Assembly (NCBI GenBank): GCA_965237955.1
Contig: OZ250169.1
Span: 2,880,001 to 2,944,000, forward strand
DNA from: Candidatus Marinacidobacterales bacterium
GTDB taxonomy: Bacteria > Acidobacteriota > Vicinamibacteria > Marinacidobacterales > SMYC01
Reading direction: 5' to 3'
Length of the DNA stretch: 64,000 nucleotides
In this document: positions 1 to 64,000 of the stretch, one piece after another
Position numbering within the stretch: position 1 is the first letter of the stretch
Layout: the number at the start of each line of letters is the position of its first letter
Notes under the pieces: generated by a model
Told to the model about the DNA's origin: nothing
Seen by the model: the letters and a program-made list of their open reading frames with translations, nothing else
The model's database searches: none
Translations under genes and position numbers: made by a program

Positions 1-518
1 GAGTGCGCCTCGCAGGCGCGTATATCCCCACGTCGGGTTCTCCCGCGCCACGCGCACAATGAGCTCACGGATGTCCTTCGCCGTCGGAGGTCGGCCTGGA
101 CTCCGGTTCTTGCTGCCATCGTACTTGGCTGCGATGAGGTGGCGGTACCAGCGCAGAAGCGTAGCGGGTGTGGCAACGGACGCAATATGGGCCAGCGCCT
201 CGCGGCCCAAAGCCTGGGCCTTGACGGCGAGCCTGCGCCGGTCGTCGTCCGAGAGCCTGAGACGCTTGCCCCGAAGCCCGGCTCGGAGCACACGGTTCTC
301 CTCTTGCAGGTAGTCGATCACATCCTGCTGCTGGCGGTTGACCCAGCCAGCCACAACGAGCAGTAGGAATTGCGCGTGGTACGTCATCATGGAGCTGAAG
401 ATAACACCCTCGGGCCAGACGATTGTAAAGCCTACGGCCCTTGGCCCCGGCGCAAACACAGACACTAAGCTGCTGATTTATGGCCTATTTCAAAAGGGCC
501 GAGTTTTGGCACAGGACG
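1..518 (-). mobile_element. rve-integrase element (CGTCC-end family), 5' part; integrase ATG near 390, runs off the window
   Basis: Near-identical to 61091-61608; ends in the ~102-bp TIR ...GAGTTTTGGCACAGGACG. Confidence 0.9.
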
Positions 519-597
519 CGGTCGGCCCTGAATGCCTCAACTTGACAGTAGTTTCCGGATTCGCAACAATAGCGCATCCTTTCCCTGGGGATTCGCG

Positions 598-1032
598 ATG
601 AAGATTTATCGCCTCTGTCGGAAACCCGCCGTCACCGTCCCAGCCCTCGCTTCGGTCAAAGAAGCGCTTGAATTGATGACGAAAGAGAAAGTCGGCGCGG
701 TCGTGGTGCTTGAGAACGAGGAGGCCGCTGGCATGTTCACGCGCCGAGATGCCATCGAGCGCGTGGTGCTCGAGAAGCTGTCTCTCGAGTCGACTCGGGT
801 CTCGTCGGTCATGACGTCGCCGGTCGAAGTCCTCTCTCAGGACAGCGAGCTGGGCGACGCCCTGAAGATGATGGTGGCAAGGCCCTTCAACCACATCCCG
901 GTCGTCGACTCCGAATCGAAGGTTGTGGGCCTCGCCACAACGAAGCCTCTGATGAAACAGACTATCGAGAAGCTCTCAGACGAGGTGGGGTCACTCGAAG
1001 CCTACATCACCGCCGACGGGATTGGTGGTTGA
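598..1032 (+). CDS. CBS-domain pair protein
   Basis: VGAVVVL..GMFTRRD, VMTSPV, HIPVVD..VVGL motifs; C-terminus ADGIGG shared with 61854-62288. Confidence 0.85.
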   Translation: MKIYRLCRKPAVTVPALASVKEALELMTKEKVGAVVVLENEEAAGMFTRRDAIERVVLEKLSLESTRVSSVMTSPVEVLSQDSELGDALKMMVARPFNHIPVVDSESKVVGLATTKPLMKQTIEKLSDEVGSLEAYITADGIGG

Positions 1033-1199
1033 CGGGTTCTTTCGCCATCAGCTTGCCGAAACCCTCTAAGTGCATGTTCTTTCGCCATCAAGTGCTAGCG
1101 ACTGCGGGCAGAGGCACGATGTCGGGAGAGAGCGGGTTGCGCGCCTCCGTGAACAGGAATACCTCAACCCCGAGAGCCGATGCTCTGTCGTCAGGACGT

Positions 1200-1290
1200 C
1201 AATGGCCTGACGACGTGCGGCCGGCGTTACCGTTTTCGGCTTAGAACATCCTTGATTGCGGCGTTCTCGAGGGCGAGTTCGGCGTACATC
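1200..1290 (-). pseudogene. IS3-family orfA C-terminal remnant
   Basis: Reverse strand reads MYAELALENAAIKDVLSRKR*. Confidence 0.5.
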
Positions 1291-1332
1291 CTGTGCCTTC
1301 TATTTATCCATCCGCGCGCACCGAATTTGACT

Positions 1333-1581
1333 TGTCCCTTCCATAAACTCGAGCTGTATGAGATTGGCGAACTGCCTACAACCAGGATGCTTTGGTCGTC
1401 TTCATGTAGGATGTTTTAAGAGCCGGTGTCGGCTCTACTCAGGGGTAGAGGTGTAAGCTGGTGCGAAGTCCGGCAGCCGTTCCGAGCGGATCGGCTCAAG
1501 CAGCGCGTCGAGAGTAATAATGATGGAGACCACCGACCTTTGGAATGGCCCTCACTTTGCCCATCGCCGGTGACTCTACCC
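1333..1581 (-). mobile_element. 3' end of a sister rve-integrase element (terminus TGTCCCTTCCATAAACTC)
   Basis: Encodes ...IPKVGGLHHYYSRRAA*; repeated in inverted orientation at 42265-42481. Confidence 0.7.
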
Positions 1582-1895
1582 CGTCCTGTGCCAAAACTCG
1601 GCCCTTTTGAAATAGGCCATAAATCAGCAACTTAGTGTCTGTGTTTGCGACCGGGCCAAGGGCCGTGGGCTTTACAATCGTCTTGGGCGGGCGGGTCGTC
1701 ACCATGCAGATGACCACCTAGTCGAGAGCGAATATCGAAGCGTGTGCCTGAAGCTGTTTTCACGCTACGCCGAGCGGGCCCACCAAGGGGCTACCGTCGC
1801 CGGCGACCATCTACGCGGCACGGCAGTAGTAGTTGAGAATGCCCCCAAGTCGCTCTCGCGACACGATGGGGCCAGCGTCATTCGCGCTTGCCGGC
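1582..1895 (-). mobile_element. rve-integrase element 3' end, truncated by IS5
   Basis: TIR plus last codons (..[12 protein letters not shown]); matches 60180-60494. Confidence 0.9.
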
Positions 1896-2980
1896 GGCGT
1901 TGTTGCACCGCTCTGGCTGAGAGCGAATTCCGCCTATGGTGGTGGCCGAGGTATGTTCGAGCATGAAGTATCCCAAGCGCTGCCAGTACAAGCACGCGAA
2001 GCAGAAGAAGTACCACGTTCGCAACTGGGCGGAATACAACGAAGGGCTGCGCCGCCGGGGCGATTTGACAGTCTGGTTTGACGAGGAGGCAATCGCGAAC
2101 TGGAAGGCCGACAAGACCGGTAAGCCTGGCGGTCAACGGGTCTATTCAGACATGGCGATTGAAACGGGCCTGGTTGTCCGGATGGTGTACAAGCTCGCCT
2201 ACCGACAAACCGAAGGCTTCTTGCACTCGATCGCCTCGCTTCTCGGACTCGGTATCGAGATCCCGGACTACTCGACGTTGTGTCGGCGCTCGAGGTTGCT
2301 CCGCAAGAAGCTGCGGATTCCGAAAGCCGCGAGCACTCAACCCATCCACCTGATGATCGATAGCACGGGCTTGAGGATTCATGTTGGAAACGCTCGCAAA
2401 CCGCCAAAGCAGCGCGCATGGCGCAAGTTGCACATCGCCGTTGATCGCGAGACAGGGAACATTGTTGCGTCCAAACTGACGGCGTCACGAGCTCGCGACG
2501 CAACCCGAGTCCCCGCTTTGCTAACACAGATTCAAGCACCTCTAGTGTCGGTGGCGGCGGACAGTGCATACGACAAGGAAGCGGTCTACGAAGCCATCGA
2601 AGCGCACAGTCCTGGACGAAGGACGCGCGTGGTGATTCCGCCGCAACGAAACGCGACGCTCAGTCAGAATTCGAACACCGCCATGCAGGAGCGCGATCGC
2701 CATATTCGTGCAATCGAAAGACACGGCCGACGTGAATGGTACAAGCTCTCAGGCTACACCAAGCGAAGCATGGTGGAGAACGCGGTCTATCGTTACAAGG
2801 CGATCATCGGGCCGGAGATGCGGGCTCGAACGTTGGCGAGGCAACGAGTTGAACACCGAATTGGGTGCGAGATACTCAACAAGATGGCTGCGCTCGGGAT
2901 GCCCGATACGTACTGCGCCGGGTGACTCTGCAACCGGCACAGGGAGGTCAGCGATTTGCTCCGGGCCGTGCAACAACGCC
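1896..2980 (+). mobile_element. IS5 family (IS903 group) insertion sequence
   Basis: IRs GGCGTTGTTGCAC / GTGCAACAACGCC; no target duplication visible. Confidence 0.9.
1936..2925 (+). CDS. IS5 family (IS903 group) DDE transposase
   Basis: NWAEYNEGLRRRGDLTVW, IDSTG, WRKLH, ADSAYD, Y.KRS.VE..VYRYK motifs. Confidence 0.9.
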   Translation: MVVAEVCSSMKYPKRCQYKHAKQKKYHVRNWAEYNEGLRRRGDLTVWFDEEAIANWKADKTGKPGGQRVYSDMAIETGLVVRMVYKLAYRQTEGFLHSIASLLGLGIEIPDYSTLCRRSRLLRKKLRIPKAASTQPIHLMIDSTGLRIHVGNARKPPKQRAWRKLHIAVDRETGNIVASKLTASRARDATRVPALLTQIQAPLVSVAADSAYDKEAVYEAIEAHSPGRRTRVVIPPQRNATLSQNSNTAMQERDRHIRAIERHGRREWYKLSGYTKRSMVENAVYRYKAIIGPEMRARTLARQRVEHRIGCEILNKMAALGMPDTYCAG

Positions 2981-3006
2981 GCCTCGTCCTTGGATTGCCC
3001 CGTGGT

Positions 3007-5040
3007 CTATTTCGACAGATTGTTCAGCGTCCAGCGGCCACTTATGGCGGTTTCATGAAGCGCGCTCCACTCGTCGTCGGTGCGGATGCGCGCCTTGAGC
3101 ACTTGTCCTGCTTCCGCCTCGATGGCGCCGCCATCCACGACGGTGAGGGCTGACGGTGCGACTGCACCGCCCGGCGATCGTGGATCGGTTCCTTCGAGGG
3201 TGTAGTAAATGACGCCGGCGCGATTCGGATTGACCGCGCGCGGTTGTGCATCCCCACCCTCGGCTCCGTCTATCTCGGGGGGATCGCTCGTGGGGTAGTA
3301 GCCTGCTTGTCTCAAGACGTTGATGAAATGCTCGGCGTTACCGGTCATCATGCGGATGACACGCTCGACTTCGACTCGAAAGCTTCTGTCACGCGTTTGC
3401 GTCGGCTGTCCGACAGGCGCCAGCGTATCTCCCCAGCGTGCTGACTCGGCGATGACGGCGGAATCGATGACATCAACGAGGCGCCGCCAGCGAGCGATCG
3501 AGCTCTCGTCCGTGAGCGCGCCACCGTGGAAACAGTGTTTATTCACGCGATCCGCGAACAGCGTCATGAAATCGCGATTCCGCGTAAGAGAGTGCCAGAT
3601 TCCAATCATTCCCGGGGATTTGGAGAACGCATCGGGGCGAAAAAACTTGTGGATTAACGCCGAGGGCTCAGGACCCGCGTTCCAGCTGTACTCGGTGTCC
3701 CACATGAAAAACAGGGCCGGCTCGGGGGGCTGGGTACGGTGCCCGGCGTACCAGTTTCTGTCCGGCGCCCAATCGTCCAGCCTCCCGTACCAGGCAAGGA
3801 TCAAGTAGTCGGAGAACTGGGTGACGTCGAGATACTCCGTCAGCTCGCGGTAGTTCTCCGGATCGCGCATGTCTTTGTTCTTCAGCTCCCCGCGCAGATA
3901 GTCCCAGCGGCGGCTGTCGCCGGAGAGGGTGCCGTGATGACTCACAGCATGCCAGTCCCCTCTCTCTCCACCGAGATGACCAGACGTAAACGACGCATCA
4001 GGACGCTCGACGGCGTTATAGAGCCCCCAATAGAGACCGTTGAGGTACAAGTGCACAAAGGTGCCGTGAGACCCGACGCCACTCATCGCGATCTGGGAGT
4101 CGCGAAACCACTGGTCGCGAGTGAAGGTGACGTGAGCAGGATCTTGCTTCGCCCAGGAACGCGTGTTTCCCGAGCGCAATACGATGCGGTCGAACTCCGT
4201 GATCGCAGAATCACCGTTCAGTGGCGCATCTCTGAAGATGGACGATTCGAGCTTGCCGGGGCCGTACTCTTTCTGGAATTTCAGCCTCAAGGCCCGCTTG
4301 GCGCTGTACGTGCCGTGGGGCTGGAGGGCGCAATCGATCTGAAACCCCCTGCCGGGCTGTCCGGGATAAATCAGCTCCACCGAGGCGGGCCGCGTCGTGC
4401 CGACCCCAGGTCTGCCGAAATACACGCCGCTTTTCTCGTAGTCATGCCGGCGACCGTCGGGCGTCATCACCTGCCGGAACAGGTGCTCCTTGTCGGTCAC
4501 GATCGATATCGTGGGTATGGACTTCAGTGCCGGTGCGATCTCATCGCGATAAGCCGGGTGATTGACGATCGCCGGATCCATTCCGTAGTCCATCTGCACC
4601 CAGCCCGCACGTCCCTCGATATCGATGATGGGGTAGCCTTCGATCTCGCGTGGCTGTTTCAAGACATCGGCGATAAAAATGTAGGTCTGGGTGTCGACGT
4701 TGGTCGGCTCCAACCCCTCCTTGTAGGCTGTGGCGCGGAGCGTCGTCGTCGTCTCGATGCGGACGGCAACGGGGTTCGAGTCCCCGAGCCCGTGAGTCTC
4801 GCTGGGGGCGCTGCCATCCGTCGTATATCGGACCTTCGCACCCGGGGTCTTCGATCGAACGAGCTGGAGGAAAGGTGCCGAGTAGAACCCGCGTCGATAC
4901 TTGAAGCGCGTGTCCTTGACTTTCTCCGCTGCCGCGGGCCCCGGCGACAGAAACGCGGCGCAGGCGACGAGGAGCAGGAGAATCGGCTTCACTAAACAGA
5001 TCCGAAGTGGCTTCCGCGAAGAAGCCCGAAATAGTGACAT
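3007..5040 (-). CDS. Secreted CotH-kinase-family protein with Fn3-associated domains
   Basis: Signal peptide; YTTDGSAP and YYTLEGTDP repeats; FVHLYLNGLYWGLYNAVER; DW...NW; WDTE. Confidence 0.8.
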   Translation of the reverse strand: MSLFRASSRKPLRICLVKPILLLLVACAAFLSPGPAAAEKVKDTRFKYRRGFYSAPFLQLVRSKTPGAKVRYTTDGSAPSETHGLGDSNPVAVRIETTTTLRATAYKEGLEPTNVDTQTYIFIADVLKQPREIEGYPIIDIEGRAGWVQMDYGMDPAIVNHPAYRDEIAPALKSIPTISIVTDKEHLFRQVMTPDGRRHDYEKSGVYFGRPGVGTTRPASVELIYPGQPGRGFQIDCALQPHGTYSAKRALRLKFQKEYGPGKLESSIFRDAPLNGDSAITEFDRIVLRSGNTRSWAKQDPAHVTFTRDQWFRDSQIAMSGVGSHGTFVHLYLNGLYWGLYNAVERPDASFTSGHLGGERGDWHAVSHHGTLSGDSRRWDYLRGELKNKDMRDPENYRELTEYLDVTQFSDYLILAWYGRLDDWAPDRNWYAGHRTQPPEPALFFMWDTEYSWNAGPEPSALIHKFFRPDAFSKSPGMIGIWHSLTRNRDFMTLFADRVNKHCFHGGALTDESSIARWRRLVDVIDSAVIAESARWGDTLAPVGQPTQTRDRSFRVEVERVIRMMTGNAEHFINVLRQAGYYPTSDPPEIDGAEGGDAQPRAVNPNRAGVIYYTLEGTDPRSPGGAVAPSALTVVDGGAIEAEAGQVLKARIRTDDEWSALHETAISGRWTLNNLSK

Positions 5041-5079
5041 CCATAATTCCGGATCATTAGTGAATTATATCCTTTGACT

Positions 5080-5695
5080 GGTATTGTCAAGTTGACGTTG
5101 AGCGAGCGAACCTATCGCGTCGAGCTGACTTCCTTTGCTCTCATCGGACGGCACAGGTTACCTCCTGCCAGACGATGAAAGCGCGGTCTCGTAGCTCCCG
5201 ATGATGATGCGCTTGCAACAAATGCCGTCCGACGCGAAAGATATTTTGCACGAGTCCATGCACGGTCAAGAATCGTTGCGCCTGCCCAGGAGCTTTAAAC
5301 TTCCGCATCTGTCGTTCCCGTTGTCGCGTCGGTTCGTGCGAGACTTCGGCTAGGTTGTTTCTGTACTGGTCAGTGTCGTGGACGACGGACGGCATGACCT
5401 CGCGGTGAGCGGCGCTGTAGCTTCTCAGTTTGTCGGTGACCAGCTGCCAGGGCGGACGGCCTTGCCCCTTCAACAGCTTGCGGAAGAATCGTTTGGCGGC
5501 TTTCTGATCACGGCGAGGCTGGACGAGGATATCGATTACATCACCATCTTGGTCTACCGCGCGCCAGAGGTATTGGCGTTCACCTTGTATCTTTATGAAG
5601 ACCTCGTCCAGGTGCCATGTGTCACCGAGACGACCCTGCCGACGCTTCAGTCGTCGAGCGTATTCCGGCCCGAACTTTATGCACCACAGTCGGAC
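5080..5695 (-). mobile_element. IS6-family element, 5'-truncated (transposase remnant 5141-5695)
   Basis: TWHLDEVFIKIQG..YLWRAVD, VTDKLRSY, NNLAEVSH; IR GGTATTGTCAAGTT. Confidence 0.85.
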
Positions 5696-6781
5696 GGCGT
5701 TGTTGCACGGCCCGGAGCAAATCGCTGACCTCCCTGATGCCGGTCGCTGAGTCACCCGGCGCAGTACGTATCGGGCATCCCGAGCGCGGCCATCTTGTTG
5801 AGTATCTCGCACCCAATTCGGTGTTCAACTCGTTGCCTCGCCAACGTTCGTGCTCGCATCTCCGACCCGATGATCGCTTTGTAACGATAGACCGCGTTCT
5901 CCACCATGCTTCGCTTGGTGAAGCCTGAGAGCTTGTACCATTCACGTCGGCCGTGTCTTTCGATTGCACGAATATGGCGATCGCGCTCCCGCATGGCGGT
6001 GTTCGAATTCTGACTGAGCGTCGCGTTTCGTTGCGGCGGAATCACCACGCGCGTCCTTCGTCCAGGGCTGTGCGCTTCGATGGCTTTGTAGACCGTTTCC
6101 TTGTCGTATGCACTGTCCGCCGCCACCCACGCTAGAGGTGCTTGAATCTGTGTTAGCAAAGCGGGGACTCGGGTTGCGTCGCGAGCGCGTGACGCCGTCA
6201 GTTCGGAGGCAACAATGGTGCCCGTCTTGCGATCAACGGCGATGTGCAACTTGCGCCATGCGCGCAGCTTTGGCGGTTTGCGGGCGGTTCCAACATGAAT
6301 CCTCAAGCCCGTGCTATCGATCATCAGGTGGATGGGTTGGTTGCTTGCGGCTTTCGGAATCCGCAGCTTCTTGCGGAGCAGCCTCGAGCGCCGAGACAAC
6401 GTCGAGTAGTCCGGGATTTCGATACCGAGCCCGAGAAGCAAGGCGATCGAGTGCAAGAAGCCTTCAGTTTGGCGGTAGGCGAGCTTGTACACCATCCGGA
6501 CAACCAGGCCCGTTTCAATCGCCATGTCTGAATAGACCCGTTGGCCGCCAGGCTTACCGGTCTTGTCGGCCTTCCAGTTCGCGATTGCCTCCTCGTCAAA
6601 CCAGACTGTCAAATCGCCTCGGCGGCGCAGCCCTTGGTTGTATTCCGCCCAGTTGCGAACGTGGTACTTCTTCTGCTTCGCGTGCTTGTACTGGCAACGC
6701 TTGGGATACTTCATGGCCGAACATACCTCAGCCAGCACAAGATGCGGATTTTGCTCTCAGCCAGAGCGGTGCAACAACGCC
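5696..6781 (-). mobile_element. IS5 family (IS903 group) insertion sequence, slightly diverged copy
   Basis: Same IRs as 1896-2980. Confidence 0.9.
5752..6738 (-). CDS. IS5 family (IS903 group) transposase
   Basis: Close paralog of 1936-2925. Confidence 0.9.
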   Translation of the reverse strand: MLAEVCSAMKYPKRCQYKHAKQKKYHVRNWAEYNQGLRRRGDLTVWFDEEAIANWKADKTGKPGGQRVYSDMAIETGLVVRMVYKLAYRQTEGFLHSIALLLGLGIEIPDYSTLSRRSRLLRKKLRIPKAASNQPIHLMIDSTGLRIHVGTARKPPKLRAWRKLHIAVDRKTGTIVASELTASRARDATRVPALLTQIQAPLAWVAADSAYDKETVYKAIEAHSPGRRTRVVIPPQRNATLSQNSNTAMRERDRHIRAIERHGRREWYKLSGFTKRSMVENAVYRYKAIIGSEMRARTLARQRVEHRIGCEILNKMAALGMPDTYCAG

Positions 6782-6993
6782 GAGAAAAGGCCTCGAATCT
6801 CCTGAGAATTCGATATAAAGCCTTTTGAACTGAAACGGAAAGTGTGCCACTCTTGGTTGGAAATTGGAGGAAGGTCGCAGGAAAAATCGTGAGCCGTGGA
6901 GAGTTTCAACTAAGCATCGTACGCGCAGGGCTCGCGATCTATCTGGGTAGAAACTCCAGTGCTGCATGGAGCGTCCGTTTCATACAATAGCGG

Positions 6994-7150
6994 GAGCATC
7001 CGGGAACCGAGGCCGACTCAACACTGGTGCGATCCAGCCCGTAACTAAGCATGGCCCGGGGATGTTTCGGCACTGTCAGTGGTGACACGCGTGAGCGTGA
7101 TCCCGTTTAGGAGAATGTAACGAATGCCCATCCCTGTTCCCGGATGCTTC
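6994..7150 (+). ncRNA. Putative IS110 bridge RNA
   Basis: TACAAT -10 at 6983-6988; 13-bp closing stem 6995-7007/7136-7148; contains target-junction and donor-junction matches. Confidence 0.65.
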
Positions 7151-7157
7151 ACGAAGT

Positions 7158-8561
7158 ATGAAGGAGCATCTGATGAAGCACAATCGTCGTCAACCCAAGA
7201 AGCGGACTTCTCCATCCCTGCTGAAGCAAATCAACGTGAATGTCGCTGGGATCGATTGCGGCTCGGCCGAGCATTTCGTCGCAGTTCCACCGGAGCGCGA
7301 TCCTAAACCGATCCGTTCCTTCAGGAGTTTCACGGCCGATCTTCATCGGCTCGCCGACTGGCTCGCGACTTGCGGCGTGACGAGCATCGCGATGGAGTCG
7401 ACCGGCGTCTACTGGATCGCACTGTATGAAATCCTCGAAGCCCGTGGCTTCCAGGTCCTCTTGGTCAACGCGCGCCACGTCAAAAACGTCCCGGGGCGCA
7501 AGAGCGATGTCAGCGATTGCGAATGGCTCCGGGAGTTGCACAGCGTGGGGTTGCTCCGCGGAAGCTTTCGACCCGAAGCAGCCATCACCGCCCTTCGTGG
7601 CTACCTCCGCCACCGAGAGACTCTCGTTCAGAGTGCGGTAACCCATATCCAGCGCATGCAGAAGGCTCTCGTGCAAATGAATCTTCAACTCCACCTTGTG
7701 GTCACTGATATCACGGGTGTCACTGGCATGCGGATTCTACGAGACATCGTTGCCGGACAAACCGACCCCCATCGGCTCGCTAAGCACCGTGACCACCGTT
7801 GTCAGTCCTCCGAGGCCGAGATCGCCGCTGCACTCACCGGCAACTATCGCCCCGAGCACCTCTTCGCTCTCAAGCAGAACCTCGAACTCTTTGATGCTTT
7901 TCAGCTCCAGATCCAAACCTGTGACGTGGCCATCGAATCGCACCTGCAGCTTCTAGCTCAACGCTCAACCCCGAACACCTCCTTGCCACCGCCTCGAAAA
8001 TCGCGCAAGCCCCGAGTGAACGAACCTCGGTTCGAGCTCCGGCCTCTCCTCCACCAGATCGCCGGGGTCGACCTCTCCCAGATCGACGCCATCGGACCCT
8101 ATTCCGCGCTTCGCTTGCTCGCCGAGATCGGTACCGATATGAACCGATGGCCTACTGAAAAGCACTTCACTTCCTGGCTTACCCTCGCGCCCAATAACAA
8201 AATCTCCGGCGGGCGACTCCTCAGCTCGAAAACACAACCCTCTGCAAACCGCGCCGCTGGCATTCTCCGCATGGCCGCACTCAGCCTCGGGCGTACACAG
8301 ACCGCTCTCGGCGCCTACTATCGACGTCTCGCCTATCGCGTCGGTAAATCCAAAGCCATCACCGCCACCGCTCGAAAGCTCGCCATTCTCGTCTACCGCA
8401 CTCTCAAGGATGGGCTCGTCTATCAAGACCCCGGGGCCGCCGCCTACAACGCTCAAGATCGCTCCCGTGCCGTGCGCCGCCTGACCCAACGCGCCGCTGA
8501 CCTCGGTTTCGCTCTCATCGACACTCAAACGGGCGACGTCGTTCAGGCGGTAGTTTCTTAG
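7158..8561 (+). CDS. IS110-family DEDD recombinase/transposase
   Basis: AGIDCGS, AMESTGVYW, RKSDVSDC (DEDD); C-terminal Tnp20-like LAP.NKISGG. Confidence 0.92.
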   Translation: MKEHLMKHNRRQPKKRTSPSLLKQINVNVAGIDCGSAEHFVAVPPERDPKPIRSFRSFTADLHRLADWLATCGVTSIAMESTGVYWIALYEILEARGFQVLLVNARHVKNVPGRKSDVSDCEWLRELHSVGLLRGSFRPEAAITALRGYLRHRETLVQSAVTHIQRMQKALVQMNLQLHLVVTDITGVTGMRILRDIVAGQTDPHRLAKHRDHRCQSSEAEIAAALTGNYRPEHLFALKQNLELFDAFQLQIQTCDVAIESHLQLLAQRSTPNTSLPPPRKSRKPRVNEPRFELRPLLHQIAGVDLSQIDAIGPYSALRLLAEIGTDMNRWPTEKHFTSWLTLAPNNKISGGRLLSSKTQPSANRAAGILRMAALSLGRTQTALGAYYRRLAYRVGKSKAITATARKLAILVYRTLKDGLVYQDPGAAAYNAQDRSRAVRRLTQRAADLGFALIDTQTGDVVQAVVS

Positions 8562-8605
8562 GAGAAAGGGCGTGACTCCTGAAACGTTCAACCGGAAGGT
8601 CGCGA

Positions 8606-10153
8606 TTGAAGTTCCATTATAAGACTCTTATTACATTAGCGGTCGTGGCATTTGCAGTTTCCTCTTTGTCCCTCGCCCAGACCTTCGAAGAGCGCGGGGC
8701 CGAGATTCTGGGAGACATTGGCAACGAGTTCGCGCGAAGCGGATCGTTCGCCGATTATGACAATGATGGCGACCCCGATCTTTTCATTCAGGGCAGCGTC
8801 CAGGCACAGCGACTGTTGCGAAACAACACCATCGGTTCGGGCAGTGCCACCTTCACCGACGTCACTGTCGAAGTTGGGCTCGACAACTTGGACCAGCAAG
8901 GATGGAGCTCCGCCTGGGGGGACTACGATGGCGACGGGGACGTCGACCTTTTCCTCGGCCAGGAGCATTCCGGCAATGGAGACACCCGTGGCGATCTGTT
9001 CAGAAACCTCCGTATGGAGGGCGGGACCGGTTTCACGAATTTTAGCGCACCGACCGGACTCGACGACGCTGACTGGACTGACAACCTCGCTTGGGTCGAT
9101 ATCGATCAGGACGGGGACCTGGATCTCCTGGTCCTCAAGGAACTCGCGCCGCATGAGCTCTACGAGCAATTCGCGCCGGGGCAGTTCCGTCCGATCGGCG
9201 AGCAGACCGGTTTCGCCGATCCAACCTCCCATGGTTACGGTTTGGCCATCGGCGATTATGACGGAGACCGGGACCTCGATATCTATATCTCAACCTGCCT
9301 GATTGGGAACCGTATTCCGAATACCTTCTTCGAAAACCAGCTCAGCGATACGGGCGTTCTTCAGTTTCTTGACGTCACCGACCGCACGGGCACACAGTTC
9401 CTTCCGAATAGTTACGGTACGCAGTTCGCTGATTTCGACGACGACGGCGATTTGGATCTTTACTTGATAGGGGCCCAAGGGAATCCAAACGCAATCTGGC
9501 GGAATGAGGGAGACGGAACGTTCGCCGAAGTTCTCGGCATTGGGGGAGACGTAGTTCTCTACCAACCGTCCACGACGTTATCAGTCGGCGGGCAAGCGGC
9601 GGACTACGACAATGATGGCGATCTCGACCTGCTCTTTCAGGATCAAGCGGGTCCCGTTGGACGATGGCTCTTCCGGAACGATGGCGACTGGCTGTTTACT
9701 CCCGTATCGACCCAGGAGGGCCTTCGGACGCAAGCCGACGGCGGCTTCGACAGCACCTTTGTGGACTACGACCTCGACGGAGATCTCGACTTGTTTGCCT
9801 CAACGGACGCGGGCGTGCCTCAGCGATTCTTTGTCAGTAACGCCTCGACGAACGGAAACCAGTGGTTGTATGTTCGCCTCAAAGGCACCGAAAAGAACCC
9901 CACCGGTATCGGAGCTCAAGTCTACGCGACTATTTCACAAGGCACGCCCCAGGAGCGAACCCTCAGGCGCGATACCTTTCTGATGGTGGGCACGTTTCAT
10001 CATGACGACCTGCCGGTTCACATTGGTTTGGGAGCGGCCCAGGTAGTGGATGAGCTTCGAATTGTCTGGCCTAACGGCGTGACTCAGGTGCTCACGAACG
10101 TTTCGGCCGGTCAGTATCTGGAAGTAACGATTCCTAGTGCTGGAACCGGCTGA
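8606..10153 (+). CDS. Secreted FG-GAP repeat / ASPIC-UnbV (CRTAC1-like) protein
   Basis: Repeated DYDNDGDxDL; C-terminal GIGAQV..VHIGLG..RIVWPNG. Confidence 0.85.
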   Translation: MKFHYKTLITLAVVAFAVSSLSLAQTFEERGAEILGDIGNEFARSGSFADYDNDGDPDLFIQGSVQAQRLLRNNTIGSGSATFTDVTVEVGLDNLDQQGWSSAWGDYDGDGDVDLFLGQEHSGNGDTRGDLFRNLRMEGGTGFTNFSAPTGLDDADWTDNLAWVDIDQDGDLDLLVLKELAPHELYEQFAPGQFRPIGEQTGFADPTSHGYGLAIGDYDGDRDLDIYISTCLIGNRIPNTFFENQLSDTGVLQFLDVTDRTGTQFLPNSYGTQFADFDDDGDLDLYLIGAQGNPNAIWRNEGDGTFAEVLGIGGDVVLYQPSTTLSVGGQAADYDNDGDLDLLFQDQAGPVGRWLFRNDGDWLFTPVSTQEGLRTQADGGFDSTFVDYDLDGDLDLFASTDAGVPQRFFVSNASTNGNQWLYVRLKGTEKNPTGIGAQVYATISQGTPQERTLRRDTFLMVGTFHHDDLPVHIGLGAAQVVDELRIVWPNGVTQVLTNVSAGQYLEVTIPSAGTG

Positions 10154-10289
10154 TCCTGTCGGCAAAGGCCGAGGTGGATCGTCTACGAGACGCGAAAGGC
10201 GCCAAGCGGATCTTCGAATCGACGAAAGCGTCTCGAGGGCGATCGTTCCCCGCTAGCGCGATCCGTTCTCCGTAACCGTTTCCGTGGAC

Positions 10290-10445
10290 GTCTGCTCGTA
10301 TTCGATCCGGAAGGAAGGCGGATCGCCTCCAGGTCCGTTCAAGTAATGCTCCATCCAGCGGAGCGTCCTCAAGCTGCGGTCGAGCCGTGAAGCGGCACGG
10401 TTGTTTGCGTGTCCTTCGCCTCGGTAGAAAACGAGCCCAACCGGC
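10290..10445 (-). pseudogene. S9 peptidase C-terminal remnant
   Basis: Homologous to 32900-33075 (YRGEGH motif). Confidence 0.6.
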
Positions 10446-10564
10446 TGTGCCTCGTCAATAACCGTCCACGTTTGAAATCAGAGACTTACGCACCGCTGTC
10501 ACCCCGCCGGAGGAGGGGATCTCCGACTTGAGATTACGGGGCGGAAGAGCCACACTCCGCCGCT

Positions 10565-10795
10565 ATGCTCCATGTTCTCGTATTCCTCGTCTCTCTCGGC
10601 GCCCGTGCGATCCGGGCGATGTGTCGGCGGCGAGCCGACCTCGTGATTGAAAACCTGGCTCTGCGGCAGCAGGTGACGGCGCTCAAACAGGAGCGACCCC
10701 GGCCACCGCTCGATGACACGGACCGAGCATTCTGGGTCGCGCTGCGGAGCTCGTGGCCGGCATGGGCGAGCCGCTTGGTGATCGTCAACGCAGTA
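10565..10795 (+). pseudogene. N-terminal fragment of an ENLALRQQ-type rve integrase
   Basis: LVIENLALRQQV...DRAFWV motif; TGT-ended terminus with IHF-like site at 10446. Confidence 0.7.
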
Positions 10796-10953
10796 CGCCA
10801 ACAACCGCAGCCCGCGCTTTTTTCAGGATCACTACGAGGAAGTCGAAGAGCGTGCCGGAGGCTGGCACCAGTTGGTTGGCAACTTCGTTACTTATACGCC
10901 CGCAGAGCCGGGCACCGGACAGTTCGCCGGAAGCGCGTTTCTCGGGACGGACG

Positions 10954-11358
10954 ATGACTCAATCCCCAGCTTGGCTGGAGTCGCTTGTCGACAACGTGGT
11001 CAACTGCATGGAAACAAGTGCTCCAGGCTCCGTGGGCTATCGATGGCTGAACGAGGATGATGAGTATTGGGAGGTTTTTGTCTTTTGGACTCCCGTCAAG
11101 TTGGTCGGGGGCGGTGTCGAGAGTGAGATTGTGTATCCGTTATTTTCGCTAGACTTGCAAGGGTTGAGCTCCTGTTTCGAGAAGGTGGAGGACTTCCGCT
11201 GGCAAGCACATGCGTTCAGCCCGCACGATCCTGAAGGCCCTAACGTCTGCATCGAGGGCATGCATCGAGGGCATCGCGTTTGCCTCCGAGTCCTCAGCGA
11301 ACCGCCGGAGGACGAAGAGCCCGGACTGGAGCTTGAAACACCATCCAAGGTGGAGTAG
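10954..11358 (+). CDS. Hypothetical protein
   Basis: Clean 134-aa ORF with protein-like composition. Confidence 0.6.
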   Translation: MTQSPAWLESLVDNVVNCMETSAPGSVGYRWLNEDDEYWEVFVFWTPVKLVGGGVESEIVYPLFSLDLQGLSSCFEKVEDFRWQAHAFSPHDPEGPNVCIEGMHRGHRVCLRVLSEPPEDEEPGLELETPSKVE

Positions 11359-11643
11359 ACACTCTCGGCAACGCCCGTGGCGGGCTTCGGCCAACGTGCG
11401 GCGACCAAGGCCCCTGTAGAACTCGCGAAGACGTCTGGTCGGCGAGCTCTCCGAGAAACTGAAACGCCGACTCACCCCTTGAGTACGAAAGGGTCTGCTC
11501 GGCTCATTACAAAGCCGAGGTTCCGCCTGGCCAAGGACAAAGGCGCCGCATCGTCGCGAAGCGTCTAATGTCGAGGATTGACGTTTGTGGTTAACCCGCA
11601 ACCCCTAACTTTGCCCACATGTCACCCCACGGGAGGTTTTCGA

Positions 11644-11757
11644 GGCGTTGTTGCATAAATATTGGTAAGTCGTTGATTCTATTGACTCTGTAATTTTGGC
11701 CCCAAAAACGTAACTTGCTGATTCCTTTAGGTTTGTCGGGAATTATGCAACAACGCC
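11644..11757. mobile_element. IS903-type MITE
   Basis: IRs GGCGTTGTTGCATA / TATGCAACAACGCC around an AT-rich core. Confidence 0.75.
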
Positions 11758-12105
11758 GCGCGAAGGTCCAAGCCAGCCACTTGCTATGAAGCCGAAACCT
11801 CAACGGCGGAGGTTTCGAGAACGGCGTGTAAGTCTATGAGTTCAAGGGCGGACGCGTTTTGATGAACCACAGGCCTGTTGGTCACGCTGGATCCAACCAG
11901 CGACGGCGACGACCAAAAATGTCAAGGGTTGGATCGGCGTGCTCATGACGGAGGATTCTAGCTTCCCTTGGCGAACCAAGCGTAGACCCTACCGACTTTG
12001 GTCAAGAGAGTGTGCCAATCTTAGTTGGACATTGAAACGGCTCCAAACCCCGTGGTTTGATGACGTTGGCAAAACAACATCAAGCCACAAGAGAAAGGAG
12101 CCAAG

Positions 12106-13401
12106 ATGGGAAGTCTGCTACGTACCGCCAAGAAACACAAGAAGTCACGTCGTTTGGGTGAGGTCGAGGTCGTGAAGAGAGAGGAGTACGGGGAGCTTGA
12201 GCTGGATGCCAAGGTCGAGATGATCCGTGCGTTGGTCCCCCTTGGTCTAATGCGCGTTCACGAGTTGCTCGACGACGAGGTGAAGGCGTTGGCGGGAGAG
12301 CGATACGCTCGCAAGGACGAGCCGGAGCGTGGTCGCCGCCACGGAACCAACCCTGGCACGGTGGGACTAGCAGGGCAGCGGGTACCGATCCGTGTGCCAC
12401 GGGTTCGGAGCATCGAGGGAGGAGAGATACCGCTTCGTTCCTACGAGGCGCTGAGCGCGGGTGGAGAGGTGAATGATCTTTTGCTGAGACGAGTGCTGTA
12501 CGGAATCTCGTGTCGCAACTACGAGGCGGCAGCGGAGGCGATTCCGGGTGCCATCGGGCTGTCGAGTTCGACGGTGTCTCGAGGTTTCGTGCAAGCGAGC
12601 GCGTCGAAGCTCCGGGAGATGCAAGAACGAGATCTATCCGGTGAAGATGTGGTCGCGATGTTCCTGGACGGGAAGACGTTCGCCGAGGCAATGATGGTCG
12701 TAGCGCTGGGCATCACGGTTTCCGGGGAAAAACGCTTCTTGGGCTTCGTGGAAACGGACACGGAGAACGCGCAGGTGTTGACGCCGTTCCTGCGTTGCTT
12801 GCTCGAGCGGGGACTCGATATCTCCCAGGGTCTACTGGTGGTCATCGACGGCGCCAAGGGCCTCCAGGCGGCCGTAAAGAAGGCATTCCGTAAGCGGGCC
12901 CTAATACAACGGTGCCAGTGGCATAAACGTGAAAATGTCGTGAGCTACCTGTCCAAGGGCGAGCAGGCGTCGTTGCGCAAGCGGCTGCAGCGGGCCTACG
13001 ACAGGCCAGAATACAAAGAGGCCCTCGCTGCACTCAACCAACTCCACGGTGAGTTGGAAGAGCGGAACCAATCCGCAGCTGGCAGCCTGGAGGAAGGGCT
13101 CGAGGCGACACTGACGCTGCATCGACTGGGCGTGTACGGCATGCTGGGCCGTTCCTTCAAGACAACGAACTGCCTTGAATCCGTCAATGCTCTCGTTGAG
13201 GAACGCTGCGCGAAGGTCGACCACTGGAAGAACTCCAGCCAACGCCAGCGGTGGCTAGCGACGGCGCTCGTGGATATTGAACCGCGCTTGCGGAAGGTGG
13301 TGGGGTACCGCCATCTTCCCAAGCTTCGCGAAGCTCTCAAACGGGAACTGAAGATCGAGACGAAGACATCAACGCTATCGACGACGAAGAAGGTCGCGTA
13401 A
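12106..13401 (+). CDS. IS256-family (Mutator-like) transposase
   Basis: FLDGK, VIDGAKGL, QRCQWHK, TTNCLESVN motifs. Confidence 0.9.
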   Translation: MGSLLRTAKKHKKSRRLGEVEVVKREEYGELELDAKVEMIRALVPLGLMRVHELLDDEVKALAGERYARKDEPERGRRHGTNPGTVGLAGQRVPIRVPRVRSIEGGEIPLRSYEALSAGGEVNDLLLRRVLYGISCRNYEAAAEAIPGAIGLSSSTVSRGFVQASASKLREMQERDLSGEDVVAMFLDGKTFAEAMMVVALGITVSGEKRFLGFVETDTENAQVLTPFLRCLLERGLDISQGLLVVIDGAKGLQAAVKKAFRKRALIQRCQWHKRENVVSYLSKGEQASLRKRLQRAYDRPEYKEALAALNQLHGELEERNQSAAGSLEEGLEATLTLHRLGVYGMLGRSFKTTNCLESVNALVEERCAKVDHWKNSSQRQRWLATALVDIEPRLRKVVGYRHLPKLREALKRELKIETKTSTLSTTKKVA

Positions 13402-13508
13402 TCGTGAGCCGTGGAGAGTTTCAACTAAGCATCGTACGCGCAGGGCTCGCGATCTATCTGGGTAGAAACTCCAGTGCTGCATGGAGCGTCCGTTTCATAC
13501 AATAGCGG

Positions 13509-13665
13509 GAGCATCCGGGAACCGAGGCCGACTCAACACTGGTGCGATCCAGCCCGTAACTAAGCATGGCCCGGGGATGTTTCGGCACTGTCAGTGGTGA
13601 CACGCGTGAGCGTGATCCCGTTTAGGAGAATGTAACGAATGCCCATCCCTGTTCCCGGATGCTTC
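13509..13665 (+). ncRNA. Putative IS110 bridge RNA, copy 2
   Basis: Identical to 6994-7150. Confidence 0.65.
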
Positions 13666-13672
13666 ACGAAGT

Positions 13673-15076
13673 ATGAAGGAGCATCTGATGAAGCACAATC
13701 GTCGTCAACCCAAGAAGCGGACTTCTCCATCCCTGCTGAAGCAAATCAACGTGAATGTCGCTGGGATCGATTGCGGCTCGGCCGAGCATTTCGTCGCAGT
13801 TCCACCGGAGCGCGATCCTAAACCGATCCGTTCCTTCAGGAGTTTCACGGCCGATCTTCATCGGCTCGCCGACTGGCTCGCGACTTGCGGCGTGACGAGC
13901 ATCGCGATGGAGTCGACCGGCGTCTACTGGATCGCACTGTATGAAATCCTCGAAGCCCGTGGCTTCCAGGTCCTCTTGGTCAACGCGCGCCACGTCAAAA
14001 ACGTCCCGGGGCGCAAGAGCGATGTCAGCGATTGCGAATGGCTCCGGGAGTTGCACAGCGTGGGGTTGCTCCGCGGAAGCTTTCGACCCGAAGCAGCCAT
14101 CACCGCCCTTCGTGGCTACCTCCGCCACCGAGAGACTCTCGTTCAGAGTGCGGTAACCCATATCCAGCGCATGCAGAAGGCTCTCGTGCAAATGAATCTT
14201 CAACTCCACCTTGTGGTCACTGATATCACGGGTGTCACTGGCATGCGGATTCTACGAGACATCGTTGCCGGACAAACCGACCCCCATCGGCTCGCTAAGC
14301 ACCGTGACCACCGTTGTCAGTCCTCCGAGGCCGAGATCGCCGCTGCACTCACCGGCAACTATCGCCCCGAGCACCTCTTCGCTCTCAAGCAGAACCTCGA
14401 ACTCTTTGATGCTTTTCAGCTCCAGATCCAAACCTGTGACGTGGCCATCGAATCGCACCTGCAGCTTCTAGCTCAACGCTCAACCCCGAACACCTCCTTG
14501 CCACCGCCTCGAAAATCGCGCAAGCCCCGAGTGAACGAACCTCGGTTCGAGCTCCGGCCTCTCCTCCACCAGATCGCCGGGGTCGACCTCTCCCAGATCG
14601 ACGCCATCGGACCCTATTCCGCGCTTCGCTTGCTCGCCGAGATCGGTACCGATATGAACCGATGGCCTACTGAAAAGCACTTCACTTCCTGGCTTACCCT
14701 CGCGCCCAATAACAAAATCTCCGGCGGGCGACTCCTCAGCTCGAAAACACAACCCTCTGCAAACCGGGCCGCTGGCATTCTCCGCATGGCCGCACTCAGC
14801 CTCGGGCGTACACAGACCGCTCTCGGCGCCTACTATCGACGTCTCGCCTATCGCGTCGGTAAATCCAAAGCCATCACCGCCACCGCTCGAAAGCTCGCCA
14901 TTCTCGTCTACCGCACTCTCAAGGATGGGCTCGTCTATCAAGACCCCGGGGCCGCCGCCTACAACGCTCAAGATCGCTCCCGTGCCGTGCGCCGCCTGAC
15001 CCAACGCGCCGCTGACCTCGGTTTCGCTCTCATCGACACTCAAACGGGCGACGTCGTTCAGGCGGTAGTTTCTTAG
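13673..15076 (+). CDS. IS110-family recombinase/transposase
   Basis: Same protein as 7158-8561. Confidence 0.92.
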   Translation: MKEHLMKHNRRQPKKRTSPSLLKQINVNVAGIDCGSAEHFVAVPPERDPKPIRSFRSFTADLHRLADWLATCGVTSIAMESTGVYWIALYEILEARGFQVLLVNARHVKNVPGRKSDVSDCEWLRELHSVGLLRGSFRPEAAITALRGYLRHRETLVQSAVTHIQRMQKALVQMNLQLHLVVTDITGVTGMRILRDIVAGQTDPHRLAKHRDHRCQSSEAEIAAALTGNYRPEHLFALKQNLELFDAFQLQIQTCDVAIESHLQLLAQRSTPNTSLPPPRKSRKPRVNEPRFELRPLLHQIAGVDLSQIDAIGPYSALRLLAEIGTDMNRWPTEKHFTSWLTLAPNNKISGGRLLSSKTQPSANRAAGILRMAALSLGRTQTALGAYYRRLAYRVGKSKAITATARKLAILVYRTLKDGLVYQDPGAAAYNAQDRSRAVRRLTQRAADLGFALIDTQTGDVVQAVVS

Positions 15077-15335
15077 GAGGAGAATGGGCTTGACTCTTGG
15101 TCAATATCCAATCCCTTGAAACTTCCGATCCATGCTTCCGAACGACGGATTCGTCAGTCGCTAGTCCCTCCAAGCTTTTCTCAGATAGACGGTTATCTGA
15201 TCGAGGGTTCCGGCCTTACTGTCCGATCGGTGAAAATGAGATCCAAACTTTTGAACACGAAGAATATCGAGCAGGAGTCGGCCCGCTAATCTACTCATTT
15301 CTAGAGACTTACGCATTATCTTTCGGTGCTAGCTG

Positions 15336-15351
15336 TGGAATAGAACTTGCA
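15336..15351 (+). promoter_or_regulatory. Putative sigma-54 promoter (-24/-12)
   Basis: TGGAATAGAACTTGCA has GG-N10-GC spacing, upstream of the TonB receptor gene. Confidence 0.45.
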
Positions 15352-15516
15352 TAATCATTTAGGCAGGAGGCTCTGTGCTCTCCAAAGTCATATCTACTTT
15401 CTTGCAGGTGTCGACGTAGGCTATCGCCTGTTCTGACATCTTCTGTTGCAAAGCCTCCTTTTGTAGGGATCGTGCTTCGCCGGGTTTCGGTGGGGTATTA
15501 AGAGGGAGGCAAACTG

Positions 15517-18495
15517 ATGTTATTTAAGTCAATAATAGTTCGTGGTGCGTCACTGCACGTAGTGATGGTGGTGCCGCTGGCCCTTTTACTGGCCTGCGGG
15601 GCGGCCTTCGCGCAGGAAATCACCGGAGGCATCTACGGCAAAGTCACGGATGAGCAAGGGCTTGTTGTACCAGGAGCGACGGTGACGATCACCAGTTCCC
15701 AGCACATCGGGAAGGAGGTCCGAGTCACCACGGAGGAGGGTACCTACCGGGTCCAGCGGCTCACGCCATCGAACAACTACACCGTGCTCGTGGAGTTGGT
15801 AGGATTTAAAACCATCACCCATCGAGAGGTGATCGTGCGTGCCGGGCAGTTCATCGCGGTGGATGCACAATTGTCCGCGGGGGCGGTGGTGGAGAACATT
15901 ACCGTCGTTGGCAGAGCGCCGCTGCTCGACGTCAAGAGCTCGGCGTCGTTGCGGACCTTGGAGTCCGCTCAGATGGAGAATATCCCCCTGGGGCGTGATA
16001 TTACGTCTCTCCTCAATTCGCTTCCTGGCGTCCTGGATGCGGGGCGAGGTGGACAACAAACGGTTCACGGGAGCGATCCACGCGGCAACGTGTACACCAT
16101 CGACGGAGCGAATGCCAATGACACCACGGTAGGTACCAAACTCACGTCCATCCCGATAGACATGATCGAGGAAGTTCAGCTCACGACATCGGGTATGCCC
16201 GCGGAGTTTGGCAATGCCCATGGCGGGGTTTTCAACATCGTGACCAAGTCAGGAGGGAACGACTTCCATGGTACGGCCAGCTTCTATTACGAGGGCGAGG
16301 ACTTGGAGGCGAACAACGTCTCGCCCGAGCGCGCGGAGGAGCTCGGGACAGGGACGAGCACGGTCAAGGACCAGGAGATTGGTGGAACTTTTGGAGGGCC
16401 GATCAAGAAAGACAAGATCTGGTTCTTCGCCAATTTCCGTCTCCTCGACTCGGAGCGGCGACAACCCATACTCCCCGATCAGAAAATTGAATCCGACCAG
16501 CAACAGTCCTTCCTGAAGCTCACCTGGGATATACGCCCGGGATCCCGGCTCCACGGGTCTCTCACGACCCGTAGCTCGAGTCGCTTTCCGGCTAACATCA
16601 GCGTCGGAAGGGCCAACAGCCCGGAGACCTGGTCAGATTCTAAGAGTGACGCGAAGATCTTGAATATCGCGAGTACGCATCTGTGGGGGGCTGACACCAT
16701 CCTGGACTTGCAGTTCCACAAGGTGTGGAAAGGTACCTCTCGGGACACTCCCAACAACCCCGGGAGCAAAGTCGGCCTTCTCGACGTCGCTACGCAAGTA
16801 CAGACCGGAGGGATCACCAGCGGTCTCCCCCAAACAGATTGCCGGTGTACAACGGGATTCAAAGCCGATCTCTCACACTTCCGCGAGAACTGGGCGGGAG
16901 GCTCCCACGAGATCAAGGGCGGCTTCTTTGTGGACTTCCCGACTTTCGACCGGTCGCAGTCGTACCCGAATGGGGAGGATGTCCAACAACGCCTCTTCGA
17001 CGGGGCGCCCTATCGGGTAACCCTGGAGTGGTATCCGGTCGAAGATCGACTCGCGCTTGACCGCTATGGACTGTACCTGCAGGACCAGTGGACGATTGGA
17101 CGGCGGGCCACTCTGAACCTCGGAGTCCGGTGGGTCACGCAAGAAGGCTGGATTCCCGCGCAGTCTCGAGGAGGCGGCCGCTGGTTCCGCAGGGAGTCCT
17201 TCTCGGAGATCCGCGACGTCATCAACTTGAGCAACATCGAGCCGCGCCTTGGTCTCTCGTATGGACTGGGTGAGGAGCAAAGGAGTTCCCTCAAAGTCAG
17301 TTACGGGCGCTACTACCGGAACCTCCTGACCCAGGACACACTCCCTGGCGCCCCCAGTTCCGGTGGCACCGAAACGTACGGATGGAACGACCTGAATGGC
17401 GATTTCGTATTCCAGGACGGTGAGCGGGGAGACCTCGTCGGAAGTGAGTTGAACCCCAACATTAGGGATAACTCGAACTTCGTCGATCCCGACTTGACGA
17501 ATTCTTACGTGGATATCTTTAACGTTGCGCTCGATCATGAATTGGCGAACGACTTCGTCTTGTCGGTGGGGGGAATCTTCAAGCGCAAACGTAACATCAT
17601 AGAGGACACTCGTCTGCGGGAAGGAGGAGACCAACAAAACCCGTTCAATGACTACAGGCCGCTCGAGGTGGTCAACCCGTTCGATGACTCCCCCCTCACC
17701 ATCTTTGCCCTGAGACCGGAGTTTCTGGGGTCTCGGAGCCGCCGTTTCCTGACCAACCCCGACTTCGCGGGGAAACTCTACCAGAACTACAACGGGCTGG
17801 AGATCACCGCAAAAAGACGTTTTCGCGACGGCTGGCAATTGTTGGCGTCGTACATCCTCAGCGAGGCGGAGGGCAACATCTCCAACGACTTCAATGGCAC
17901 CACGACCTACAACCGTGTCTACAATGACCCCAATTCACTCATCAACGCGGAAGGGAATGTGTCCCAGGACGCCACCCATGCGTTCAAGCTCCAGGGAACT
18001 TACACATTCCCCTACGATATATTGGTGAGCGGGTTCTACCAGGCGACGACCGGTTTCCCTCTCCTGCTGTTCCGTGAACAAACTAACACGTCTCAGGGGG
18101 TCTACATCGCGCGTTTTTTCCAAGGCTGCCCCGCCACGGGCACGGGCACGGGCGCGGCCAAGGGTGATGGAGGGGGAGCCGGCGGTTGTCGGCCGCTTGG
18201 GCCGTGGCCACTTGGTACTCAAGGAATCGTGGTGGAGGGCAACATCGATGCGAACGCGGTACCGATCGGTACCTTCCGCCTCGACCCCTCGCACAAACTC
18301 GACCTCCGAGTGGAAAAGCAATTTCCGCTCGGGAACGGAAAGCGATTGGGGATCATCTTTGATGTATTCAATGTAGCCAATGCTAGCCGGGTTAGGAGCA
18401 TCCAGACAAACTTTCTGGACCAACCGAATTTCTTGAGGGCGGCGTCGATCGAATCACCCCGTATCCTAAGAATCGGCGTGCGCTTCCAGTTCTAA
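15517..18495 (+). CDS. TonB-dependent receptor (Oar-like, carboxypeptidase-regulatory N-domain)
   Basis: G.VTDEQG.VVPGATVTI; AEFG.A.GGVFNIVTKSGGNDFHG plug; terminal RIGVRFQF. Confidence 0.9.
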   Translation: MLFKSIIVRGASLHVVMVVPLALLLACGAAFAQEITGGIYGKVTDEQGLVVPGATVTITSSQHIGKEVRVTTEEGTYRVQRLTPSNNYTVLVELVGFKTITHREVIVRAGQFIAVDAQLSAGAVVENITVVGRAPLLDVKSSASLRTLESAQMENIPLGRDITSLLNSLPGVLDAGRGGQQTVHGSDPRGNVYTIDGANANDTTVGTKLTSIPIDMIEEVQLTTSGMPAEFGNAHGGVFNIVTKSGGNDFHGTASFYYEGEDLEANNVSPERAEELGTGTSTVKDQEIGGTFGGPIKKDKIWFFANFRLLDSERRQPILPDQKIESDQQQSFLKLTWDIRPGSRLHGSLTTRSSSRFPANISVGRANSPETWSDSKSDAKILNIASTHLWGADTILDLQFHKVWKGTSRDTPNNPGSKVGLLDVATQVQTGGITSGLPQTDCRCTTGFKADLSHFRENWAGGSHEIKGGFFVDFPTFDRSQSYPNGEDVQQRLFDGAPYRVTLEWYPVEDRLALDRYGLYLQDQWTIGRRATLNLGVRWVTQEGWIPAQSRGGGRWFRRESFSEIRDVINLSNIEPRLGLSYGLGEEQRSSLKVSYGRYYRNLLTQDTLPGAPSSGGTETYGWNDLNGDFVFQDGERGDLVGSELNPNIRDNSNFVDPDLTNSYVDIFNVALDHELANDFVLSVGGIFKRKRNIIEDTRLREGGDQQNPFNDYRPLEVVNPFDDSPLTIFALRPEFLGSRSRRFLTNPDFAGKLYQNYNGLEITAKRRFRDGWQLLASYILSEAEGNISNDFNGTTTYNRVYNDPNSLINAEGNVSQDATHAFKLQGTYTFPYDILVSGFYQATTGFPLLLFREQTNTSQGVYIARFFQGCPATGTGTGAAKGDGGGAGGCRPLGPWPLGTQGIVVEGNIDANAVPIGTFRLDPSHKLDLRVEKQFPLGNGKRLGIIFDVFNVANASRVRSIQTNFLDQPNFLRAASIESPRILRIGVRFQF

Positions 18496-18556
18496 TAAGT
18501 GTTGGCGTTGGAGGCACGGAAAGCGTAACCATCTAGCTCACTGAAGAGCGGCAGAG

Positions 18557-18592
18557 AAACCGGGGTGTCAGGAGAGGCACCCCGGTTTTTTT
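18557..18592 (+). terminator. Rho-independent terminator
   Basis: AAACCGGGGTG...CACCCCGGTTT hairpin followed by a T-tract. Confidence 0.8.
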
Positions 18593-18959
18593 GGGACTTA
18601 TACCTATGGCTTGACACGCGCCCGCCGCTTCCGGTGGGCGGCGAGGCTGGATTTGGCATGGCGCTTGCGCTTGCGCTTCCGCTCGTCGTCACCGTCCTGC
18701 GGCTTAGGTACGCAGTGTGGATCGTAATAAGTCATCGTGTCTCCCGTTGGGAGACAGCCGGACGAGCCCGGCCTCGGTGAGTTCGGGCGCTGTGGGCTGC
18801 GCCAGCAGCCCAGCCATGTAGCGGCGGCGGATTTCCCTGTTTTCCTAGCGGCTTCCGTGTTCCACTATCGCCCTTAATGGGGTTGTCAAGCTAGCGGTAT
18901 AAGTCCCGTTTTTTTGGCCATCAGGACGGGTGCCTTTAAACACGGACCGACAGGAAGTG

Positions 18960-19512
18960 GCTAGGAGACGCTGTTAACTGACCGCGGCCGAGAGAGTTCC
19001 TCGCCGTCACGACACGGCTGCTTGAAACGGGTGAAGTTATCCCTCAGGAACTGATTGATAAATTGAAAAAAGCCACTCACTTAAACCAGGGCTCTGCGAC
19101 GGTTGGATACCTGTCGGCTGCGTTCCTGGACCTGGACTTGCACACACTCACGGAACCTCAAGAACTGGATTTAGAGAAGTTTGAAACCGAATCACGCAAC
19201 AAGATCGGTCTTATTCCGGAGATTGGAGTCAGATACAGAAGTACCTATTTCGAACATATCTTCAACCACGGACACTCCTCGGAATATTACAGCTACATAT
19301 GGACCGAGGTTCTTGATGCCCATGCCTTTTTAGTATTCGAAGAGAGAGGCCTCTTTGACCAAACAACAGCACAGGCATTCAGGAAGAATATTCTTGAGAG
19401 AGGCGGCACGGAAGATCCGATGACACTTTATGAGCGCTTCAGGGGGGCTGAGCCCAGCATTGAGCCTTTGCTGAAGAGAAAAGGCCTCGAATCTCCTGAG
19501 AATTCGATATAA
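18960..19512 (+). pseudogene. M3 metallopeptidase (Dcp-like) C-terminal fragment
   Basis: RYRSTYFEHIF, YYSYIW.EVLDA.AF, IL.RGGTEDPMTLY..FRG. Confidence 0.8.
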
Positions 19513-19770
19513 AGCCTTTTGAACTGAAACGGAAAGAGTGCCACTCTTGGTTGGAAATTGGAGGAAGGTCGCAGGAAAAATCGTGCGCCGTGGAGAGTTC
19601 CTAGTGCTGGAACCCTCTGATCCTGTCGGCAAAGGCCGAGGTGGATCGTCTACGAGACGCGCAAGGCGCCAAGCGGATCTTCGAATCGACGAAAGCGTCT
19701 CGAGGGCGATCGTTCCCTGCTAGCGCGATCCGTTCTCCGTAACCGTTTCCGTGGACGTCTGCTCGAACTC
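19477..19770 (+). repeat. Deleted copy of the 6782-10300 locus
   Basis: 6782-6905 sequence joined directly to 10133-10300 sequence. Confidence 0.85.
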
Positions 19771-19989
19771 GACCGCGTCGTGTCCAAAAACTGAAACGGC
19801 CTGAATGGCAGCTCGAACACCTGTCTGCGAGACGGCTGAGCCGCGGCTGGAACCGTTGCCCTTGTGCAGATCGGAGCCGAGCAAACTTGCCGCGATGGAG
19901 GCGCCAAGCGTTACGCGGCCTCACGGTAATAGTATTTGAGTAGTCCACCCAAGCGCTGGCGACACCGGACGGGGCCTTGACGCTCTCCG

Positions 19990-21102
19990 ATGCGCCGCCT
20001 GAGGGTTCGCTCCCGGGTCGAGGGGGACCGGGTGCGGGTCATCGTGGACAATCACTTGCCGGAGATGACCAGCGTGCACTGGCACGGCTTCGAGCTTCCC
20101 ATCGAGATGGACGGCGTTCCGGGCCTCACCCAGGACCCGATTCCACCGGGCGGCCGTTTCGTCTATGAGTTCACCTTGCACCAGAAAGGAACCTTCTTCT
20201 ACCACTCGCATATGCCTATGCAGGAAATGATGGGGATGATCGGCATATTCATCATGCATCCGAAGACACCGGAACGGCCGCGGGTGGACAAGCACTTTGG
20301 GCTCATCCTTCAGGAGTGGGCCATCCTACCTAACAACACGATTCCCAACACCCTGTCGATGGAGTTCAACTGGCTGACGATGAACGGAAAAGCCGGGCCG
20401 GCCACGACGCCGCTGATCGTGAAGCAGGGAGAACGCGTACGGGTTCGGCTCGTCAACTTGGGAATGGACCATCATCCGATTCACCTCCACGGCGTTCAAT
20501 TCGATATCACCGGCACCGAGGGAGGGAGGGTTCCGCGAACGGCCTGGTATCCGACGAACACCGTCCTGGTGGGGGTCGCTCAGGCCAAGGACATCGAGTT
20601 CGAGGCGATCTATCCGGGCGACTGGATCTTCCACTGCCACCTTCCGCACCACATGATGAATCAAATGGTCTCGATGGTCGGCCCCATGACCCACGTGGGC
20701 TCGGGAATGCACTCGGGCATGAGTATGGAGGACGGCATGGGGATGATTCGGCAGGGCCAGGCTCTGTCAGAAGATCTCGGGCCCAGCATGGGACGCGCTA
20801 TCGGATTGCCCAACCGGGAGAGGGAGATCTCCCATCTGGTCGGCCGGGAAAATGAGGGGCAACACGAGCAGCATGGCAGCCCCGGTGCGGAGAACCCCTG
20901 GAGCGTACCGGGCTACCCGCAAGACATGTGGATGACCATGGACGAAATGGTGGCGAAGCCCGAGACCTACGGAATGCGCCCGGGCTGGAGTGGTGGGGTC
21001 ATGGGAATGATGACCGTGGTTCGGGTCCTCCCAGAGGAGATGTACAACAAGGTGATGGCGCTCGTCGGGGAGAAAAAGCAGGCGTCAGCGGCTGCAGATT
21101 GA
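19990..21102 (+). CDS. Multicopper oxidase, probably 5'-truncated
   Basis: HWHG, FYHSH, HPIHLHG, WIFHCHLPHH; Met-rich C-terminus. Confidence 0.85.
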   Translation: MRRLRVRSRVEGDRVRVIVDNHLPEMTSVHWHGFELPIEMDGVPGLTQDPIPPGGRFVYEFTLHQKGTFFYHSHMPMQEMMGMIGIFIMHPKTPERPRVDKHFGLILQEWAILPNNTIPNTLSMEFNWLTMNGKAGPATTPLIVKQGERVRVRLVNLGMDHHPIHLHGVQFDITGTEGGRVPRTAWYPTNTVLVGVAQAKDIEFEAIYPGDWIFHCHLPHHMMNQMVSMVGPMTHVGSGMHSGMSMEDGMGMIRQGQALSEDLGPSMGRAIGLPNREREISHLVGRENEGQHEQHGSPGAENPWSVPGYPQDMWMTMDEMVAKPETYGMRPGWSGGVMGMMTVVRVLPEEMYNKVMALVGEKKQASAAAD

Positions 21103-21431
21103 CGGTGATGGGCGGGTTCAATGGCGCCGGCTTAGGTTCGCTGTTTTGCGGTCGAGATAATCAGGCTCGTCTCTTCCGGCTTGATCGCTTGCTTCGGACG
21201 CGCACAGCAAAGGAAGAGAGAAGGCTGCCTGGGAGATGAAAGAGGAAAATCAACCAAAGCGAGCTCCCGCCGCCACGGGGCTCGCCGAGGCCGGCGGGAT
21301 TTAGGATGATGCATGATCCGGCACACGGCCACCCGCTTGGCCAATCACAGAATTTCGATGCGCCAGCTCCAGATCCACCTACCGGGTGGACGCGGGCGGG
21401 TGCCTTCAATCACACGAAAGGAGCAACAGTA

Positions 21432-21878
21432 ATGATCGTGAAGAGGACAGCCGTACTTCTGTTTTGCGTTGGTCTCGTGGTGGCCTTTGTTTCCTGTCGG
21501 TCGTCGCAGGGTGCTACCCGGGAGGAAACACAACACACCGAACACACCGAACAACACGCCGATTCGCCAGCTGGGGAGCAATTGGAGCAAATCAGGTCGT
21601 CGCTCTTGGAAGTGACGACCGAGTTGAATGAGCAGGGCAAATACAATTGCTGTATCGAGCCGCGCTGCAGCTGGTGTGCGCTCCACGAAGGCGAGTGTGA
21701 GTGCTTCAACAATCTTCAACAAGGCGAAGAGGTGTGCCCGGGATGCGGATTGGGTTGGCACAACGGGAACGGCATCGTCGAGGGTGTCAGCGTCAGCGAA
21801 GTGAAGTGGAACATTGCTCACAGTCATGGCGAACATGGCTCTCACGAAAACGGCTCGGAGGAGCAACCCGAGCAGTAA
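21432..21878 (+). CDS. Cys/His-rich putative lipoprotein
   Basis: Lipobox-like AFVSC; CC-x4-C-x2-C-x6-C-x-C...CPGC; His-rich tail. Confidence 0.7.
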   Translation: MIVKRTAVLLFCVGLVVAFVSCRSSQGATREETQHTEHTEQHADSPAGEQLEQIRSSLLEVTTELNEQGKYNCCIEPRCSWCALHEGECECFNNLQQGEEVCPGCGLGWHNGNGIVEGVSVSEVKWNIAHSHGEHGSHENGSEEQPEQ

Positions 21879-22413
21879 TCCAATGGCCGGGTGAAGGTTG
21901 ACGCCAGGGCTTGACCGCCGTCCACGGCGTTTCGCCTCGCTCGGGAGCTTCGATTTAACTTCGTTGGAGGAAGGAGGAAAAAAGTATGGAACTCCGTGAT
22001 CGGCTGGCTGTGAAGGAGGGTCTGGACTATGAGATACCTAAGGTCGCGGACCGACTGCCCTACTTTCTCGGATCGCTCACCCTGTTCGGAATCATCGTTC
22101 AAGTCCTCAGTGGTTTCTACTTAACCCAGTTTTACAATGCGGATCCGGCGAGCGCGCACCAGAGTGTTCTCTACATCGTGAGCCGCGCCCCTTTGGGCGA
22201 TTTTATTCGTGGCATCCACCACTGGAGTGCGGATTTCGTTCTGCTGAGCGTGACCGCGCATCTGCTCTGGGTCTTCTGGAGGGGAAGCTACAAGAAACCC
22301 CGTGAACTGACCTGGTGGGCAGGGGTGCTCATGTTGGGAACGATCTTCCTGATCTATTTCACCGGAACGGTTCTGCCCCGGGATCAGGCAGGCTATGAAG
22401 CCCTGGAGCACTT

Positions 22414-23799
22414 TGAAGTGGACCCCGTTTTTTAGACCAGGGGTTAAGGTGGTAAAAGAAGCCTGCTCAATCCAAAAAGGAGCAGAGAAAAATGAAAAAG
22501 AGTCGCACGAAACACAGTCCAGTTTTCAAGGCGAAAGTTGCCTTGGCCGTAGTGCGCGAGCAAGAAACGGTGGCGGAGCTGTCCCGCCGGCACAAGGTTC
22601 ACGCGAACCAGATCTACAGGTGGAAGCGGCAGCTTTTGGAGAACGTCGAGCGTGCTTTCGAGTCCGAGGAGATTCGCGAAGGCGACGCGTCGGTGCGCGA
22701 GGCCGAGCTGCTACAGAAAATCGGGGAGCTAAACGGTGGAACGCGACTATTTATCACGCGGGCTCGGTCGATTGCGATGACAGCACGACGGTCGTTGGTC
22801 GAACCCAACGACCCACTGTCGATGCGCTGGCAGTGCGAGCTGCTCGGCGTGAATCGGTCGAGCGTCTACTACGAACCAGTAGAGCCGGATGCGGAGGAAC
22901 TGGCAATGATGCGACGGATGGACGAGCTCCATCTGAAGCATCCGTTTTTCGGCAGCCGCATGATGACGCAGACACTCAAAGCTGAGGGGGCCTTGGTGAA
23001 CCGCAAGCGTGTGCAGAGGCTGATGCGGCTGATGGGGATCGAGAGCACAGCGCCCAAGCCGAACACAAGCAAGCCAGCGCCCGAGCACGCCGTATACCCC
23101 TATTTACTGCGGAACGTGACGGTTTCCCGGGTCAATCAGGTGTGGGCGTCTGACATCACCTACATCCCGATGGCGCGAGGCTTCGTCTACCTGGTGGCGG
23201 TCATCGATTGGTATTCGCGCCGGGTGCTCGCCTGGCGCTTGTCCAACACGTTGGAGACGACTTTCTGTGTGGAGGCCGTGAACGAAGCTGTGGCACGCTA
23301 CGGTTGTCCAGAGATTTTCAACACGGACCAGGGCTCTCAGTTCACGGCGGAGGATTTCACCACCCCACTGCTCGAGCGCGGGATCAAGATCAGCATGGAC
23401 GGCAAGGGCCGCTGCATCGATAACTCCTTCGTCGAGCGGCTCTGGCGTTCGCTGAAGTACGAGGAGGTCTACCTGTACGCCTACGATACCGTGCAAGTCG
23501 CGCGCGCGGGCATTGCTCGCTACATCGATTTTTTCAATGACGAGCGGCCGCACAAGGCGTTAGGCTACCAAACGCCCGCGAGCTTCTACGACGGGCTGCT
23601 CAGCGAGGTTGCTTGAAGGTGATGGCCACAGCGCAAACCACAATGCCTAAAAGTTGTCACTGTGACCATAGGCTCACTTTCCGAAGACTCCCTTTGGGAG
23701 CCTTCGGAAAACAAGATCAAGACTACGACGACATGTTCAACTCGGCAGGCTACACCTTAGCAAGACCCCATTTTGGTCTAGAGAATAGGGTCCACCTCA
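22414..23799 (+). mobile_element. IS3-family element
   Basis: IRs TGAAGTGGACCCC / GGGTCCACCTCA; CTT duplication. Confidence 0.88.
22492..23616 (+). CDS. IS3-family transposase (orfA-orfB in one frame)
   Basis: FKAKVAL HTH; [26 protein letters not shown]. Confidence 0.9.
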
Positions 23800-24396
23800 C
23801 TTTTTTTATAGCGGGGGCTCGCGGCGCCGGTATTTTGGGTGTCATGTTCATGCCGGAGTTTACCCCCAGCGTCGAGATCTTGTCCCGGCTCTATGCCCTT
23901 CACATTAGTGTCTTACCCACTCTTTTGTTCGGCTTTCTAGGGATCCATCTGTTCTTGATCCGCTTTCTCGATATCCACACCCACCCAGGTGAAGAGAAGA
24001 ACGGCCGCACCTTTTTGAATCATTTACGCAAGATGTTTGCTCACGGGTTCCTCTTCTTAGCAGTTGCCGGACTCTTCTCTCTCGTGTTGCCGGCCCATTT
24101 GGGATACCCCGCCGTGGAAGGGGTGGAGATCACCAAGCCCCCTTTCTTCTTTTTGTGGATTTACGCCCTGGAGAATTTGTTCGGAATGAAGGCGCTAGTT
24201 TTCGGGCCGCCGTTCCTCTATCTGTTGCTTTTTCTACCGCCGATCCTCGACCGGAAGGAGTCCACGTTGCCGCACGACCGTAAAGGAATCTTGTCGGTCG
24301 GCTTTGGCTTTCTTCTTCTTCTGCTGGCGCTCGCCATCTACGCCTGGCTCGCCCCGGCACAGCAACACATCATGTAAACGCGATAAGGAGAAAAGG

Positions 24397-24951
24397 ATGA
24401 ATAAGCTGAACAGTATCGTCGCTCTGGTAGGATTCTTCACCATGGCCTCCTATTCCCATGCCCATGGGCCCGAGCTGAAGATCGATAAAACGACGGCTGT
24501 GCCGGGAGAAGTGATTACCGTGCAAGGGGAAGGAATCACTGCGAACGGCGAGATCCAGCTCACTTTGAAAGGTATTCTCCGGGATTATTCCCTCGGCAGC
24601 CTCCAGGGTGGCGAGCACGGCGGATTTGAAAAGCAATTCACGCTTCCGAGTGATATTCAACCCGGAAGCTACACCTTGGTTGCTTCGGGAGACGATACCG
24701 CGACCGTCAAGCTGGAGGTCAAGCTCGGTGCTGAATCTGAGATGGCGCACGGTGAAGAAGCCGAGGAGCCCCATGGCGCCTCTGAACAGGCTCACGGAAA
24801 GGAAGGGGGCCTGACGGGCGAAGCCAATGCCGGAGAGATGCACATCGAAAGGAAACGGACGACCGTAGAATGGATCTTCGGCTGGGGGACCGTTCTCCTC
24901 TCTTCATCGCTGGGTGTGGGACTCTTGCGTCGGCGAGACTGGAAGGTGTGA
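24397..24951 (+). CDS. Exported His-rich protein with C-terminal membrane anchor
   Basis: Signal peptide ending AH; beta-rich domain; TM helix followed by RRR. Confidence 0.65.
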   Translation: MNKLNSIVALVGFFTMASYSHAHGPELKIDKTTAVPGEVITVQGEGITANGEIQLTLKGILRDYSLGSLQGGEHGGFEKQFTLPSDIQPGSYTLVASGDDTATVKLEVKLGAESEMAHGEEAEEPHGASEQAHGKEGGLTGEANAGEMHIERKRTTVEWIFGWGTVLLSSSLGVGLLRRRDWKV

Positions 24952-25116
24952 TATCGCCCGGGCGGGACAAACCACCATGTCGAGGCGACAACACGACCGG
25001 CGAGGAGTTGCGGCTGTACGAGCACAACAGTGGGACCGGGCGAGCGAGCGAGAACCGTGCCGGCCCCCCAGTAGGATTCCGTCTGAAGCGCCGGGAACGG
25101 GTGAGGTAGGCACAGC

Positions 25117-25285
25117 ATGAAAACAAGGTGCAACGCGGGACTTCTGATTTTGGTGGGGGCCAGTCTGGCCTCGGCCCAGTCATCCCTCACACCTGATGAG
25201 CAGAACACGATTGCCGTCTTCAACAAGGCCCGGCAAGGGGTCGTTCACATCAAGGTCAGCCAACGCGAGAGCGAGCATTTCGGAA
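25117..25285 (+). pseudogene. HtrA/DegP-like protease N-terminal fragment
   Basis: Signal peptide followed by LTPDEQNTIAVF...VVHI. Confidence 0.45.
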
Positions 25286-25807
25286 CTAGTTTTAGCTGCC
25301 GCCTTGCTTTTTAACTTCGGTGCTTTGACTGCGGTGTTCGCGCAAGTAGAGAACGCCACGGTCGAGGTGGATGGCCTTGCATGCCCGTTCTGCGCCTACG
25401 GGCTGGAAAAAAGACTCAAGGACATTGAGGGTGTTGGCAAGGTTGAGATCAATGTGGCCACGGGAGTGGCGACCCTCGGGAGCAAGAAGGAGAAGTCCAT
25501 TGATGTGGAATCGTTAGAGGCCGCGGTCTCCAGGGCGGGCTTCACCCCTCGCGACGTCACGGTGACCGCGGTGGGCCAAATCAGTACGGCGGATGGCACC
25601 TTGGTGTTCCGTGTCGGCGATGCTGATGTCCAGTTTTTGGTCAAAGAGGATGAAGCGTCTCGAAATATGCAGACCGCAATGACCGGTTCGGAAGGTCGCT
25701 TCCGGGTGACAGGCCGGCTCATTCGTGAAAATCCAAAAGGACACCAGGGGCATCCATACACATTAATCGTCGAACAATTTGACGTCATCAAAGAGAGTAG
25801 CTCATGA
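25286..25807 (+). CDS. Heavy-metal-associated (HMA) domain protein, 5' end lost
   Basis: VDGLACPFCAYGLEKRL. Confidence 0.75.
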   Translation, partial: LVLAAALLFNFGALTAVFAQVENATVEVDGLACPFCAYGLEKRLKDIEGVGKVEINVATGVATLGSKKEKSIDVESLEAAVSRAGFTPRDVTVTAVGQISTADGTLVFRVGDADVQFLVKEDEASRNMQTAMTGSEGRFRVTGRLIRENPKGHQGHPYTLIVEQFDVIKESSS

Positions 25808-26622
25808 AAATCAAGTTCGGAGTGGTTCTGTTGGTTCTACTCGCGGTGTTCGCGGGGTGGGCCGGGCTGAGCTGGTTTCCATCGGCGAAGGAGGCCGGAT
25901 ATCGTTCCGTCGTTGCCTGGGGTGAAAGCGGTTCGGACCGCGGGAGCTTGGATGGCCCCATCGGGATTGCCCTTGCCGGTGAGGAAGTCTTCGTGACCGA
26001 CTCCGGAAACCAACGCATCGAGGTCTTCGACCGTAGTGGCAAGTTCCTGCGTGCGTTCGGTCGCGAAGGCGATGGTCCGGGAGAGCTGGACCGGCCGATG
26101 CATATCGAAGCTCGGGACGGCAAGCTCTACGTGGCGGAGTATCTGAACGACCGTATCCAGGTGTTCTCCCTGGCGGGCGAGCCCCTTTCGGTTATCGGAG
26201 GCCCTGGTTGCGTATTCCAGCCATCGTGAACGCCGAATCCAGAGCAAGCTGAACAGCGAATCCGGTGAAGCCGAACGCTCATCGAAGCGATGAAGTGTTG
26301 GGTGACCTCCTTCCCACTGATTGAAAACGTGAACCTATCTTACCTGCGTGTTGTGTAGCAAGGGGCGGCAGGTCGGTGCCGGAGGGAGCGGGCGTAAGGA
26401 AAGACGCGAAGCGACCTTCCCGCTCCCGTAGGCAGCGACCTGCCGCGGCCGAACCCCGGGCGATGTGGGGCTGGTTTCGGGGTGTTGCTGGGGTATGGCC
26501 TGGCTCGAGAAGACGCTTCCTGAGGCATTCTCGCGCGTCGTTTTGGCGCCGCATCGTCTGGTACCCCGGGTTTGGCGGTTTCACCCGTTTTTATCGCATC
26601 GACGCTGTGGTCCCTCGCTCGC

Positions 26623-27380
26623 TCATGCATCGGCGTTGTCAAATGCCTTTGGCGCAGCCTTGGTCTTTCTCAGAGAAGCTCCTTTGAGAGTGATGCGGTG
26701 CGCGCTGTGGAGAATGCGATCGCAGATAGCGTCTGCCTGGTTTGGGTCGCCAATCGCTTCGTGCCACTGCTTGAGCGGAATCTGGGTCGCGATGAGTGTG
26801 GAGCCACGCTCGGCGCGGTCTTCGATGACCTCCATTAGATCCCGTCTCTCCGATTCTTTCAGCGGGTGAAGCAGCCAATCATCGATAGCCAGTAAGTCCA
26901 GCTTGGCGAGTTTCGTCAAAAGCCGGGCGTAGGAACCATCACCACGAGCGACCGCGAGCTCGTGGAGCAAGCGCGGTGCTCACACGTAGCATCCGGTGAA
27001 GCCGCGACGACAGGCCCGCTCCACGAAGGCGCAAGCCAAGAACGATTTGCCAATCCCCGTCGGGCCGGTGATGAGCAGGTTATGGCGCTCACCGACAAAG
27101 CGGCAGTTGCCCAGGCTCAAGATCTGTTCGCGGTTTAAGCCTCGAGGCGCTTGGAAGTTCACGTTCTCCAAACATGCCGGATAGCGGAGCTTTGCCGCTC
27201 GCAGTCGTCGAGAAAGCTTACGCTGTTCGCGGGCGGTCCACTCGGCATCGACCAGGAGTCCCACACGTTCCTCGAAGCTCAGCTCCTTGTATTCGCTCGA
27301 GCTCAACTGGGTTTCGAACGCGGACACCAAGCCGAACAACTTCATGGCGTTCATCTTTTCTATCGTTTCGGGTGTCAGCA
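26623..27380 (-). pseudogene. istB: IstB ATPase with in-frame premature TGA at 26980-26982
   Basis: GPTGIGKS Walker A and LAIDDW Walker B lie in the same frame on either side of the stop. Confidence 0.85.
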
Positions 27381-28931
27381 TCGGGACTCTCCTCCTTCGT
27401 AGTGATCCGCGCCTCGGATGTTCTCGTGCTCCTCTCGCGGTTTCGCTTCGGCGTCCGATTCGAGCACCACACGATCCAGACCAGCCGAGAGAATGTTTTT
27501 CACCGTGCGATAGCTGTAAGAGCTCAAAGCTTCCGCTCGTGCGCAAGCGGCCTCGAGACGCTCACTGCCCCAGCGGCTGCCTAGTCGCATGACTCCCAGG
27601 CAAGAGCGAAATCCCTGCTCCGGGTGAGGCCGACTCTCTAGAATCCCCGCAACCAGCCTTCCCGTGGCGCGACCTGACTGCTCCGCCCAGTGGAGCAGCC
27701 GCGACGGCGTCCACTCCAGGTGCTCCCGATGCGAACGTGGCATATGCTCCGGGTTCGTGGAGTAGTGCCCCTTTCCTTTCTTGCGGGGATGCGACGCGAC
27801 GCGCTTTCCCTTGAACAGGACCTCCACCACCGAGGCCGTCACCCGTGCCTCGACTTTCTCGTGAATGAGCTGATAGGGAACGCTGTACAAGTTGTTCTCC
27901 ACCTCCACGTGGTAGTCGATGTTCACTCTGCACCGCTTCCACGTCGATAACTCGTAGCTCTCCTGCGGTAGCGGTTTCAGTACGGGCCGGTCTAGCCTTT
28001 CGTACAACTCCCGCCGACTCACACCGAGCTTCTGCATCGGACGCGCATTCAGGACCTCTAACTTCTCCCAGATGGCTTCGTTCAGTTCCGCCAGGCTGAA
28101 GAACGTGCGATGACGAAGCACCGCCAGGATCCAGCGCTGCGCCACCTGCACTGCCGACTCCACCTTCGCTTTGTCTTTCGGCTTGAACACCCGAGCCGGG
28201 ACCACAACCGCACCGTAATGCGTCGCCAGCTCTTCGTACGTCCGGTTGATCCCTGGCTCGTAACGGTCCACCAAATCCACGCCGCTCTTCAAGTTGTCCG
28301 GAACCCAGATCTCCGTACTGCCACCGAAGTAATCCGACATCCCCTTATGGGCCTTCGCCCACGATTCCAGCGGCTGGTTCAGTGTCGCTTCGACGTAGGT
28401 GTAACTGCTCGCGCCCAACGTCCCGACGAACAGCTCCATTTCGACGAGCTCTCCCGTTTTCGGATCGACGATGTGAGGCTTCTTCCCCGAAAAATCGACG
28501 AATGTCTTCTCGCCTGCTCGATGCCGTTGACGCATCGTCGGGTTCAGCTTCTTCTTCCACTGACCGTACAGCTCGCAATAACGGCTGTAGCCGTACGCTC
28601 CCGGCTTATTCTCCGCGTACTCCACCCACAGCTGCAGCAACGTCAGCTCTCGGTGACGCCTCAGCTCCTCGTGGATGTGGGCATAGTCCAGACCCGGCCG
28701 TGCGCCAGACGAGCCCGGCGGCGGAAACAGCCCTGCCTCCAGCTCCCCGTCGCTCAGCTCCTCCGGGAGCGGCCAGCTCAGACCACCCTTCTTCGCCTTG
28801 GCCAGGTACTCACTCACCGTTCCAACCGCCACGCGAAGTGCCTTTGCGATCATGCGGTGAGTAAAACCCAGCTCGTACTTTAACCTTAGAACCTCTCGTA
28901 TTTTTCTCATCGATAACCTCTTAGCTGCCAT
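27375..28931 (-). CDS. istA: IS21 transposase IstA
   Basis: FVDFSG, VPDNLKSGV, KPKDKAKVE motifs. Confidence 0.92.
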   Translation of the reverse strand: MAAKRLSMRKIREVLRLKYELGFTHRMIAKALRVAVGTVSEYLAKAKKGGLSWPLPEELSDGELEAGLFPPPGSSGARPGLDYAHIHEELRRHRELTLLQLWVEYAENKPGAYGYSRYCELYGQWKKKLNPTMRQRHRAGEKTFVDFSGKKPHIVDPKTGELVEMELFVGTLGASSYTYVEATLNQPLESWAKAHKGMSDYFGGSTEIWVPDNLKSGVDLVDRYEPGINRTYEELATHYGAVVVPARVFKPKDKAKVESAVQVAQRWILAVLRHRTFFSLAELNEAIWEKLEVLNARPMQKLGVSRRELYERLDRPVLKPLPQESYELSTWKRCRVNIDYHVEVENNLYSVPYQLIHEKVEARVTASVVEVLFKGKRVASHPRKKGKGHYSTNPEHMPRSHREHLEWTPSRLLHWAEQSGRATGRLVAGILESRPHPEQGFRSCLGVMRLGSRWGSERLEAACARAEALSSYSYRTVKNILSAGLDRVVLESDAEAKPREEHENIRGADHYEGGESRC

Positions 28932-28992
28932 TTCCTAGATCGTCCTCCTTCCGGGTACGACCTAGAGTTGCCTTGAAACGTGCTATCGATGA

Positions 28993-29151
28993 GCGTTCGC
29001 GATGCCGGAACCGGCGTTCACGTTGCCTGGAATCCGTGTTCACCTTCCCCGGAATCGATGTTCACGATCCCCGGAATCCGTGTTCACGATGCTTTGGAAT
29101 GGATGTTCACCTTCGGCTGGAATCTGCGTTCACGATGCCCCGGAATACGCA
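28993..29151. repeat. About 7 tandem 21-23-bp IS21 end repeats
   Basis: GTGTTCACGATNCCNGGAATC-like units. Confidence 0.85.
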
Positions 29152-29758
29152 CCTGGTTCGGGCCCTGGTGAATTTGATGCGCCGGGCGGACTGGTGGTGG
29201 CGCCGAACGGCGATCTCTACGTCGCCGACTTCTACAACCATCGGGTCCAGCAACTGCGAGCCGACGGTAGCTTCGTGGCCATCCTGGGAACCTCGGGACG
29301 GGCTCGGAGCGGAGCACTGCACTACCCAACGGATATGGCGATCCTACCGGACGGCGGGGTGGTGGCTGCCGATGCTTATAACAACCGTATCCAGATCTTC
29401 GGGCCCGACGGGAGCTTCCGGACGAAGTGGGGCGGACCTCTCGGACTCGGGCTTCCCGGTGGATGGGGCGGGTGGTTCCGCGTCGCCACCGGGGTGGGTG
29501 TTGACTCGGAGGGTCGCATCTACACCGCCGACTTTTACAACCACCGGATCCAGGTCTTCTCGGCGGCGGGCGAGTTTCTCGGGGAGTTCGGCGAGCCGGG
29601 CAGTGGGCCCGGCCAGCTCCAGCATCCGACGGATGTCGCGATCGCTGCAGACGGCTCCATCTATGTCGTGGACTTCGGAAACGATCGCATACAGGTTTTC
29701 CGACAGGAGGGGTGATAGCCCTTGCTGGCCACGACGTGTGCCGGACCAGGAGATTGAG

Positions 29759-30088
29759 ATGGCGACGATTCAGACGCTGACGAACTCAGAAGTCGAATCG
29801 AGGGTGCTGGAGGCGCCGGTGCCGGTGGCGCTGGATTTCTATCAGACCACTTGCCCGCCGTGCCGCGCGCTGGAGCCTCGGTTGCGAGGCGTCGCCGAGC
29901 GATACACTCGCCGGCTCGAGGTGTACCGGGTGGATATCGACCGTGACCTGGAGGTGGCAGAACGCTTCGGCGTCCAAAGCCTGCCGACCGTGCTTGTCTT
30001 CCGTGGCGGGAAAGAGGTTGATCGGCTCGACGGGTTGATTACGAACGACGATCTCGAAGCAGCCTTCGATCGAGCGAGCCGCATTTGA
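29759..30088 (+). CDS. Thioredoxin family protein
   Basis: LDFY...CPPC; FGVQSLPTV. Confidence 0.85.
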   Translation: MATIQTLTNSEVESRVLEAPVPVALDFYQTTCPPCRALEPRLRGVAERYTRRLEVYRVDIDRDLEVAERFGVQSLPTVLVFRGGKEVDRLDGLITNDDLEAAFDRASRI

Positions 30089-30184
30089 ATCGTCGGGTCG
30101 ATTGGCCAAACGGTCGAGCGGAATCGAGTTACAAGGGACAGGGATGACCTATGGAAAGGGATCGCAAAAAAGGAGCTTAGCGAT

Positions 30185-30421
30185 ATGACAGGCAGAGTCG
30201 AGTTCACCATATCCGGCGACCAGAAGATCCACTGCGCGGGGTGCGAGCAGCGGATCGAGCGGGCGTTCTGGAATGTACCTGGTGTGCAACAGGTTCGAGC
30301 GGATGCCGACACCCAACAAGTCGTGGCCACAATCGACAGGAAACAAGTCGCGCCGGAACAAGTGCGGGGCAAGCTGGCCGACCTGGGCTACCAGGCGAAT
30401 GTCTCAGGGGGGACGGAATGA
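30185..30421 (+). CDS. CopZ-like HMA metal chaperone
   Basis: IHCAGC motif, 78 aa. Confidence 0.8.
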   Translation: MTGRVEFTISGDQKIHCAGCEQRIERAFWNVPGVQQVRADADTQQVVATIDRKQVAPEQVRGKLADLGYQANVSGGTE

Positions 30422-30850
30422 GTGGGAATCGTGGAACGGAGTTCGCGCGGACGAACACTCCCGAGGCTTTCACCCGCGCGGATGGAACCGAGAAGCTCCA
30501 GTTCAAGATCGGCGGGCTGTCGTGTTCCTTCTGTGTGGCGAGCATTACGAAGGCGCTCGGACGGATGGATGGTGTTCGTGAGTTGACGGTGAATCTCGCG
30601 CACGAAGAGGCGCTCGTTGAGTACGAGCCTGCCAAAGTGTCCGCGGCTCAATTGAAACAGACGTTGGTGGACCTCGGCTATACGGTGCGCGACCCGAACA
30701 GAGTGCCCACCTTTGAGGAGGAGGAGGCCGAGCTCCGGCGCGAGCGGAATAAACTGCTTGTGGCAGCGGGTCTCGCCGCCTTCGCGCTGGTTGGCGCGAT
30801 GAGCACGTGGATGCGTGTGCCCATCGGCGGCCTTCCCTGGCTACGAGAAA
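30418..30850 (+). pseudogene. Heavy-metal P1B-ATPase N-terminal fragment
   Basis: GLSCSFC HMA domain and first TM helix, then an abrupt junction. Confidence 0.7.
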
Positions 30851-31143
30851 AAGGTCCATGCCGTCCGTCCTGGAGCATAGCAAAAGCCCAAGAGCGGCAG
30901 AAGCGACGTGTGGCTAATCCTTCAGGGAAGCAGAAGGTGAGTGCAGGCAGAATTCGGGCCGCTGGACACCGTATGGCGGCATTTTGCTGGGCGGAGGAGG
31001 GGTTTTCTTGGGCGATCACGTTGGCCAAAGGATTCGCGGGCTCCGGAGAGCATCTCGAGGGACCGCCGCGTCATCTGGTCTGCTCTCGAGTTGGGTTGAT
31101 GCTCTCCTGAGGGTTCAATTTAAAGCCCTTTTGAACTGAAACG

Positions 31144-31279
31144 GAAAGTGTTACTCTTGGTCGGAAATTGAAACGGCTCCAAACCCGTAGTTTGATGACG
31201 TTACAACATCAAGCTGCAGGAGAAAGGGGCCCAGATGAGAAGTGTGCTACGTTGGATCAAGTAAGAAAAGGCCTGACTC
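31144..31279 (+). mobile_element. IS256-derived MITE, not invaded by IS110
   Basis: Left part similar to 12006-12123; right end CAAGTAAGAAAAGGCCTGACTC. Confidence 0.7.
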
Positions 31280-31311
31280 CTGGGAGAGGTTCAACCGGAA
31301 GGCGGCGATCG

Positions 31312-32904
31312 ATGTTCCATCATAAGACTCTTATTACATTAGCGGTCGTGGCATTAGGAGCTCCCTCTTTGTCCCCCGCCCAGACCTTCGAAGAGCGCGC
31401 GGCCGAGATTCTGGGAAATATTGGAAACGAGAACGCGCGAAGCGGATCGTTCGCCGACTATGATAACGATGGCGACCCCGATCTTTTCATTCAGGGCACC
31501 GTCCAGGCACAGCGACTGTTGCGAAACAACACCATCGGTTCGGGCAGTGCCACCTTCACCGACGTCACTGTCGAAGTTGGGCTCGACAACTTGGACCAGT
31601 ATGGAAGGAGCTCCGCCTGGGCGGACTACGATGGTGACGGGGACGTCGACCTTTTCCTCGGCCGGGAGCATTCCGGCAATGGAGACACCCGTGGCGATCT
31701 GTTCAGAAACATGCTTATGGAGGGCGGGACCGGGTTCGTGAATTTTGGCGCACAGACCGGACTCGACGACCCTTACAACCATGAAAACATCGCTTGGGTC
31801 GATATCGATCAGGACGGGGACCTGGATCTCCTGGTCCTCATGTTCAGCCAGCCGCATGAGCTCTACGAGCAATTCGCGCCGGGGCAGTTCCGTCCGATCG
31901 GCGAGCAGACCGGTTTCGCCGATCCAACCTCCCATGGTTACGGTTTGGCCATCGGCGATTATGACGGAGACGGGGACGTCGATCTCTATCTCTCAACGTG
32001 CCTGATTGGGAACCGTGTTCCGAATACCTTCTTCGAAAACCAGCTCAGCGATACGGGCGTTCTTCGGTTTATTGACGTCACCGACCGCACGGACACACAG
32101 TTCTATCCGAGTACTTTCGGTACGCAGTTCGCTGATTTCGACGACGACGGCGATTTGGATCTTTACTTGATAGGGGCCCAAGGGAATCCAAACGGAATCT
32201 TTCGGAATGACGGAGACGGAACGTTCAAGGAACTTCACTTCGCAGAATTGCTTGATGAGAATATTGACGAACTTTCAGTTGAGAGTGTTGGCGCAGCACC
32301 TGACCCTTCAATTGCCTACCAATCGTCCATGACGTTATCAGCCGGCGCGCAAGCGGTGGACTACGACAATGATGGCGATCTCGACCTGTTCGCTCATGAT
32401 CAAACGGGTCCCATTGGACGAACGCTCTTCCGGTACGATGGCGACTTTCGGTTTACTCACGTATCGACCCAGGAGGGCCTTCGGACGGGGCCCGACCAGG
32501 GCTACGACAGCACCTTTGTGGACTACGACCTCGACGGCGATCTCGACTTGTTTGCCTCAACGGGCGCGGGCCTGCCTCAGCGATTCTTTGTCAGTTACGC
32601 CTCGACGAACGGAAACGGGTGGTTGTTTGTTCGCCTCAAAGGCACCAAAAACAACCCCTCCGGTATCGGAGCTCAAGTCTACGCAACGATTCATCAAGGC
32701 ACGCCCCAGGAGCGAACCCTCAGGCGCGATACCTTTCTAGCGATGATCGGCACGTTTCATCAGGACGACTTGCCGGTTCACATTGGTTTGGGAGCGGCCC
32801 AGGTAGTCGATGAGCTGCGAATTGTCTGGCCCAACGGCGTGACTCAGGTGCTCACGAACGTTTCGGCCGGTCAGTATTTGGAGGTAGCAATTCCTAGCTC
32901 CTGA
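31312..32904 (+). CDS. FG-GAP / ASPIC-UnbV protein, paralog of 8606-10153
   Basis: Long identical DNA blocks and the same motifs. Confidence 0.85.
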   Translation: MFHHKTLITLAVVALGAPSLSPAQTFEERAAEILGNIGNENARSGSFADYDNDGDPDLFIQGTVQAQRLLRNNTIGSGSATFTDVTVEVGLDNLDQYGRSSAWADYDGDGDVDLFLGREHSGNGDTRGDLFRNMLMEGGTGFVNFGAQTGLDDPYNHENIAWVDIDQDGDLDLLVLMFSQPHELYEQFAPGQFRPIGEQTGFADPTSHGYGLAIGDYDGDGDVDLYLSTCLIGNRVPNTFFENQLSDTGVLRFIDVTDRTDTQFYPSTFGTQFADFDDDGDLDLYLIGAQGNPNGIFRNDGDGTFKELHFAELLDENIDELSVESVGAAPDPSIAYQSSMTLSAGAQAVDYDNDGDLDLFAHDQTGPIGRTLFRYDGDFRFTHVSTQEGLRTGPDQGYDSTFVDYDLDGDLDLFASTGAGLPQRFFVSYASTNGNGWLFVRLKGTKNNPSGIGAQVYATIHQGTPQERTLRRDTFLAMIGTFHQDDLPVHIGLGAAQVVDELRIVWPNGVTQVLTNVSAGQYLEVAIPSS

Positions 32905-33400
32905 GCCGTTTCCGCGGACGTCCGCTCGTATTCGATACGAACGGAAGGTGGATCGCCTCCAGGTCCCTTCAAGTAGTGCTCCAACCAGCGGAGCGTCCTC
33001 GAGCTGCGGTCGAGCCGTGAAGCGGCTCGGTCGTATGCGTGTCCTTCGCCTCGGTAGAGAACGAGCCTAACCGGCACCTTCCCCTGGACCTTGAGGTGGC
33101 GATAGAGCTCCATGGCCTGGCTGGGGTGAACCCGCGGGTCCTCTGCGCCGTGCAAGATCAGGATCGGCGTGCGGGCCCGGTTCACGTAGTAAATGGGCGA
33201 GCGTTTCATGAAGTATTCCCAGTCGTCCCAAAGCCATTTGCGGTGGTGCACCATGAACATCTCGTAAGGAATGTCGGTGGTGCCGACCTTGGAGATGGCG
33301 TCGCTGATGCCGGCGGACATGACGGCGGCGGCGAAGCGATCACTGTAATAGGTGGCTCCCCACGCAGACGCGTAGCCTCCGTAGGAGCTGCCGGTGATGC
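32871..33400 (-). pseudogene. S9 prolyl-oligopeptidase C-terminal fragment
   Basis: GSSYGG, HGAEDPRV, GEGH triad motifs; cut by an element end at 33401. Confidence 0.85.
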
Positions 33401-33775
33401 CGTCCTGTGCCAAAACTCGGCCCTTTTGAAATAGGCCATAAATCAGCAGTTTAGTGTCTGTGTTTGCGACCGGGCCAAGGGCCGTGGGCTTTACAATCGT
33501 CTTGGGCGGGCGGGTCGTCACCATGCAGATGACCACCTCGTCGAGAGCGAATATCGAAGCGTGTTCCTGAAGCTGTTTCCACGCTACGCCGGTCGAGCCC
33601 GCCGAGGGGCTACCGTCGCCGGCGACCATCTACGCGGCACGGCAGTAGTAGTTTGAGAATGCCCCCAAGTCGCTCTCGCGACACGATGGGGCCAGCGTCA
33701 TTCGCGCTTGCCGGCAGAGGTGTGAGGAGACCTTGGTGGTTCCGTTCTCTGTGTGATAGTGCACTACGTATTCGT
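33401..33775 (-). mobile_element. rve-integrase element 3' end, degenerate
   Basis: Full TIR plus decayed integrase 3' sequence. Confidence 0.85.
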
Positions 33776-33935
33776 CATCGCCCCGTGGCGAGCCCGAGAT
33801 CTGGGGCGTGTCGGAGGCGATGTCGGCGATTTGGGTTCTCCGCACGCGCGGGGAAAACACCGTCCAGCAGCGGGATGCCACGCTCCCGGGCGGAGACCTG
33901 GATCCAAGCCCGGGCCGCACCTGGACCAGAACGTG

Positions 33936-34101
33936 CTAGTCCCCTGGAACAGAGGTTCGTGGCCTAAAGCTCGACGCCATTTTGTGGGCTGGCGAGGCGT
34001 GACGACGAAGTCATATTGGAATATTTCGAGGAGGAACAACGAAGCCAGCGCGCAAAAAGGGCCCGAGATTTAGGTTACGAACCTCTGTTCCAGGGGACTA
34101 G
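33936..34101. mobile_element. MITE at a CTAG site (IS630-like)
   Basis: 25-bp perfect IR CTAGTCCCCTGGAACAGAGGTTCGT; empty homologous site near 53390. Confidence 0.8.
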
Positions 34102-34593
34102 GCCGGCTACGCCGCGGTAACCTCAGCTTCGATTCTGAGCCCCTCGGGCGGCCTCTTTTCCGCTGCCCGCAAGGTCTTCGGTCAGAGCCCTGCGTACACA
34201 GGTTTCGGGAGAAGGCTGTTTTACGTGCTCTCGGGTTTCAACCTTGGTGCCCATTTCCTTCTATCCTCTTCCCCTACAGCGATTTAACGGCCTCCGTCAC
34301 GTGCTGGTCCCCGCACGCATCATCGACGGGTGATGAGAAGACGCTCAATGCCTAGATCGCGCCTGAGGAGAGGGCGAATAGCGGAATTCGAATTGGCCAA
34401 ACCTCGAATTCATCCAGCGGAGTTTTACGGAGGAAACGAAGATGACTCCGCAGACGGTCCAGTACAAGGAGCTATCCGAGTCTGGAAACCATGACAGGGA
34501 ATTTGGGCCAGTTTAAGTCTGATTGGTGGAGGCCAGTGTCGGAGAGCAGCTTGCTGCTAACCGAGGCCATTCACGAAGTGGGCGCTGGCAGGC

Positions 34594-36256
34594 TCACAGC
34601 GTTTTGACGAGCACTCGCTGTTTCTCCCAATCGTCGGGAAGCGGATGATGCAAGAGGTAGCTCGAGGTCAGCCCAACGGGCTGGCGGCCTTCGACAATGG
34701 CGCGGACGATGTCGGGAGCCAGGAAGGCATAACGGATTGCCTTGCGCACGCGGTCCGTTGGGATGGCGTTTTCGGTGGCAATCTCCTCATAGGTTTTGCC
34801 TGCTTTGATTCGGTCGAGCCAGGAGAGGGCGTTTCTGATATTGCGCAGGAGTGTGCGGTCGACGGATTTCGTGGGGTTGCCCAGAACGAGCTTGGTCTCG
34901 ACGCCGCGTCGACGCAAGCGGAACGGCGCGTGGATGCGGAGCGTATCCTCGCGAATGCGGTCGGGCTCCATAGACAGGCAAGCAGCGAACGCATTGCGGT
35001 CGAGGAGGATAGACACAGAGCCTGGGCTGATGTCGACCCGCCGGATAAGACGGAGCAGGGGGGCTGCCGAGGCACTATCATTGTTACTACCGGAACACAG
35101 CCCGTCTAAAAAGCGACGCACCGAGGCGAGCTCTTGCATCGTCGGAGTGTGGATCAACGAGGCCGAGAAGGTCGTGACATCCACATTGCTGTCGGATGAG
35201 ATGCACGACGGTCTGTTCCAGCATCGGGGCGGGCAGTCGCCAGCCGGAGAGGTCCTTTTGGCCACTGTGCTGGATGAGGCGCCGGGAGACGTAGTAGCGG
35301 AGCCGTTGCCCGTTTTTCTTTTTGGTGTGGCTCGGCGTCAGCCGGTCCCCGGTCTCGTCGAAGAGCTTGCCGGCCAGTGGGGAAGGGGCTGCACGGCCCT
35401 TCGTCGTGCGTCTCCTTGGTTTGGCAGCCCCTGCCTGCAGCTGCGTTTGGACCGCGTCCCAGAGCTCCGGAGCAATGATCGATGGATGCTGGCCCTCGTA
35501 GACACACCTCTGGTGCCGGATGCGGCCGGCGTAGAGAGGATTGGTCAGCAGGCAGTGGAGGTGTCCGCGACGGAACGGCAGCCCGCCCGTTCGGGTTCCA
35601 TCCGCGGTGAAGCGTTGCTTGGTACGCAGTCTCAGACGGTCCGCCTCGGCCTTCACCTGCCGGAGCGTTCCGTGCTTTCGGTACAGCGCATAGAGCGTCC
35701 GGACCGTTTCGGCCTCAGCCTCGTTGATGCGCAGCGTGCGCCCGTCCTTCTCATAGCCTAGCGGTACGCGGCCGCCCATCCATAGTCCCTTGCGCTTGGA
35801 GGCAGCGACCTTATCGCGGATCCGCTCGGCCGTGACCTCGCGTTCGAATTGTGCGAAGGACAGCAGCATATGCAGCGTCAGTCGTCCCATGCTGGTCGCG
35901 GTGTTGAAGGACTGAGTCACCGAGACGAAAACCGCGCCGGCCGCCTCGAGCCGCTCGACGAGCTTTGCAAAGTCGGAGAGGGAACGGGTCAGCCGGTCGA
36001 CCTTGTAGACCACAATCTGGTCGACGAGACCTGCGTCGATGTCGGCGAGCAAGCGCTGCAGGCCCGGGCGCTCCAGGGTTCCTCCCGAGAGCCCCGCGTC
36101 CTCGTAGACAGTTGGCAGCAGCACCCAGCCCTCCGCTTTCTGGCTCGCGACATACGCGGCGCAGGCTTCTCGCTGCGCATCGAGGGAGTTGAACTCCTGT
36201 TCGAGACCCTCTTCCGCACTCTTTCGCGTATAGATGGCACAGCGGATCTTCTTCAT
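34594..36256 (-). pseudogene. Large serine recombinase, +1 frameshift near 35186
   Basis: CAIYTRKS, DRLTRS, GGRVPLGY, NPLYAG; CACATTG here versus CACATG in the second copy. Confidence 0.85.
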
Positions 36257-36257
36257 G

Positions 36258-36689
36258 TTAGGCCTTGCGCTTGGGCGTCAGACCGAAAAAGCGTGGTCCT
36301 GACCAGTGGGTGCCGGTGATTCGCTTTGCGATGGTAGTGAGGGACGGATAGGTTTTGCCATCGAACCGATAGCCGTTGTCGATTACCTCGACCTGGTAGG
36401 TCCGGCCATTCCACTCGCGGACGAGATGGGTGCCGGCAGAAACGGACCCTGCGGGAGCGTCGGAGCTTGGTGTCTCGTTCGCCATGGCAGCCAGAGCGCG
36501 CCGGGTTGCGGCCGAAAGCCCGCCATGGGTCCGGCACTGGCGTTCGTGCAAGAGAACGCGGCGCAGGAAAACACGCGAGAGCGAGCTTGGAGGAGCAGCC
36601 CCAAAGGTCTGCTCCCAGACCCGCCGTAAGCTGGCGAAGTCCAAACCGTCCAAAACGACGTTCCGGCCAACCCCTGTATCCTGCGGCAT
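36258..36689 (-). CDS. DUF2924-family protein
   Basis: GTHLVREWNG..Y.SLTTIAKRITGTHWSGPRFFGL. Confidence 0.85.
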   Translation of the reverse strand: MPQDTGVGRNVVLDGLDFASLRRVWEQTFGAAPPSSLSRVFLRRVLLHERQCRTHGGLSAATRRALAAMANETPSSDAPAGSVSAGTHLVREWNGRTYQVEVIDNGYRFDGKTYPSLTTIAKRITGTHWSGPRFFGLTPKRKA

Positions 36690-37119
36690 CACCGAACGTT
36701 CGCTCTTGTGCTCGATAAAGTCCAGTCTAATGAGGGACTTCCGGGTGCGAAGTTCACTGGCCGTAGCTCGCCCCGCAGCCGATTTGAGCCAGCCGTGCGC
36801 ACCCCCGGTGGGCCTGTCGCTCGCCACCCGCAGCTCTGGGGTCGGAAGCCAGCCCTGCGGCGCGAAATACCCTCGATTTTGCGCGGATTCCAAGGGCGTC
36901 TAAGCTGCTGATTTGTGGTCTATTTCAAAAGAGCCGAGTTTTGGCACAGGACGCGGAAGCACCCGCAGCGGTGGCGGCAATCGACGGGCTGATCGAACAT
37001 GCCTCGTGACATAAACGTGTCTTCCGGTACATTTCCATGCCATCTGACACCGGGGTGCAGAGCGCTGTGGAGGGCGCAAAGATTGGTTTGAACGAAACGA
37101 GTGGAGGCTCTCGCCGGTC

Positions 37120-37647
37120 TTACTTGCTCAAGGCCGGCACTCCGAGCCTCTTCAATCGCGCCGCGACATCCGCTCCCGCGCTGTGCGTGTTGACGCTTCT
37201 GTCGATGTAGAGGATCTTGCCTTCGGCGTCGACATAGTAAGTCCAGCGGTGCGGCAATTCACGCTTCGCCGTTACGACCCCATAGGACTTCGCGACGCCT
37301 TTGTCGGGATCGCTCAGGATCGGATAGTCGAGCGAGAGAGATTCGGCGAATTCCTTGTTAGTCTTGACCGTGTCACAGCTCGCGGCGAAGTAGTTGACCG
37401 CAAAAGCACGGATTTCGTCGCCGCTCTCACGGAGCGACTTGCATTCGGCCGTTCAACCACCGGTAAACGCTTTCGGAAACCACGCAAGGACCACAGCCTT
37501 GCCCCTTAGCTCGGAGAGCCGGTAGGACTTTCCGTCGGTGCCTTGGAGCTCGAAGTCGGGTGCCTCGTCGCCAACCTGTAGTTCGGCAGCACCCAGGGAG
37601 CCTCCGATAAACATCACACCAAGAGCCCAGCCAGCGATTCGCTTCAT
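37120..37647 (-). CDS. Peroxiredoxin (AhpC/BCP-like), probable selenoprotein
   Basis: [15 protein letters not shown]; frame stays open for another 110 codons of Prx-like sequence. Confidence 0.85.
37421..37452 (-). promoter_or_regulatory. Putative bacterial SECIS hairpin
   Basis: CGCTC-CGTGA-GAGCG stem-loop about 16 nt after the in-frame TGA. Confidence 0.55.
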
Positions 37648-38065
37648 TGACAACACTCCCACTCCAATATAAGCACCTATAACTCGTAGCACCAATTGGA
37701 ACTTAGCAATTCGCTTCAATGACAACACTCCCATTCCAATCGTCACAACCCAAAGCGGAAGTCTAGACCCGGCCAGCGGGCATGGCAACCGACGGCGGAG
37801 TTCCTGTTGGTTCAGTAGCTCAGGCATTGTGGACGTCGAAGCTCCCGCCTTCGAACCGAGGCGCCCGCGGGCGAAGAGCCCGGCTGGCCGAGCGAGCCGA
37901 GGAGGCGAGCGAAGGATAAATAATGCCCGTGAGGTCAAAATACTCATGCTGCTTCCCGATGGTAGAAACGTAGCAACCCGCCAAGCCGTTCACGGGAGCG
38001 CACCATAGACACTAAGCTGCTGATTTATGGTCTATTTCAAAAGGGCCGAGTTTTGGCACAGGACG

Positions 38066-39082
38066 GGGTTGCTCCGCGGAAGCTTTCGACCCGAAGCAGC
38101 CATCACCGCCCTTCGTGGCTACCTCCGCCACCGAGAGACTCTCGTTCAGAGTGCGGTAACCCATATCCAGCGCATGCAGAAGGCTCTCGTGCAAATGAAT
38201 CTTCAACTCCACCTTGTGGTCACTGATATCACGGGTGTCACTGGCATGCGGATTCTACGAGACATCGTTGCCGGACAAACCGACCCCCATCGGCTCGCCA
38301 AGCACCGTGACCACCGTTGTCAGTCCTCCGAGGCCGAGATCGCCGCTGCACTCACCGGCAACTATCGCCCCGAGCACCTCTTCGCTCTCAAGCAGAACCT
38401 CGAACTCTTTGATGCTTTTCAGCTCCAGATCCAAACCTGTGACGTGGCCATCGAATCGCACCTGCAGCTTCTAGCTCAACGCTCAACCCCGAACACCTCC
38501 TTGCCACCGCCTCGAAAATCGCGCAAGCCCCGAGTGAACGAACCTCGGTTCGAGCTCTGGCCTCTCCTCCACCAGATCGCCGGGGTCGACCTCTCCCAGA
38601 TCGACGCCATCGGACCCTATTCCGCGCTTCGCTTGCTCGCCGAGATCGGTACCGATATGAACCGATGGCCTACTGAAAAGCACTTCACTTCCTGGCTTAC
38701 CCTCGCGCCCAATAACAAAATCTCCGGCGGGCGACTCCTCAGCTCGAAAACACAACCCTCTGCAAACCGCGCCGCTGGCATTCTCCGCATGGCCGCACTC
38801 AGCCTCGGGCGTACACAGACCGCTCTCGGCGCCTACTATCGACGTCTCGCCTATCGCGTCGGTAAATCCAAAGCCATCACCGCCACCGCTCGAAAGCTCG
38901 CCATTCTCGTCTACCGCACTCTCAAGGATGGGCTCGTCTATCAAGACCCCGGGGCCGCCGCCTACAACGCTCAAGATCGCTCCCGTGCCGTGCGCCGCCT
39001 GACCCAACGCGCCGCTGACCTCGGTTTCGCTCTCATCGACACTCAAACGGGCGACGTCGTTCAGGCGGTAGTTTCTTAGGAG
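38066..39082 (+). mobile_element. IS110 copy 3, 5'-truncated by a CGTCC end
   Basis: Matches the 3' part of copy 1; right flank AATGGGCTTGACTC is the IS256 IRR half. Confidence 0.9.
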
Positions 39083-39504
39083 AATGGGCTTGACTCCTGC
39101 GCTGGTACCTGTGCCTTCTATTTATTCATCCGCGCGCACCGAACTTGATTAGTCTCCGGTCTGGCGTTCTCGACCCGGCGTCCGAACTCTTCGGGAAACC
39201 GTCTCTCCAGACTCGAATGGACACCCACAAACACGAGCTCCGGAGCTGCGACCGAATAGATCCTGCGCCAAAAGCGCCAAAACCCGTCTGGTCAAAATAC
39301 GCGAAGGCCCAGCGGGTCAGCAGTTTGCACCTACGACCTGCCCAGCATCCTTTGACTACGCCATAAATTCTGGCTAAAGTACTCTACTTGTACTGACTTA
39401 GTTGACCGGCAAGCCATCGTCAGGTGTCAGGGGGACCGCCTGCCCGACTGGCTGAGCTGAATGCCCAAAAAGCTTTGACCTGGACTGAAAAGGAGCGCAA
39501 GAGC

Positions 39505-40002
39505 ATGAAGAAGATTATCTCTACAGTGTTTGTATTATTGACATCCATGAGTATGGCAAACGCCGACCAGTATTTGCAGGCATCCTCAACGATTACCCAG
39601 TGCCCCGGCAATGCACCCGTGGTCGTTAAAATGGATGTCACGGATGCAGCCAATGGCCTTGCCCTAAAAGACAACAAAATCACTGTAAGTGAAGCCGGAC
39701 CCTATCTGATAGTCGCTGCGCCCCAAGTGGGACGCGAAGGTGGAGGACCCTATGGTTGCTTCGATTTATGGCTACGTGTTAATGGAGATGATGTAGCGAA
39801 CTCCAACGTACAGCTGTGTCAGGATGCCGACAGCAGGGCGAAAGACGTCATCATATCGCAGGGAATCGTCCCACTGAAGGCGGGTGATGTTGTAGAAGTC
39901 ATGATGTCAGCTAATAATTCAGAGGCGAACCTATGCATTGAAGCTATCCAGCCGGCCGGTGAACCATTGGTGCCTTCGATCATTTTCTCGATGATCAAGT
40001 AG
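39505..40002 (+). CDS. Secreted protein, possible C1q/TNF-like beta-sandwich
   Basis: Signal peptide; ITVSEAGPYLI..LRVNG..LKAGDVVEV pattern. Confidence 0.6.
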   Translation: MKKIISTVFVLLTSMSMANADQYLQASSTITQCPGNAPVVVKMDVTDAANGLALKDNKITVSEAGPYLIVAAPQVGREGGGPYGCFDLWLRVNGDDVANSNVQLCQDADSRAKDVIISQGIVPLKAGDVVEVMMSANNSEANLCIEAIQPAGEPLVPSIIFSMIK

Positions 40003-40107
40003 TAAGATTTGTGTAGAAGTTGAGAAATTCTCCGACGAAGGTGCCGCTGGGTGTACCAGCGCCAAGCCTCGGGCATCAAGGCCCTCCTCTTGGTCTGATT
40101 GGCAATC

Positions 40108-40259
40108 TGAACCGCCCCGGGAATCCCGGAGACTGTTTCAGTTGAGTCTCGCCACCTTGAGCGAGCCTTGTTGCGAGCGATAGTAGTTCAGTTCGTGCTC
40201 GACCGGTGGGATGTTTCCGATCGGTTCCAAGAGTCGTTGCGTGTTGTACCAGTGCACCC
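40108..40259. mobile_element. IS3-like end remnant
   Basis: Begins TGAACCGCCCCGGG; truncated by a CGTCC end. Confidence 0.5.
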
Positions 40260-40393
40260 CGTCCTGTGCCAAAACTCGGACAGCCACGACATCCCCAAGC
40301 GCCGGCCTACGGCCCTTGGGGATGTCGCAAACACAGACACTAAGTTGCTGATTTGTAGCCTATTTCAAAAGAGCCGAGTTTTGGCACAGGACG
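40260..40393. mobile_element. 134-bp MITE of the CGTCC-end element
   Basis: Both termini present, no coding sequence. Confidence 0.85.
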
Positions 40394-40543
40394 GGGTGAC
40401 CCTTGATACCTCGCCACAAGGGGGCTGGTCATGGACCACACCGCTGGGCGGCACCGCAGATCTTGGTCAAGATGCGGTCGCCGAGCGTTTCTTTGGTCAG
40501 GCCGGTTCGCAGCGGACCGTCGAAACCCGAGAGGAGGAGAAAC

Positions 40544-41356
40544 GTGAAGTATCGTCATTCATTCCTGCAGGTACTCGCGGTTGTCTTCCTCGCTGGCACA
40601 CAATACGCCTGCCGGGCGGATGCACCGAGCCAGGGGGATGCAGAGGACCAGATGGACGCGGAGCGCGCGCAGGGCGCAGCGACCGGCGAGGTTCACTGGA
40701 GCTACGAAGGCGACACCGGACCGTACCAATGGGGTGGGCTGGATTCGTCCTTCGCGGTCTGTGACAGCGGGGTCCAGCAATCTCCGATCGATCTGACGGA
40801 TGCGATCTCGGCAGGCGGAGGGGGACTCGAAATCCAGTGGCAACCCGCGGCGGGCGAGGTCGTGGATAACGGACATACCATCCAGGTCAACATAGACGCT
40901 GGGAGTTCCATCACTCTGCAGGGCCGGCAATTCTCGCTCTTGCAGTTCCACTTCCATCTGCCGAGCGAACACACAGTCGATGGGGAAGAGTACCCGTTGG
41001 AGGTCCACTTTGTGCATCAGGCCGAGGAGGGTGATCTTGCGGTGATCGGGGTCTTCATGGACGTCGGCGGCGTGCACTCGGCCGTCCAGAGCATCTGGGA
41101 TGCCATACCAGGCGTCGATCAGGCGCCCACACCGCTGGTCGACCTCGATCCGAACGCCTTCCTGCCCGGAGGCCGGAGCTACTTCCGGTACGCCGGCTCC
41201 CTGACGACGCCACCCTGCTCTGAGGTGGTCAACTGGGTGGTGCTTACCGAGGCAATTGCAGTTTCGCAGGCACAGGTCGATGCCTTCGCGGCCCTATATC
41301 CGATCAACGCGCGTCCGGTCCAGCCACTCTATCGGCGGTTCATTCTGACGAGGTAG
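40544..41356 (+). CDS. Alpha-class carbonic anhydrase, exported
   Basis: HWSY, QSPID, QFHFH.PSEH, EVHFVH, YAGSLTTPPCSE. Confidence 0.92.
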   Translation: MKYRHSFLQVLAVVFLAGTQYACRADAPSQGDAEDQMDAERAQGAATGEVHWSYEGDTGPYQWGGLDSSFAVCDSGVQQSPIDLTDAISAGGGGLEIQWQPAAGEVVDNGHTIQVNIDAGSSITLQGRQFSLLQFHFHLPSEHTVDGEEYPLEVHFVHQAEEGDLAVIGVFMDVGGVHSAVQSIWDAIPGVDQAPTPLVDLDPNAFLPGGRSYFRYAGSLTTPPCSEVVNWVVLTEAIAVSQAQVDAFAALYPINARPVQPLYRRFILTR

Positions 41357-41456
41357 CGAAGGGGAGTAAGAAGATGTATACGATGTTCATGGCCGCTCCG
41401 TAGTTGCGCGTTATCTGCAGTGCTGGGCCGAGCCAGCCGCGACCACAGCACTATCC

Positions 41457-41672
41457 CGTCGTGTCCAAAAATACAAACGGACTCAAGACCGGCGCGCCGG
41501 GGCGTTTCGGATGAGAGGTGTCTAGGCTTGGTTGGCAATGGGAGCTAGACTGAGAGGTCTTTTCGGGAGCACCGATCACAGAGTCAGTGCCCCGTCGGCT
41601 GGTCTCCGCGAATTTCGAGAACGCCTCGAGGATTCGGGCTGTCGGGCTCTGTTCGTATTTTCGGACACGACG
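41457..41672. mobile_element. MITE with CGTCGTGTCC ends
   Basis: IRs CGTCGTGTCCAAAAATAC / GTATTTTCGGACACGACG; same end at 19776 and 44166. Confidence 0.75.
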
Positions 41673-41772
41673 CGATTGTAGGGCCTTACGGCCCTTGGCA
41701 CGGTCGCAAACACAGACTCTAAGCTGTTGATTTATCGTTTATTTCAAAAGGGCCGAGTTTTGGCACAGGCCG

Positions 41773-42102
41773 GGGAAGAATTATCGAGCCACGATGCGAA
41801 CCGAGCGACGCAACCTTGTTAATGCCATCAAAATCGCCACTTATAATGCCGAGCGCCTACTGGCCCGCCGCTTCTTCAAGCACTACAAAGATCCCAGGGA
41901 TTGGTTAACTTTTTTCCGTTCGATTCTCCAACTCCCAGGCACAATAGCAAACAGATCGACCGACGAGATTGTCGTTGAGCTCAGGCCGCCGGACGAGCCA
42001 AAAGTCCGTCACGCCCTTGCGCTGACGCTCGCCGAGCTCAATGCTCTCGGAGGACGCACCTTTGGAGACGGCCAAAGGCTCACATTTGCGTTGAAGAGTT
42101 AA
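41773..42102 (+). pseudogene. Putative transposase C-terminal fragment
   Basis: IKIATYNAERLLA...LPGTI pattern; cut by an end at 41772. Confidence 0.5.
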
Positions 42103-42264
42103 ACTCTGGCGCTTGATTTTTCTTGCCGTTTTAAAGGAGTTCTGAGTCTAATGGGGTGTCGGCATCGGGGGCGTTTTCTTCTGCCCGCCGATACGCGTTC
42201 TTCCTTTTTTGCGGATCACAATCTTCTCCAACCATTCAAAAGGGCCGAGTTTCGGCACAGGACG

Positions 42265-42481
42265 CCATTCCAAAGGTTGGTGGTCTCCATCATTATTACA
42301 CTCGACGCGCTGCTTGAGTCCGATCTGCTCGGGACGGCTGCAGAACTTCGCACCAGCTTACACCTCTACCCCTGAGTAGAGCCGACGCCGGCTCTCAAAA
42401 CGTCCTACATGAAGATGACCAGAGCGTCCTGGTTACAGGCAGTTTGACAATCTCATGCAGCTCAAGTTTATGGAAGGGACA
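42265..42481 (+). mobile_element. Sister rve-element 3' end, second copy
   Basis: Inverted homolog of 1333-1549; IPKVGGLHHYYTRRAA*. Confidence 0.75.
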
Positions 42482-42548
42482 GCGGTCCGGGCCCTAGAGT
42501 CCAGTCCCGGACTCATAATGATGATGGACAACCCACCCTGGCCTCGAA

Positions 42549-42992
42549 TCAGGCCGCCGTCTCGGGGTCGGGCGCGCTCGCATCGACGAGCGCCCAGCTA
42601 ATGCAACGTTCCGCGTCATCAAGACAACTAGCCGCGCCGGAATCCTTAAGGAATGCTACTCCAGGCTTGACCAGACAGCAGGGAAACTCTAGAGCCAGAT
42701 CCGCCGGTAGTGTCGCCGCCAACCAGGCCAAGCCCTTCGTCACGCCCCCGCCCGTCCAGGCGGTCACGCAACGAACCAGGACGCGCCGCTCGGCTCCCTC
42801 GAGAAGCCAGCCCACCGCGCCGGTCCAGGTGTTCCTGATGCTGAGCGCGTAATAGGGGAATCCTGGCAATGGCACCGCCTTGCCACCGATGGCTACCTCG
42901 ACGGTAGAACGCAATGCGGCCAGCATCTCGAGTCGTACATCCGAGCGTGGCGTCTTCTCTGTGTGGCAGGTTGATAGGGTGTAGTGGAACAT
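42549..42992 (-). CDS. Hypothetical protein, paralog of 46464-46880
   Basis: Shared PRSDVR, PLPGF, SIRNTW.GAVGWL, VRCVTAWT, LDDAERCI.WAL. Confidence 0.65.
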   Translation of the reverse strand: MFHYTLSTCHTEKTPRSDVRLEMLAALRSTVEVAIGGKAVPLPGFPYYALSIRNTWTGAVGWLLEGAERRVLVRCVTAWTGGGVTKGLAWLAATLPADLALEFPCCLVKPGVAFLKDSGAASCLDDAERCISWALVDASAPDPETAA

Positions 42993-43037
42993 CACCTCAC
43001 CGCCGCTCATTCTGGGCCATCCTGGCCGGAGATCTGC

Positions 43038-43303
43038 TGCCTTGGTGCACAACTCCGATAGAGGCCGAGAACTCGCTTGGCCCCGACTCCCATCATCCGA
43101 TCATCTCGCTATCAGGCATCCCGAGCGCCGTCACCGTGTTGAGAATCTTGCACCCGATCCTTGCCTCGACTCTCTGTGCCGCCAGCCCTCTCGCTCGCAT
43201 TGCTGAGCCCACGATAGCCTTGTAAGCGATGGAACGTTGTCTCGACTTTGCTCCGTTTGCTGTAGCCCGATTCTGTGTGCCACTTTCGTTTGCCGAGCCG
43301 AGC
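43038..43303 (-). mobile_element. IS5/IS903-like variant, 3' remnant
   Basis: Matches 57584-57850. Confidence 0.8.
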
Positions 43304-43413
43304 TTCCCCGCTCTGGCCGAGGGTTTCGACTTAATCATCGGTAGAAGAAGGGTTCTATCCCCGCAGCGTTCGGGGGAAGAATCATATCCCCTGCCTCAGT
43401 TCTATGCCCTCCA

Positions 43414-44019
43414 TTACTTTGCGCGGTCTTCCGGGGATTGCGAATCGCCATCGTCGACCTCTGGCTCAGCAGCCTCTGGCTCAGCAACCTCTGGCTCAGC
43501 AACCTCTGGCTCGGCAGCCTCTGGCTCGGCAGCGTCCGGCTCAGCAGCGTCCGGCTCGGCAGCCTCTGGCTTAGCAGCCTCCGGCTCGGCAACCTCCGGC
43601 TCAGCAGCGTCCGGCTCGGCAGCCTCCGGCTCAGCAGCGTCCGGCTCGGCAGCGTCCGGCTCAGCAGCGTCCGGCTCAGCAGCGTCCGGCTCGGCAGCGT
43701 CCGGCTCGGCAGCCTCTGGCTCGGCAGCGTCCGGCTCGGCAGCCTCCGGCTCAGCAGCCTCCGGCTCAGCAGCGTCCGGCTCGGCAGCGTCCGGCTCAGC
43801 AGCGTCCGGCTCGGCAGCGTCCGGCTCGGCAGCGTCCGGCTCAGCAGCGTCCGGCTCAGCAGCGTCCGGCTTGGCAGCGTCCGGCTCAGCAGCCTCCGGC
43901 TCAGCAGCCTCCGGCTCAGCAAGAACAGCGGTGATTCGTGGAACTAGCTTATGCAGCAGCTTCTCCACCTGTGCCACCAACTCCGATGTCATCTCGGCAA
44001 TCGTTTTATTGTCTTTCAT
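43414..44019 (-). CDS. Acidic low-complexity repeat protein, (AEPD/EA) x31
   Basis: ATG with RBS-like GAGG; 33-aa unique N-terminus. Confidence 0.55.
   Translation of the reverse strand: MKDNKTIAEMTSELVAQVEKLLHKLVPRITAVLAEPEAAEPEAAEPDAAKPDAAEPDAAEPDAAEPDAAEPDAAEPDAAEPDAAEPEAAEPEAAEPDAAEPEAAEPDAAEPDAAEPDAAEPDAAEPDAAEPEAAEPDAAEPEVAEPEAAKPEAAEPDAAEPDAAEPEAAEPEVAEPEVAEPEAAEPEVDDGDSQSPEDRAK
43456..43920. repeat. 15-bp tandem repeat x31
   Basis: (GGCTCRGCAGCSTCY)n. Confidence 0.95.
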
Positions 44020-44235
44020 TGAAACCTCTCAAATTCCTGGCATTTCTCAAGCCCGTGGACACGTTGCATCGGTTTCCGGACCCAAGAATCTATCACACGA
44101 CAGCTTGATTTCGGTGCTTCTGCCATCAAGTGTTGCTTCAGTTGGCCTGCCTGTGCCGGCGAACGCGTCGTGTCCAAAAATACAAACGAACTCAAGATCG
44201 GCACGCCGGGACGTTTCGGAATAGATTGATGACAG

Positions 44236-44426
44236 CTAGTGGCCCCACTGGTAGTTGATGCGGGCGTAGTAGTACCCGCCACTTAAACCCCACGGCGTGA
44301 ACTGGCTGTAGGGGAGGCCGAACTCGGCAGCGAAAAGGTCCATCCTGTCCGAGAAAACGTCAAATATGTTTTGGCCACCGACCGCCAGCGTCACCTCGTT
44401 GGCGAGTGGGATGCTGGCCTCAAGGT
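44236..44426 (-). pseudogene. TonB-dependent receptor C-terminal fragment
   Basis: GGQNIFDV...GGYYYARINYQW. Confidence 0.65.
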
Positions 44427-45512
44427 GGCGTTGTTGCACGGCCCGGAGCAAATCGCTGACCTCCCTGTGCCGGTTGCAGAGTCACCCGGCGCAGTACGTA
44501 TCGGGCATCCCGAGCGCAGCCATCTTGTTGAGTATCTCGCACCCAATTCGGTGTTCAACTCGTTGCCTCGCCAACGTTCGAGCCCGCATCTCCGGCCCGA
44601 TGATCGCCTTGTAACGATAGACCGCGTTCTCCACCATGCTTCGCTTGGTGTAGCCTGAGAGCTTGTACCATTCACGTCGGCCGTGTCTTTCGATTGCACG
44701 AATATGGCGATCGCGCTCCTGCAATGGCGGTGTTCGAATTCTGACTGAGCGTCGCGTTTCGTTGCGGCGGAATCACCACGCGCGTCCTTCGTCCAGGACT
44801 GTGCGCTTCGATGGCTTCGTAGACCGCTTCCTTGTCGTATGCACTGTCCGCCGCCACCGACACTAGAGGTGCTTGAATCTGTGTTAGCAAAGCGGGGACT
44901 CGGGTTGCGTCGCGAGCTCGTGACGCCGTCAGTTCGGACGCAACAATGTTCCCTGTCTCGCGATCAACGGCGATGTGCAACTTGCGCCATGCGCGCTGCT
45001 TTGGCGGTTTGCGAGCGTTTCCAACATGAATCCTCAAGCCCGTGCTATCGATCACCAGGTGGATGGGTTGAGTGCTCGCGGCTTTCGGAATCCGCAGCTT
45101 CTTGCGGAGCAACCTCGAGCGCCGACACAACGTCGAGTAGTCCGGGATCTCGATACCGAGCCCGAGAAGCGAGGCGATCGAGTGCAAGAAGCCTTCGGTT
45201 TGTCGGTAGGCGAGCTTGTACACCATCCGGACAACCAGGCCCGTTTCAATCGCCATGTCTGAATAGACCCGTTGACCGCCAAGCTTACCGGTCTTGTCGG
45301 CCTTCCAGTTCGCGATTGCCTCCTCGTCAAACCAGACTGTCAAATCGCCCCGGCGGCGCAGCCCTTCGTTGTATTCCGCCCAGTTGCGAACGTGGTACTT
45401 CTTCTGCTTCGCGTGCTTGTACTGGCAGCGCTTGGGATACTTCATGCTCGAACATACCTCGGCCACCACCATAGGCGGATTTCGCTCTCAGCCAGAGCGG
45501 TGCAACAACGCC
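44427..45512 (-). mobile_element. IS5 (IS903 group) copy, transposase frameshifted near 44724
   Basis: Same IRs; GCAATGG here versus GCATGG in other copies. Confidence 0.9.
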
Positions 45513-45657
45513 GATGAAAGTCGTCGAGCATCGAACACTGCACCCGTATCCCGAACAGCGACTGCGCGTCATGACCTGAGGTAGGAGCCCAGTGCGTTAG
45601 CAGCGCTCGCTGGGATCTGTGCGGGGGGCCGCCCGTGAGGGCGGTCCCTACCGCGAA
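45513..45657 (+). mobile_element. Group II intron 3' remnant (end of intron-encoded ORF, domains V and VI)
   Basis: ..LHPYPEQRLRVMT* then GAGCCCAGTGCG...GCTGGGATCTGTGCGGGGGG...CCCTACCGCGA. Confidence 0.8.
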
Positions 45658-46035
45658 GATTGAGGGTGCACTGCATGCAGGCTTCTGATCAGGCTCCATC
45701 GTTGTCCTCTTGGTCGTGACTCGGCCAATGGCGCTCCGCGATAGGGGCGGAGCAGGGCATGCCACCACAACAGCCCGAGCGACTGGCTGTCGCGCGAGGT
45801 GTGTCCCTTCAGAAAATGAGACAGACCCTCTCCGCAAACGCGACCAGAGTCTTCGCATTCGATGGCATCGATGCGGCCTTCGAGATCAAACCGTCGTGAC
45901 CTTCGGCGAGCCTGCGGCAGAGGAGTCGCCGTCGCCTACATGCAGCTTCTGCCATGGTCGCCGCGGTTATTGTCAAGTTAAGCAGAATCGGCTGACCGAC
46001 AATTTCGTTCGCCAACATACGCAGGCCAACTGACA

Positions 46036-46168
46036 CTAGTCCCCTGTAGCAGAAACAACTAGACAAAGCAGAGCTTGCCGAAACCATTCTAAGTGCATGA
46101 CTCTTATGAATCTTATGGGCTGGCTAAAAGTCTAACTTTGTATAGTAATCAAAGACCCAGGGGACTAG
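46036..46168. mobile_element. MITE with CTAGTCCCCTG ends
   Basis: Same termini as 33936-34101. Confidence 0.65.
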
Positions 46169-46199
46169 CATTCAAATGCCTCTAGCGGTGTAACACTAC

Positions 46200-46880
46200 T
46201 TGATGGCAGAAGCACCTTCTCGGAGGGTATACTTCGCCTCAAGAATGTTCTACCGATCTCCGGATGCATATCGGCGATTTGCCCGGGAAGCTATACGTAA
46301 AAAGCGAGCAAAGGATCGGGCAAAGGCGAGCACTGGGAAGCCGACGAAAACCAAAGCATTGCAGGTTGCGGAGCCCCCACCAATCCGACCGGAGGTGCTA
46401 ACGGGCGAGGGAGATGTTGGCGAACGGGTTGCTACCCTTGGGCGTTGTTTCGCCGACGGGGTGATGCACCACTACCACCTATCGACGGGCCACATGGCCC
46501 AGATGCCACGCTCGGATGTTCGCCCTGAGACGCTGGCCGCGTTGCGGCCCATTATCAAGGTGGCCACCAGCGGCCATGTGGTGCCGTTGCCCGGATTCAC
46601 CGAATACTTTCTAAGCATCAGGAACACCTGGATCGGCGCGGTGGGCTGGCTCATTGAGGGAACCGAGCGCCGAGTCATGGTTCGTTGCGTGACGGCCTGG
46701 ACGGTCGGGGGCGCAGCGAAGGGCGTGCGCTGGTTGGCGGCGGAGCTACCGGCGGAGCTGGACTTGCCCTGTTGTCTGGTCAGGCTTGGAGTACCACTGC
46801 TTGAGGACCCCGTAGCGGCAAGTTTGCTTGATGATGCTGAGCGGTGCATTGGCTGGGCGTTGCTACCCACCGCGCCCTAG
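46200..46880 (+). CDS. Hypothetical protein, start uncertain
   Basis: C-terminal ~138 aa paralogous to 42549-42992. Confidence 0.6.
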   Translation: MMAEAPSRRVYFASRMFYRSPDAYRRFAREAIRKKRAKDRAKASTGKPTKTKALQVAEPPPIRPEVLTGEGDVGERVATLGRCFADGVMHHYHLSTGHMAQMPRSDVRPETLAALRPIIKVATSGHVVPLPGFTEYFLSIRNTWIGAVGWLIEGTERRVMVRCVTAWTVGGAAKGVRWLAAELPAELDLPCCLVRLGVPLLEDPVAASLLDDAERCIGWALLPTAP

Positions 46881-46981
46881 CCTTTTTACCGGCATTGTCA
46901 AGTTGAGGCTGACGGCCGTTTCTGATGCGCAGCATGGTGGGTTCACCACGGGCTTGAGCCTAGTATCTTGGGGGTCGGTCT

Positions 46982-47060
46982 TTCGCGGTAGGGACCGCCC
47001 TTACGGGCGGCCCCCCGCACAGATCCCAGCGAGCGCTGCTAACGCACTGGGCTCCTACCT
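46982..47060 (-). mobile_element. Group II intron domain V-VI remnant, inverted copy
   Basis: Reverse complement of 45579-45657. Confidence 0.8.
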
Positions 47061-48623
47061 TGTTTCGGTTCAGCTGGAACATGACAGTCCTGAAGTTAAA
47101 ATACGCACAGGAAAAAGGAGCTGTCATGAGCAAAGGTCGTCGTCGTCACACTGCGGAGCAAAAGGCAGAGCTGTTGCGCCAGCACGTTGCCGAGAAAAAG
47201 CCGGTCTCGGAGGTATGCAACGAGGCAGAAATCCAGCCGAGCCTGTTCTACACATGGCAAAGGGAGCTATTGGCTGGAGCCCATACGGTGTTTTCGTTCC
47301 GTCGTGCGCCGAGCCGTGAGAAGGAGCTAGAGGAGAAGCTCTCCCGTCTCGAGGCGAAGGTGGCCCGTAAGGATCAGATCATCGCTGAGGTGACCGAAGA
47401 GTACGTGACACTCAAAAAAACTTGGGGAAGCCTGAGTGGTGCCTGGATTCCCCATGACCGTCGTGACGAGGTTGTCGACTTCGTGAACACAATCGCCACC
47501 AAGACCCAGCTTCCGGTCCAGCAGATCGTTCAGTGGTGCGGGATCGCTCGGGGCAAGTTCTACGACTGGCGCAAGCGGTACGGGAAGGTGAATGAGCACA
47601 ACGGCCTGGTGCCGCGGGATCACTGGATCGAAGAATGGGAGCGCCAGTCCGTGATCGACTACTTCGACTGCCACCCACTGGACGGGTATCGCCGACTCAC
47701 GTTCATGATGCTGGACGAAGACGTGGTGGCAGTTAGCCCCTCGACGACGTACCGGGTGTTGTCGAAGGCGGGTCGTCTGGACCGTTGGAACCCGAAGCCG
47801 TCGAAGAAGGGAACGGGCTTCGTTCAGCCGCTGCGAGCGCACCAGCACTGGCACACGGATATCTCGTACTTGAACCTGGGTGGGACGTTCTACTACCTCT
47901 GCTCGTTTCTGGATGGTGCGAGCCGCGCGGTGGTTCACTGGGAGATTCGTGAGTCGATGACGGAAGCGGATGTGGAGTGCATCTTGGAGCGAGCAAAGGA
48001 GCGGTACCCCGATGCGCGGCCTCGAATCATCTCGGACAACGGTCCGCAGTACATCGCGAAGGACTTCAAGGCATTCATCCGCATCTCAGGGATGACGCAC
48101 GTGAGGACCGCGCCGTACTACCCGCAATCGAACGGGAAGATCGAGCGTTGGCACAAGACGATAAAATCGGACGCCCTGCGTCCTGCCAGCCCCAACGAGC
48201 CTCGAAGAGGCTCGCCGCTTGATGGAACGATTCGTCGAATATTACAACGGGGTTCGCCTGCACAGCGCGATCGGCTACATTGCGCCGCTGGACTTCATGG
48301 ATGGCAAGGCCACCCAGATCTGGTCGGAGCGAGACCGCAAACTCGAGCAGGCTCGGAAGCTGCGGCGTGAGCGCCGTGCGAACAAGGTGCCCGCATGAAC
48401 ACTCTGATCCCAGGAGCCCCACTCCGTTCCCTCTCGCCCACAAGCATTGAGTACCAGAGAGCGCAGGGGGCGTCAAGGGCGGCGAAGCCGGCGCGCGCAG
48501 CGCGCTTTACCCTTGACGCCCCCGAGCACTCTGGTACGATCCCTGGGGCGATAGGGGACATCCTGCCGCCGGGCGTTGCGTTAACGTCCAACCTCGCTGT
48601 CATCTTCACGCTGAACCAATACA
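47061..48623 (+). mobile_element. IS3-family element, transposase about 47126-48398 with a late frameshift
   Basis: IRs TGTTTCGGTTCAGC / GCTGAACCAATACA; WHTDISY, ISDNGPQY, NGKIERWH. Confidence 0.88.
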
Positions 48624-49657
48624 GTACGATGGCAGCAAGAACCGGAGTCCAGGCCGACCTCCGACGGCGAAGGACATCCGTGAGCTCATTGTGCGCGTGG
48701 CGCGGGAGAACCCGACGTGGGGATATACGCGCCTGCGAGGCGCACTCAAGAACCTAGGACATGAACTCGGACGCAACACTATCAAGAGGATCCTCGCCGA
48801 GCACGGTATCGCGCCTGCCCCGGAGCGGGGCAGGAGCATGTCGTGGAGCACCTTCATCAAGGCTCATTGGGGCGCCATCGCTGCGGCAGACCTGTTCACC
48901 GTCGAGGTTGTGAACCCGTTCGGGCTCGTCCGCTACCATGTCCTGTTTGTCATCGATATCGCCACTCGCTGCGTGTGCATCGGTGGGATAACGTCGGACC
49001 CCAACGGGGAGTGGATGAAGCAGGTGGCAAGAAACCTCACTGACATGTGGGATGGTTTCCTCCTTGGCAAGCGATACCTCATCCACGACCGGGACCCGCT
49101 ATTCACCGAGGCGGTACGTGGTCTGTTGAGAGATTCAGGCGTGAAGCCCCTTCGCCTTCCCGCTAATAGTCCGAATCTGAACGCATATGCGGAAAGATTC
49201 GTTCTCTCCATACGTCGAGAGTGTCTCGACCGCTTCGTACCTCTCAGTGAGCGACACCTGCGCACAGCGGTAACCGAATACGTAGTGCACTATCACACAG
49301 AACGGAACCACCAAGGTCTCGGCAACGAGCTCCTCACACCTCTGCCGGCAAGCGCGAATGACGCTGGCCCCATCGTGTCGCGAGAGCGACTTGGGGGCAT
49401 TCTCAACTACTACTGCCGTGCCGCGTAGATGGTCGCCGGCGACGGTAGCCCCTCGGCGGGATCGACCGGCGTAGCGTGGAAACCGCTTCAGGAACACGCT
49501 TCGATATTCGCTCTCGACTAGGAGGTCATCTGCATGGTGACGACCCGCCCGCCCAAGACGATTGTAAAGCCCACGGCCCTTGGCCCGGTCGCAAACACAG
49601 ACACTAAGTTGCTGATTTATGGCCTATTTCAAAAGGGCCGAGTTTTGGCACAGGACG
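48624..49657 (+). mobile_element. rve-integrase element, 3' two-thirds (integrase remnant to 49428)
   Basis: Matches the reverse complement of 60180-61214. Confidence 0.9.
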
Positions 49658-49768
49658 GGGTGGAGTTTCGAGTACCTGGGCTATTGCCGATACGGCTCAC
49701 AAGTGGCGGTCCGGATTGGTCCGATGGAAAGCTCGAAGACAGGTTGAGCATGAGCGTGTGGGGCAGCC

Positions 49769-50563
49769 GTGCCGGCTGAGCCGCTGGTGCTCGTCGCCAG
49801 TGCCTCCCTCAAGCCCGGCGAGGTGAGCGAGCTTCGAAAGCTCGCTCAGAGTGGAGCCCGAATCGTCGCCTGGCAACACCCGTCCATCGTTCAGGAGCGT
49901 TTCCGAAGTCCGGATGTGGCAGGCTATCTGACTGGCCAAGGTATCTCTAGCACGCCGCTCGAGGCGGCTCTGGGCGAATCCGCCGGCGCAGAGATCGACG
50001 ATGCGGTCATTGCCTGGCTCAAAGAGTTTGGCCGCAAGCCTCTCGGCCCCGCAGGAAGCTTTCGAGATCAGTTTCGGCACCAAGGTCTCGCTCTCTGGTG
50101 GTGGGCGGAGCTGTTTTTATATCACGACACACCTTTGCGACTATTTGTGCGCGACATCGAGGCCTTGTCGCGTTTGATCGACCAGGAGAGGCCCTCGCGC
50201 CTGTTCATCTTCGGGACGGCCCGAGTACTGGCGGCTGCAGCTCGCCGGCGGTTAACCCACGTTGAGCTGCGCGGTCGTTTCAACAGCCTGCCATCCAACT
50301 TTCTCAGAACGTCGATACGATTCAAGATCGCGCAGCTCAAGATGCTGGGAACGGGCCTCAAGAACGTCTTCGCGCGAAAGCGGAAGCAGGCGGAGGCGAG
50401 CTCGAGCGGTCGACGGATCTTGTTCCTCACGCATGCCTCCATGTGGCGGCAACGGGAGAACGAAGAGACGGGAGCTACCGAGCTTGTCGATATGTACTTC
50501 GACCAGCTGCCGTTGCGGCTCGCGGCCGGCGGTGATGCCGTGGGGATGGTGGCCTTCGGTCCC
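49769..50563 (+). pseudogene. Hypothetical protein N-terminal fragment, cut by a CGTCC end
   Basis: Long coding-like ORF that reads into the TIR. Confidence 0.55.
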
Positions 50564-50881
50564 CGTCCTGTGCCAAAACTCGGCCCTCTTGAAATAGCCG
50601 ATAAATCAGCAGCTTAGCGTCTGTGTTTTGCGACGGTGCCAAGGGCTGTGGGCTTTACAATCGTCTGGCTCGAGGGTGTTATCTTCGGATCCATCATGAC
50701 GTACCATGTGCAAATCCTACTGTTGGTCAGGCAGCCGTTGTTCGATCGGGCAGCCCTTGCTGCTCACACAGACCTCATGGGTGCTTCCGCCATTAAGTGT
50801 TGGTAACATGACGCTAAGACTTTACGGTGCATTAAATTACAGCCATGGTCTTTCAAAAGGGCCGAGTTTTGGCACAGGACG
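50564..50881. mobile_element. 318-bp non-autonomous derivative with both CGTCC ends
   Basis: Standard 5' TIR plus a variant end also present at 63168-63330. Confidence 0.8.
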
Positions 50882-51474
50882 GGATCGGGGAAAAGGAGGA
50901 AGGGGAGACAATCGAAGTGCGCTCCTACAGCAACTGCGATCGCGTCGAGCTCTTTCTCAACGGCGAGACCTACGGCGTTCGGGAGATGGTGCCCACCTCG
51001 CACGCGAAGTGGGACGTGAAATGGAAACCGGGAGTCCTCCTCGCCAAGTGCTACAAGGGAGATGAAGTCGTAGCCACGAAGAAAGTCGAGACAACCGGGA
51101 ACCCGGCGTCGGTAGTGCTTCTGCCCGACAGGACAACGATAAACGCTGACGGCGAGGACGTCTCGCTGGTCGCCGTGAAGATCGTTGACTCTGAAGGCAG
51201 AACCGTACCCACTGCGGACAACGAGGTAACATTCGAGATCAACGGACCCGGCGAGATCCTCGGCGTTGGCAACGGCAACCCGGGCAGCCTCGAACCGGAC
51301 AAAGCAAGCAAGCGCAAAGCGTTCAACGGCTTGTGCATGGCGCTGGTCCAATCCAAAACAGAGCTCGGCTCGATCAAGCTGACAGCCATATCGCCGGGTC
51401 TCGAGACTGCAGTCGCAGAGATTGAGGCAAGGAAATCCCTCATTCGTCCACGAGTGGCAGTAGTTGAGGAGTGA
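50882..51474 (+). pseudogene. GH2 beta-galactosidase C-terminal fragment
   Basis: YSNCDRVELFLNG, ADGEDVS, GVGNGNP, AFNGLC. Confidence 0.8.
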
Positions 51475-51478
51475 ACCA

Positions 51479-52060
51479 ACCTCATCCACGACCGGGACCC
51501 TCTATTCACCGAGGCGGTACGTGGGCTGTTGAGAGATTCAGGCGTGAAGCCCCTTCGCCTTCCCGCTAATAGTCCGAATCTGAACGCATATGCGGGAAGA
51601 TTCGTTCTCTCCATACGTCGAGAGTGTCTCGACCGCTTCGTACCTCTCAGTGAGCGACACCTGCGCACAGCGGTAACCGAATACGTAGTGCACTATCACA
51701 CAGAACGGAACCACCAAGGTCTCGGCAACGAGCTCCTCACGCCTCTGCCGGCAAGCGCGAATGACGCTGGCCCCATCGTGTCGCGAGAGCGACTTGGGGG
51801 CATTCTCAACTACTACTGCCGTGCCGCGTAGATTGTCGCCGGCGACGGTAGCCCCTCGGCGGGCTCGACCGGCGTAGCGTGGAAACCGCTTCAGGAACAC
51901 GCTTCGATATTCGCTCTCGACTAGGTGGTCATCTGCATGGTGACGACCCGCCTGCCCAAGACGATTGTAAAGCCCACGGCCCTTGGCCCGGTCGCAAACA
52001 CAGACACTAAGTTGCTGATTTATGGTCTATTTCAAAAGGGCCGAGTTTTGGCACAGGACG
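51479..52060 (+). mobile_element. rve-integrase element 3' third
   Basis: IHDRDPLF...YYCRAA* plus TIR. Confidence 0.9.
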
Positions 52061-52191
52061 GGGACCGAAAGGCCCGAGTAAGTTGACGGCGCAGTTGGAG
52101 AGGCAGATTCGTGAGCTAGCAGTACAGGGACTGTCTTGTCGCACGATCGCGAAACGGCTGTGTCGTGGGAAGCGCATAGAATCCTCGATCA

Positions 52192-52270
52192 TGAGGATGC
52201 CGATGCAGCCCTTGACATGGTTGGTGGTCGCCATCGCTGGTTGGATCCAGCGTGACCAACAGGCCGCTTT
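52192..52270 (+). pseudogene. N-terminus of another rve-integrase homolog
   Basis: LVVAIAGWIQRDQQ resembles [13 protein letters not shown]. Confidence 0.5.
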
Positions 52271-52321
52271 AGCGTCATCTCACCAACACTTGATGGCGGA
52301 AGCACCACACGACCTGGCACC

Positions 52322-52843
52322 TTATTTCTTGCGTCCTACTAGAAGAGTATTCGGGGGTTCCCGCCAGGCACATTCAGCATTAAATCCGGCTTCGCGCATG
52401 GCGGTAAGCTCGTCGTCGAGCGGGAAGTAGGTGTCTTCGGACGTCCACTCGTCGAAGTGCTCATAAGCGCGCCGTTCGTCGATGCCGCACGAAACCAAGT
52501 GGCCAGCCCATATGCGGTAGCACTGCTCCTGCCTCACCGGGTGTGCGCTCATGGTCACGTCGGCATTCACGAACACCCCGCCAGGGCGAAGCGCCCGGAA
52601 AATGCCCTTGTACAGTGCACGCTTGCGTTCCATCGTGGGAACGTGGTGCAGGGCCAGGCAAGCGGACACGGCGTCACATTCCGGGAGCGGAGATTCGAAG
52701 GAACACTTCTGGAAACGCGCACGGGCTCCGAATCGCTTGAGTCGGATACGTGCCCGGTCCAGCATCTCCGCATCCACGTCGATGGCCTCGACGACGCCCA
52801 CGCCTTCATGTTCCAGCATCGTCTCTGCCAGAGCCCCCGTTCC
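52322..52843 (-). pseudogene. Class I SAM methyltransferase, 5'-truncated
   Basis: Half of motif I (GTG), IDVDAEML, LALHH, LRPGGVFVNAD. Confidence 0.8.
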
Positions 52844-52929
52844 CGTCCTGTGCCAAAACTCAGCCCTTTTGAAATAGACCATAAATCAGCAGCTTAGCGA
52901 CTGGGCCAAGGGCCCTTAGGCTCTACAGT

Positions 52930-53149
52930 TACCCAAAACCCGCGGTCGACGTTCGAGAGCCGCGGCCGTTTCACCGAACGGCGGAGGACGGCGAGCTGCT
53001 GCCGAAGAGCGACATTGTCGAGAGCCAGCTCGCGACGAGCCTTGAAGGCGGAGATGAGAGCGCGAACAAACGACGAAATCAAGCAGGCATGGTGCCGGCA
53101 GACCGGAGACTAATCAAGTTTGGGGCGCCCGGATGAATAAATAGAAGGC
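52930..53149 (-). mobile_element. 5' end of an ENLALRQQ-type integrase element
   Basis: LALDNVALRQQL..DRGFWV; terminus TGTGCCTTCTATTTATTCATCCG also at 1293 and 39110. Confidence 0.7.
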
Positions 53150-54442
53150 ACAGCCGAGTTTTAGCACAGGACGCGGTCGTGGAGATCCTCGTTTATTCGA
53201 ACGAGGCGACACCAATGCCCTGGGAGGGTGACGTTGCGGCCGGCGATTCGGGTCCCCCCGTACGCGCTGGGAAACAACGTCCAGAAACGGGATGCCATGC
53301 TCTCGGACAAAAGACCTGGATCCAGATCTGAGAAAAGATGGACATCTAGGAGGCCCGGGCCGCACCTGGACCAAAACGTGCTAGGCTCGCTACGCTGCGG
53401 TGGCCCTGGCCTCGATTCTGGGCCTCTCGGGCGAGCTTTTCGGACTGCACGGCCCTGTCAGCGTCCCGCTCCCCCCTTTGGCGCAAACGTGGCACTCGAA
53501 AATCGAGATTAGAGACGAAAAGCGAAAATGAAGCCTTTTCAGCCCTTCTAGCGCGTCTCTGGTGCCACCTGATCCTGCAAAACCCCGCCAAACGCGCGGA
53601 AAATCTCACCCGTCTCTGCAGGGCCGCAATTGGCAAGACTGGGTGGCGGATGAGGCAGTCTCGAGCCATCCGGTCTCGGCAAAAGGTATTTTGGCAATTT
53701 TGGGAGTCAGGATCGAACTTCTGGCCGTGCGCGTGGTTGGGGCAATGTAGCGAAAACTCAGAGAAGCCCTGATGCCCACAGCGTTCTATCCTGTTTTTTT
53801 ACAGTGACTTAACGGAAGCAACCACGTGCTGGTCCCCGCACATCTCATCGACGGGTGCTCGTTCCGAGCCGGAATCGAATTTGCTTCAATCAAATGTCTT
53901 GTACGGCAATCTCAACCTCCTGGACGCTTGAAAGAGGGCCGTGTCGTAAACCCTCCGGAGGCGGCTCCGACCGTTACTCATTGCCGCAAAAGGCTTTACG
54001 TCTCATCAGCGAATGTTCGTCGACGGGAACATCTTTCCGGCTATCGCAGTCGGGAGGCTCGAGTGGAGCTTCCGGTTCGTGGCTGGAAACGATCAGAAAC
54101 AGAGCACAACAGGCCATTAACGTGCAGTTTGGGGCGATTTTGGGGCTTATCGGGACGTTTTTGCGCTTAATCGTGCAGACAATGAGAAGAAGCTCAACGC
54201 CTAGATCGCGCCTGAGGAGAAGGCGAATAGCGGAATTCGAATTAGCCAAACCTCGAATTCATCCAGCGGAGTTTTACGGAGGAAACGAAGATGACTCCGC
54301 AGACGGTCCAGTACAAGGAGCTATCCGAGTCTGGAAACCATGACAGGGAATTTGGGCCAGTTTAAGTCTGATTGGTGGAGGCCAGTGTCGGAGAGCAGCT
54401 TGCTGCTAACCGAGGCCATTCACGAAGTGGGCGCTGGCAGGC

Positions 54443-55877
54443 TCACAGCGTTTTGACGAGCACTCGCTGTTTCTCCCAATCGTCGGGAAGCGGATGATGC
54501 AAGAGGTAGCTCGAGGTCAGCCCAACGGGCTGGCGGCCTTCGACAATGGCGCGGACGATGTCGGGAGCCAGGAAGGCATAACGGATTGCCTTGCGCACGC
54601 GGTCCGTTGGGATGGCGTTTTCGGTGGCAATCTGCTCATAGGTTTTGCCTGCTTTGATTCGGTCGAGCCAGGAGAGGGCGTTTCTGATATTGCGCAGGAG
54701 TGTGCGGTCGACGGATTTCGTGGGGTTGCCCAGAACGAGCTTGGTCTCGACGCCGCGTCGACGCAAGCGGAACGGTGCGAGGATGCGGAGTGCATCCTCG
54801 CGAATGCGGTCAGGTCCCATAGACAGGCAATCAGCGAACGCATTGCGGTCGAGCAGGATGGACACAGAGCCGGGGCTGATATCGACCTGCCGGATAAGAC
54901 GGAGCAGGGGGGCTGCCGAGGCACTATCATCATTAGTATCGGAACACAGCCCGTCTAAAAAGCGACGCACCGAGGCGAGCTCTTGCATCGTCGGAGTGTG
55001 GATCAACGAGGCCGAGAAGGTCGTGACATCCACATGCTGTCGGATGAGATGCACGACGGTCTGTTCCAGCATCGGGGCGGGCAGTCGCCAGCCGGAGAGG
55101 TCCTTTTGACCACTGTGCTGGATGAGGCGCCGGGAGACGTAGTAGCGGAGCCGTTGCCCGTTTTTCTTTTTGGTGTGGCTCGGCGTCAGCCGGTCCCCGG
55201 TCTCGTCGAAGAGCTTGCTTGCCAGTGGGGAGGGGGCTGCGCGGCCCTTCGTCGTGCGTCTCCTTGGTTTGGCAGCCCCTGCCTGCAGCTGCGCCTGGAC
55301 CGTGTCCCAGAGTTCCGGAGCAATGATCGATGGATGCTGGCCCTCGTAGACACGCCTCTGGTGCCGGATGCGGCCGGCGTAGAGAGGATTGGTCAGCAAG
55401 CAGTGGAGGTGCCCGCGACGGAACGGCAACCCGCCTGTCCGGGTTCCATCCGCGGCGAAGCGTCGCTTGGTGCGCAGTCTCAGACGGTCCGCCTCGGCCT
55501 TCACCTGCCGGAGCGTTCCGTGCTTCCGGTACAGCGCATAGAGCGTCCGGACCGTTTCGGCCTCAGCCTCGTTGATGCGCAGCGTGCGCTCGTCCTTCTC
55601 ATAGCCGAGCGGTACGCGGCCGCCCATCCATAGTCCCTTGCGCTTGGAGGCAGCGACCTTATCGCGGATCCGCTCGGCCGTGACCTCGCGTTCGAATTGT
55701 GCGAAGGACAGCAGCATATGCAGCGTCAGTCGTCCCATGCTGGTCGCGGTGTTGAAGGACTGAGTCACCGAGACGAAAACCGCGCCGGCCGCCTCGAGCC
55801 GCTCGACGAGCTTTGCAAAGTCGGAGAGGGAACGGGTCAGCCGGTCGACCTTGTAGACCACAATCTGGTCGACGAGA
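54443..55877 (-). pseudogene. Large serine recombinase copy 2, N-terminus removed by IS5
   Basis: Close paralog of 34594-36028. Confidence 0.88.
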
Positions 55878-56962
55878 GGCGTTGTTGCACGGCCCGGAGC
55901 AAATCGCTGACCTCCCTGTGCCGGTTGCAGAGTCACCCGGCGCAGTACGTATCGGGCATCCCGAGCGCAGCCATCTTGTTGAGTATCTCGCACCCAATTC
56001 GGTGTTCAACTCGTTGCCTCGCCAACGTTCGAGCCCGCATCTCCGGCCCGATGATCGCCTTGTAACGATAGACCGCGTTCTCCACCATGCTTCGCTTGGT
56101 GTAGCCTGAGAGCTTGTACCATTCACGTCGGCCGTGTCTTTCGATTGCACGAATATGGCGATCGCGCTCCTGCATGGCGGTGTTCGAATTCTGACTGAGC
56201 GTCGCGTTTCGTTGCGGCGGAATCACCACGCGCGTCCTTCGTCCAGGACTGTGCGCTTCGATGGCTTCGTAGACCGCTTCCTTGTCGTATGCACTGTCCG
56301 CCGCCACCGACACTAGAGGTGCTTGAATCTGTGTTAGCAAAGCGGGGACTCGGGTTGCGTCGCGAGCTCGTGACGCCGTCAGTTTGGACGCAACAATGTT
56401 CCCTGTCTCGCGATCAACGGCGATGTGCAACTTGCGCCATGCGCGCTGCTTTGGCGGTTTGCGAGCGTTTCCAACATGAATCCTCAAGCCCGTGCTATCG
56501 ATCATCAGGTGGATGGGTTGAGTGCTCGCGGCTTTCGGAATCCGCAGCTTCTTGCGGAGCAACCTCGAGCGCCGACACAACGTCGAGTAGTCCGGGATCT
56601 CGATACCGAGTCCGAGAAGCGAGGCGATCGAGTGCAAGAAGCCTTCGGTTTGTCGGTAGGCGAGCTTGTACACCATCCGGACAACCAGGCCCGTTTCAAT
56701 CGCCATGTCTGAATAGACCCGTTGACCGCCAGGCTTACCGGTCTTGTCGGCCTTCCAGTTCGCGATTGCCTCCTCGTCAAACCAGACTGTCAAATCGCCC
56801 CGGCGGCGCAGCCCTTCGTTGTATTCCGCCCAGTTGCGAACGTGGTACTTCTTCTGCTTCGCGTGCTTGTACTGGCAGCGCTTGGGATACTTCATGCTCG
56901 AACATACCTCGGCCACCACCATAGGCGGATTTCGCTCTCAGCCAGAGCGGTGCAACAACGCC
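55878..56962 (-). mobile_element. IS5 (IS903 group) copy
   Basis: Same IRs as the other copies. Confidence 0.9.
55933..56922 (-). CDS. IS5 (IS903 group) transposase
   Basis: Same protein as 1936-2925. Confidence 0.9.
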   Translation of the reverse strand: MVVAEVCSSMKYPKRCQYKHAKQKKYHVRNWAEYNEGLRRRGDLTVWFDEEAIANWKADKTGKPGGQRVYSDMAIETGLVVRMVYKLAYRQTEGFLHSIASLLGLGIEIPDYSTLCRRSRLLRKKLRIPKAASTQPIHLMIDSTGLRIHVGNARKPPKQRAWRKLHIAVDRETGNIVASKLTASRARDATRVPALLTQIQAPLVSVAADSAYDKEAVYEAIEAHSPGRRTRVVIPPQRNATLSQNSNTAMQERDRHIRAIERHGRREWYKLSGYTKRSMVENAVYRYKAIIGPEMRARTLARQRVEHRIGCEILNKMAALGMPDTYCAG

Positions 56963-57141
56963 AACCTGAGTTGCGAAAAAACATCGTTCGTCGCTACTAC
57001 CAGGCCGGTCACATGGTCTATACACCTCAGTTCGAGTTGTCGAGATTCACCGAAGACGTGAAGGAATTCATCGTGAATGATGCAACGCCCGGCGCACACG
57101 CAGCACCTACGACGGCCAGCGTGGTCCGACATCGAGACTGA
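56963..57141 (+). pseudogene. S10 carboxypeptidase C-terminal fragment
   Basis: YYQAGHMVY motif. Confidence 0.55.
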
Positions 57142-57146
57142 CCGTA

Positions 57147-57480
57147 CTAGCTCTTTCGGCGGCGGAGGTAAGCGCTCGCACCCGCGGCGGTCAGGACGCA
57201 CCAGGGGGCGAAGAGCGCTCCGGGCAGTGCCGTTTGGGGGCTGAAGTGCTCGAGAGCTAGAGCCACGCCCAGGCCGGCGTTTTGCATGCCAATCTCGATG
57301 GCGAGCGTCAGCTGGTGTCGCCGGTCGAATCGGTAGAGCTTTGCAAGGTGCCAGCCCACCGTGTATCCCAAGGCGTTCACGACCACGACGAAGACCGACG
57401 GGCCCACCGTGGCAATACGGGGCTGGTTTGCGGCAACGGCGTAGGAGCAGATGACAACGATGGCCACTGCGGCAACGGCC
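57147..57480 (-). pseudogene. Bile acid:sodium symporter (BASS) C-terminal fragment
   Basis: LAIEIGMQNAGLGVALA. Confidence 0.75.
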
Positions 57481-57583
57481 GGGCATATGCGCTCGGCCGT
57501 TCGGGTATGTCGCCCCCGTCTCCTTGGAGTTGCGTACCAACATGCGCTATAACCCTCGGAGTGTAACCGTGTCGCTGTTTCGT

Positions 57584-58450
57584 TGCCTTGGTGCACAACT
57601 CCGATAGAGGCCGAGAGCTCGCTTGGCCCCGACTCCCATCATCCGATCATCTCGCTATCAGGCATCCCGAGCGCCGTCATGGTGTTGAGAATCTTGCACC
57701 CGATCCTTGCCTCGACTCTCTGTGCCGCCAACCCTCTCGCTCGCATCGCTGAGCCCACGATAGCCTTGTAGCGATGGAACGTTGTCTCGACTTTGCTCCG
57801 TTTGCTGTAGCCCGATTCTGTGTGCCACTTTCGTTTGCCGAGCCGAGCTTGTGCTGCAATGTTGCGATTGCGCTGTCGGCTGCTCGCCGGCCCCTATGCG
57901 AGCTGGGCGCCCTTGCGCGGCGGTATCAGCACCCTCGGCGAGCGATGAGCGCTGTGATTCTCGATCGCCTCATAGACGCCGCTGGCGTCGTATGCGGTGT
58001 CAGCTCTGGCCGATGAGATGGGACTGTCGATCTGTCCGACAAGCGATGCAACCCGCGATGAATCGCGGGCTCTTTTGCTCGTCAGCTCGCCGGCGACGAC
58101 TTCGCCACTCTGCTCGTCGACACACAGATGGAGCTTGCGATAGTCCCTGCTCTTTGGTGCTCTGCGCAGCTGGCCGGCGTGGGCAGCGAGACCGCTGCTG
58201 TCGATCAAGATGTGCAACGGCGTCTTCTGCTTGTCTTGGTAGAAGGGGACCTTACCCAGCTTCGCCTTGCGCCTCGAGATCGTGGTGTGATCGGGCACAT
58301 CATTGTCTAGCTTCATCAGAGCGAACAACGATCGCAGCAATCCCTCGCTCTGCCTAGATGACAGATGAAACACCATGCCCAGGGTGACAGCCGTCTCGAT
58401 GGCGTGGTTCGAGTACTTGCGTTGACGGCCCGGTTTCCTCCTCCTCGGCC
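57584..58450 (-). mobile_element. IS5/IS903-like variant, degraded and 5'-truncated
   Basis: YSNHAIET, PDHTTISRR, IDSSG, YRKLH, ADTAYD. Confidence 0.8.
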
Positions 58451-58523
58451 GGGCCCTCTGTGCCAACCTCCTTGAGACACTTCGCCCCTTGAAATTAGTG
58501 TAGAGGGCGGAGGAGGATCATGA

Positions 58524-58991
58524 ATGACTACGTTGATTGAGAGAATGACCCCGGCGGGATCGGAAGGAGCCCGTAGGGCGACTGCAGATCGCGCCGGCCG
58601 CGATGCGGCAGGGGTCCCGGATCCCGAAGTGAGTGAGCAAGCGAAGCGTCGACGCTTTACCGCAGAGTACAAGCTGCGGATAGTGCGCGAGGCCGATGCT
58701 TGCAAGGGTGACGGGGATGTTGCGGCTCTTCTGCGTCGAGAGGGACTGTACTCGTCGCATCTTTCGAGTTGGCGTCGCCAACGTGACAAGATTGCCAAGG
58801 CGGGGTTGACATCGAGGAAGCGAGGACGGAAGGCGAAGGCAGAGGATCCACGGGTCAAGGAGCTCGAGCGCGAGAACGCGCGATTGAAGCATCGCCTGGC
58901 TCGGGTGGAGACGATGCTAGAGATCCAAAAAAAAACCTCCGAACTTCTGGGGATCCCCCTGAATCCACCAGACAGCGACGAGAACGATTGA
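58524..58991 (+). CDS. IS3-family OrfA
   Basis: RRRFTAEYKLRIV..LLRREGLYSSHL..WR. Confidence 0.85.
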   Translation: MTTLIERMTPAGSEGARRATADRAGRDAAGVPDPEVSEQAKRRRFTAEYKLRIVREADACKGDGDVAALLRREGLYSSHLSSWRRQRDKIAKAGLTSRKRGRKAKAEDPRVKELERENARLKHRLARVETMLEIQKKTSELLGIPLNPPDSDEND

Positions 58992-60127
58992 TGGTGGCGG
59001 CCGAGGAGCTGGCGGGACGAATTGGACAGACGGCGGAAGCCTGCGAGGCCCTTGGAATAGCTCGCTCCACGTTGTATCGCAGGCGCCAGACGGTAACGTC
59101 CAATGCGAAACGCCGCCCTCGGTCGCACCGAGCCCTCGATGTGACCGAACGTGAGCTGGTTCTCGGTGCCTTGCACTCCGAGCGGTTCGTCGACAAGGCG
59201 CCCGCTCAGGTGTGGGCCACGCTCCTGGACGAGGGAATCTACTACTGCTCGATCCGCACGATGTATCGGATTCTGGCGGAGAACGGAGAGGTCCGAGAGC
59301 GCCGGAACCAGCTGCGACATCCGAATTATCAAAAGCCGGAGCTGCTGGCCGAAGCGCCGAACCAGGTTTGGTCGTGGGATATCACCAAGCTGCGTGGCCC
59401 CGTCAAGTGGACCTACTACTACCTCTACGTGATTCTGGACATCTTCTCCCGTTACGTGACCGGGTGGATGTTGGCTCGACGAGAAAGCGCTGAGCTCGCT
59501 CGTCGTCTCATCAGCGAGAGCTGCCGCAAACAGAACATCGAACCAGACCAGCTCACCATCCACGCCGACCGTGGCAGCTCGATGCGAAGCAAGTCCGTAG
59601 CTATGCTCCTGGCTGACCTCGGCGTTACCAAGACCCACTCCAGACCTTACGTCTCGAACGATAACCCCTACTCCGAGTCCCAGTTCAAGACTCTGAAGTA
59701 TTGCCCTCAGTTTCCGAGCCGTTTTGGTTCCATCGAAGACGGCCGGCTGTTCTGCGGCGGCTTCCTCGACTACTACAATCACGAACGCCGGCACTCGGGA
59801 ATCGGCCTCATGACACCGGCCGCCGTTCACGATGGTCTCGCGGAACAGCTCACCACTGCCCGGCGCCAAATCCTCCTCGAAGCTCATCGGGCTCATCCCG
59901 AACGCTTCGTTCGCGGAATGCCACAGCCCCCCGTTTTGCCTCCTCAGGCCTGGATCAACCCGCCGCCGGAGAAAACGACGCGCCAGGAGGCCGCCGGAGC
60001 CACTTTCTCAAGGTGGTCCACACCTGGGGTACCCCCGGATTCAGGCCAACGCGACCAGATCTCGCCGCACGCAGACGGTGACCGCCCCGGGCCCACGAGT
60101 CTTACTGCATTGATTGAGGCTCACTAA
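58988..60127 (+). CDS. IS3-family OrfB transposase
   Basis: WSWDITKL, HADRGSSM, NDNPYSESQFKTLK. Confidence 0.9.
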   Translation: MMVAAEELAGRIGQTAEACEALGIARSTLYRRRQTVTSNAKRRPRSHRALDVTERELVLGALHSERFVDKAPAQVWATLLDEGIYYCSIRTMYRILAENGEVRERRNQLRHPNYQKPELLAEAPNQVWSWDITKLRGPVKWTYYYLYVILDIFSRYVTGWMLARRESAELARRLISESCRKQNIEPDQLTIHADRGSSMRSKSVAMLLADLGVTKTHSRPYVSNDNPYSESQFKTLKYCPQFPSRFGSIEDGRLFCGGFLDYYNHERRHSGIGLMTPAAVHDGLAEQLTTARRQILLEAHRAHPERFVRGMPQPPVLPPQAWINPPPEKTTRQEAAGATFSRWSTPGVPPDSGQRDQISPHADGDRPGPTSLTALIEAH

Positions 60128-60179
60128 ATGCAGTCCGCGGGTGTCTCAAAGTTGTTGACACGTTCCGGGGGCGCGTCCC

Positions 60180-61608
60180 CGTCCTGTGCCAAAACTCGGC
60201 CTTTTTTGAAATAGGCCATAAATCAGCAGCTTAGTGTCTGTGTTTGCGACCGGGCCAAGGGCCGTGGGCTTTACAATCGTCTTGGGCGGGCGGGTCGTCA
60301 CCATGCAGATGACCACCTGGTCGAGAGCGAATATCCAAGCGTGTTCCTGAAGGCGTTTCCACGCTACGCCGGTCGAGCCCGCCGAGGGGCTACCGTCGCC
60401 GACGACAATCTACGCGGCACGGCAGTAGTAGTTGAGAATGCCCCCAAGTCGCTCTCGCGACACGATGGGGCCAGCGTCATTCGCGCTTGCCGGCAGAGGT
60501 GTGATGAGCTCGTTGCCGAGACCTTGGTGGTTCCGTTCTGTGTGATAGTGCACTACGTATTCGGTTACCGCTGTGCGCAGGTGTCGCTCACTGAGAGGTA
60601 CGAAGCGGTCGAGACACTCTCGACGTATGGAGAGAACGAATCTTTCCGCATATGCGTTCAGATTCGGACTATTAGCGGGAAGGCGAAGGGGCTTCACGCC
60701 TGAATCTCTCAACAGCCCACGTACCGCCTCGGTGAATAGCGGGTCCCGGTCGTGGATGAGGTATCGCTTGCCAAGGAGGAAACCATCCCACATGTCAGTG
60801 AGGTTTCTTGCCACCTGCTTCATCCACTCCCCGTTGGGGTCCGACGTTATCCCACCGATGCACACGCAGCGAGTGGCGATATCGATGACAAACAGGACAT
60901 GGTAGCGGACGAGCCCGAACGGGTTCACAACCTCGACGGTGAACAGGTCTGTCGCAGCGATGGCGCCCCAATGAGCCTTGATGAAGGTGCTCCACGACAT
61001 GCTCCTGCCCCGCTCCGGCGCAGGCGCGATACCGTGCTCGGCGAGGACCCTCTTGATAGTGTTGCGTCCGAGTTCATGTCCGAGGTTCTTGAGTGCGTCT
61101 CGCAGGCGCGTATATCCCCACGTCGGGTTCTCCTGCGCCACGCGCACAATGAGCTCACGGATGTCCTTCGCCGTCGGAGGTCGGCCTGGGCTCCGGTTCT
61201 TGCTGCCATCGTACTTGGCTGCGATGAGACAGCGGTACCAACGCAGAAGCGTAGCGGGTGTGGCAACGGACGCAATCTGGGCCAGCGCCTCGCGGCCCAA
61301 AGCCTGGGCCTTGACCGCGAGCCTGCGCCGCTCGTCGTCCGAGAGCCTGAGACGCTTGCCCCGAAGCCCGGCTCGGAGCACACGGTTCTCCTCTTGCAGG
61401 TAGTCGATCACATCCTGCTGCTGGCGGTTGACCCAGCCAGCTAGAACGAGCAGTAGGAATTGCACGTGGTACGTCATCATGGAGCTGAAGATAACACCCT
61501 CGGGCCAGACGATTGTAAAGCCTACGGCCCTTGGCCCCGGCGCAAACACAGACACTAAGCTGCTGATTTATGGCCTATTTCAAAAGGGCCGAGTTTTGGC
61601 ACAGGACG
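60180..61608 (-). mobile_element. Complete rve-integrase element with ~102-bp TIRs
   Basis: TIRs at 60180-60282 and 61507-61608. Confidence 0.92.
60410..61480 (-). CDS. HTH + rve integrase-core (DDE) transposase
   Basis: ENPTWGY HTH; [21 protein letters not shown] motifs. Confidence 0.9.
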
Positions 61609-61853
61609 GGTTCCCAGACCCAATATCTCGGAGCCCACACCCAGATGTTTTCACGTCGAAGTAGCAGCGCTGCGATGTGACTTGAAGTTGAATTCCGACC
61701 GCTTATTGGTGTATAAGATTTACGTCTACAAGTCGCCCTCCCCCTACTCGTGAGGAGGCACGCTATACCTGATTTCTCGGTTGCCTAACTGAACGCCCGT
61801 ACGGGGATCGCGTCCAACGCCACGCCGAAGGTGCGAGACAAGGAGGCCAGTTT

Positions 61854-62288
61854 ATGAAGCTGCTCAAGATCGCCCGGACTCCGGCGGTGACGATCGGAAC
61901 CGAGTCCACGGTCCGACACGCCGTGGAAACAATGGTTGACTGCGGTGCCGGCGCAGTCGTGGTGGTGGAGAACCAATCGGCGAAGGGCATCTTCACCGCT
62001 AGCGATCTCCTGAAGCGTGTGGTGGCCAAAGGAAGCCACTTGGATGAGACCCCAATCCGCGACGTGATGACCTCGCCGCCCATCGTTGCTGCCAGCAACA
62101 TCCATCATCGCGAGGCTCTCGCGATGATGACGAGCAACCACATTCGCCATCTTCCCATCATCGACCGCGGGGGGAACGTCGCCGGGATGCTATCGACGCG
62201 ACACTTGTTGAGGAACATGGTCGACGACCTGTCGCAGGAGCTCCACTCGCTCGACGCCTACTTCTCTGCCGACGGCATCGGCGGATGA
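61854..62288 (+). CDS. CBS-domain pair protein
   Basis: GAVVVV..GIFTASD, VMTSPP, IRHLPII; ends ADGIGG. Confidence 0.85.
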   Translation: MKLLKIARTPAVTIGTESTVRHAVETMVDCGAGAVVVVENQSAKGIFTASDLLKRVVAKGSHLDETPIRDVMTSPPIVAASNIHHREALAMMTSNHIRHLPIIDRGGNVAGMLSTRHLLRNMVDDLSQELHSLDAYFSADGIGG

Positions 62289-62382
62289 TCCCGACTCGTG
62301 CTCGGGCCCCGTCACCAATACCATTCCGTACGGCTCGCGGATGAAACGGCGGATGCGTTTGACCTCACTGTCCGAGACACCC

Positions 62383-62608
62383 CGTCCTGTGCCAAAACTC
62401 GGCCCTTTTGAAATAGACCATAAATCAGCAGCTTAGTGTCTGTGTTTGCGACCGGGCCAAGGGCCGTAGGCTTTACAATCGTCTGGCCCGAGGGTGTTAT
62501 CTTCAGATCCATGATGACGTACCACGCGCAATTCCTACTGCTCGTTCTAGCTGGCTGGGTCAACCGCCAGCAGCAGGATGTGATCGACTACCAGCAAGAG
62601 GAGAACCG
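62383..62608 (+). mobile_element. rve-integrase element 5' end, cut by another end at 62609
   Basis: TIR plus [14 protein letters not shown]. Confidence 0.88.
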
Positions 62609-62779
62609 CGTCCTGTGCCAAAACTCAGCCCTCTTGAAATAGACCACAAATCAGCAGCTTAGACGCCCTTGGAATCCGCCGACCCTTGGGCTGCGGGGCG
62701 AGCTGCGGGCAGCGGACTGCGCACCCGGAAGCCCCTCATTAGACTGGACTTTATCGAGCACAAGAGCGAACGTTCGGTG

Positions 62780-63167
62780 ATGCCGCAGAATACAGGGGTT
62801 GGCCGGAACGTCGTTTTGGACGGTTTGGACTTCGCCAGCTTACAGCGGGTCTGGGAGCAGGCCTTCGGGGCTGCTCCCCCACGCTCGCTCTCTCGCGTTT
62901 TCATGCGCTGCGTTCTTGCGTACGAACGCCAGTGCCGGACCCATGGCTGGCATTCGGCCGCAACCCGGCGCGCTCTGGCCGCCATGGCGAACGGGACGCC
63001 AGGCAACGGCGGCGCCGCTCCCGCAGGGTCCGTTTCTGCCGGCACCCATCTCGTCCGCGAGTGGAATGGCCGGACCTACCAGGTCGAGGTAATCGACAAC
63101 GGCTATCGGTTCGATGGCAAAACCTATCCGTCCCTCACTACCATCGCAAAGCGAATCACCGGCACCC
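62780..63167 (+). pseudogene. DUF2924 protein, 3'-truncated
   Basis: Paralog of 36258-36689, cut after RITGT. Confidence 0.85.
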
Positions 63168-63330
63168 CGTCCTGTGCCAAAACTCGGCCCTTTTGAAAAA
63201 CCATGTCTGTAATTTAATGCACCGTAAAGTCTTAGTGTCATTTTACCAACACTTAATGGCGGAAGCACCCATGAGGTCTGTGTGAGCGGCAGGGCTGCCC
63301 GATCGAACAACGGCTGCCTGACCAACAGTA
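63168..63330. mobile_element. Variant CGTCC end
   Basis: Reverse complement of 50718-50881. Confidence 0.8.
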
Positions 63331-64000
63331 TACTTCCGAGGTTTCGACGCCCGAACCGGCAAGCGCCTCTGGATCTTCCACACGCTCCCTGGGCCGGGCG
63401 AGTTCGGCAATGACACTTGGCTGAACGACTCCTGGCAGTACACGGGCAACACGGGAGTGTGGGCACAGGTCACCGTAGACGAAGAGTTGGGCATCGTCTA
63501 TCTGCCCGTCGAGATGCCGACGGGCGACTACTACGGCGGTCACCGGCACGGAGACAATCTGTTCGCCGATAGCCTCGTCGCGCTCGATCTCCATACGGGT
63601 GAGCGGATCTGGCACTTTCAGACCGTTCATCATGATATGTGGGATTGGGACCTGCCGTGCGCGCCGATTCTCGCCGACATCGTCGTCGATGGCCGGCCCA
63701 TCAAAGCCGTCGCCCAGCCGACCAAACAGGGATTCGTGTTCGTCTTCGACCGGGCAACAGGGGAGCCGGTCTGGCCGATCGAGGAGCGTCCCGTCCCCCA
63801 AACGGACGTACCGGGCGAGCGGACCGCACTCACCCAACCGTTTCCGACTAAACCGCCTCCCTTCGAGCGACAGGGCGTGAGTCTCGACGACTTGATCGAC
63901 TTCACCCCGGAGCTCGCAGCGCAGGCAGCCGCGCTCGTTTCGAGCTACCGGCTCGGTCCGATCTACACGCCGCCGTCACTCGCGAAGGCTCCGGATGGCA
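63331..64000 (+). pseudogene. PQQ-dependent (glucose-type) dehydrogenase fragment, runs off the window
   Basis: [52 protein letters not shown]. Confidence 0.85.

Follow-up and report, generated by a model that had tools for sequence, protein, structure and literature searches.

In the window, the 64,000-nucleotide stretch of contig OZ250169.1 analysed here, an AG-core IS110 element resembling ISPpu9 is inserted at CAACTA-AG (Table 1). It is likely that a guide RNA predicted in the left end of the element steers these insertions, and that the end repeats of one IS256 subfamily are its main, but not its sole, sites.

Table 1. Features of the IS110 element, its predicted guide RNA and its IS256 hosts (window positions).
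Feature	Position	Strand	Basis or remark
8-bp target duplication of IS256 remnant	6830..6837, right copy 8579-8586	+	sequence
Internally deleted IS256 remnant with IS110 copy 1 in right IR	6838..8578	+	91 bp when empty; paralogues, L188, empty allele
Left target CAACTA and AG core, copy 1	6907..6914	+	sequence
IS110 copy 1	core AG 6913-6914, body 6915..8562	+	1648 bp; AG 8563-8564, then AAAGGGCGTGACTC
AGAAACT, conserved, left end	6949..6955	+	inverse AGTTTCT at 8552-8558; by eye in many relatives
Predicted target-binding loop	7011..7056	+	outer stem formed by 7011-7015 and 7052-7056
Predicted right target guide, pairs with top strand	7017..7021	+	covariation
Predicted left target guide and core, TAACTAAG, pairs with bottom strand	7042..7049	+	covariation
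Predicted left donor guide and core, match to the element's own right end	7106..7113	+	sequence
IS110 recombinase, 462 aa, DEDD and serine domains	7173..8561	+	PF01548, PF02371, NF033542, motifs
8-bp target duplication of full IS256	11998..12005, right copy 15097-15104	+	sequence
IS256-family element with IS110 copy 2 in right IR	12006..15096	+	1438 bp when empty
IS256 transposase, 431 aa, open frame	12106..13401	+	PF00872, NF033543
IS110 copy 2	AG 13428-13429, body 13430..15077, AG 15078-15079	+	one SNP vs copy 1
Three extra bases, core/IRR tip gap of copy 2	15080..15082	+	sequence; relative L078 likewise
Paralogue of IS256 remnant, same left flank	19532..19599	+	ends just short of IS110 target
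Second paralogous IS256 remnant	31144..31280	+	different internal deletion, same flanks, mutated target word, no IS110
5′-truncated IS110 copy 3, AG and 14-bp IRR tip	38065..39096	+	sequence; body 38065-39080, then AG, then IRR tip 39083-39096

The recombinase, for which an alternative start is possible at 7158, scores 253 bits against NF033542 (cut-off 140) and matches PF01548 (E=8e-23) and PF02371 (E=8e-12), the DEDD RuvC-like and C-terminal serine domains. The traits of the IS110 family are present: AG on either side, a scarless empty site and no terminal inverted repeats (IRs). The left end is long (~250 bp) and the right end short, its stop codon 1 bp from the right core, as in the IS110 group. 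IS1111 elements, in contrast, usually have their non-coding region downstream of the gene, and subterminal IRs of 11-13 bp that start 7 and 3 bp inside the element; here the non-coding region is upstream and there is instead a lone, asymmetric 7-bp subterminal pair, AGAAACT/AGTTTCT, with its left copy 34 bp inside the element. A profile of the element's clade gave 52.5 bits for IS4321 and 39.6 bits for ISEc21 (scores alone, without a tree). The close clade gained no further member from a phylum-wide search, and a PDB sequence search found no relative. The preliminary description had both complete copies at CAACTA-AG followed by AAWGGGC; the junctions are real, but copy 2 carries three extra bases before the IRR tip (IRR and IRL, right and left IR), a variant that recurs in G013 (L078), L094 being the same site without them. 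Judging from the IS110 family, the element would excise as an AG-joined circle; relatives L003 and L066 show end-to-end junctions, and the circle joint was absent from contigs of four public runs, although such contigs cannot show absence.

Upstream of the gene, the left end holds a predicted guide RNA in which the top-strand guide lies 5′ of the bottom-strand guide, an arrangement published for IS1111 elements. The outer stem of its target-binding loop is paired in 46-48 of 48 rows at each of five positions, with compensatory changes at one. Loop pairing reached 98% across 12 rows, a weak result from few rows; shuffles scored as high in 16-17 of 500 cases by four measures and in 144 of 500 by a fifth. 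Covariation, in sets spanning 34-42 relatives, was clear for both target guides: among 34 distinct relatives the left guide matches its target at positions -5 to -1 in 28, 32, 32, 31 and 34 cases (shuffle means 10-16), and the right guide gives 113/210 matches compared to 76.8 ± 5.7 when shuffled, with 0/5000 shuffles as high. The left donor guide equals the right end in all 44 rows showing both (by eye, three variants allowed). The left target guide spells the IS256-end word, its first base probably pairing through a U-G wobble. The earlier proposal of an RNA-guided IS110 is thus supported at the level of sequence by target guides that covary with their targets. The right guide, for its part, predicts TTGAG, to which the IRR in register scores 2/5, and occupied sites are not told apart from empty ones by this score (p=0.54). 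A one-base-offset fit of this guide to the IR was post hoc, equalled by 10% of random 5-mers, and was rejected, as was a 6-nt right-guide candidate 3′ of the left guide, which showed covariation at no position and was dropped after an unbiased scan. Folded alone, the left end was unremarkable (z=-1.46); an Rfam search gave no match; and the guide pattern had 43 matches in metagenomes, 11 of them IS110-like RNA regions and the rest chance-like. By extension from the IS110 family, the guide RNA would be expressed and recombination into the target would occur. Specificity lies mostly in the predicted 7-8-nt left guide, so that other CAACTAAG sites are used as well.

Across the whole genome, all 11 intact left junctions match CAACTAAG, and 17 right junctions reduce to 14 distinct sites: eight IRRs and one IRL of one IS256 subfamily, and five unrelated loci. 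Targeting of IS256 ends is therefore preferential, not exclusive. Among sites carrying CAACTAAG, 6/12 in IRs were occupied, the other six being empty, versus 5/37 elsewhere (Fisher p=0.016); counting three left-truncated events as well raises the IR share to 9/15 against an unchanged 5/37 (p=0.0014). In these counts sites were classed as IR by eye, three of them solely from a short remnant of an IR, and the sites are only partly independent. The preference for IS256 ends proposed earlier is borne out by these counts. The right IR as the target is not: one genomic site and that of relative L138 are left IRs, and the five unrelated loci share only CAACTAAG. The preliminary description had taken insertion at unrelated sequences as evidence against its proposal, and the tabulated flanks of all genomic copies, nine of 14 in IS256 IRs, go partly that way.

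Outside this genome, close relatives occupy IS256 ends at three independent sites (L113, L138, L083). At least two other outside sites (L105/L122/L136 and L140) are not IS256 ends, and the distant IS110s L108, L109 and L135 (46-50% aa) share the left guide but are flanked on the left by sequence other than IS256. The overlap could be coincidental, the element reading a generic 8-mer that IS256 ends happen to contain and the excess arising from an A/T-rich or donor-like AGTTT context, without selection for IS256. The mismatch of the right guide to the IRR in register and the use of non-IR sites, here and in relatives, are consistent with this, as is the closer resemblance of occupied than of empty IR sites to the donor AGTTT flank (mean 4.5 vs 3.0, p=0.013, post hoc); moreover, an unrelated ISAzo13-type element with a CTWAG preference sits at the same IRR base in G013. 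Yet non-IR sites show no significant effect of the flank (p=0.13), two further repeated element ends with CAACTAAG, one in 5 copies and one in 4, hold no insertion, and IS256-end insertion recurs in other samples, both for relatives of 85-92% aa identity and for a fragment of 74%. The word also lies in both IRs of an IS256 element with 15-76 copies in 7/54 other genomes of the order. We regard coincidental overlap as possible but rather doubtful.

The host elements have the hallmarks of the IS256 family, namely a Mutator-type DDE transposase, terminal IRs and 8-bp duplications, the latter exact in the window hosts and in 9/13 related copies that are uninterrupted and visible at both ends. In the IS256 at 12006..15096 an unoccupied CAACTAAG lies in the left IR, on the minus strand. 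The remnant at 6838..8578 shares its left flank with three paralogues, at 19530 and 31140 in the window and at about 107.8 kb in the genome, so it is an IS256 that lost internal sequence and was duplicated along with the adjoining DNA. A MITE family, in the sense of dispersed non-autonomous copies, does not fit, since 4/4 copies share one left flank, and the suggestion that MITEs serve as landing pads came down to this one deletion remnant, with no mobile family.

The distinct duplications flanking the hosts of copies 1 and 2 confirm that these are different host sites, as first described. Removal of the IS110 does restore the IS256 IRR: the same IRR occurs in an empty copy in this genome and in 25-72 copies in each of five related genomes tested, and contigs in 2/4 public runs (X3 and X8, from two studies) pass from 6912 directly to 8563 with a single AG, and so represent copy 1's empty allele. 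Two non-IR insertion sites have empty paralogues. Spread of one insertion to all IR copies by duplication or gene conversion is highly improbable, and holds just for copy 3, whose flank is common to two other genomic fragments and which is hence one event duplicated; it does keep AG and the IRR tip on its right, as noted before, but is a duplicate with two sisters and not a separate event. For the remainder, identical IS110 copies lie within a 78%-identical IS256, an IRL remnant and the window remnant, and IS110 haplotypes are common to IR and non-IR copies. The IRL and diverged-host sites already largely refute a single origin and, together with the different target duplications, the interspersed haplotypes and the empty allele at copy 1, argue for the independent insertions originally claimed.

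Insertion at bp 15-16 splits the IS256 end and leaves 16 bp outside the IS110. The IS256 tip would be parted from the subterminal transposase site, so that the host end would likely be weakened. According to PMC7780238, the transposase of the IS256-family ISCth4 binds bp 1-12 and 14-25, and ends <25 bp work poorly. Intact free IS256 copies are absent from this genome, compared to 15-76 in relatives without an intact IS110 junction. This one-genome correlation and the end anatomy suggest that the IS110 may immobilise IS256; its precise excision would restore the IS256 end. However, the right end of the IS110 supplies bp 22-27 of the IRR anew, and the hybrid end may therefore keep some activity. 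IS256::IS110 composites might thus hitch-hike, still mobile through the partly rebuilt IRR and inflating the IR count, which we consider unlikely. By direct reading, bp 17-21 are the sole difference between the hybrid end and the IRR within the first 27 bp, and a defective IS110 haplotype occurs twice, each time with an IRR tip but with different flanks (C1:3067229, 3143644), as hitch-hiking would have it; on the other hand, IS110 copies are identical while host IR sequences differ, no full composite was seen to recur in identical form at a second site of this genome, and ISCth4 needs bp 14-25. A bolder extension of the preferred reading can be offered only tentatively: the ISPpu9-like branch may have a guide-RNA layout of a third type, in which an RNA from the left end has the guide order of IS1111 elements and the left guide dominates specificity. 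One lineage of this branch would have been reprogrammed to the word found in both ends of the IS256 subfamily, which it would suppress in the host.

Insertion into the ends of another element is an already known habit; the present target and the predicted guide layout are new. The system is a natural example, open to testing, of an RNA-guided element that parasitises transposon ends; its guide bases are mapped, alleles with and without the insertion are at hand, and the programmable positions mapped for the ISPpu9 branch are relevant to bridge-recombinase engineering. Among IS110-family elements, IS4321/IS5075 of the IS1111 group reportedly insert into the terminal IRs of the Tn21 family, likewise those of another mobile element, and their 334-aa transposase is weakly similar to the recombinase here (29% over 155 aa). 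IS1383 is said to have the IRs of IS1384 as its specific target and, set beside our element by description, also targets the IRs of another IS, with a different host IS. In the IS110 group, ISEc21 and IS621 have an experimentally shown left-end guide RNA with the bottom-strand guide before the top-strand guide. That order is reversed here, and should this hold, it would limit the published rule by which guide order separates IS110 from IS1111. ISEc21, with a transposase 23% identical to the recombinase here, also targets another IS family, at the catalytic codons of IS3, while IS621 has a CT core, instead of AG, and low mismatch tolerance. A search of openly available papers found no published IS110 in IS256 IRs, and IS256 goes unmentioned in the main text and readable supplements of PMC11208160 and PMC11187229. 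The closest likeness is to ISPpu9 of Pseudomonas putida KT2440, placed in the IS110 group by its authors in PMC12288879, which also gives it an AG core on both sides, an upstream non-coding region, an inverted repeat just inside the left end and circles joined at AG. Its long transposase has motifs in common with ours (by eye only, supplement sequence of PMC11187229), but its targets are REP/BIME repeats, not IS ends.

The 462-aa IS110 protein matched PF01548, PF02371 and NF033542 in profile searches. Both complete copies have AG on either side, CAACTA directly before and the last 14 bp of the IS256 right inverted repeat (IRR) to the right, in agreement with the flanks given in the preliminary description, and the 8-bp target duplications it reported for the two IS256 hosts are present. 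Its proposal that removal of IS110 restores the IRR was also borne out: the restored end is exact, and the empty form occurs in the source genome and in all five related genomes searched, with 37, 27, 72, 25 and 51 matches. For copy 1 the empty allele itself exists, since 6912 is followed directly by 8563 in contigs of two of the four sequencing runs examined (X3 and X8, which belong to two studies). The right junction of copy 2 has three extra bases, found also in the related genome G013.

Coordinates in the window of the IS110 copies and associated features
Feature	Position	Remark
Complete IS110, copy 1	6915-8562	
Complete IS110, copy 2	13430-15077	
5'-truncated IS110, copy 3	38065-39080	
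IS256 transposase, neighbouring gene	12106-13401	profile search
Predicted left guide segment	7042-7049	reads TAACTAAG

Blast returned 27 hits of IS110 in the source genome, 19 of them near-identical pieces. CAACTAAG precedes the element at all 11 intact left junctions, and the 17 right junctions reduce to 14 sites: eight IRRs, one left repeat (IRL) and five unrelated loci, two of which have empty paralogues. Targeting of the right repeat, as originally claimed, thus describes eight sites and leaves out the other six. Among the 49 genomic occurrences of CAACTAAG, occupancy was 6/12 at repeat sites versus 5/37 elsewhere (p=0.016), or 9/15 at repeat sites once three left-truncated IRR events were counted in (p=0.0014); these p-values are approximate, as repeats were labelled by eye, three from a short remnant alone, and paralogous sites are non-independent. 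IS110 targeting is mainly to a 7-8-nt word, with a partial but real excess at IS256 ends.

Elsewhere in the window, a 64-nt end of an integrase-core element lies at 465-528, 36900-36963 and 38012-38075, with five more copies, in both orientations, and cuts off IS110 copy 3. Five copies of this end in the source genome carry CAACTAAG and none is occupied by IS110. A tandem array with a 15-nt unit spans 43355-44014 within a pentapeptide-repeat ORF.

Derivation of all copies from a single insertion by duplication holds for copy 3, one of three duplicates of a single event, but cannot account for the set as a whole, because identical copies occupy three differing hosts (a 78%-identical IS256, an IRL remnant and the window remnant) and haplotypes are mixed across sites: the only SNP of copy 2 is shared with a copy outside the repeats, and another haplotype occurs at one repeat and one non-repeat site. 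The supposed MITE hosting copy 1 proved to be an internally deleted IS256 whose three paralogues share its left flank, so nothing here points to MITEs that move as a family. FG-GAP/ASPIC paralogues at 8606-10153 and 31168-32904 each have upstream a remnant of the same IS256 insertion, with differing deletions.

Guides were compared across 76 related loci from genome contigs plus loci from further searches. After a conserved GCCCG come 8 nt that correspond to the left target of the element concerned, with matches at -5 to -1 in 28, 32, 32, 31 and 34 of 34 distinct guides (shuffle means 10-16), a count slightly biased by taking as junction the best match among up to three candidates. A first right-guide candidate failed the covariation test. 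In an unbiased scan, the strongest right-flank signals (z=5.6 and 3.7) lay 5' of the left guide, where the segment matched at 113/210 positions over 42 distinct guides, versus 76.8 +/- 5.7 in shuffles; the relatives being non-independent, such covariation tests overstate significance. The two guides are opposed within a stem, with pairing in 46-48 of 48 rows. The unpublished genome G027 supplied locus L161 and L095, one row of the scan and stem alignment, and the conclusions hold without either. The 3 nt at 7050-7052, which follow the left target guide, are identical to the start of the element, and the 4 nt at 7114-7117, which follow the left donor guide, to the start of the IRR right flank, so that the predicted RNA mirrors both post-insertion junctions. 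Covariation here is weak (z=5.5 and 4.1) and could reflect relatedness.

The right guide predicts TTGAG, of which the IRR in register scores 2 of 5, and its score had no explanatory effect on site occupancy in the source genome (p=0.54). A one-base offset gave a better fit but was chosen post hoc, and a random 5-mer does equally well in 10% of cases. Close relatives outside the source genome lie in IS256 ends at L113 (IRR, 85% aa), L138 (IRL, 92%) and L083 (IRR, fragment), and at non-IS256 sites at L105/L122/L136 and L140; L078, L081 and L094 coincide with loci of the source genome and were left out of the count. Around two IS110 sites, 1.5-2.6 kb are 99.5-99.9% identical between the source genome and L078, L094 (G013) and L081 (G018), although G013 and G018 belong to other genera, reflecting recent transfer or binning overlap. 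Three distant IS110s with an identical left guide have non-IS256 left flanks; at L135, a distant IS110 with this guide, the flank resembles, by eye, the beginning of a phage-integrase gene. The left target ends in GTTAG at 16/45 related loci (L002-L074), with CTAAC upstream in 6 of these 16 versus 2 of the 29 others; we take such targets to resemble integron attC sites. In a 56%-identical relative (L202:400-800; L095) the core is AA and the left guide an A-run; the site of this relative in L202, presumably an IS3 frameshift A-run, suggests another retargeting to a mobile element.

The IS110 core falls at bp 15-16 of the IRR, counted from the tip. According to PMC7780238, the IS256-family transposase of ISCth4 binds bp 1-12 and 14-25, and ends shorter than 25 bp integrate poorly; by analogy, the split end is likely weakened. 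Since bp 22-27 are by chance rebuilt by the IS110 right end, the split end may retain some activity. In the source genome, this IS256 has a single full-length copy, and that copy carries IS110. IRR matches number 15-76 in 7/54 other genomes of the order versus 8 in the source genome; the intact IS110 junction is absent from all seven and present in only 2/301 genomes (the source genome and G019), and right-end relics occur in three of five IRR-rich genomes tested. Most other genomes have few or zero copies of either element. These data fit suppression of IS256 by IS110, a correlation seen in one genome. An ISAzo13-type element (PF07592; ~30 copies; target CTAAG/CTTAG; G000:C1:3178810-3182301, and L167 and L193 in G013) interrupts the left guide of one IS110 copy; in G013 it occupies the same base of the IS256 IRR at least once (L167), with six pattern matches.

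IS4321/IS5075 and IS1383 are IS110-family elements reportedly targeting another mobile element. ISEc21 also does so. Literature searches, with ISFinder and subscription papers outside their scope, found no paper on IS256 repeats as an IS110 target. Targeting of IS256 by IS110 is genuine and has good mechanistic support; for the most part it belongs to a known kind. What the analysis adds is a map of the guides, their reversed order and a quantified, partial preference for the left as well as the right end of IS256. According to PMC11208160 and PMC11187229, the bottom-strand guide precedes the top-strand guide in IS621 and ISEc21, and the reverse holds for IS1111 elements. The present clade thus reverses the IS621/ISEc21 order and shares that of IS1111, but with the predicted RNA upstream, a layout that figures of those two papers may already depict. 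ISPpu9 appears to be the nearest characterised relative: motifs compared by eye are alike, and PMC12288879 describes the same AG core and AG-joined circles, but REP repeats as the target.

Follow-up and report, generated by a model that had tools for sequence, protein, structure and literature searches.

A predicted IS110 bridge RNA with inverted target polarity and two donor guides that match one strand of the element ends

The predicted bridge RNA of an IS110 element from a Candidatus Marinacidobacterales genome carries two donor guides that, judged by covariation across homologs, both match a single strand of the element ends. The best mechanism for this layout, with a probability of roughly 0.6 on sequence comparison, is a donor formed by the minus strand folded back on itself, of which one strand would be exchanged. 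The element lies in a stretch of 64,000 nucleotides, hereafter the window, whose coordinates are used throughout unless another source is named.

The element occupies positions 6915–8562 of the plus strand, with 1648 bp between two cores, and 9 of 11 paired copies have this length. Both cores are AG on the plus strand (left 6913–6914, right 8563–8564) and CT on the minus strand. Across the genome, the element has 11 left ends and 17 right ends; CAACTAAG closes all 11 left junctions, and CTTAGGAG terminates all 17 right ends. Core and boundaries were assigned from 11 paired insertions and from empty sites, because 5 of the 11 rebuilt insertion sites also occur as an empty copy in the genome. 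The short core at both ends and the single core at the empty site are as in the IS110 group. A core at TT-AG-GAG with a ribosome-site-like target was rejected, as CAACTAAGGAG has 0 occurrences and the empty sites have the flank directly after CAACTAAG.

Six of the 11 insertion sites, judged by eye, are IS256-type terminal repeats. The left target flank in the window (6885–6912, plus strand) is a remnant of such a repeat that ends in CAACTA, and its sequence recurs at 13404–13427, after an IS256 ORF. An IS256-family element at 12006–15096, with an 8-bp duplication (TTGGTCAA), carries CAACTAAG, the IS110 target, 14 bp inside both ends, and a second copy of the IS110 element (13430–15077, plus strand) lies within its right terminal repeat, where three extra bases (GAG) precede the normal flank. 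Just 5' of the repeat remnant, an IS5-family element (ORF 5752–6738, minus strand) and an IS6-type ORF (5141–5812) lie within 5141–6782. In a further copy of the element (G000:C1:3178809–3182437, minus strand), another kind of insertion sequence, 3 kb long and flanked by a duplication of CTAAG, interrupts the 3' target guide. In tandem arrays (L003, L058, L060, L166; G000:C1:5054374 and 4911500) an element is inserted at its own or a related IS110 right end; in L166, the target guide equals the right end of the neighbour. A separate IS110-family element of 361 aa with a long downstream non-coding region, IS1111-like in this respect, is found at G000:C1:630586 and in about 15 more copies, of which the one at 2860842 is preceded by short tandem repeats of its end sequence.

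The recombinase gene (7173–8561, plus strand) encodes 462 aa with PF01548 and PF02371 and scores 253 bits against NF033542 (cut-off 140). Its DEDD RuvC-like domain, with acidic residues D28/E75/D112/D115, and its Transposase_20 domain, with catalytic serine S345, place the protein in the IS110 family; a PDB sequence search gave no match at E 0.001. The gap from the stop codon to the end of the core is 3 nt. Relatives of this long-transposase IS110 branch are found in Acidobacteriota, Proteobacteria, Cyanobacteria and others. The homolog set comprised 163 loci (77 from genomes, 80 from metagenomes, 5 from plasmids, and the window), of which 150 had enough upstream DNA and 149 kept the RNA motifs, giving 91 clusters below 95% RNA identity whose proteins are 49–100% identical. 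Four junctions at tandem copies were removed. A left junction was available in 84 clusters and a right junction in 84; the aligned core column reads AG or AA in 83 and 76 of these, and a repeat anchor was present in 81. Junction columns were taken from alignments of the element ends, not from guide searches. Figures from permutation tests across homologs are inflated by shared ancestry; co-changes were counted in 40 disjoint pairs of nearest relatives.

The core at the left junctions of the homologs is AG in 76 of 84 and AA in 7. AA-core members (L158–L164, on proteobacterial plasmids) have an A-run guide and are sited in an A-run of IS3-type elements, which is probably a frameshift signal. 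The targets of 29 of 83 homologs end in GTTAG (L006, L061, L066, L070 and others), an ending that we take to resemble the right core of integron attC sites, and several flanks resemble attC hairpins. A held-out set of eight elements was formed from two other families of the same genome (about 50% and 26% identical) and 6 of 10 distant plasmid loci; in the remaining 4, left out, both ends and the donor guide were not readable. Landmarks in this set were placed by hand, and two of the eight elements are close relatives of each other.

The bridge RNA predicted at 6995–7148 (plus strand) is almost certainly real. A 13-bp closing stem (6995–7007/7136–7148) surrounds a target loop (7011–7056) and a donor loop (7058–7135), and a predicted −10 box, TACAAT, at 6983–6988 of the same strand is conserved (T in 75 of 91, A in 85 and the last T in 88). 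Box and stem lie where the earlier note had placed them, as do the words GATGTT, ATGC and GCCCAT discussed below. A sigma-70 scan of 6800–7300 called no promoter and found no −35 consensus, and an Rfam scan of the window returned no match. The RNA folds with a z of −2.93; for 37 pairs counted on 40 sequences, 91.6% are paired and 17 pairs have a compensatory change, a level reached in 0 of 500 shuffles. Each loop follows one scaffold, namely an arm, CANU, a GGUG hairpin CCC, GU, 7 nt, 2 nt and U. A long non-coding left end, a two-loop RNA and guides that covary with target and donor are all found here, as in the IS110 group. The AG-core IS110 bridge RNA proposed in the earlier note is upheld, its core by the 11 paired insertions and its guides by their covariation with targets in homologs. 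Contigs from four RNA runs cover pieces of the region (one spans 6876–7067), coverage of a kind that cannot show a transcript. Among the contigs of four further runs no circle junction was found, and the one word in the genome that resembles such a junction lies in unrelated sequence; neither result shows that the junction is absent.

In the target loop, AACUAAG (7043–7049, plus strand), at the position of the RTG, is identical to the left flank plus the core. Positions 7043–7047 are identical to the five bases left of the core in 375 of 420 comparisons (null 174±9; 84 elements with 44 different 5-mers), and 42 co-changes stand against 0 crossed in the disjoint pairs. The guide tracks its target across homologs, and the earlier note was right to see 7043–7049 as the segment that sets the target; guides of AA-core elements mostly end in AA as well. 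The 5' target guide, at the LTG position (7015–7024, plus strand), is complementary to the core G and the right target flank on the plus strand. Its positions 7018–7021 are complementary to flank positions +1 to +4 in 189 of 336 comparisons (null 124±7), with 12 co-changes and 1 crossed in the disjoint pairs. In its own genome this guide fits poorly, the expected TTG at +1 to +3 occurring at 0 of 11 sites, so targeting there would depend mostly on the 3' guide. By covariation of the predicted guides, the target is read as a duplex, by the 3' guide on the minus strand (left flank) and by the 5' guide on the plus strand (right flank), and the polarity of the site is inverted with respect to IS621. 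Wobble pairs of the 3' target guide are biased (53 vs 11), but the linker U at 7042 accounts for most of this, and the bias was set aside.

The 3' donor guide, UUAGGAG (7107–7113, plus strand), at the RDG position, is identical to the right end of the element plus the core. It matches at 7/7 positions in 71 of 76 elements, and its positions 7109 (74/76 vs 56) and 7110 (75/76 vs 61) covary. The 5' donor guide, at the LDG position (7072–7079, plus strand), matches 6938–6945 and not the bases adjacent to the core. A 5' donor guide adjoining the core was tried and rejected, being at chance against +1 to +8 of the left end. The top signal of an unbiased scan of the left end is RNA position 7073 against position +25 on the same strand, and the predicted internal donor site (6938–6945, minus strand) is accordingly placed 24–31 nt inside the left end. 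Anchored on the conserved word AGAAAC, RNA positions 7073–7076 agree with this site on the same strand in 216 of 324 comparisons (null 117±8), and positions 7072 and 7079 covary with it too. Controls slid by −3 to +2 are at or below chance, and only +3 is slightly above (124 vs 112). In the 40 disjoint pairs, guide and site show 14 co-changes and 2 crossed (slid controls 1–3), a tally close to that of the 5' target guide; changes in the RNA alone number 24 and changes in the DNA alone 42. Where the left end has another length (35 elements), the match follows the inverted repeat described below (96/175) and not the core (34/175). The match is loose: among 81 elements it is 5/5 in 7, 4/5 in 29 and at most 2 in 25, most having 3 or 4 of 5. 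In the held-out elements, with landmarks placed by hand, the 5' donor guide agrees with its site at 39 of 48 positions if the register may differ by one base (null 23.8; 4/40320 permutations) and at exact register at 21 of 48 (null 14.6; 1030/40320). An unanchored test of the longest shared word in eight distant elements was weak (P 0.03–1.0) and was replaced by the anchored one.

The internal donor site sits between two predicted stems in the DNA of the ends. The outer one is an inverted repeat whose left copy, AGAAACT (6949–6955, plus strand), lies 35 nt inside the left end and is the complement of the right copy, AGTTTCT (8552–8558, plus strand), 4 nt from the core. Its six central pairs are near-invariant, and the two outer pairs covary (63/70 vs 52; 51/70 vs 33.5). 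The inner one is a stem-loop of the left end (6922–6936), in which CGCG at 6922–6925 pairs with CGCG at 6933–6936; it begins 7 nt past the core and stops 6 nt short of the core-facing base. In 81 relatives 347 of 486 cells are Watson–Crick, all six pairs exceed permutation, and the disjoint pairs give 15 co-changes against 0 crossed. The bases between the two stems are not complementary (42/280; 118/486). When rebuilt junctions are folded as DNA, the repeat stem appears in 65 of 70 elements on either strand, with a mean z near −2.4; the fold of the junction is weak (−7.2 kcal/mol), and the left junction by itself also folds weakly (z −1.5).

The inverted repeat is present in 8 of 8 held-out elements, down to about 26% identity, and a perfect inner stem is at most 3 bp in 3 of 8. 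The family about 50% identical has a compensatory change in the inverted repeat and an inner stem of 7 bp, and the family about 26% identical keeps the spacing of the ends around a 40-nt loop. An IS110 family with a protein of 428 aa and a TG core, found at G000:C1:4337275 and in six further copies and targeting a site within coding sequence, shares the RNA scaffold and polarity and has a 40-nt loop in its left-end stem.

Since the guides of one loop are antiparallel, their DNA partners must be antiparallel as well, and two partners on one strand need a turn-back. On the fold-back mechanism, the inverted repeat would pair and the inner stem would form on the minus strand, leaving an unpaired bubble (4 nt, the core, and 6/7 nt) that needs no melting. 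The bubble would set the two donor sites antiparallel and in register, like a duplex donor, and would bring the internal site to face the core exactly. In both donor and target, the recombinase would then cleave the minus strand after CT and swap that strand, from which both observed junctions would result, and the handshake guides would favour the insertion product. Since the internal site does not occur as a boundary, the second strand would be made by replication or repair. The folding strand is assigned from the guides alone, as wobble pairs show no clear strand bias (G–T vs A–C mismatches, 25 vs 26 and 15 vs 8). The substrate is most likely a single-stranded circle or a transiently exposed single strand, and a cruciform arm is conceivable. 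In the integrated state, pairing of the repeats around the looped-out gene could leave both donor guides matched at the right end. Counting against a fold-back donor, the inverted repeat has an invariant centre, which would suit a protein site as well.

That invariant centre is what one would expect of a duplex donor bound as two separate half-sites, in which the inverted repeats are protein sites and the DNA is bent or looped by protein. The 3' guide would open the right end, and the 5' guide would anchor the uncut internal site in double-stranded DNA. Wobble pairs without strand bias suit this arrangement, half-match and donor–donor reactions are reported for IS621 in the portions of that literature consulted, and in the accessible part of the ISPpu9 study a mutant of the left-end palindrome still makes circles, as seen by qualitative PCR (PMC12288879). 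Two half-sites nevertheless leave unexplained the covarying inner stem, the two covarying outer pairs of the repeat and the fixed 7 + stem + 6 + 2 + 4 spacing that flanks a loop of variable length, and this alternative is considered unlikely, though a serious one.

More doubtful is a donor known by its 3' guide only, as a natural half-match, with a hairpin that regulates transcription. The likeness of 7072–7079 to the left end would then be a relic of duplication or the mark of a shared RNA partner, for instance an antisense RNA. The looseness of the 5' donor match would be accounted for, permutation tests inflated by shared ancestry would overstate that match, and ISPpu9 has an antisense RNA that spans its 5' region, as far as the consulted text describes it. 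Against this, co-change persists in the disjoint nearest-relative pairs (14 vs 2), the internal-site match is kept down to about 26% protein identity, and its register is that of a duplex guide. The internal site, furthermore, is upstream of the −10 box and thus outside the predicted transcript. A natural half-match is considered quite improbable.

The earlier note had instead read each loop as spelling a product junction, with matches 3–4 nt past the core and with GATGTT, ATGC or GCCCAT as right-hand guides. For the element at 6915–8562, match lengths of 10 nt and of up to 11 nt are indeed found. On the left, AACTAAGCAT (7043–7052) is identical to the junction at 6908–6917; on the right, TTAGGAGAATG (7107–7117) is exact at 8 of 17 right ends of the genome, whereas it agrees with its own junction, TTAGGAGAAAG (8558–8568), at 10 of 11 positions, 9 in a row. 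The matches exceed chance: among 3000 dinucleotide shuffles of 6983–7150, a 10-nt left match arose in 0, a 9-nt right match in 26 and both in 0. The two matches, taken for left guides, are 3'-side guides at the RTG and RDG positions of IS621. Their first two bases past the core are indeed handshake guides: in the target loop, CA (7050–7051, plus strand) is identical to the two bases with which the element opens, an agreement seen in 72 of 83 elements, and position +2 past the core covaries (73/84 vs 57.7). At the third base, all 84 of 84 RNAs have T, and agreement with the DNA there is at chance (17/84 vs 17.0), so the overrun amounts to a 2-nt handshake plus coincidence. For the target-loop dinucleotide, occurrence in own targets is 3/76 vs 7.6 expected, a figure that is suggestive only. 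The donor-loop handshake guide, AA (7114–7115, plus strand), shows a weak preference for target +1,+2 (53/168 vs 39); its first base matches the element's own donor in 0 of 83, and both target bases are matched in 15 of 76. As for the proposed right-hand guides, covariation with DNA is absent for GATGTT (7061–7066; 181/498 vs 183) and ATGC (7124–7127; 105/332 vs 109) and slight for GCCCAT (7126–7131; 143/456 vs 135, 223/2000; first three positions 73/228 vs 63, 33/2000), and most of GATGTT pairs with most of GCCCAT in the stem that closes the donor loop. With the third base an invariant part of the scaffold, a 10-nt run in 11 of 83 junctions on the left and 3 of 76 on the right, and the proposed guides placed in a stem and barely or not covarying, the product-junction reading is scarcely credible. 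The 5' guides (7018–7022 for the target, 7072–7079 for the donor), the inverted polarity and the fold-back ends had no part in that account.

Folded single strands are known as recombination sites from integron attC and from the ends of IS200/IS605 elements. In attC, one strand is exchanged and the product is then resolved by replication. These folded sites are read by protein (a tyrosine recombinase or an HUH transposase), not by an RNA guide. It is an even bet whether the long-transposase IS110 branch (400–460 aa, probably including ISPpu9) consists of RNA-guided single-strand recombinases with a self-folded bubble donor, an attC-like site. The cut strand would then be read only by the 3' guide and handshake, and the 5' guide would hold a separate, uncut part. 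Whether IS110 elements move by one strand or two is under active dispute, and a family found in nature with guides laid out to suit a single-stranded, folded donor would make the question directly testable; for laboratory work, ISPpu9 of P. putida KT2440 seems to be a model already at hand. If true, a folded donor would explain the conserved palindrome in the A box of ISPpu9. Guide calling and reprogramming in this branch would need correction for an inverted polarity and for a donor that takes in about 45 nt of the left end. For genome editing, the layout suggests bridge recombinases that take single-stranded or hairpin donors.

By its sequence, the element is an IS110-group bridge system that resembles IS621 in scaffold and handshake and departs from it in predicted polarity, donor geometry and promoter position. 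Comparisons in this and the following paragraphs draw on the consulted portions of the cited sources. Like IS621 and ISCro4 (IS622), it combines a DEDD + Tnp recombinase with a two-loop RNA at the left end, the target loop before the donor loop (PMC11208160, PMC11208158, PMC13626964). Each 3' guide of IS621 comes after a GU linker and is succeeded by a 2-nt handshake guide and a U, and the two guides of one loop bind antiparallel DNA (PMC11208158). The same order is seen here (7041–7052 and 7105–7116), with a GU linker, a 7-nt 3' guide ending in AG, a 2-nt handshake and U, and the core is likewise a dinucleotide, AG being the CT core of IS621 viewed from the opposite strand. In the integrated state, the target loop matches the left junction over a 9-nt run, much as in the locked state described for IS621. 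Conversely, IS621 has CT on the gene strand, its 5' guides read the bottom strand and its 3' guides the top, whereas the order of the target guides is reversed here. In IS621, the arms read by the two donor guides adjoin each other in a duplex and lie on opposite strands; those of the present element match one strand, about 24 nt apart. The IS621 promoter forms at the circle junction, whereas the −10 box here, compared by position only, is 70 nt inside the left end. The proteins of IS621 and IS622 have 315–330 aa against 462 aa, and the 3' target guide dominates in this element, unlike in IS621.

The order of guides also invites comparison with the IS1111 group, in whose seekRNA the complement of the top strand comes ahead of the match to the bottom strand, as here; it is the reverse of that in IS110-family ISEc21 (PMC11187229). 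Some IS1111 elements likewise target the ends of other elements (PMC11187229). Their sub-terminal inverted repeats are 7–17 bp, to which the 7-bp repeat here, with a left copy that starts 33–41 nt inside the end, may or may not correspond. The IS1111 RNA lies downstream of the gene and the protein has 330–350 aa, whereas the RNA described here is upstream of a 462-aa gene.

The IS110 literature searched, which also took in passages of 10.64898/2026.08.14.744561, 10.1101/2025.05.14.653916, PMC12045711 and PMC13604230, describes neither a donor guide with an internal match on the same strand nor a donor that is folded. A recent survey rebuilt donors from 25 nt on either side of the core (10.64898/2026.10.21.760802), windows that would end just short of the internal donor site; inverted polarity may already be shown in the supplements of that survey, in bioRxiv supplements or in subscription papers. 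A hairpin on the target side is reported for ISPpu10 (10.64898/2026.03.19.712850). Single-strand excision and top-strand-only integration have been described for IS621 and CazIS110-1, the latter preferring a duplex donor about 20-fold at one junction (10.1101/2025.10.25.684509; 10.64898/2026.08.31.748434). Those copy-out pathways resemble the mechanism proposed here in that one strand is excised and integrated and single-stranded circles occur; they differ in that the consulted text describes no folded donor.

A like end layout, judged by eye, is found in ISPpu9 of Pseudomonas putida KT2440, which has an AG core and a native internal promoter with a start site about 84 nt from the left end (PMC12288879, PMC8450116). 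By eye, its A box in Table S2 reads as AG, 7 nt, a palindrome and, from 35 nt, a repeat that complements the B box. In the consulted text, the authors did not map guides, took the group to lack inverted repeats and left the palindrome unexplained (PMC12288879). That the palindrome mutant still makes circles counts against a strict need for the inner stem, although junctions were wrong or missing when the B box, or the bases next to the left AG on its inner side, had been altered (PMC12288879). The targets differ, being REP sequences for ISPpu9 and mostly IS256 ends for the present element. Two ssr9 primers of that study share the scaffold words of the RNA described here and repeat 7 nt of the B-box end, one of them (Table S1) reading CCCG, one base and then the last 7 nt of the B box (PMC12288879). 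Ssr9 may itself be a bridge-type RNA or a donor loop.
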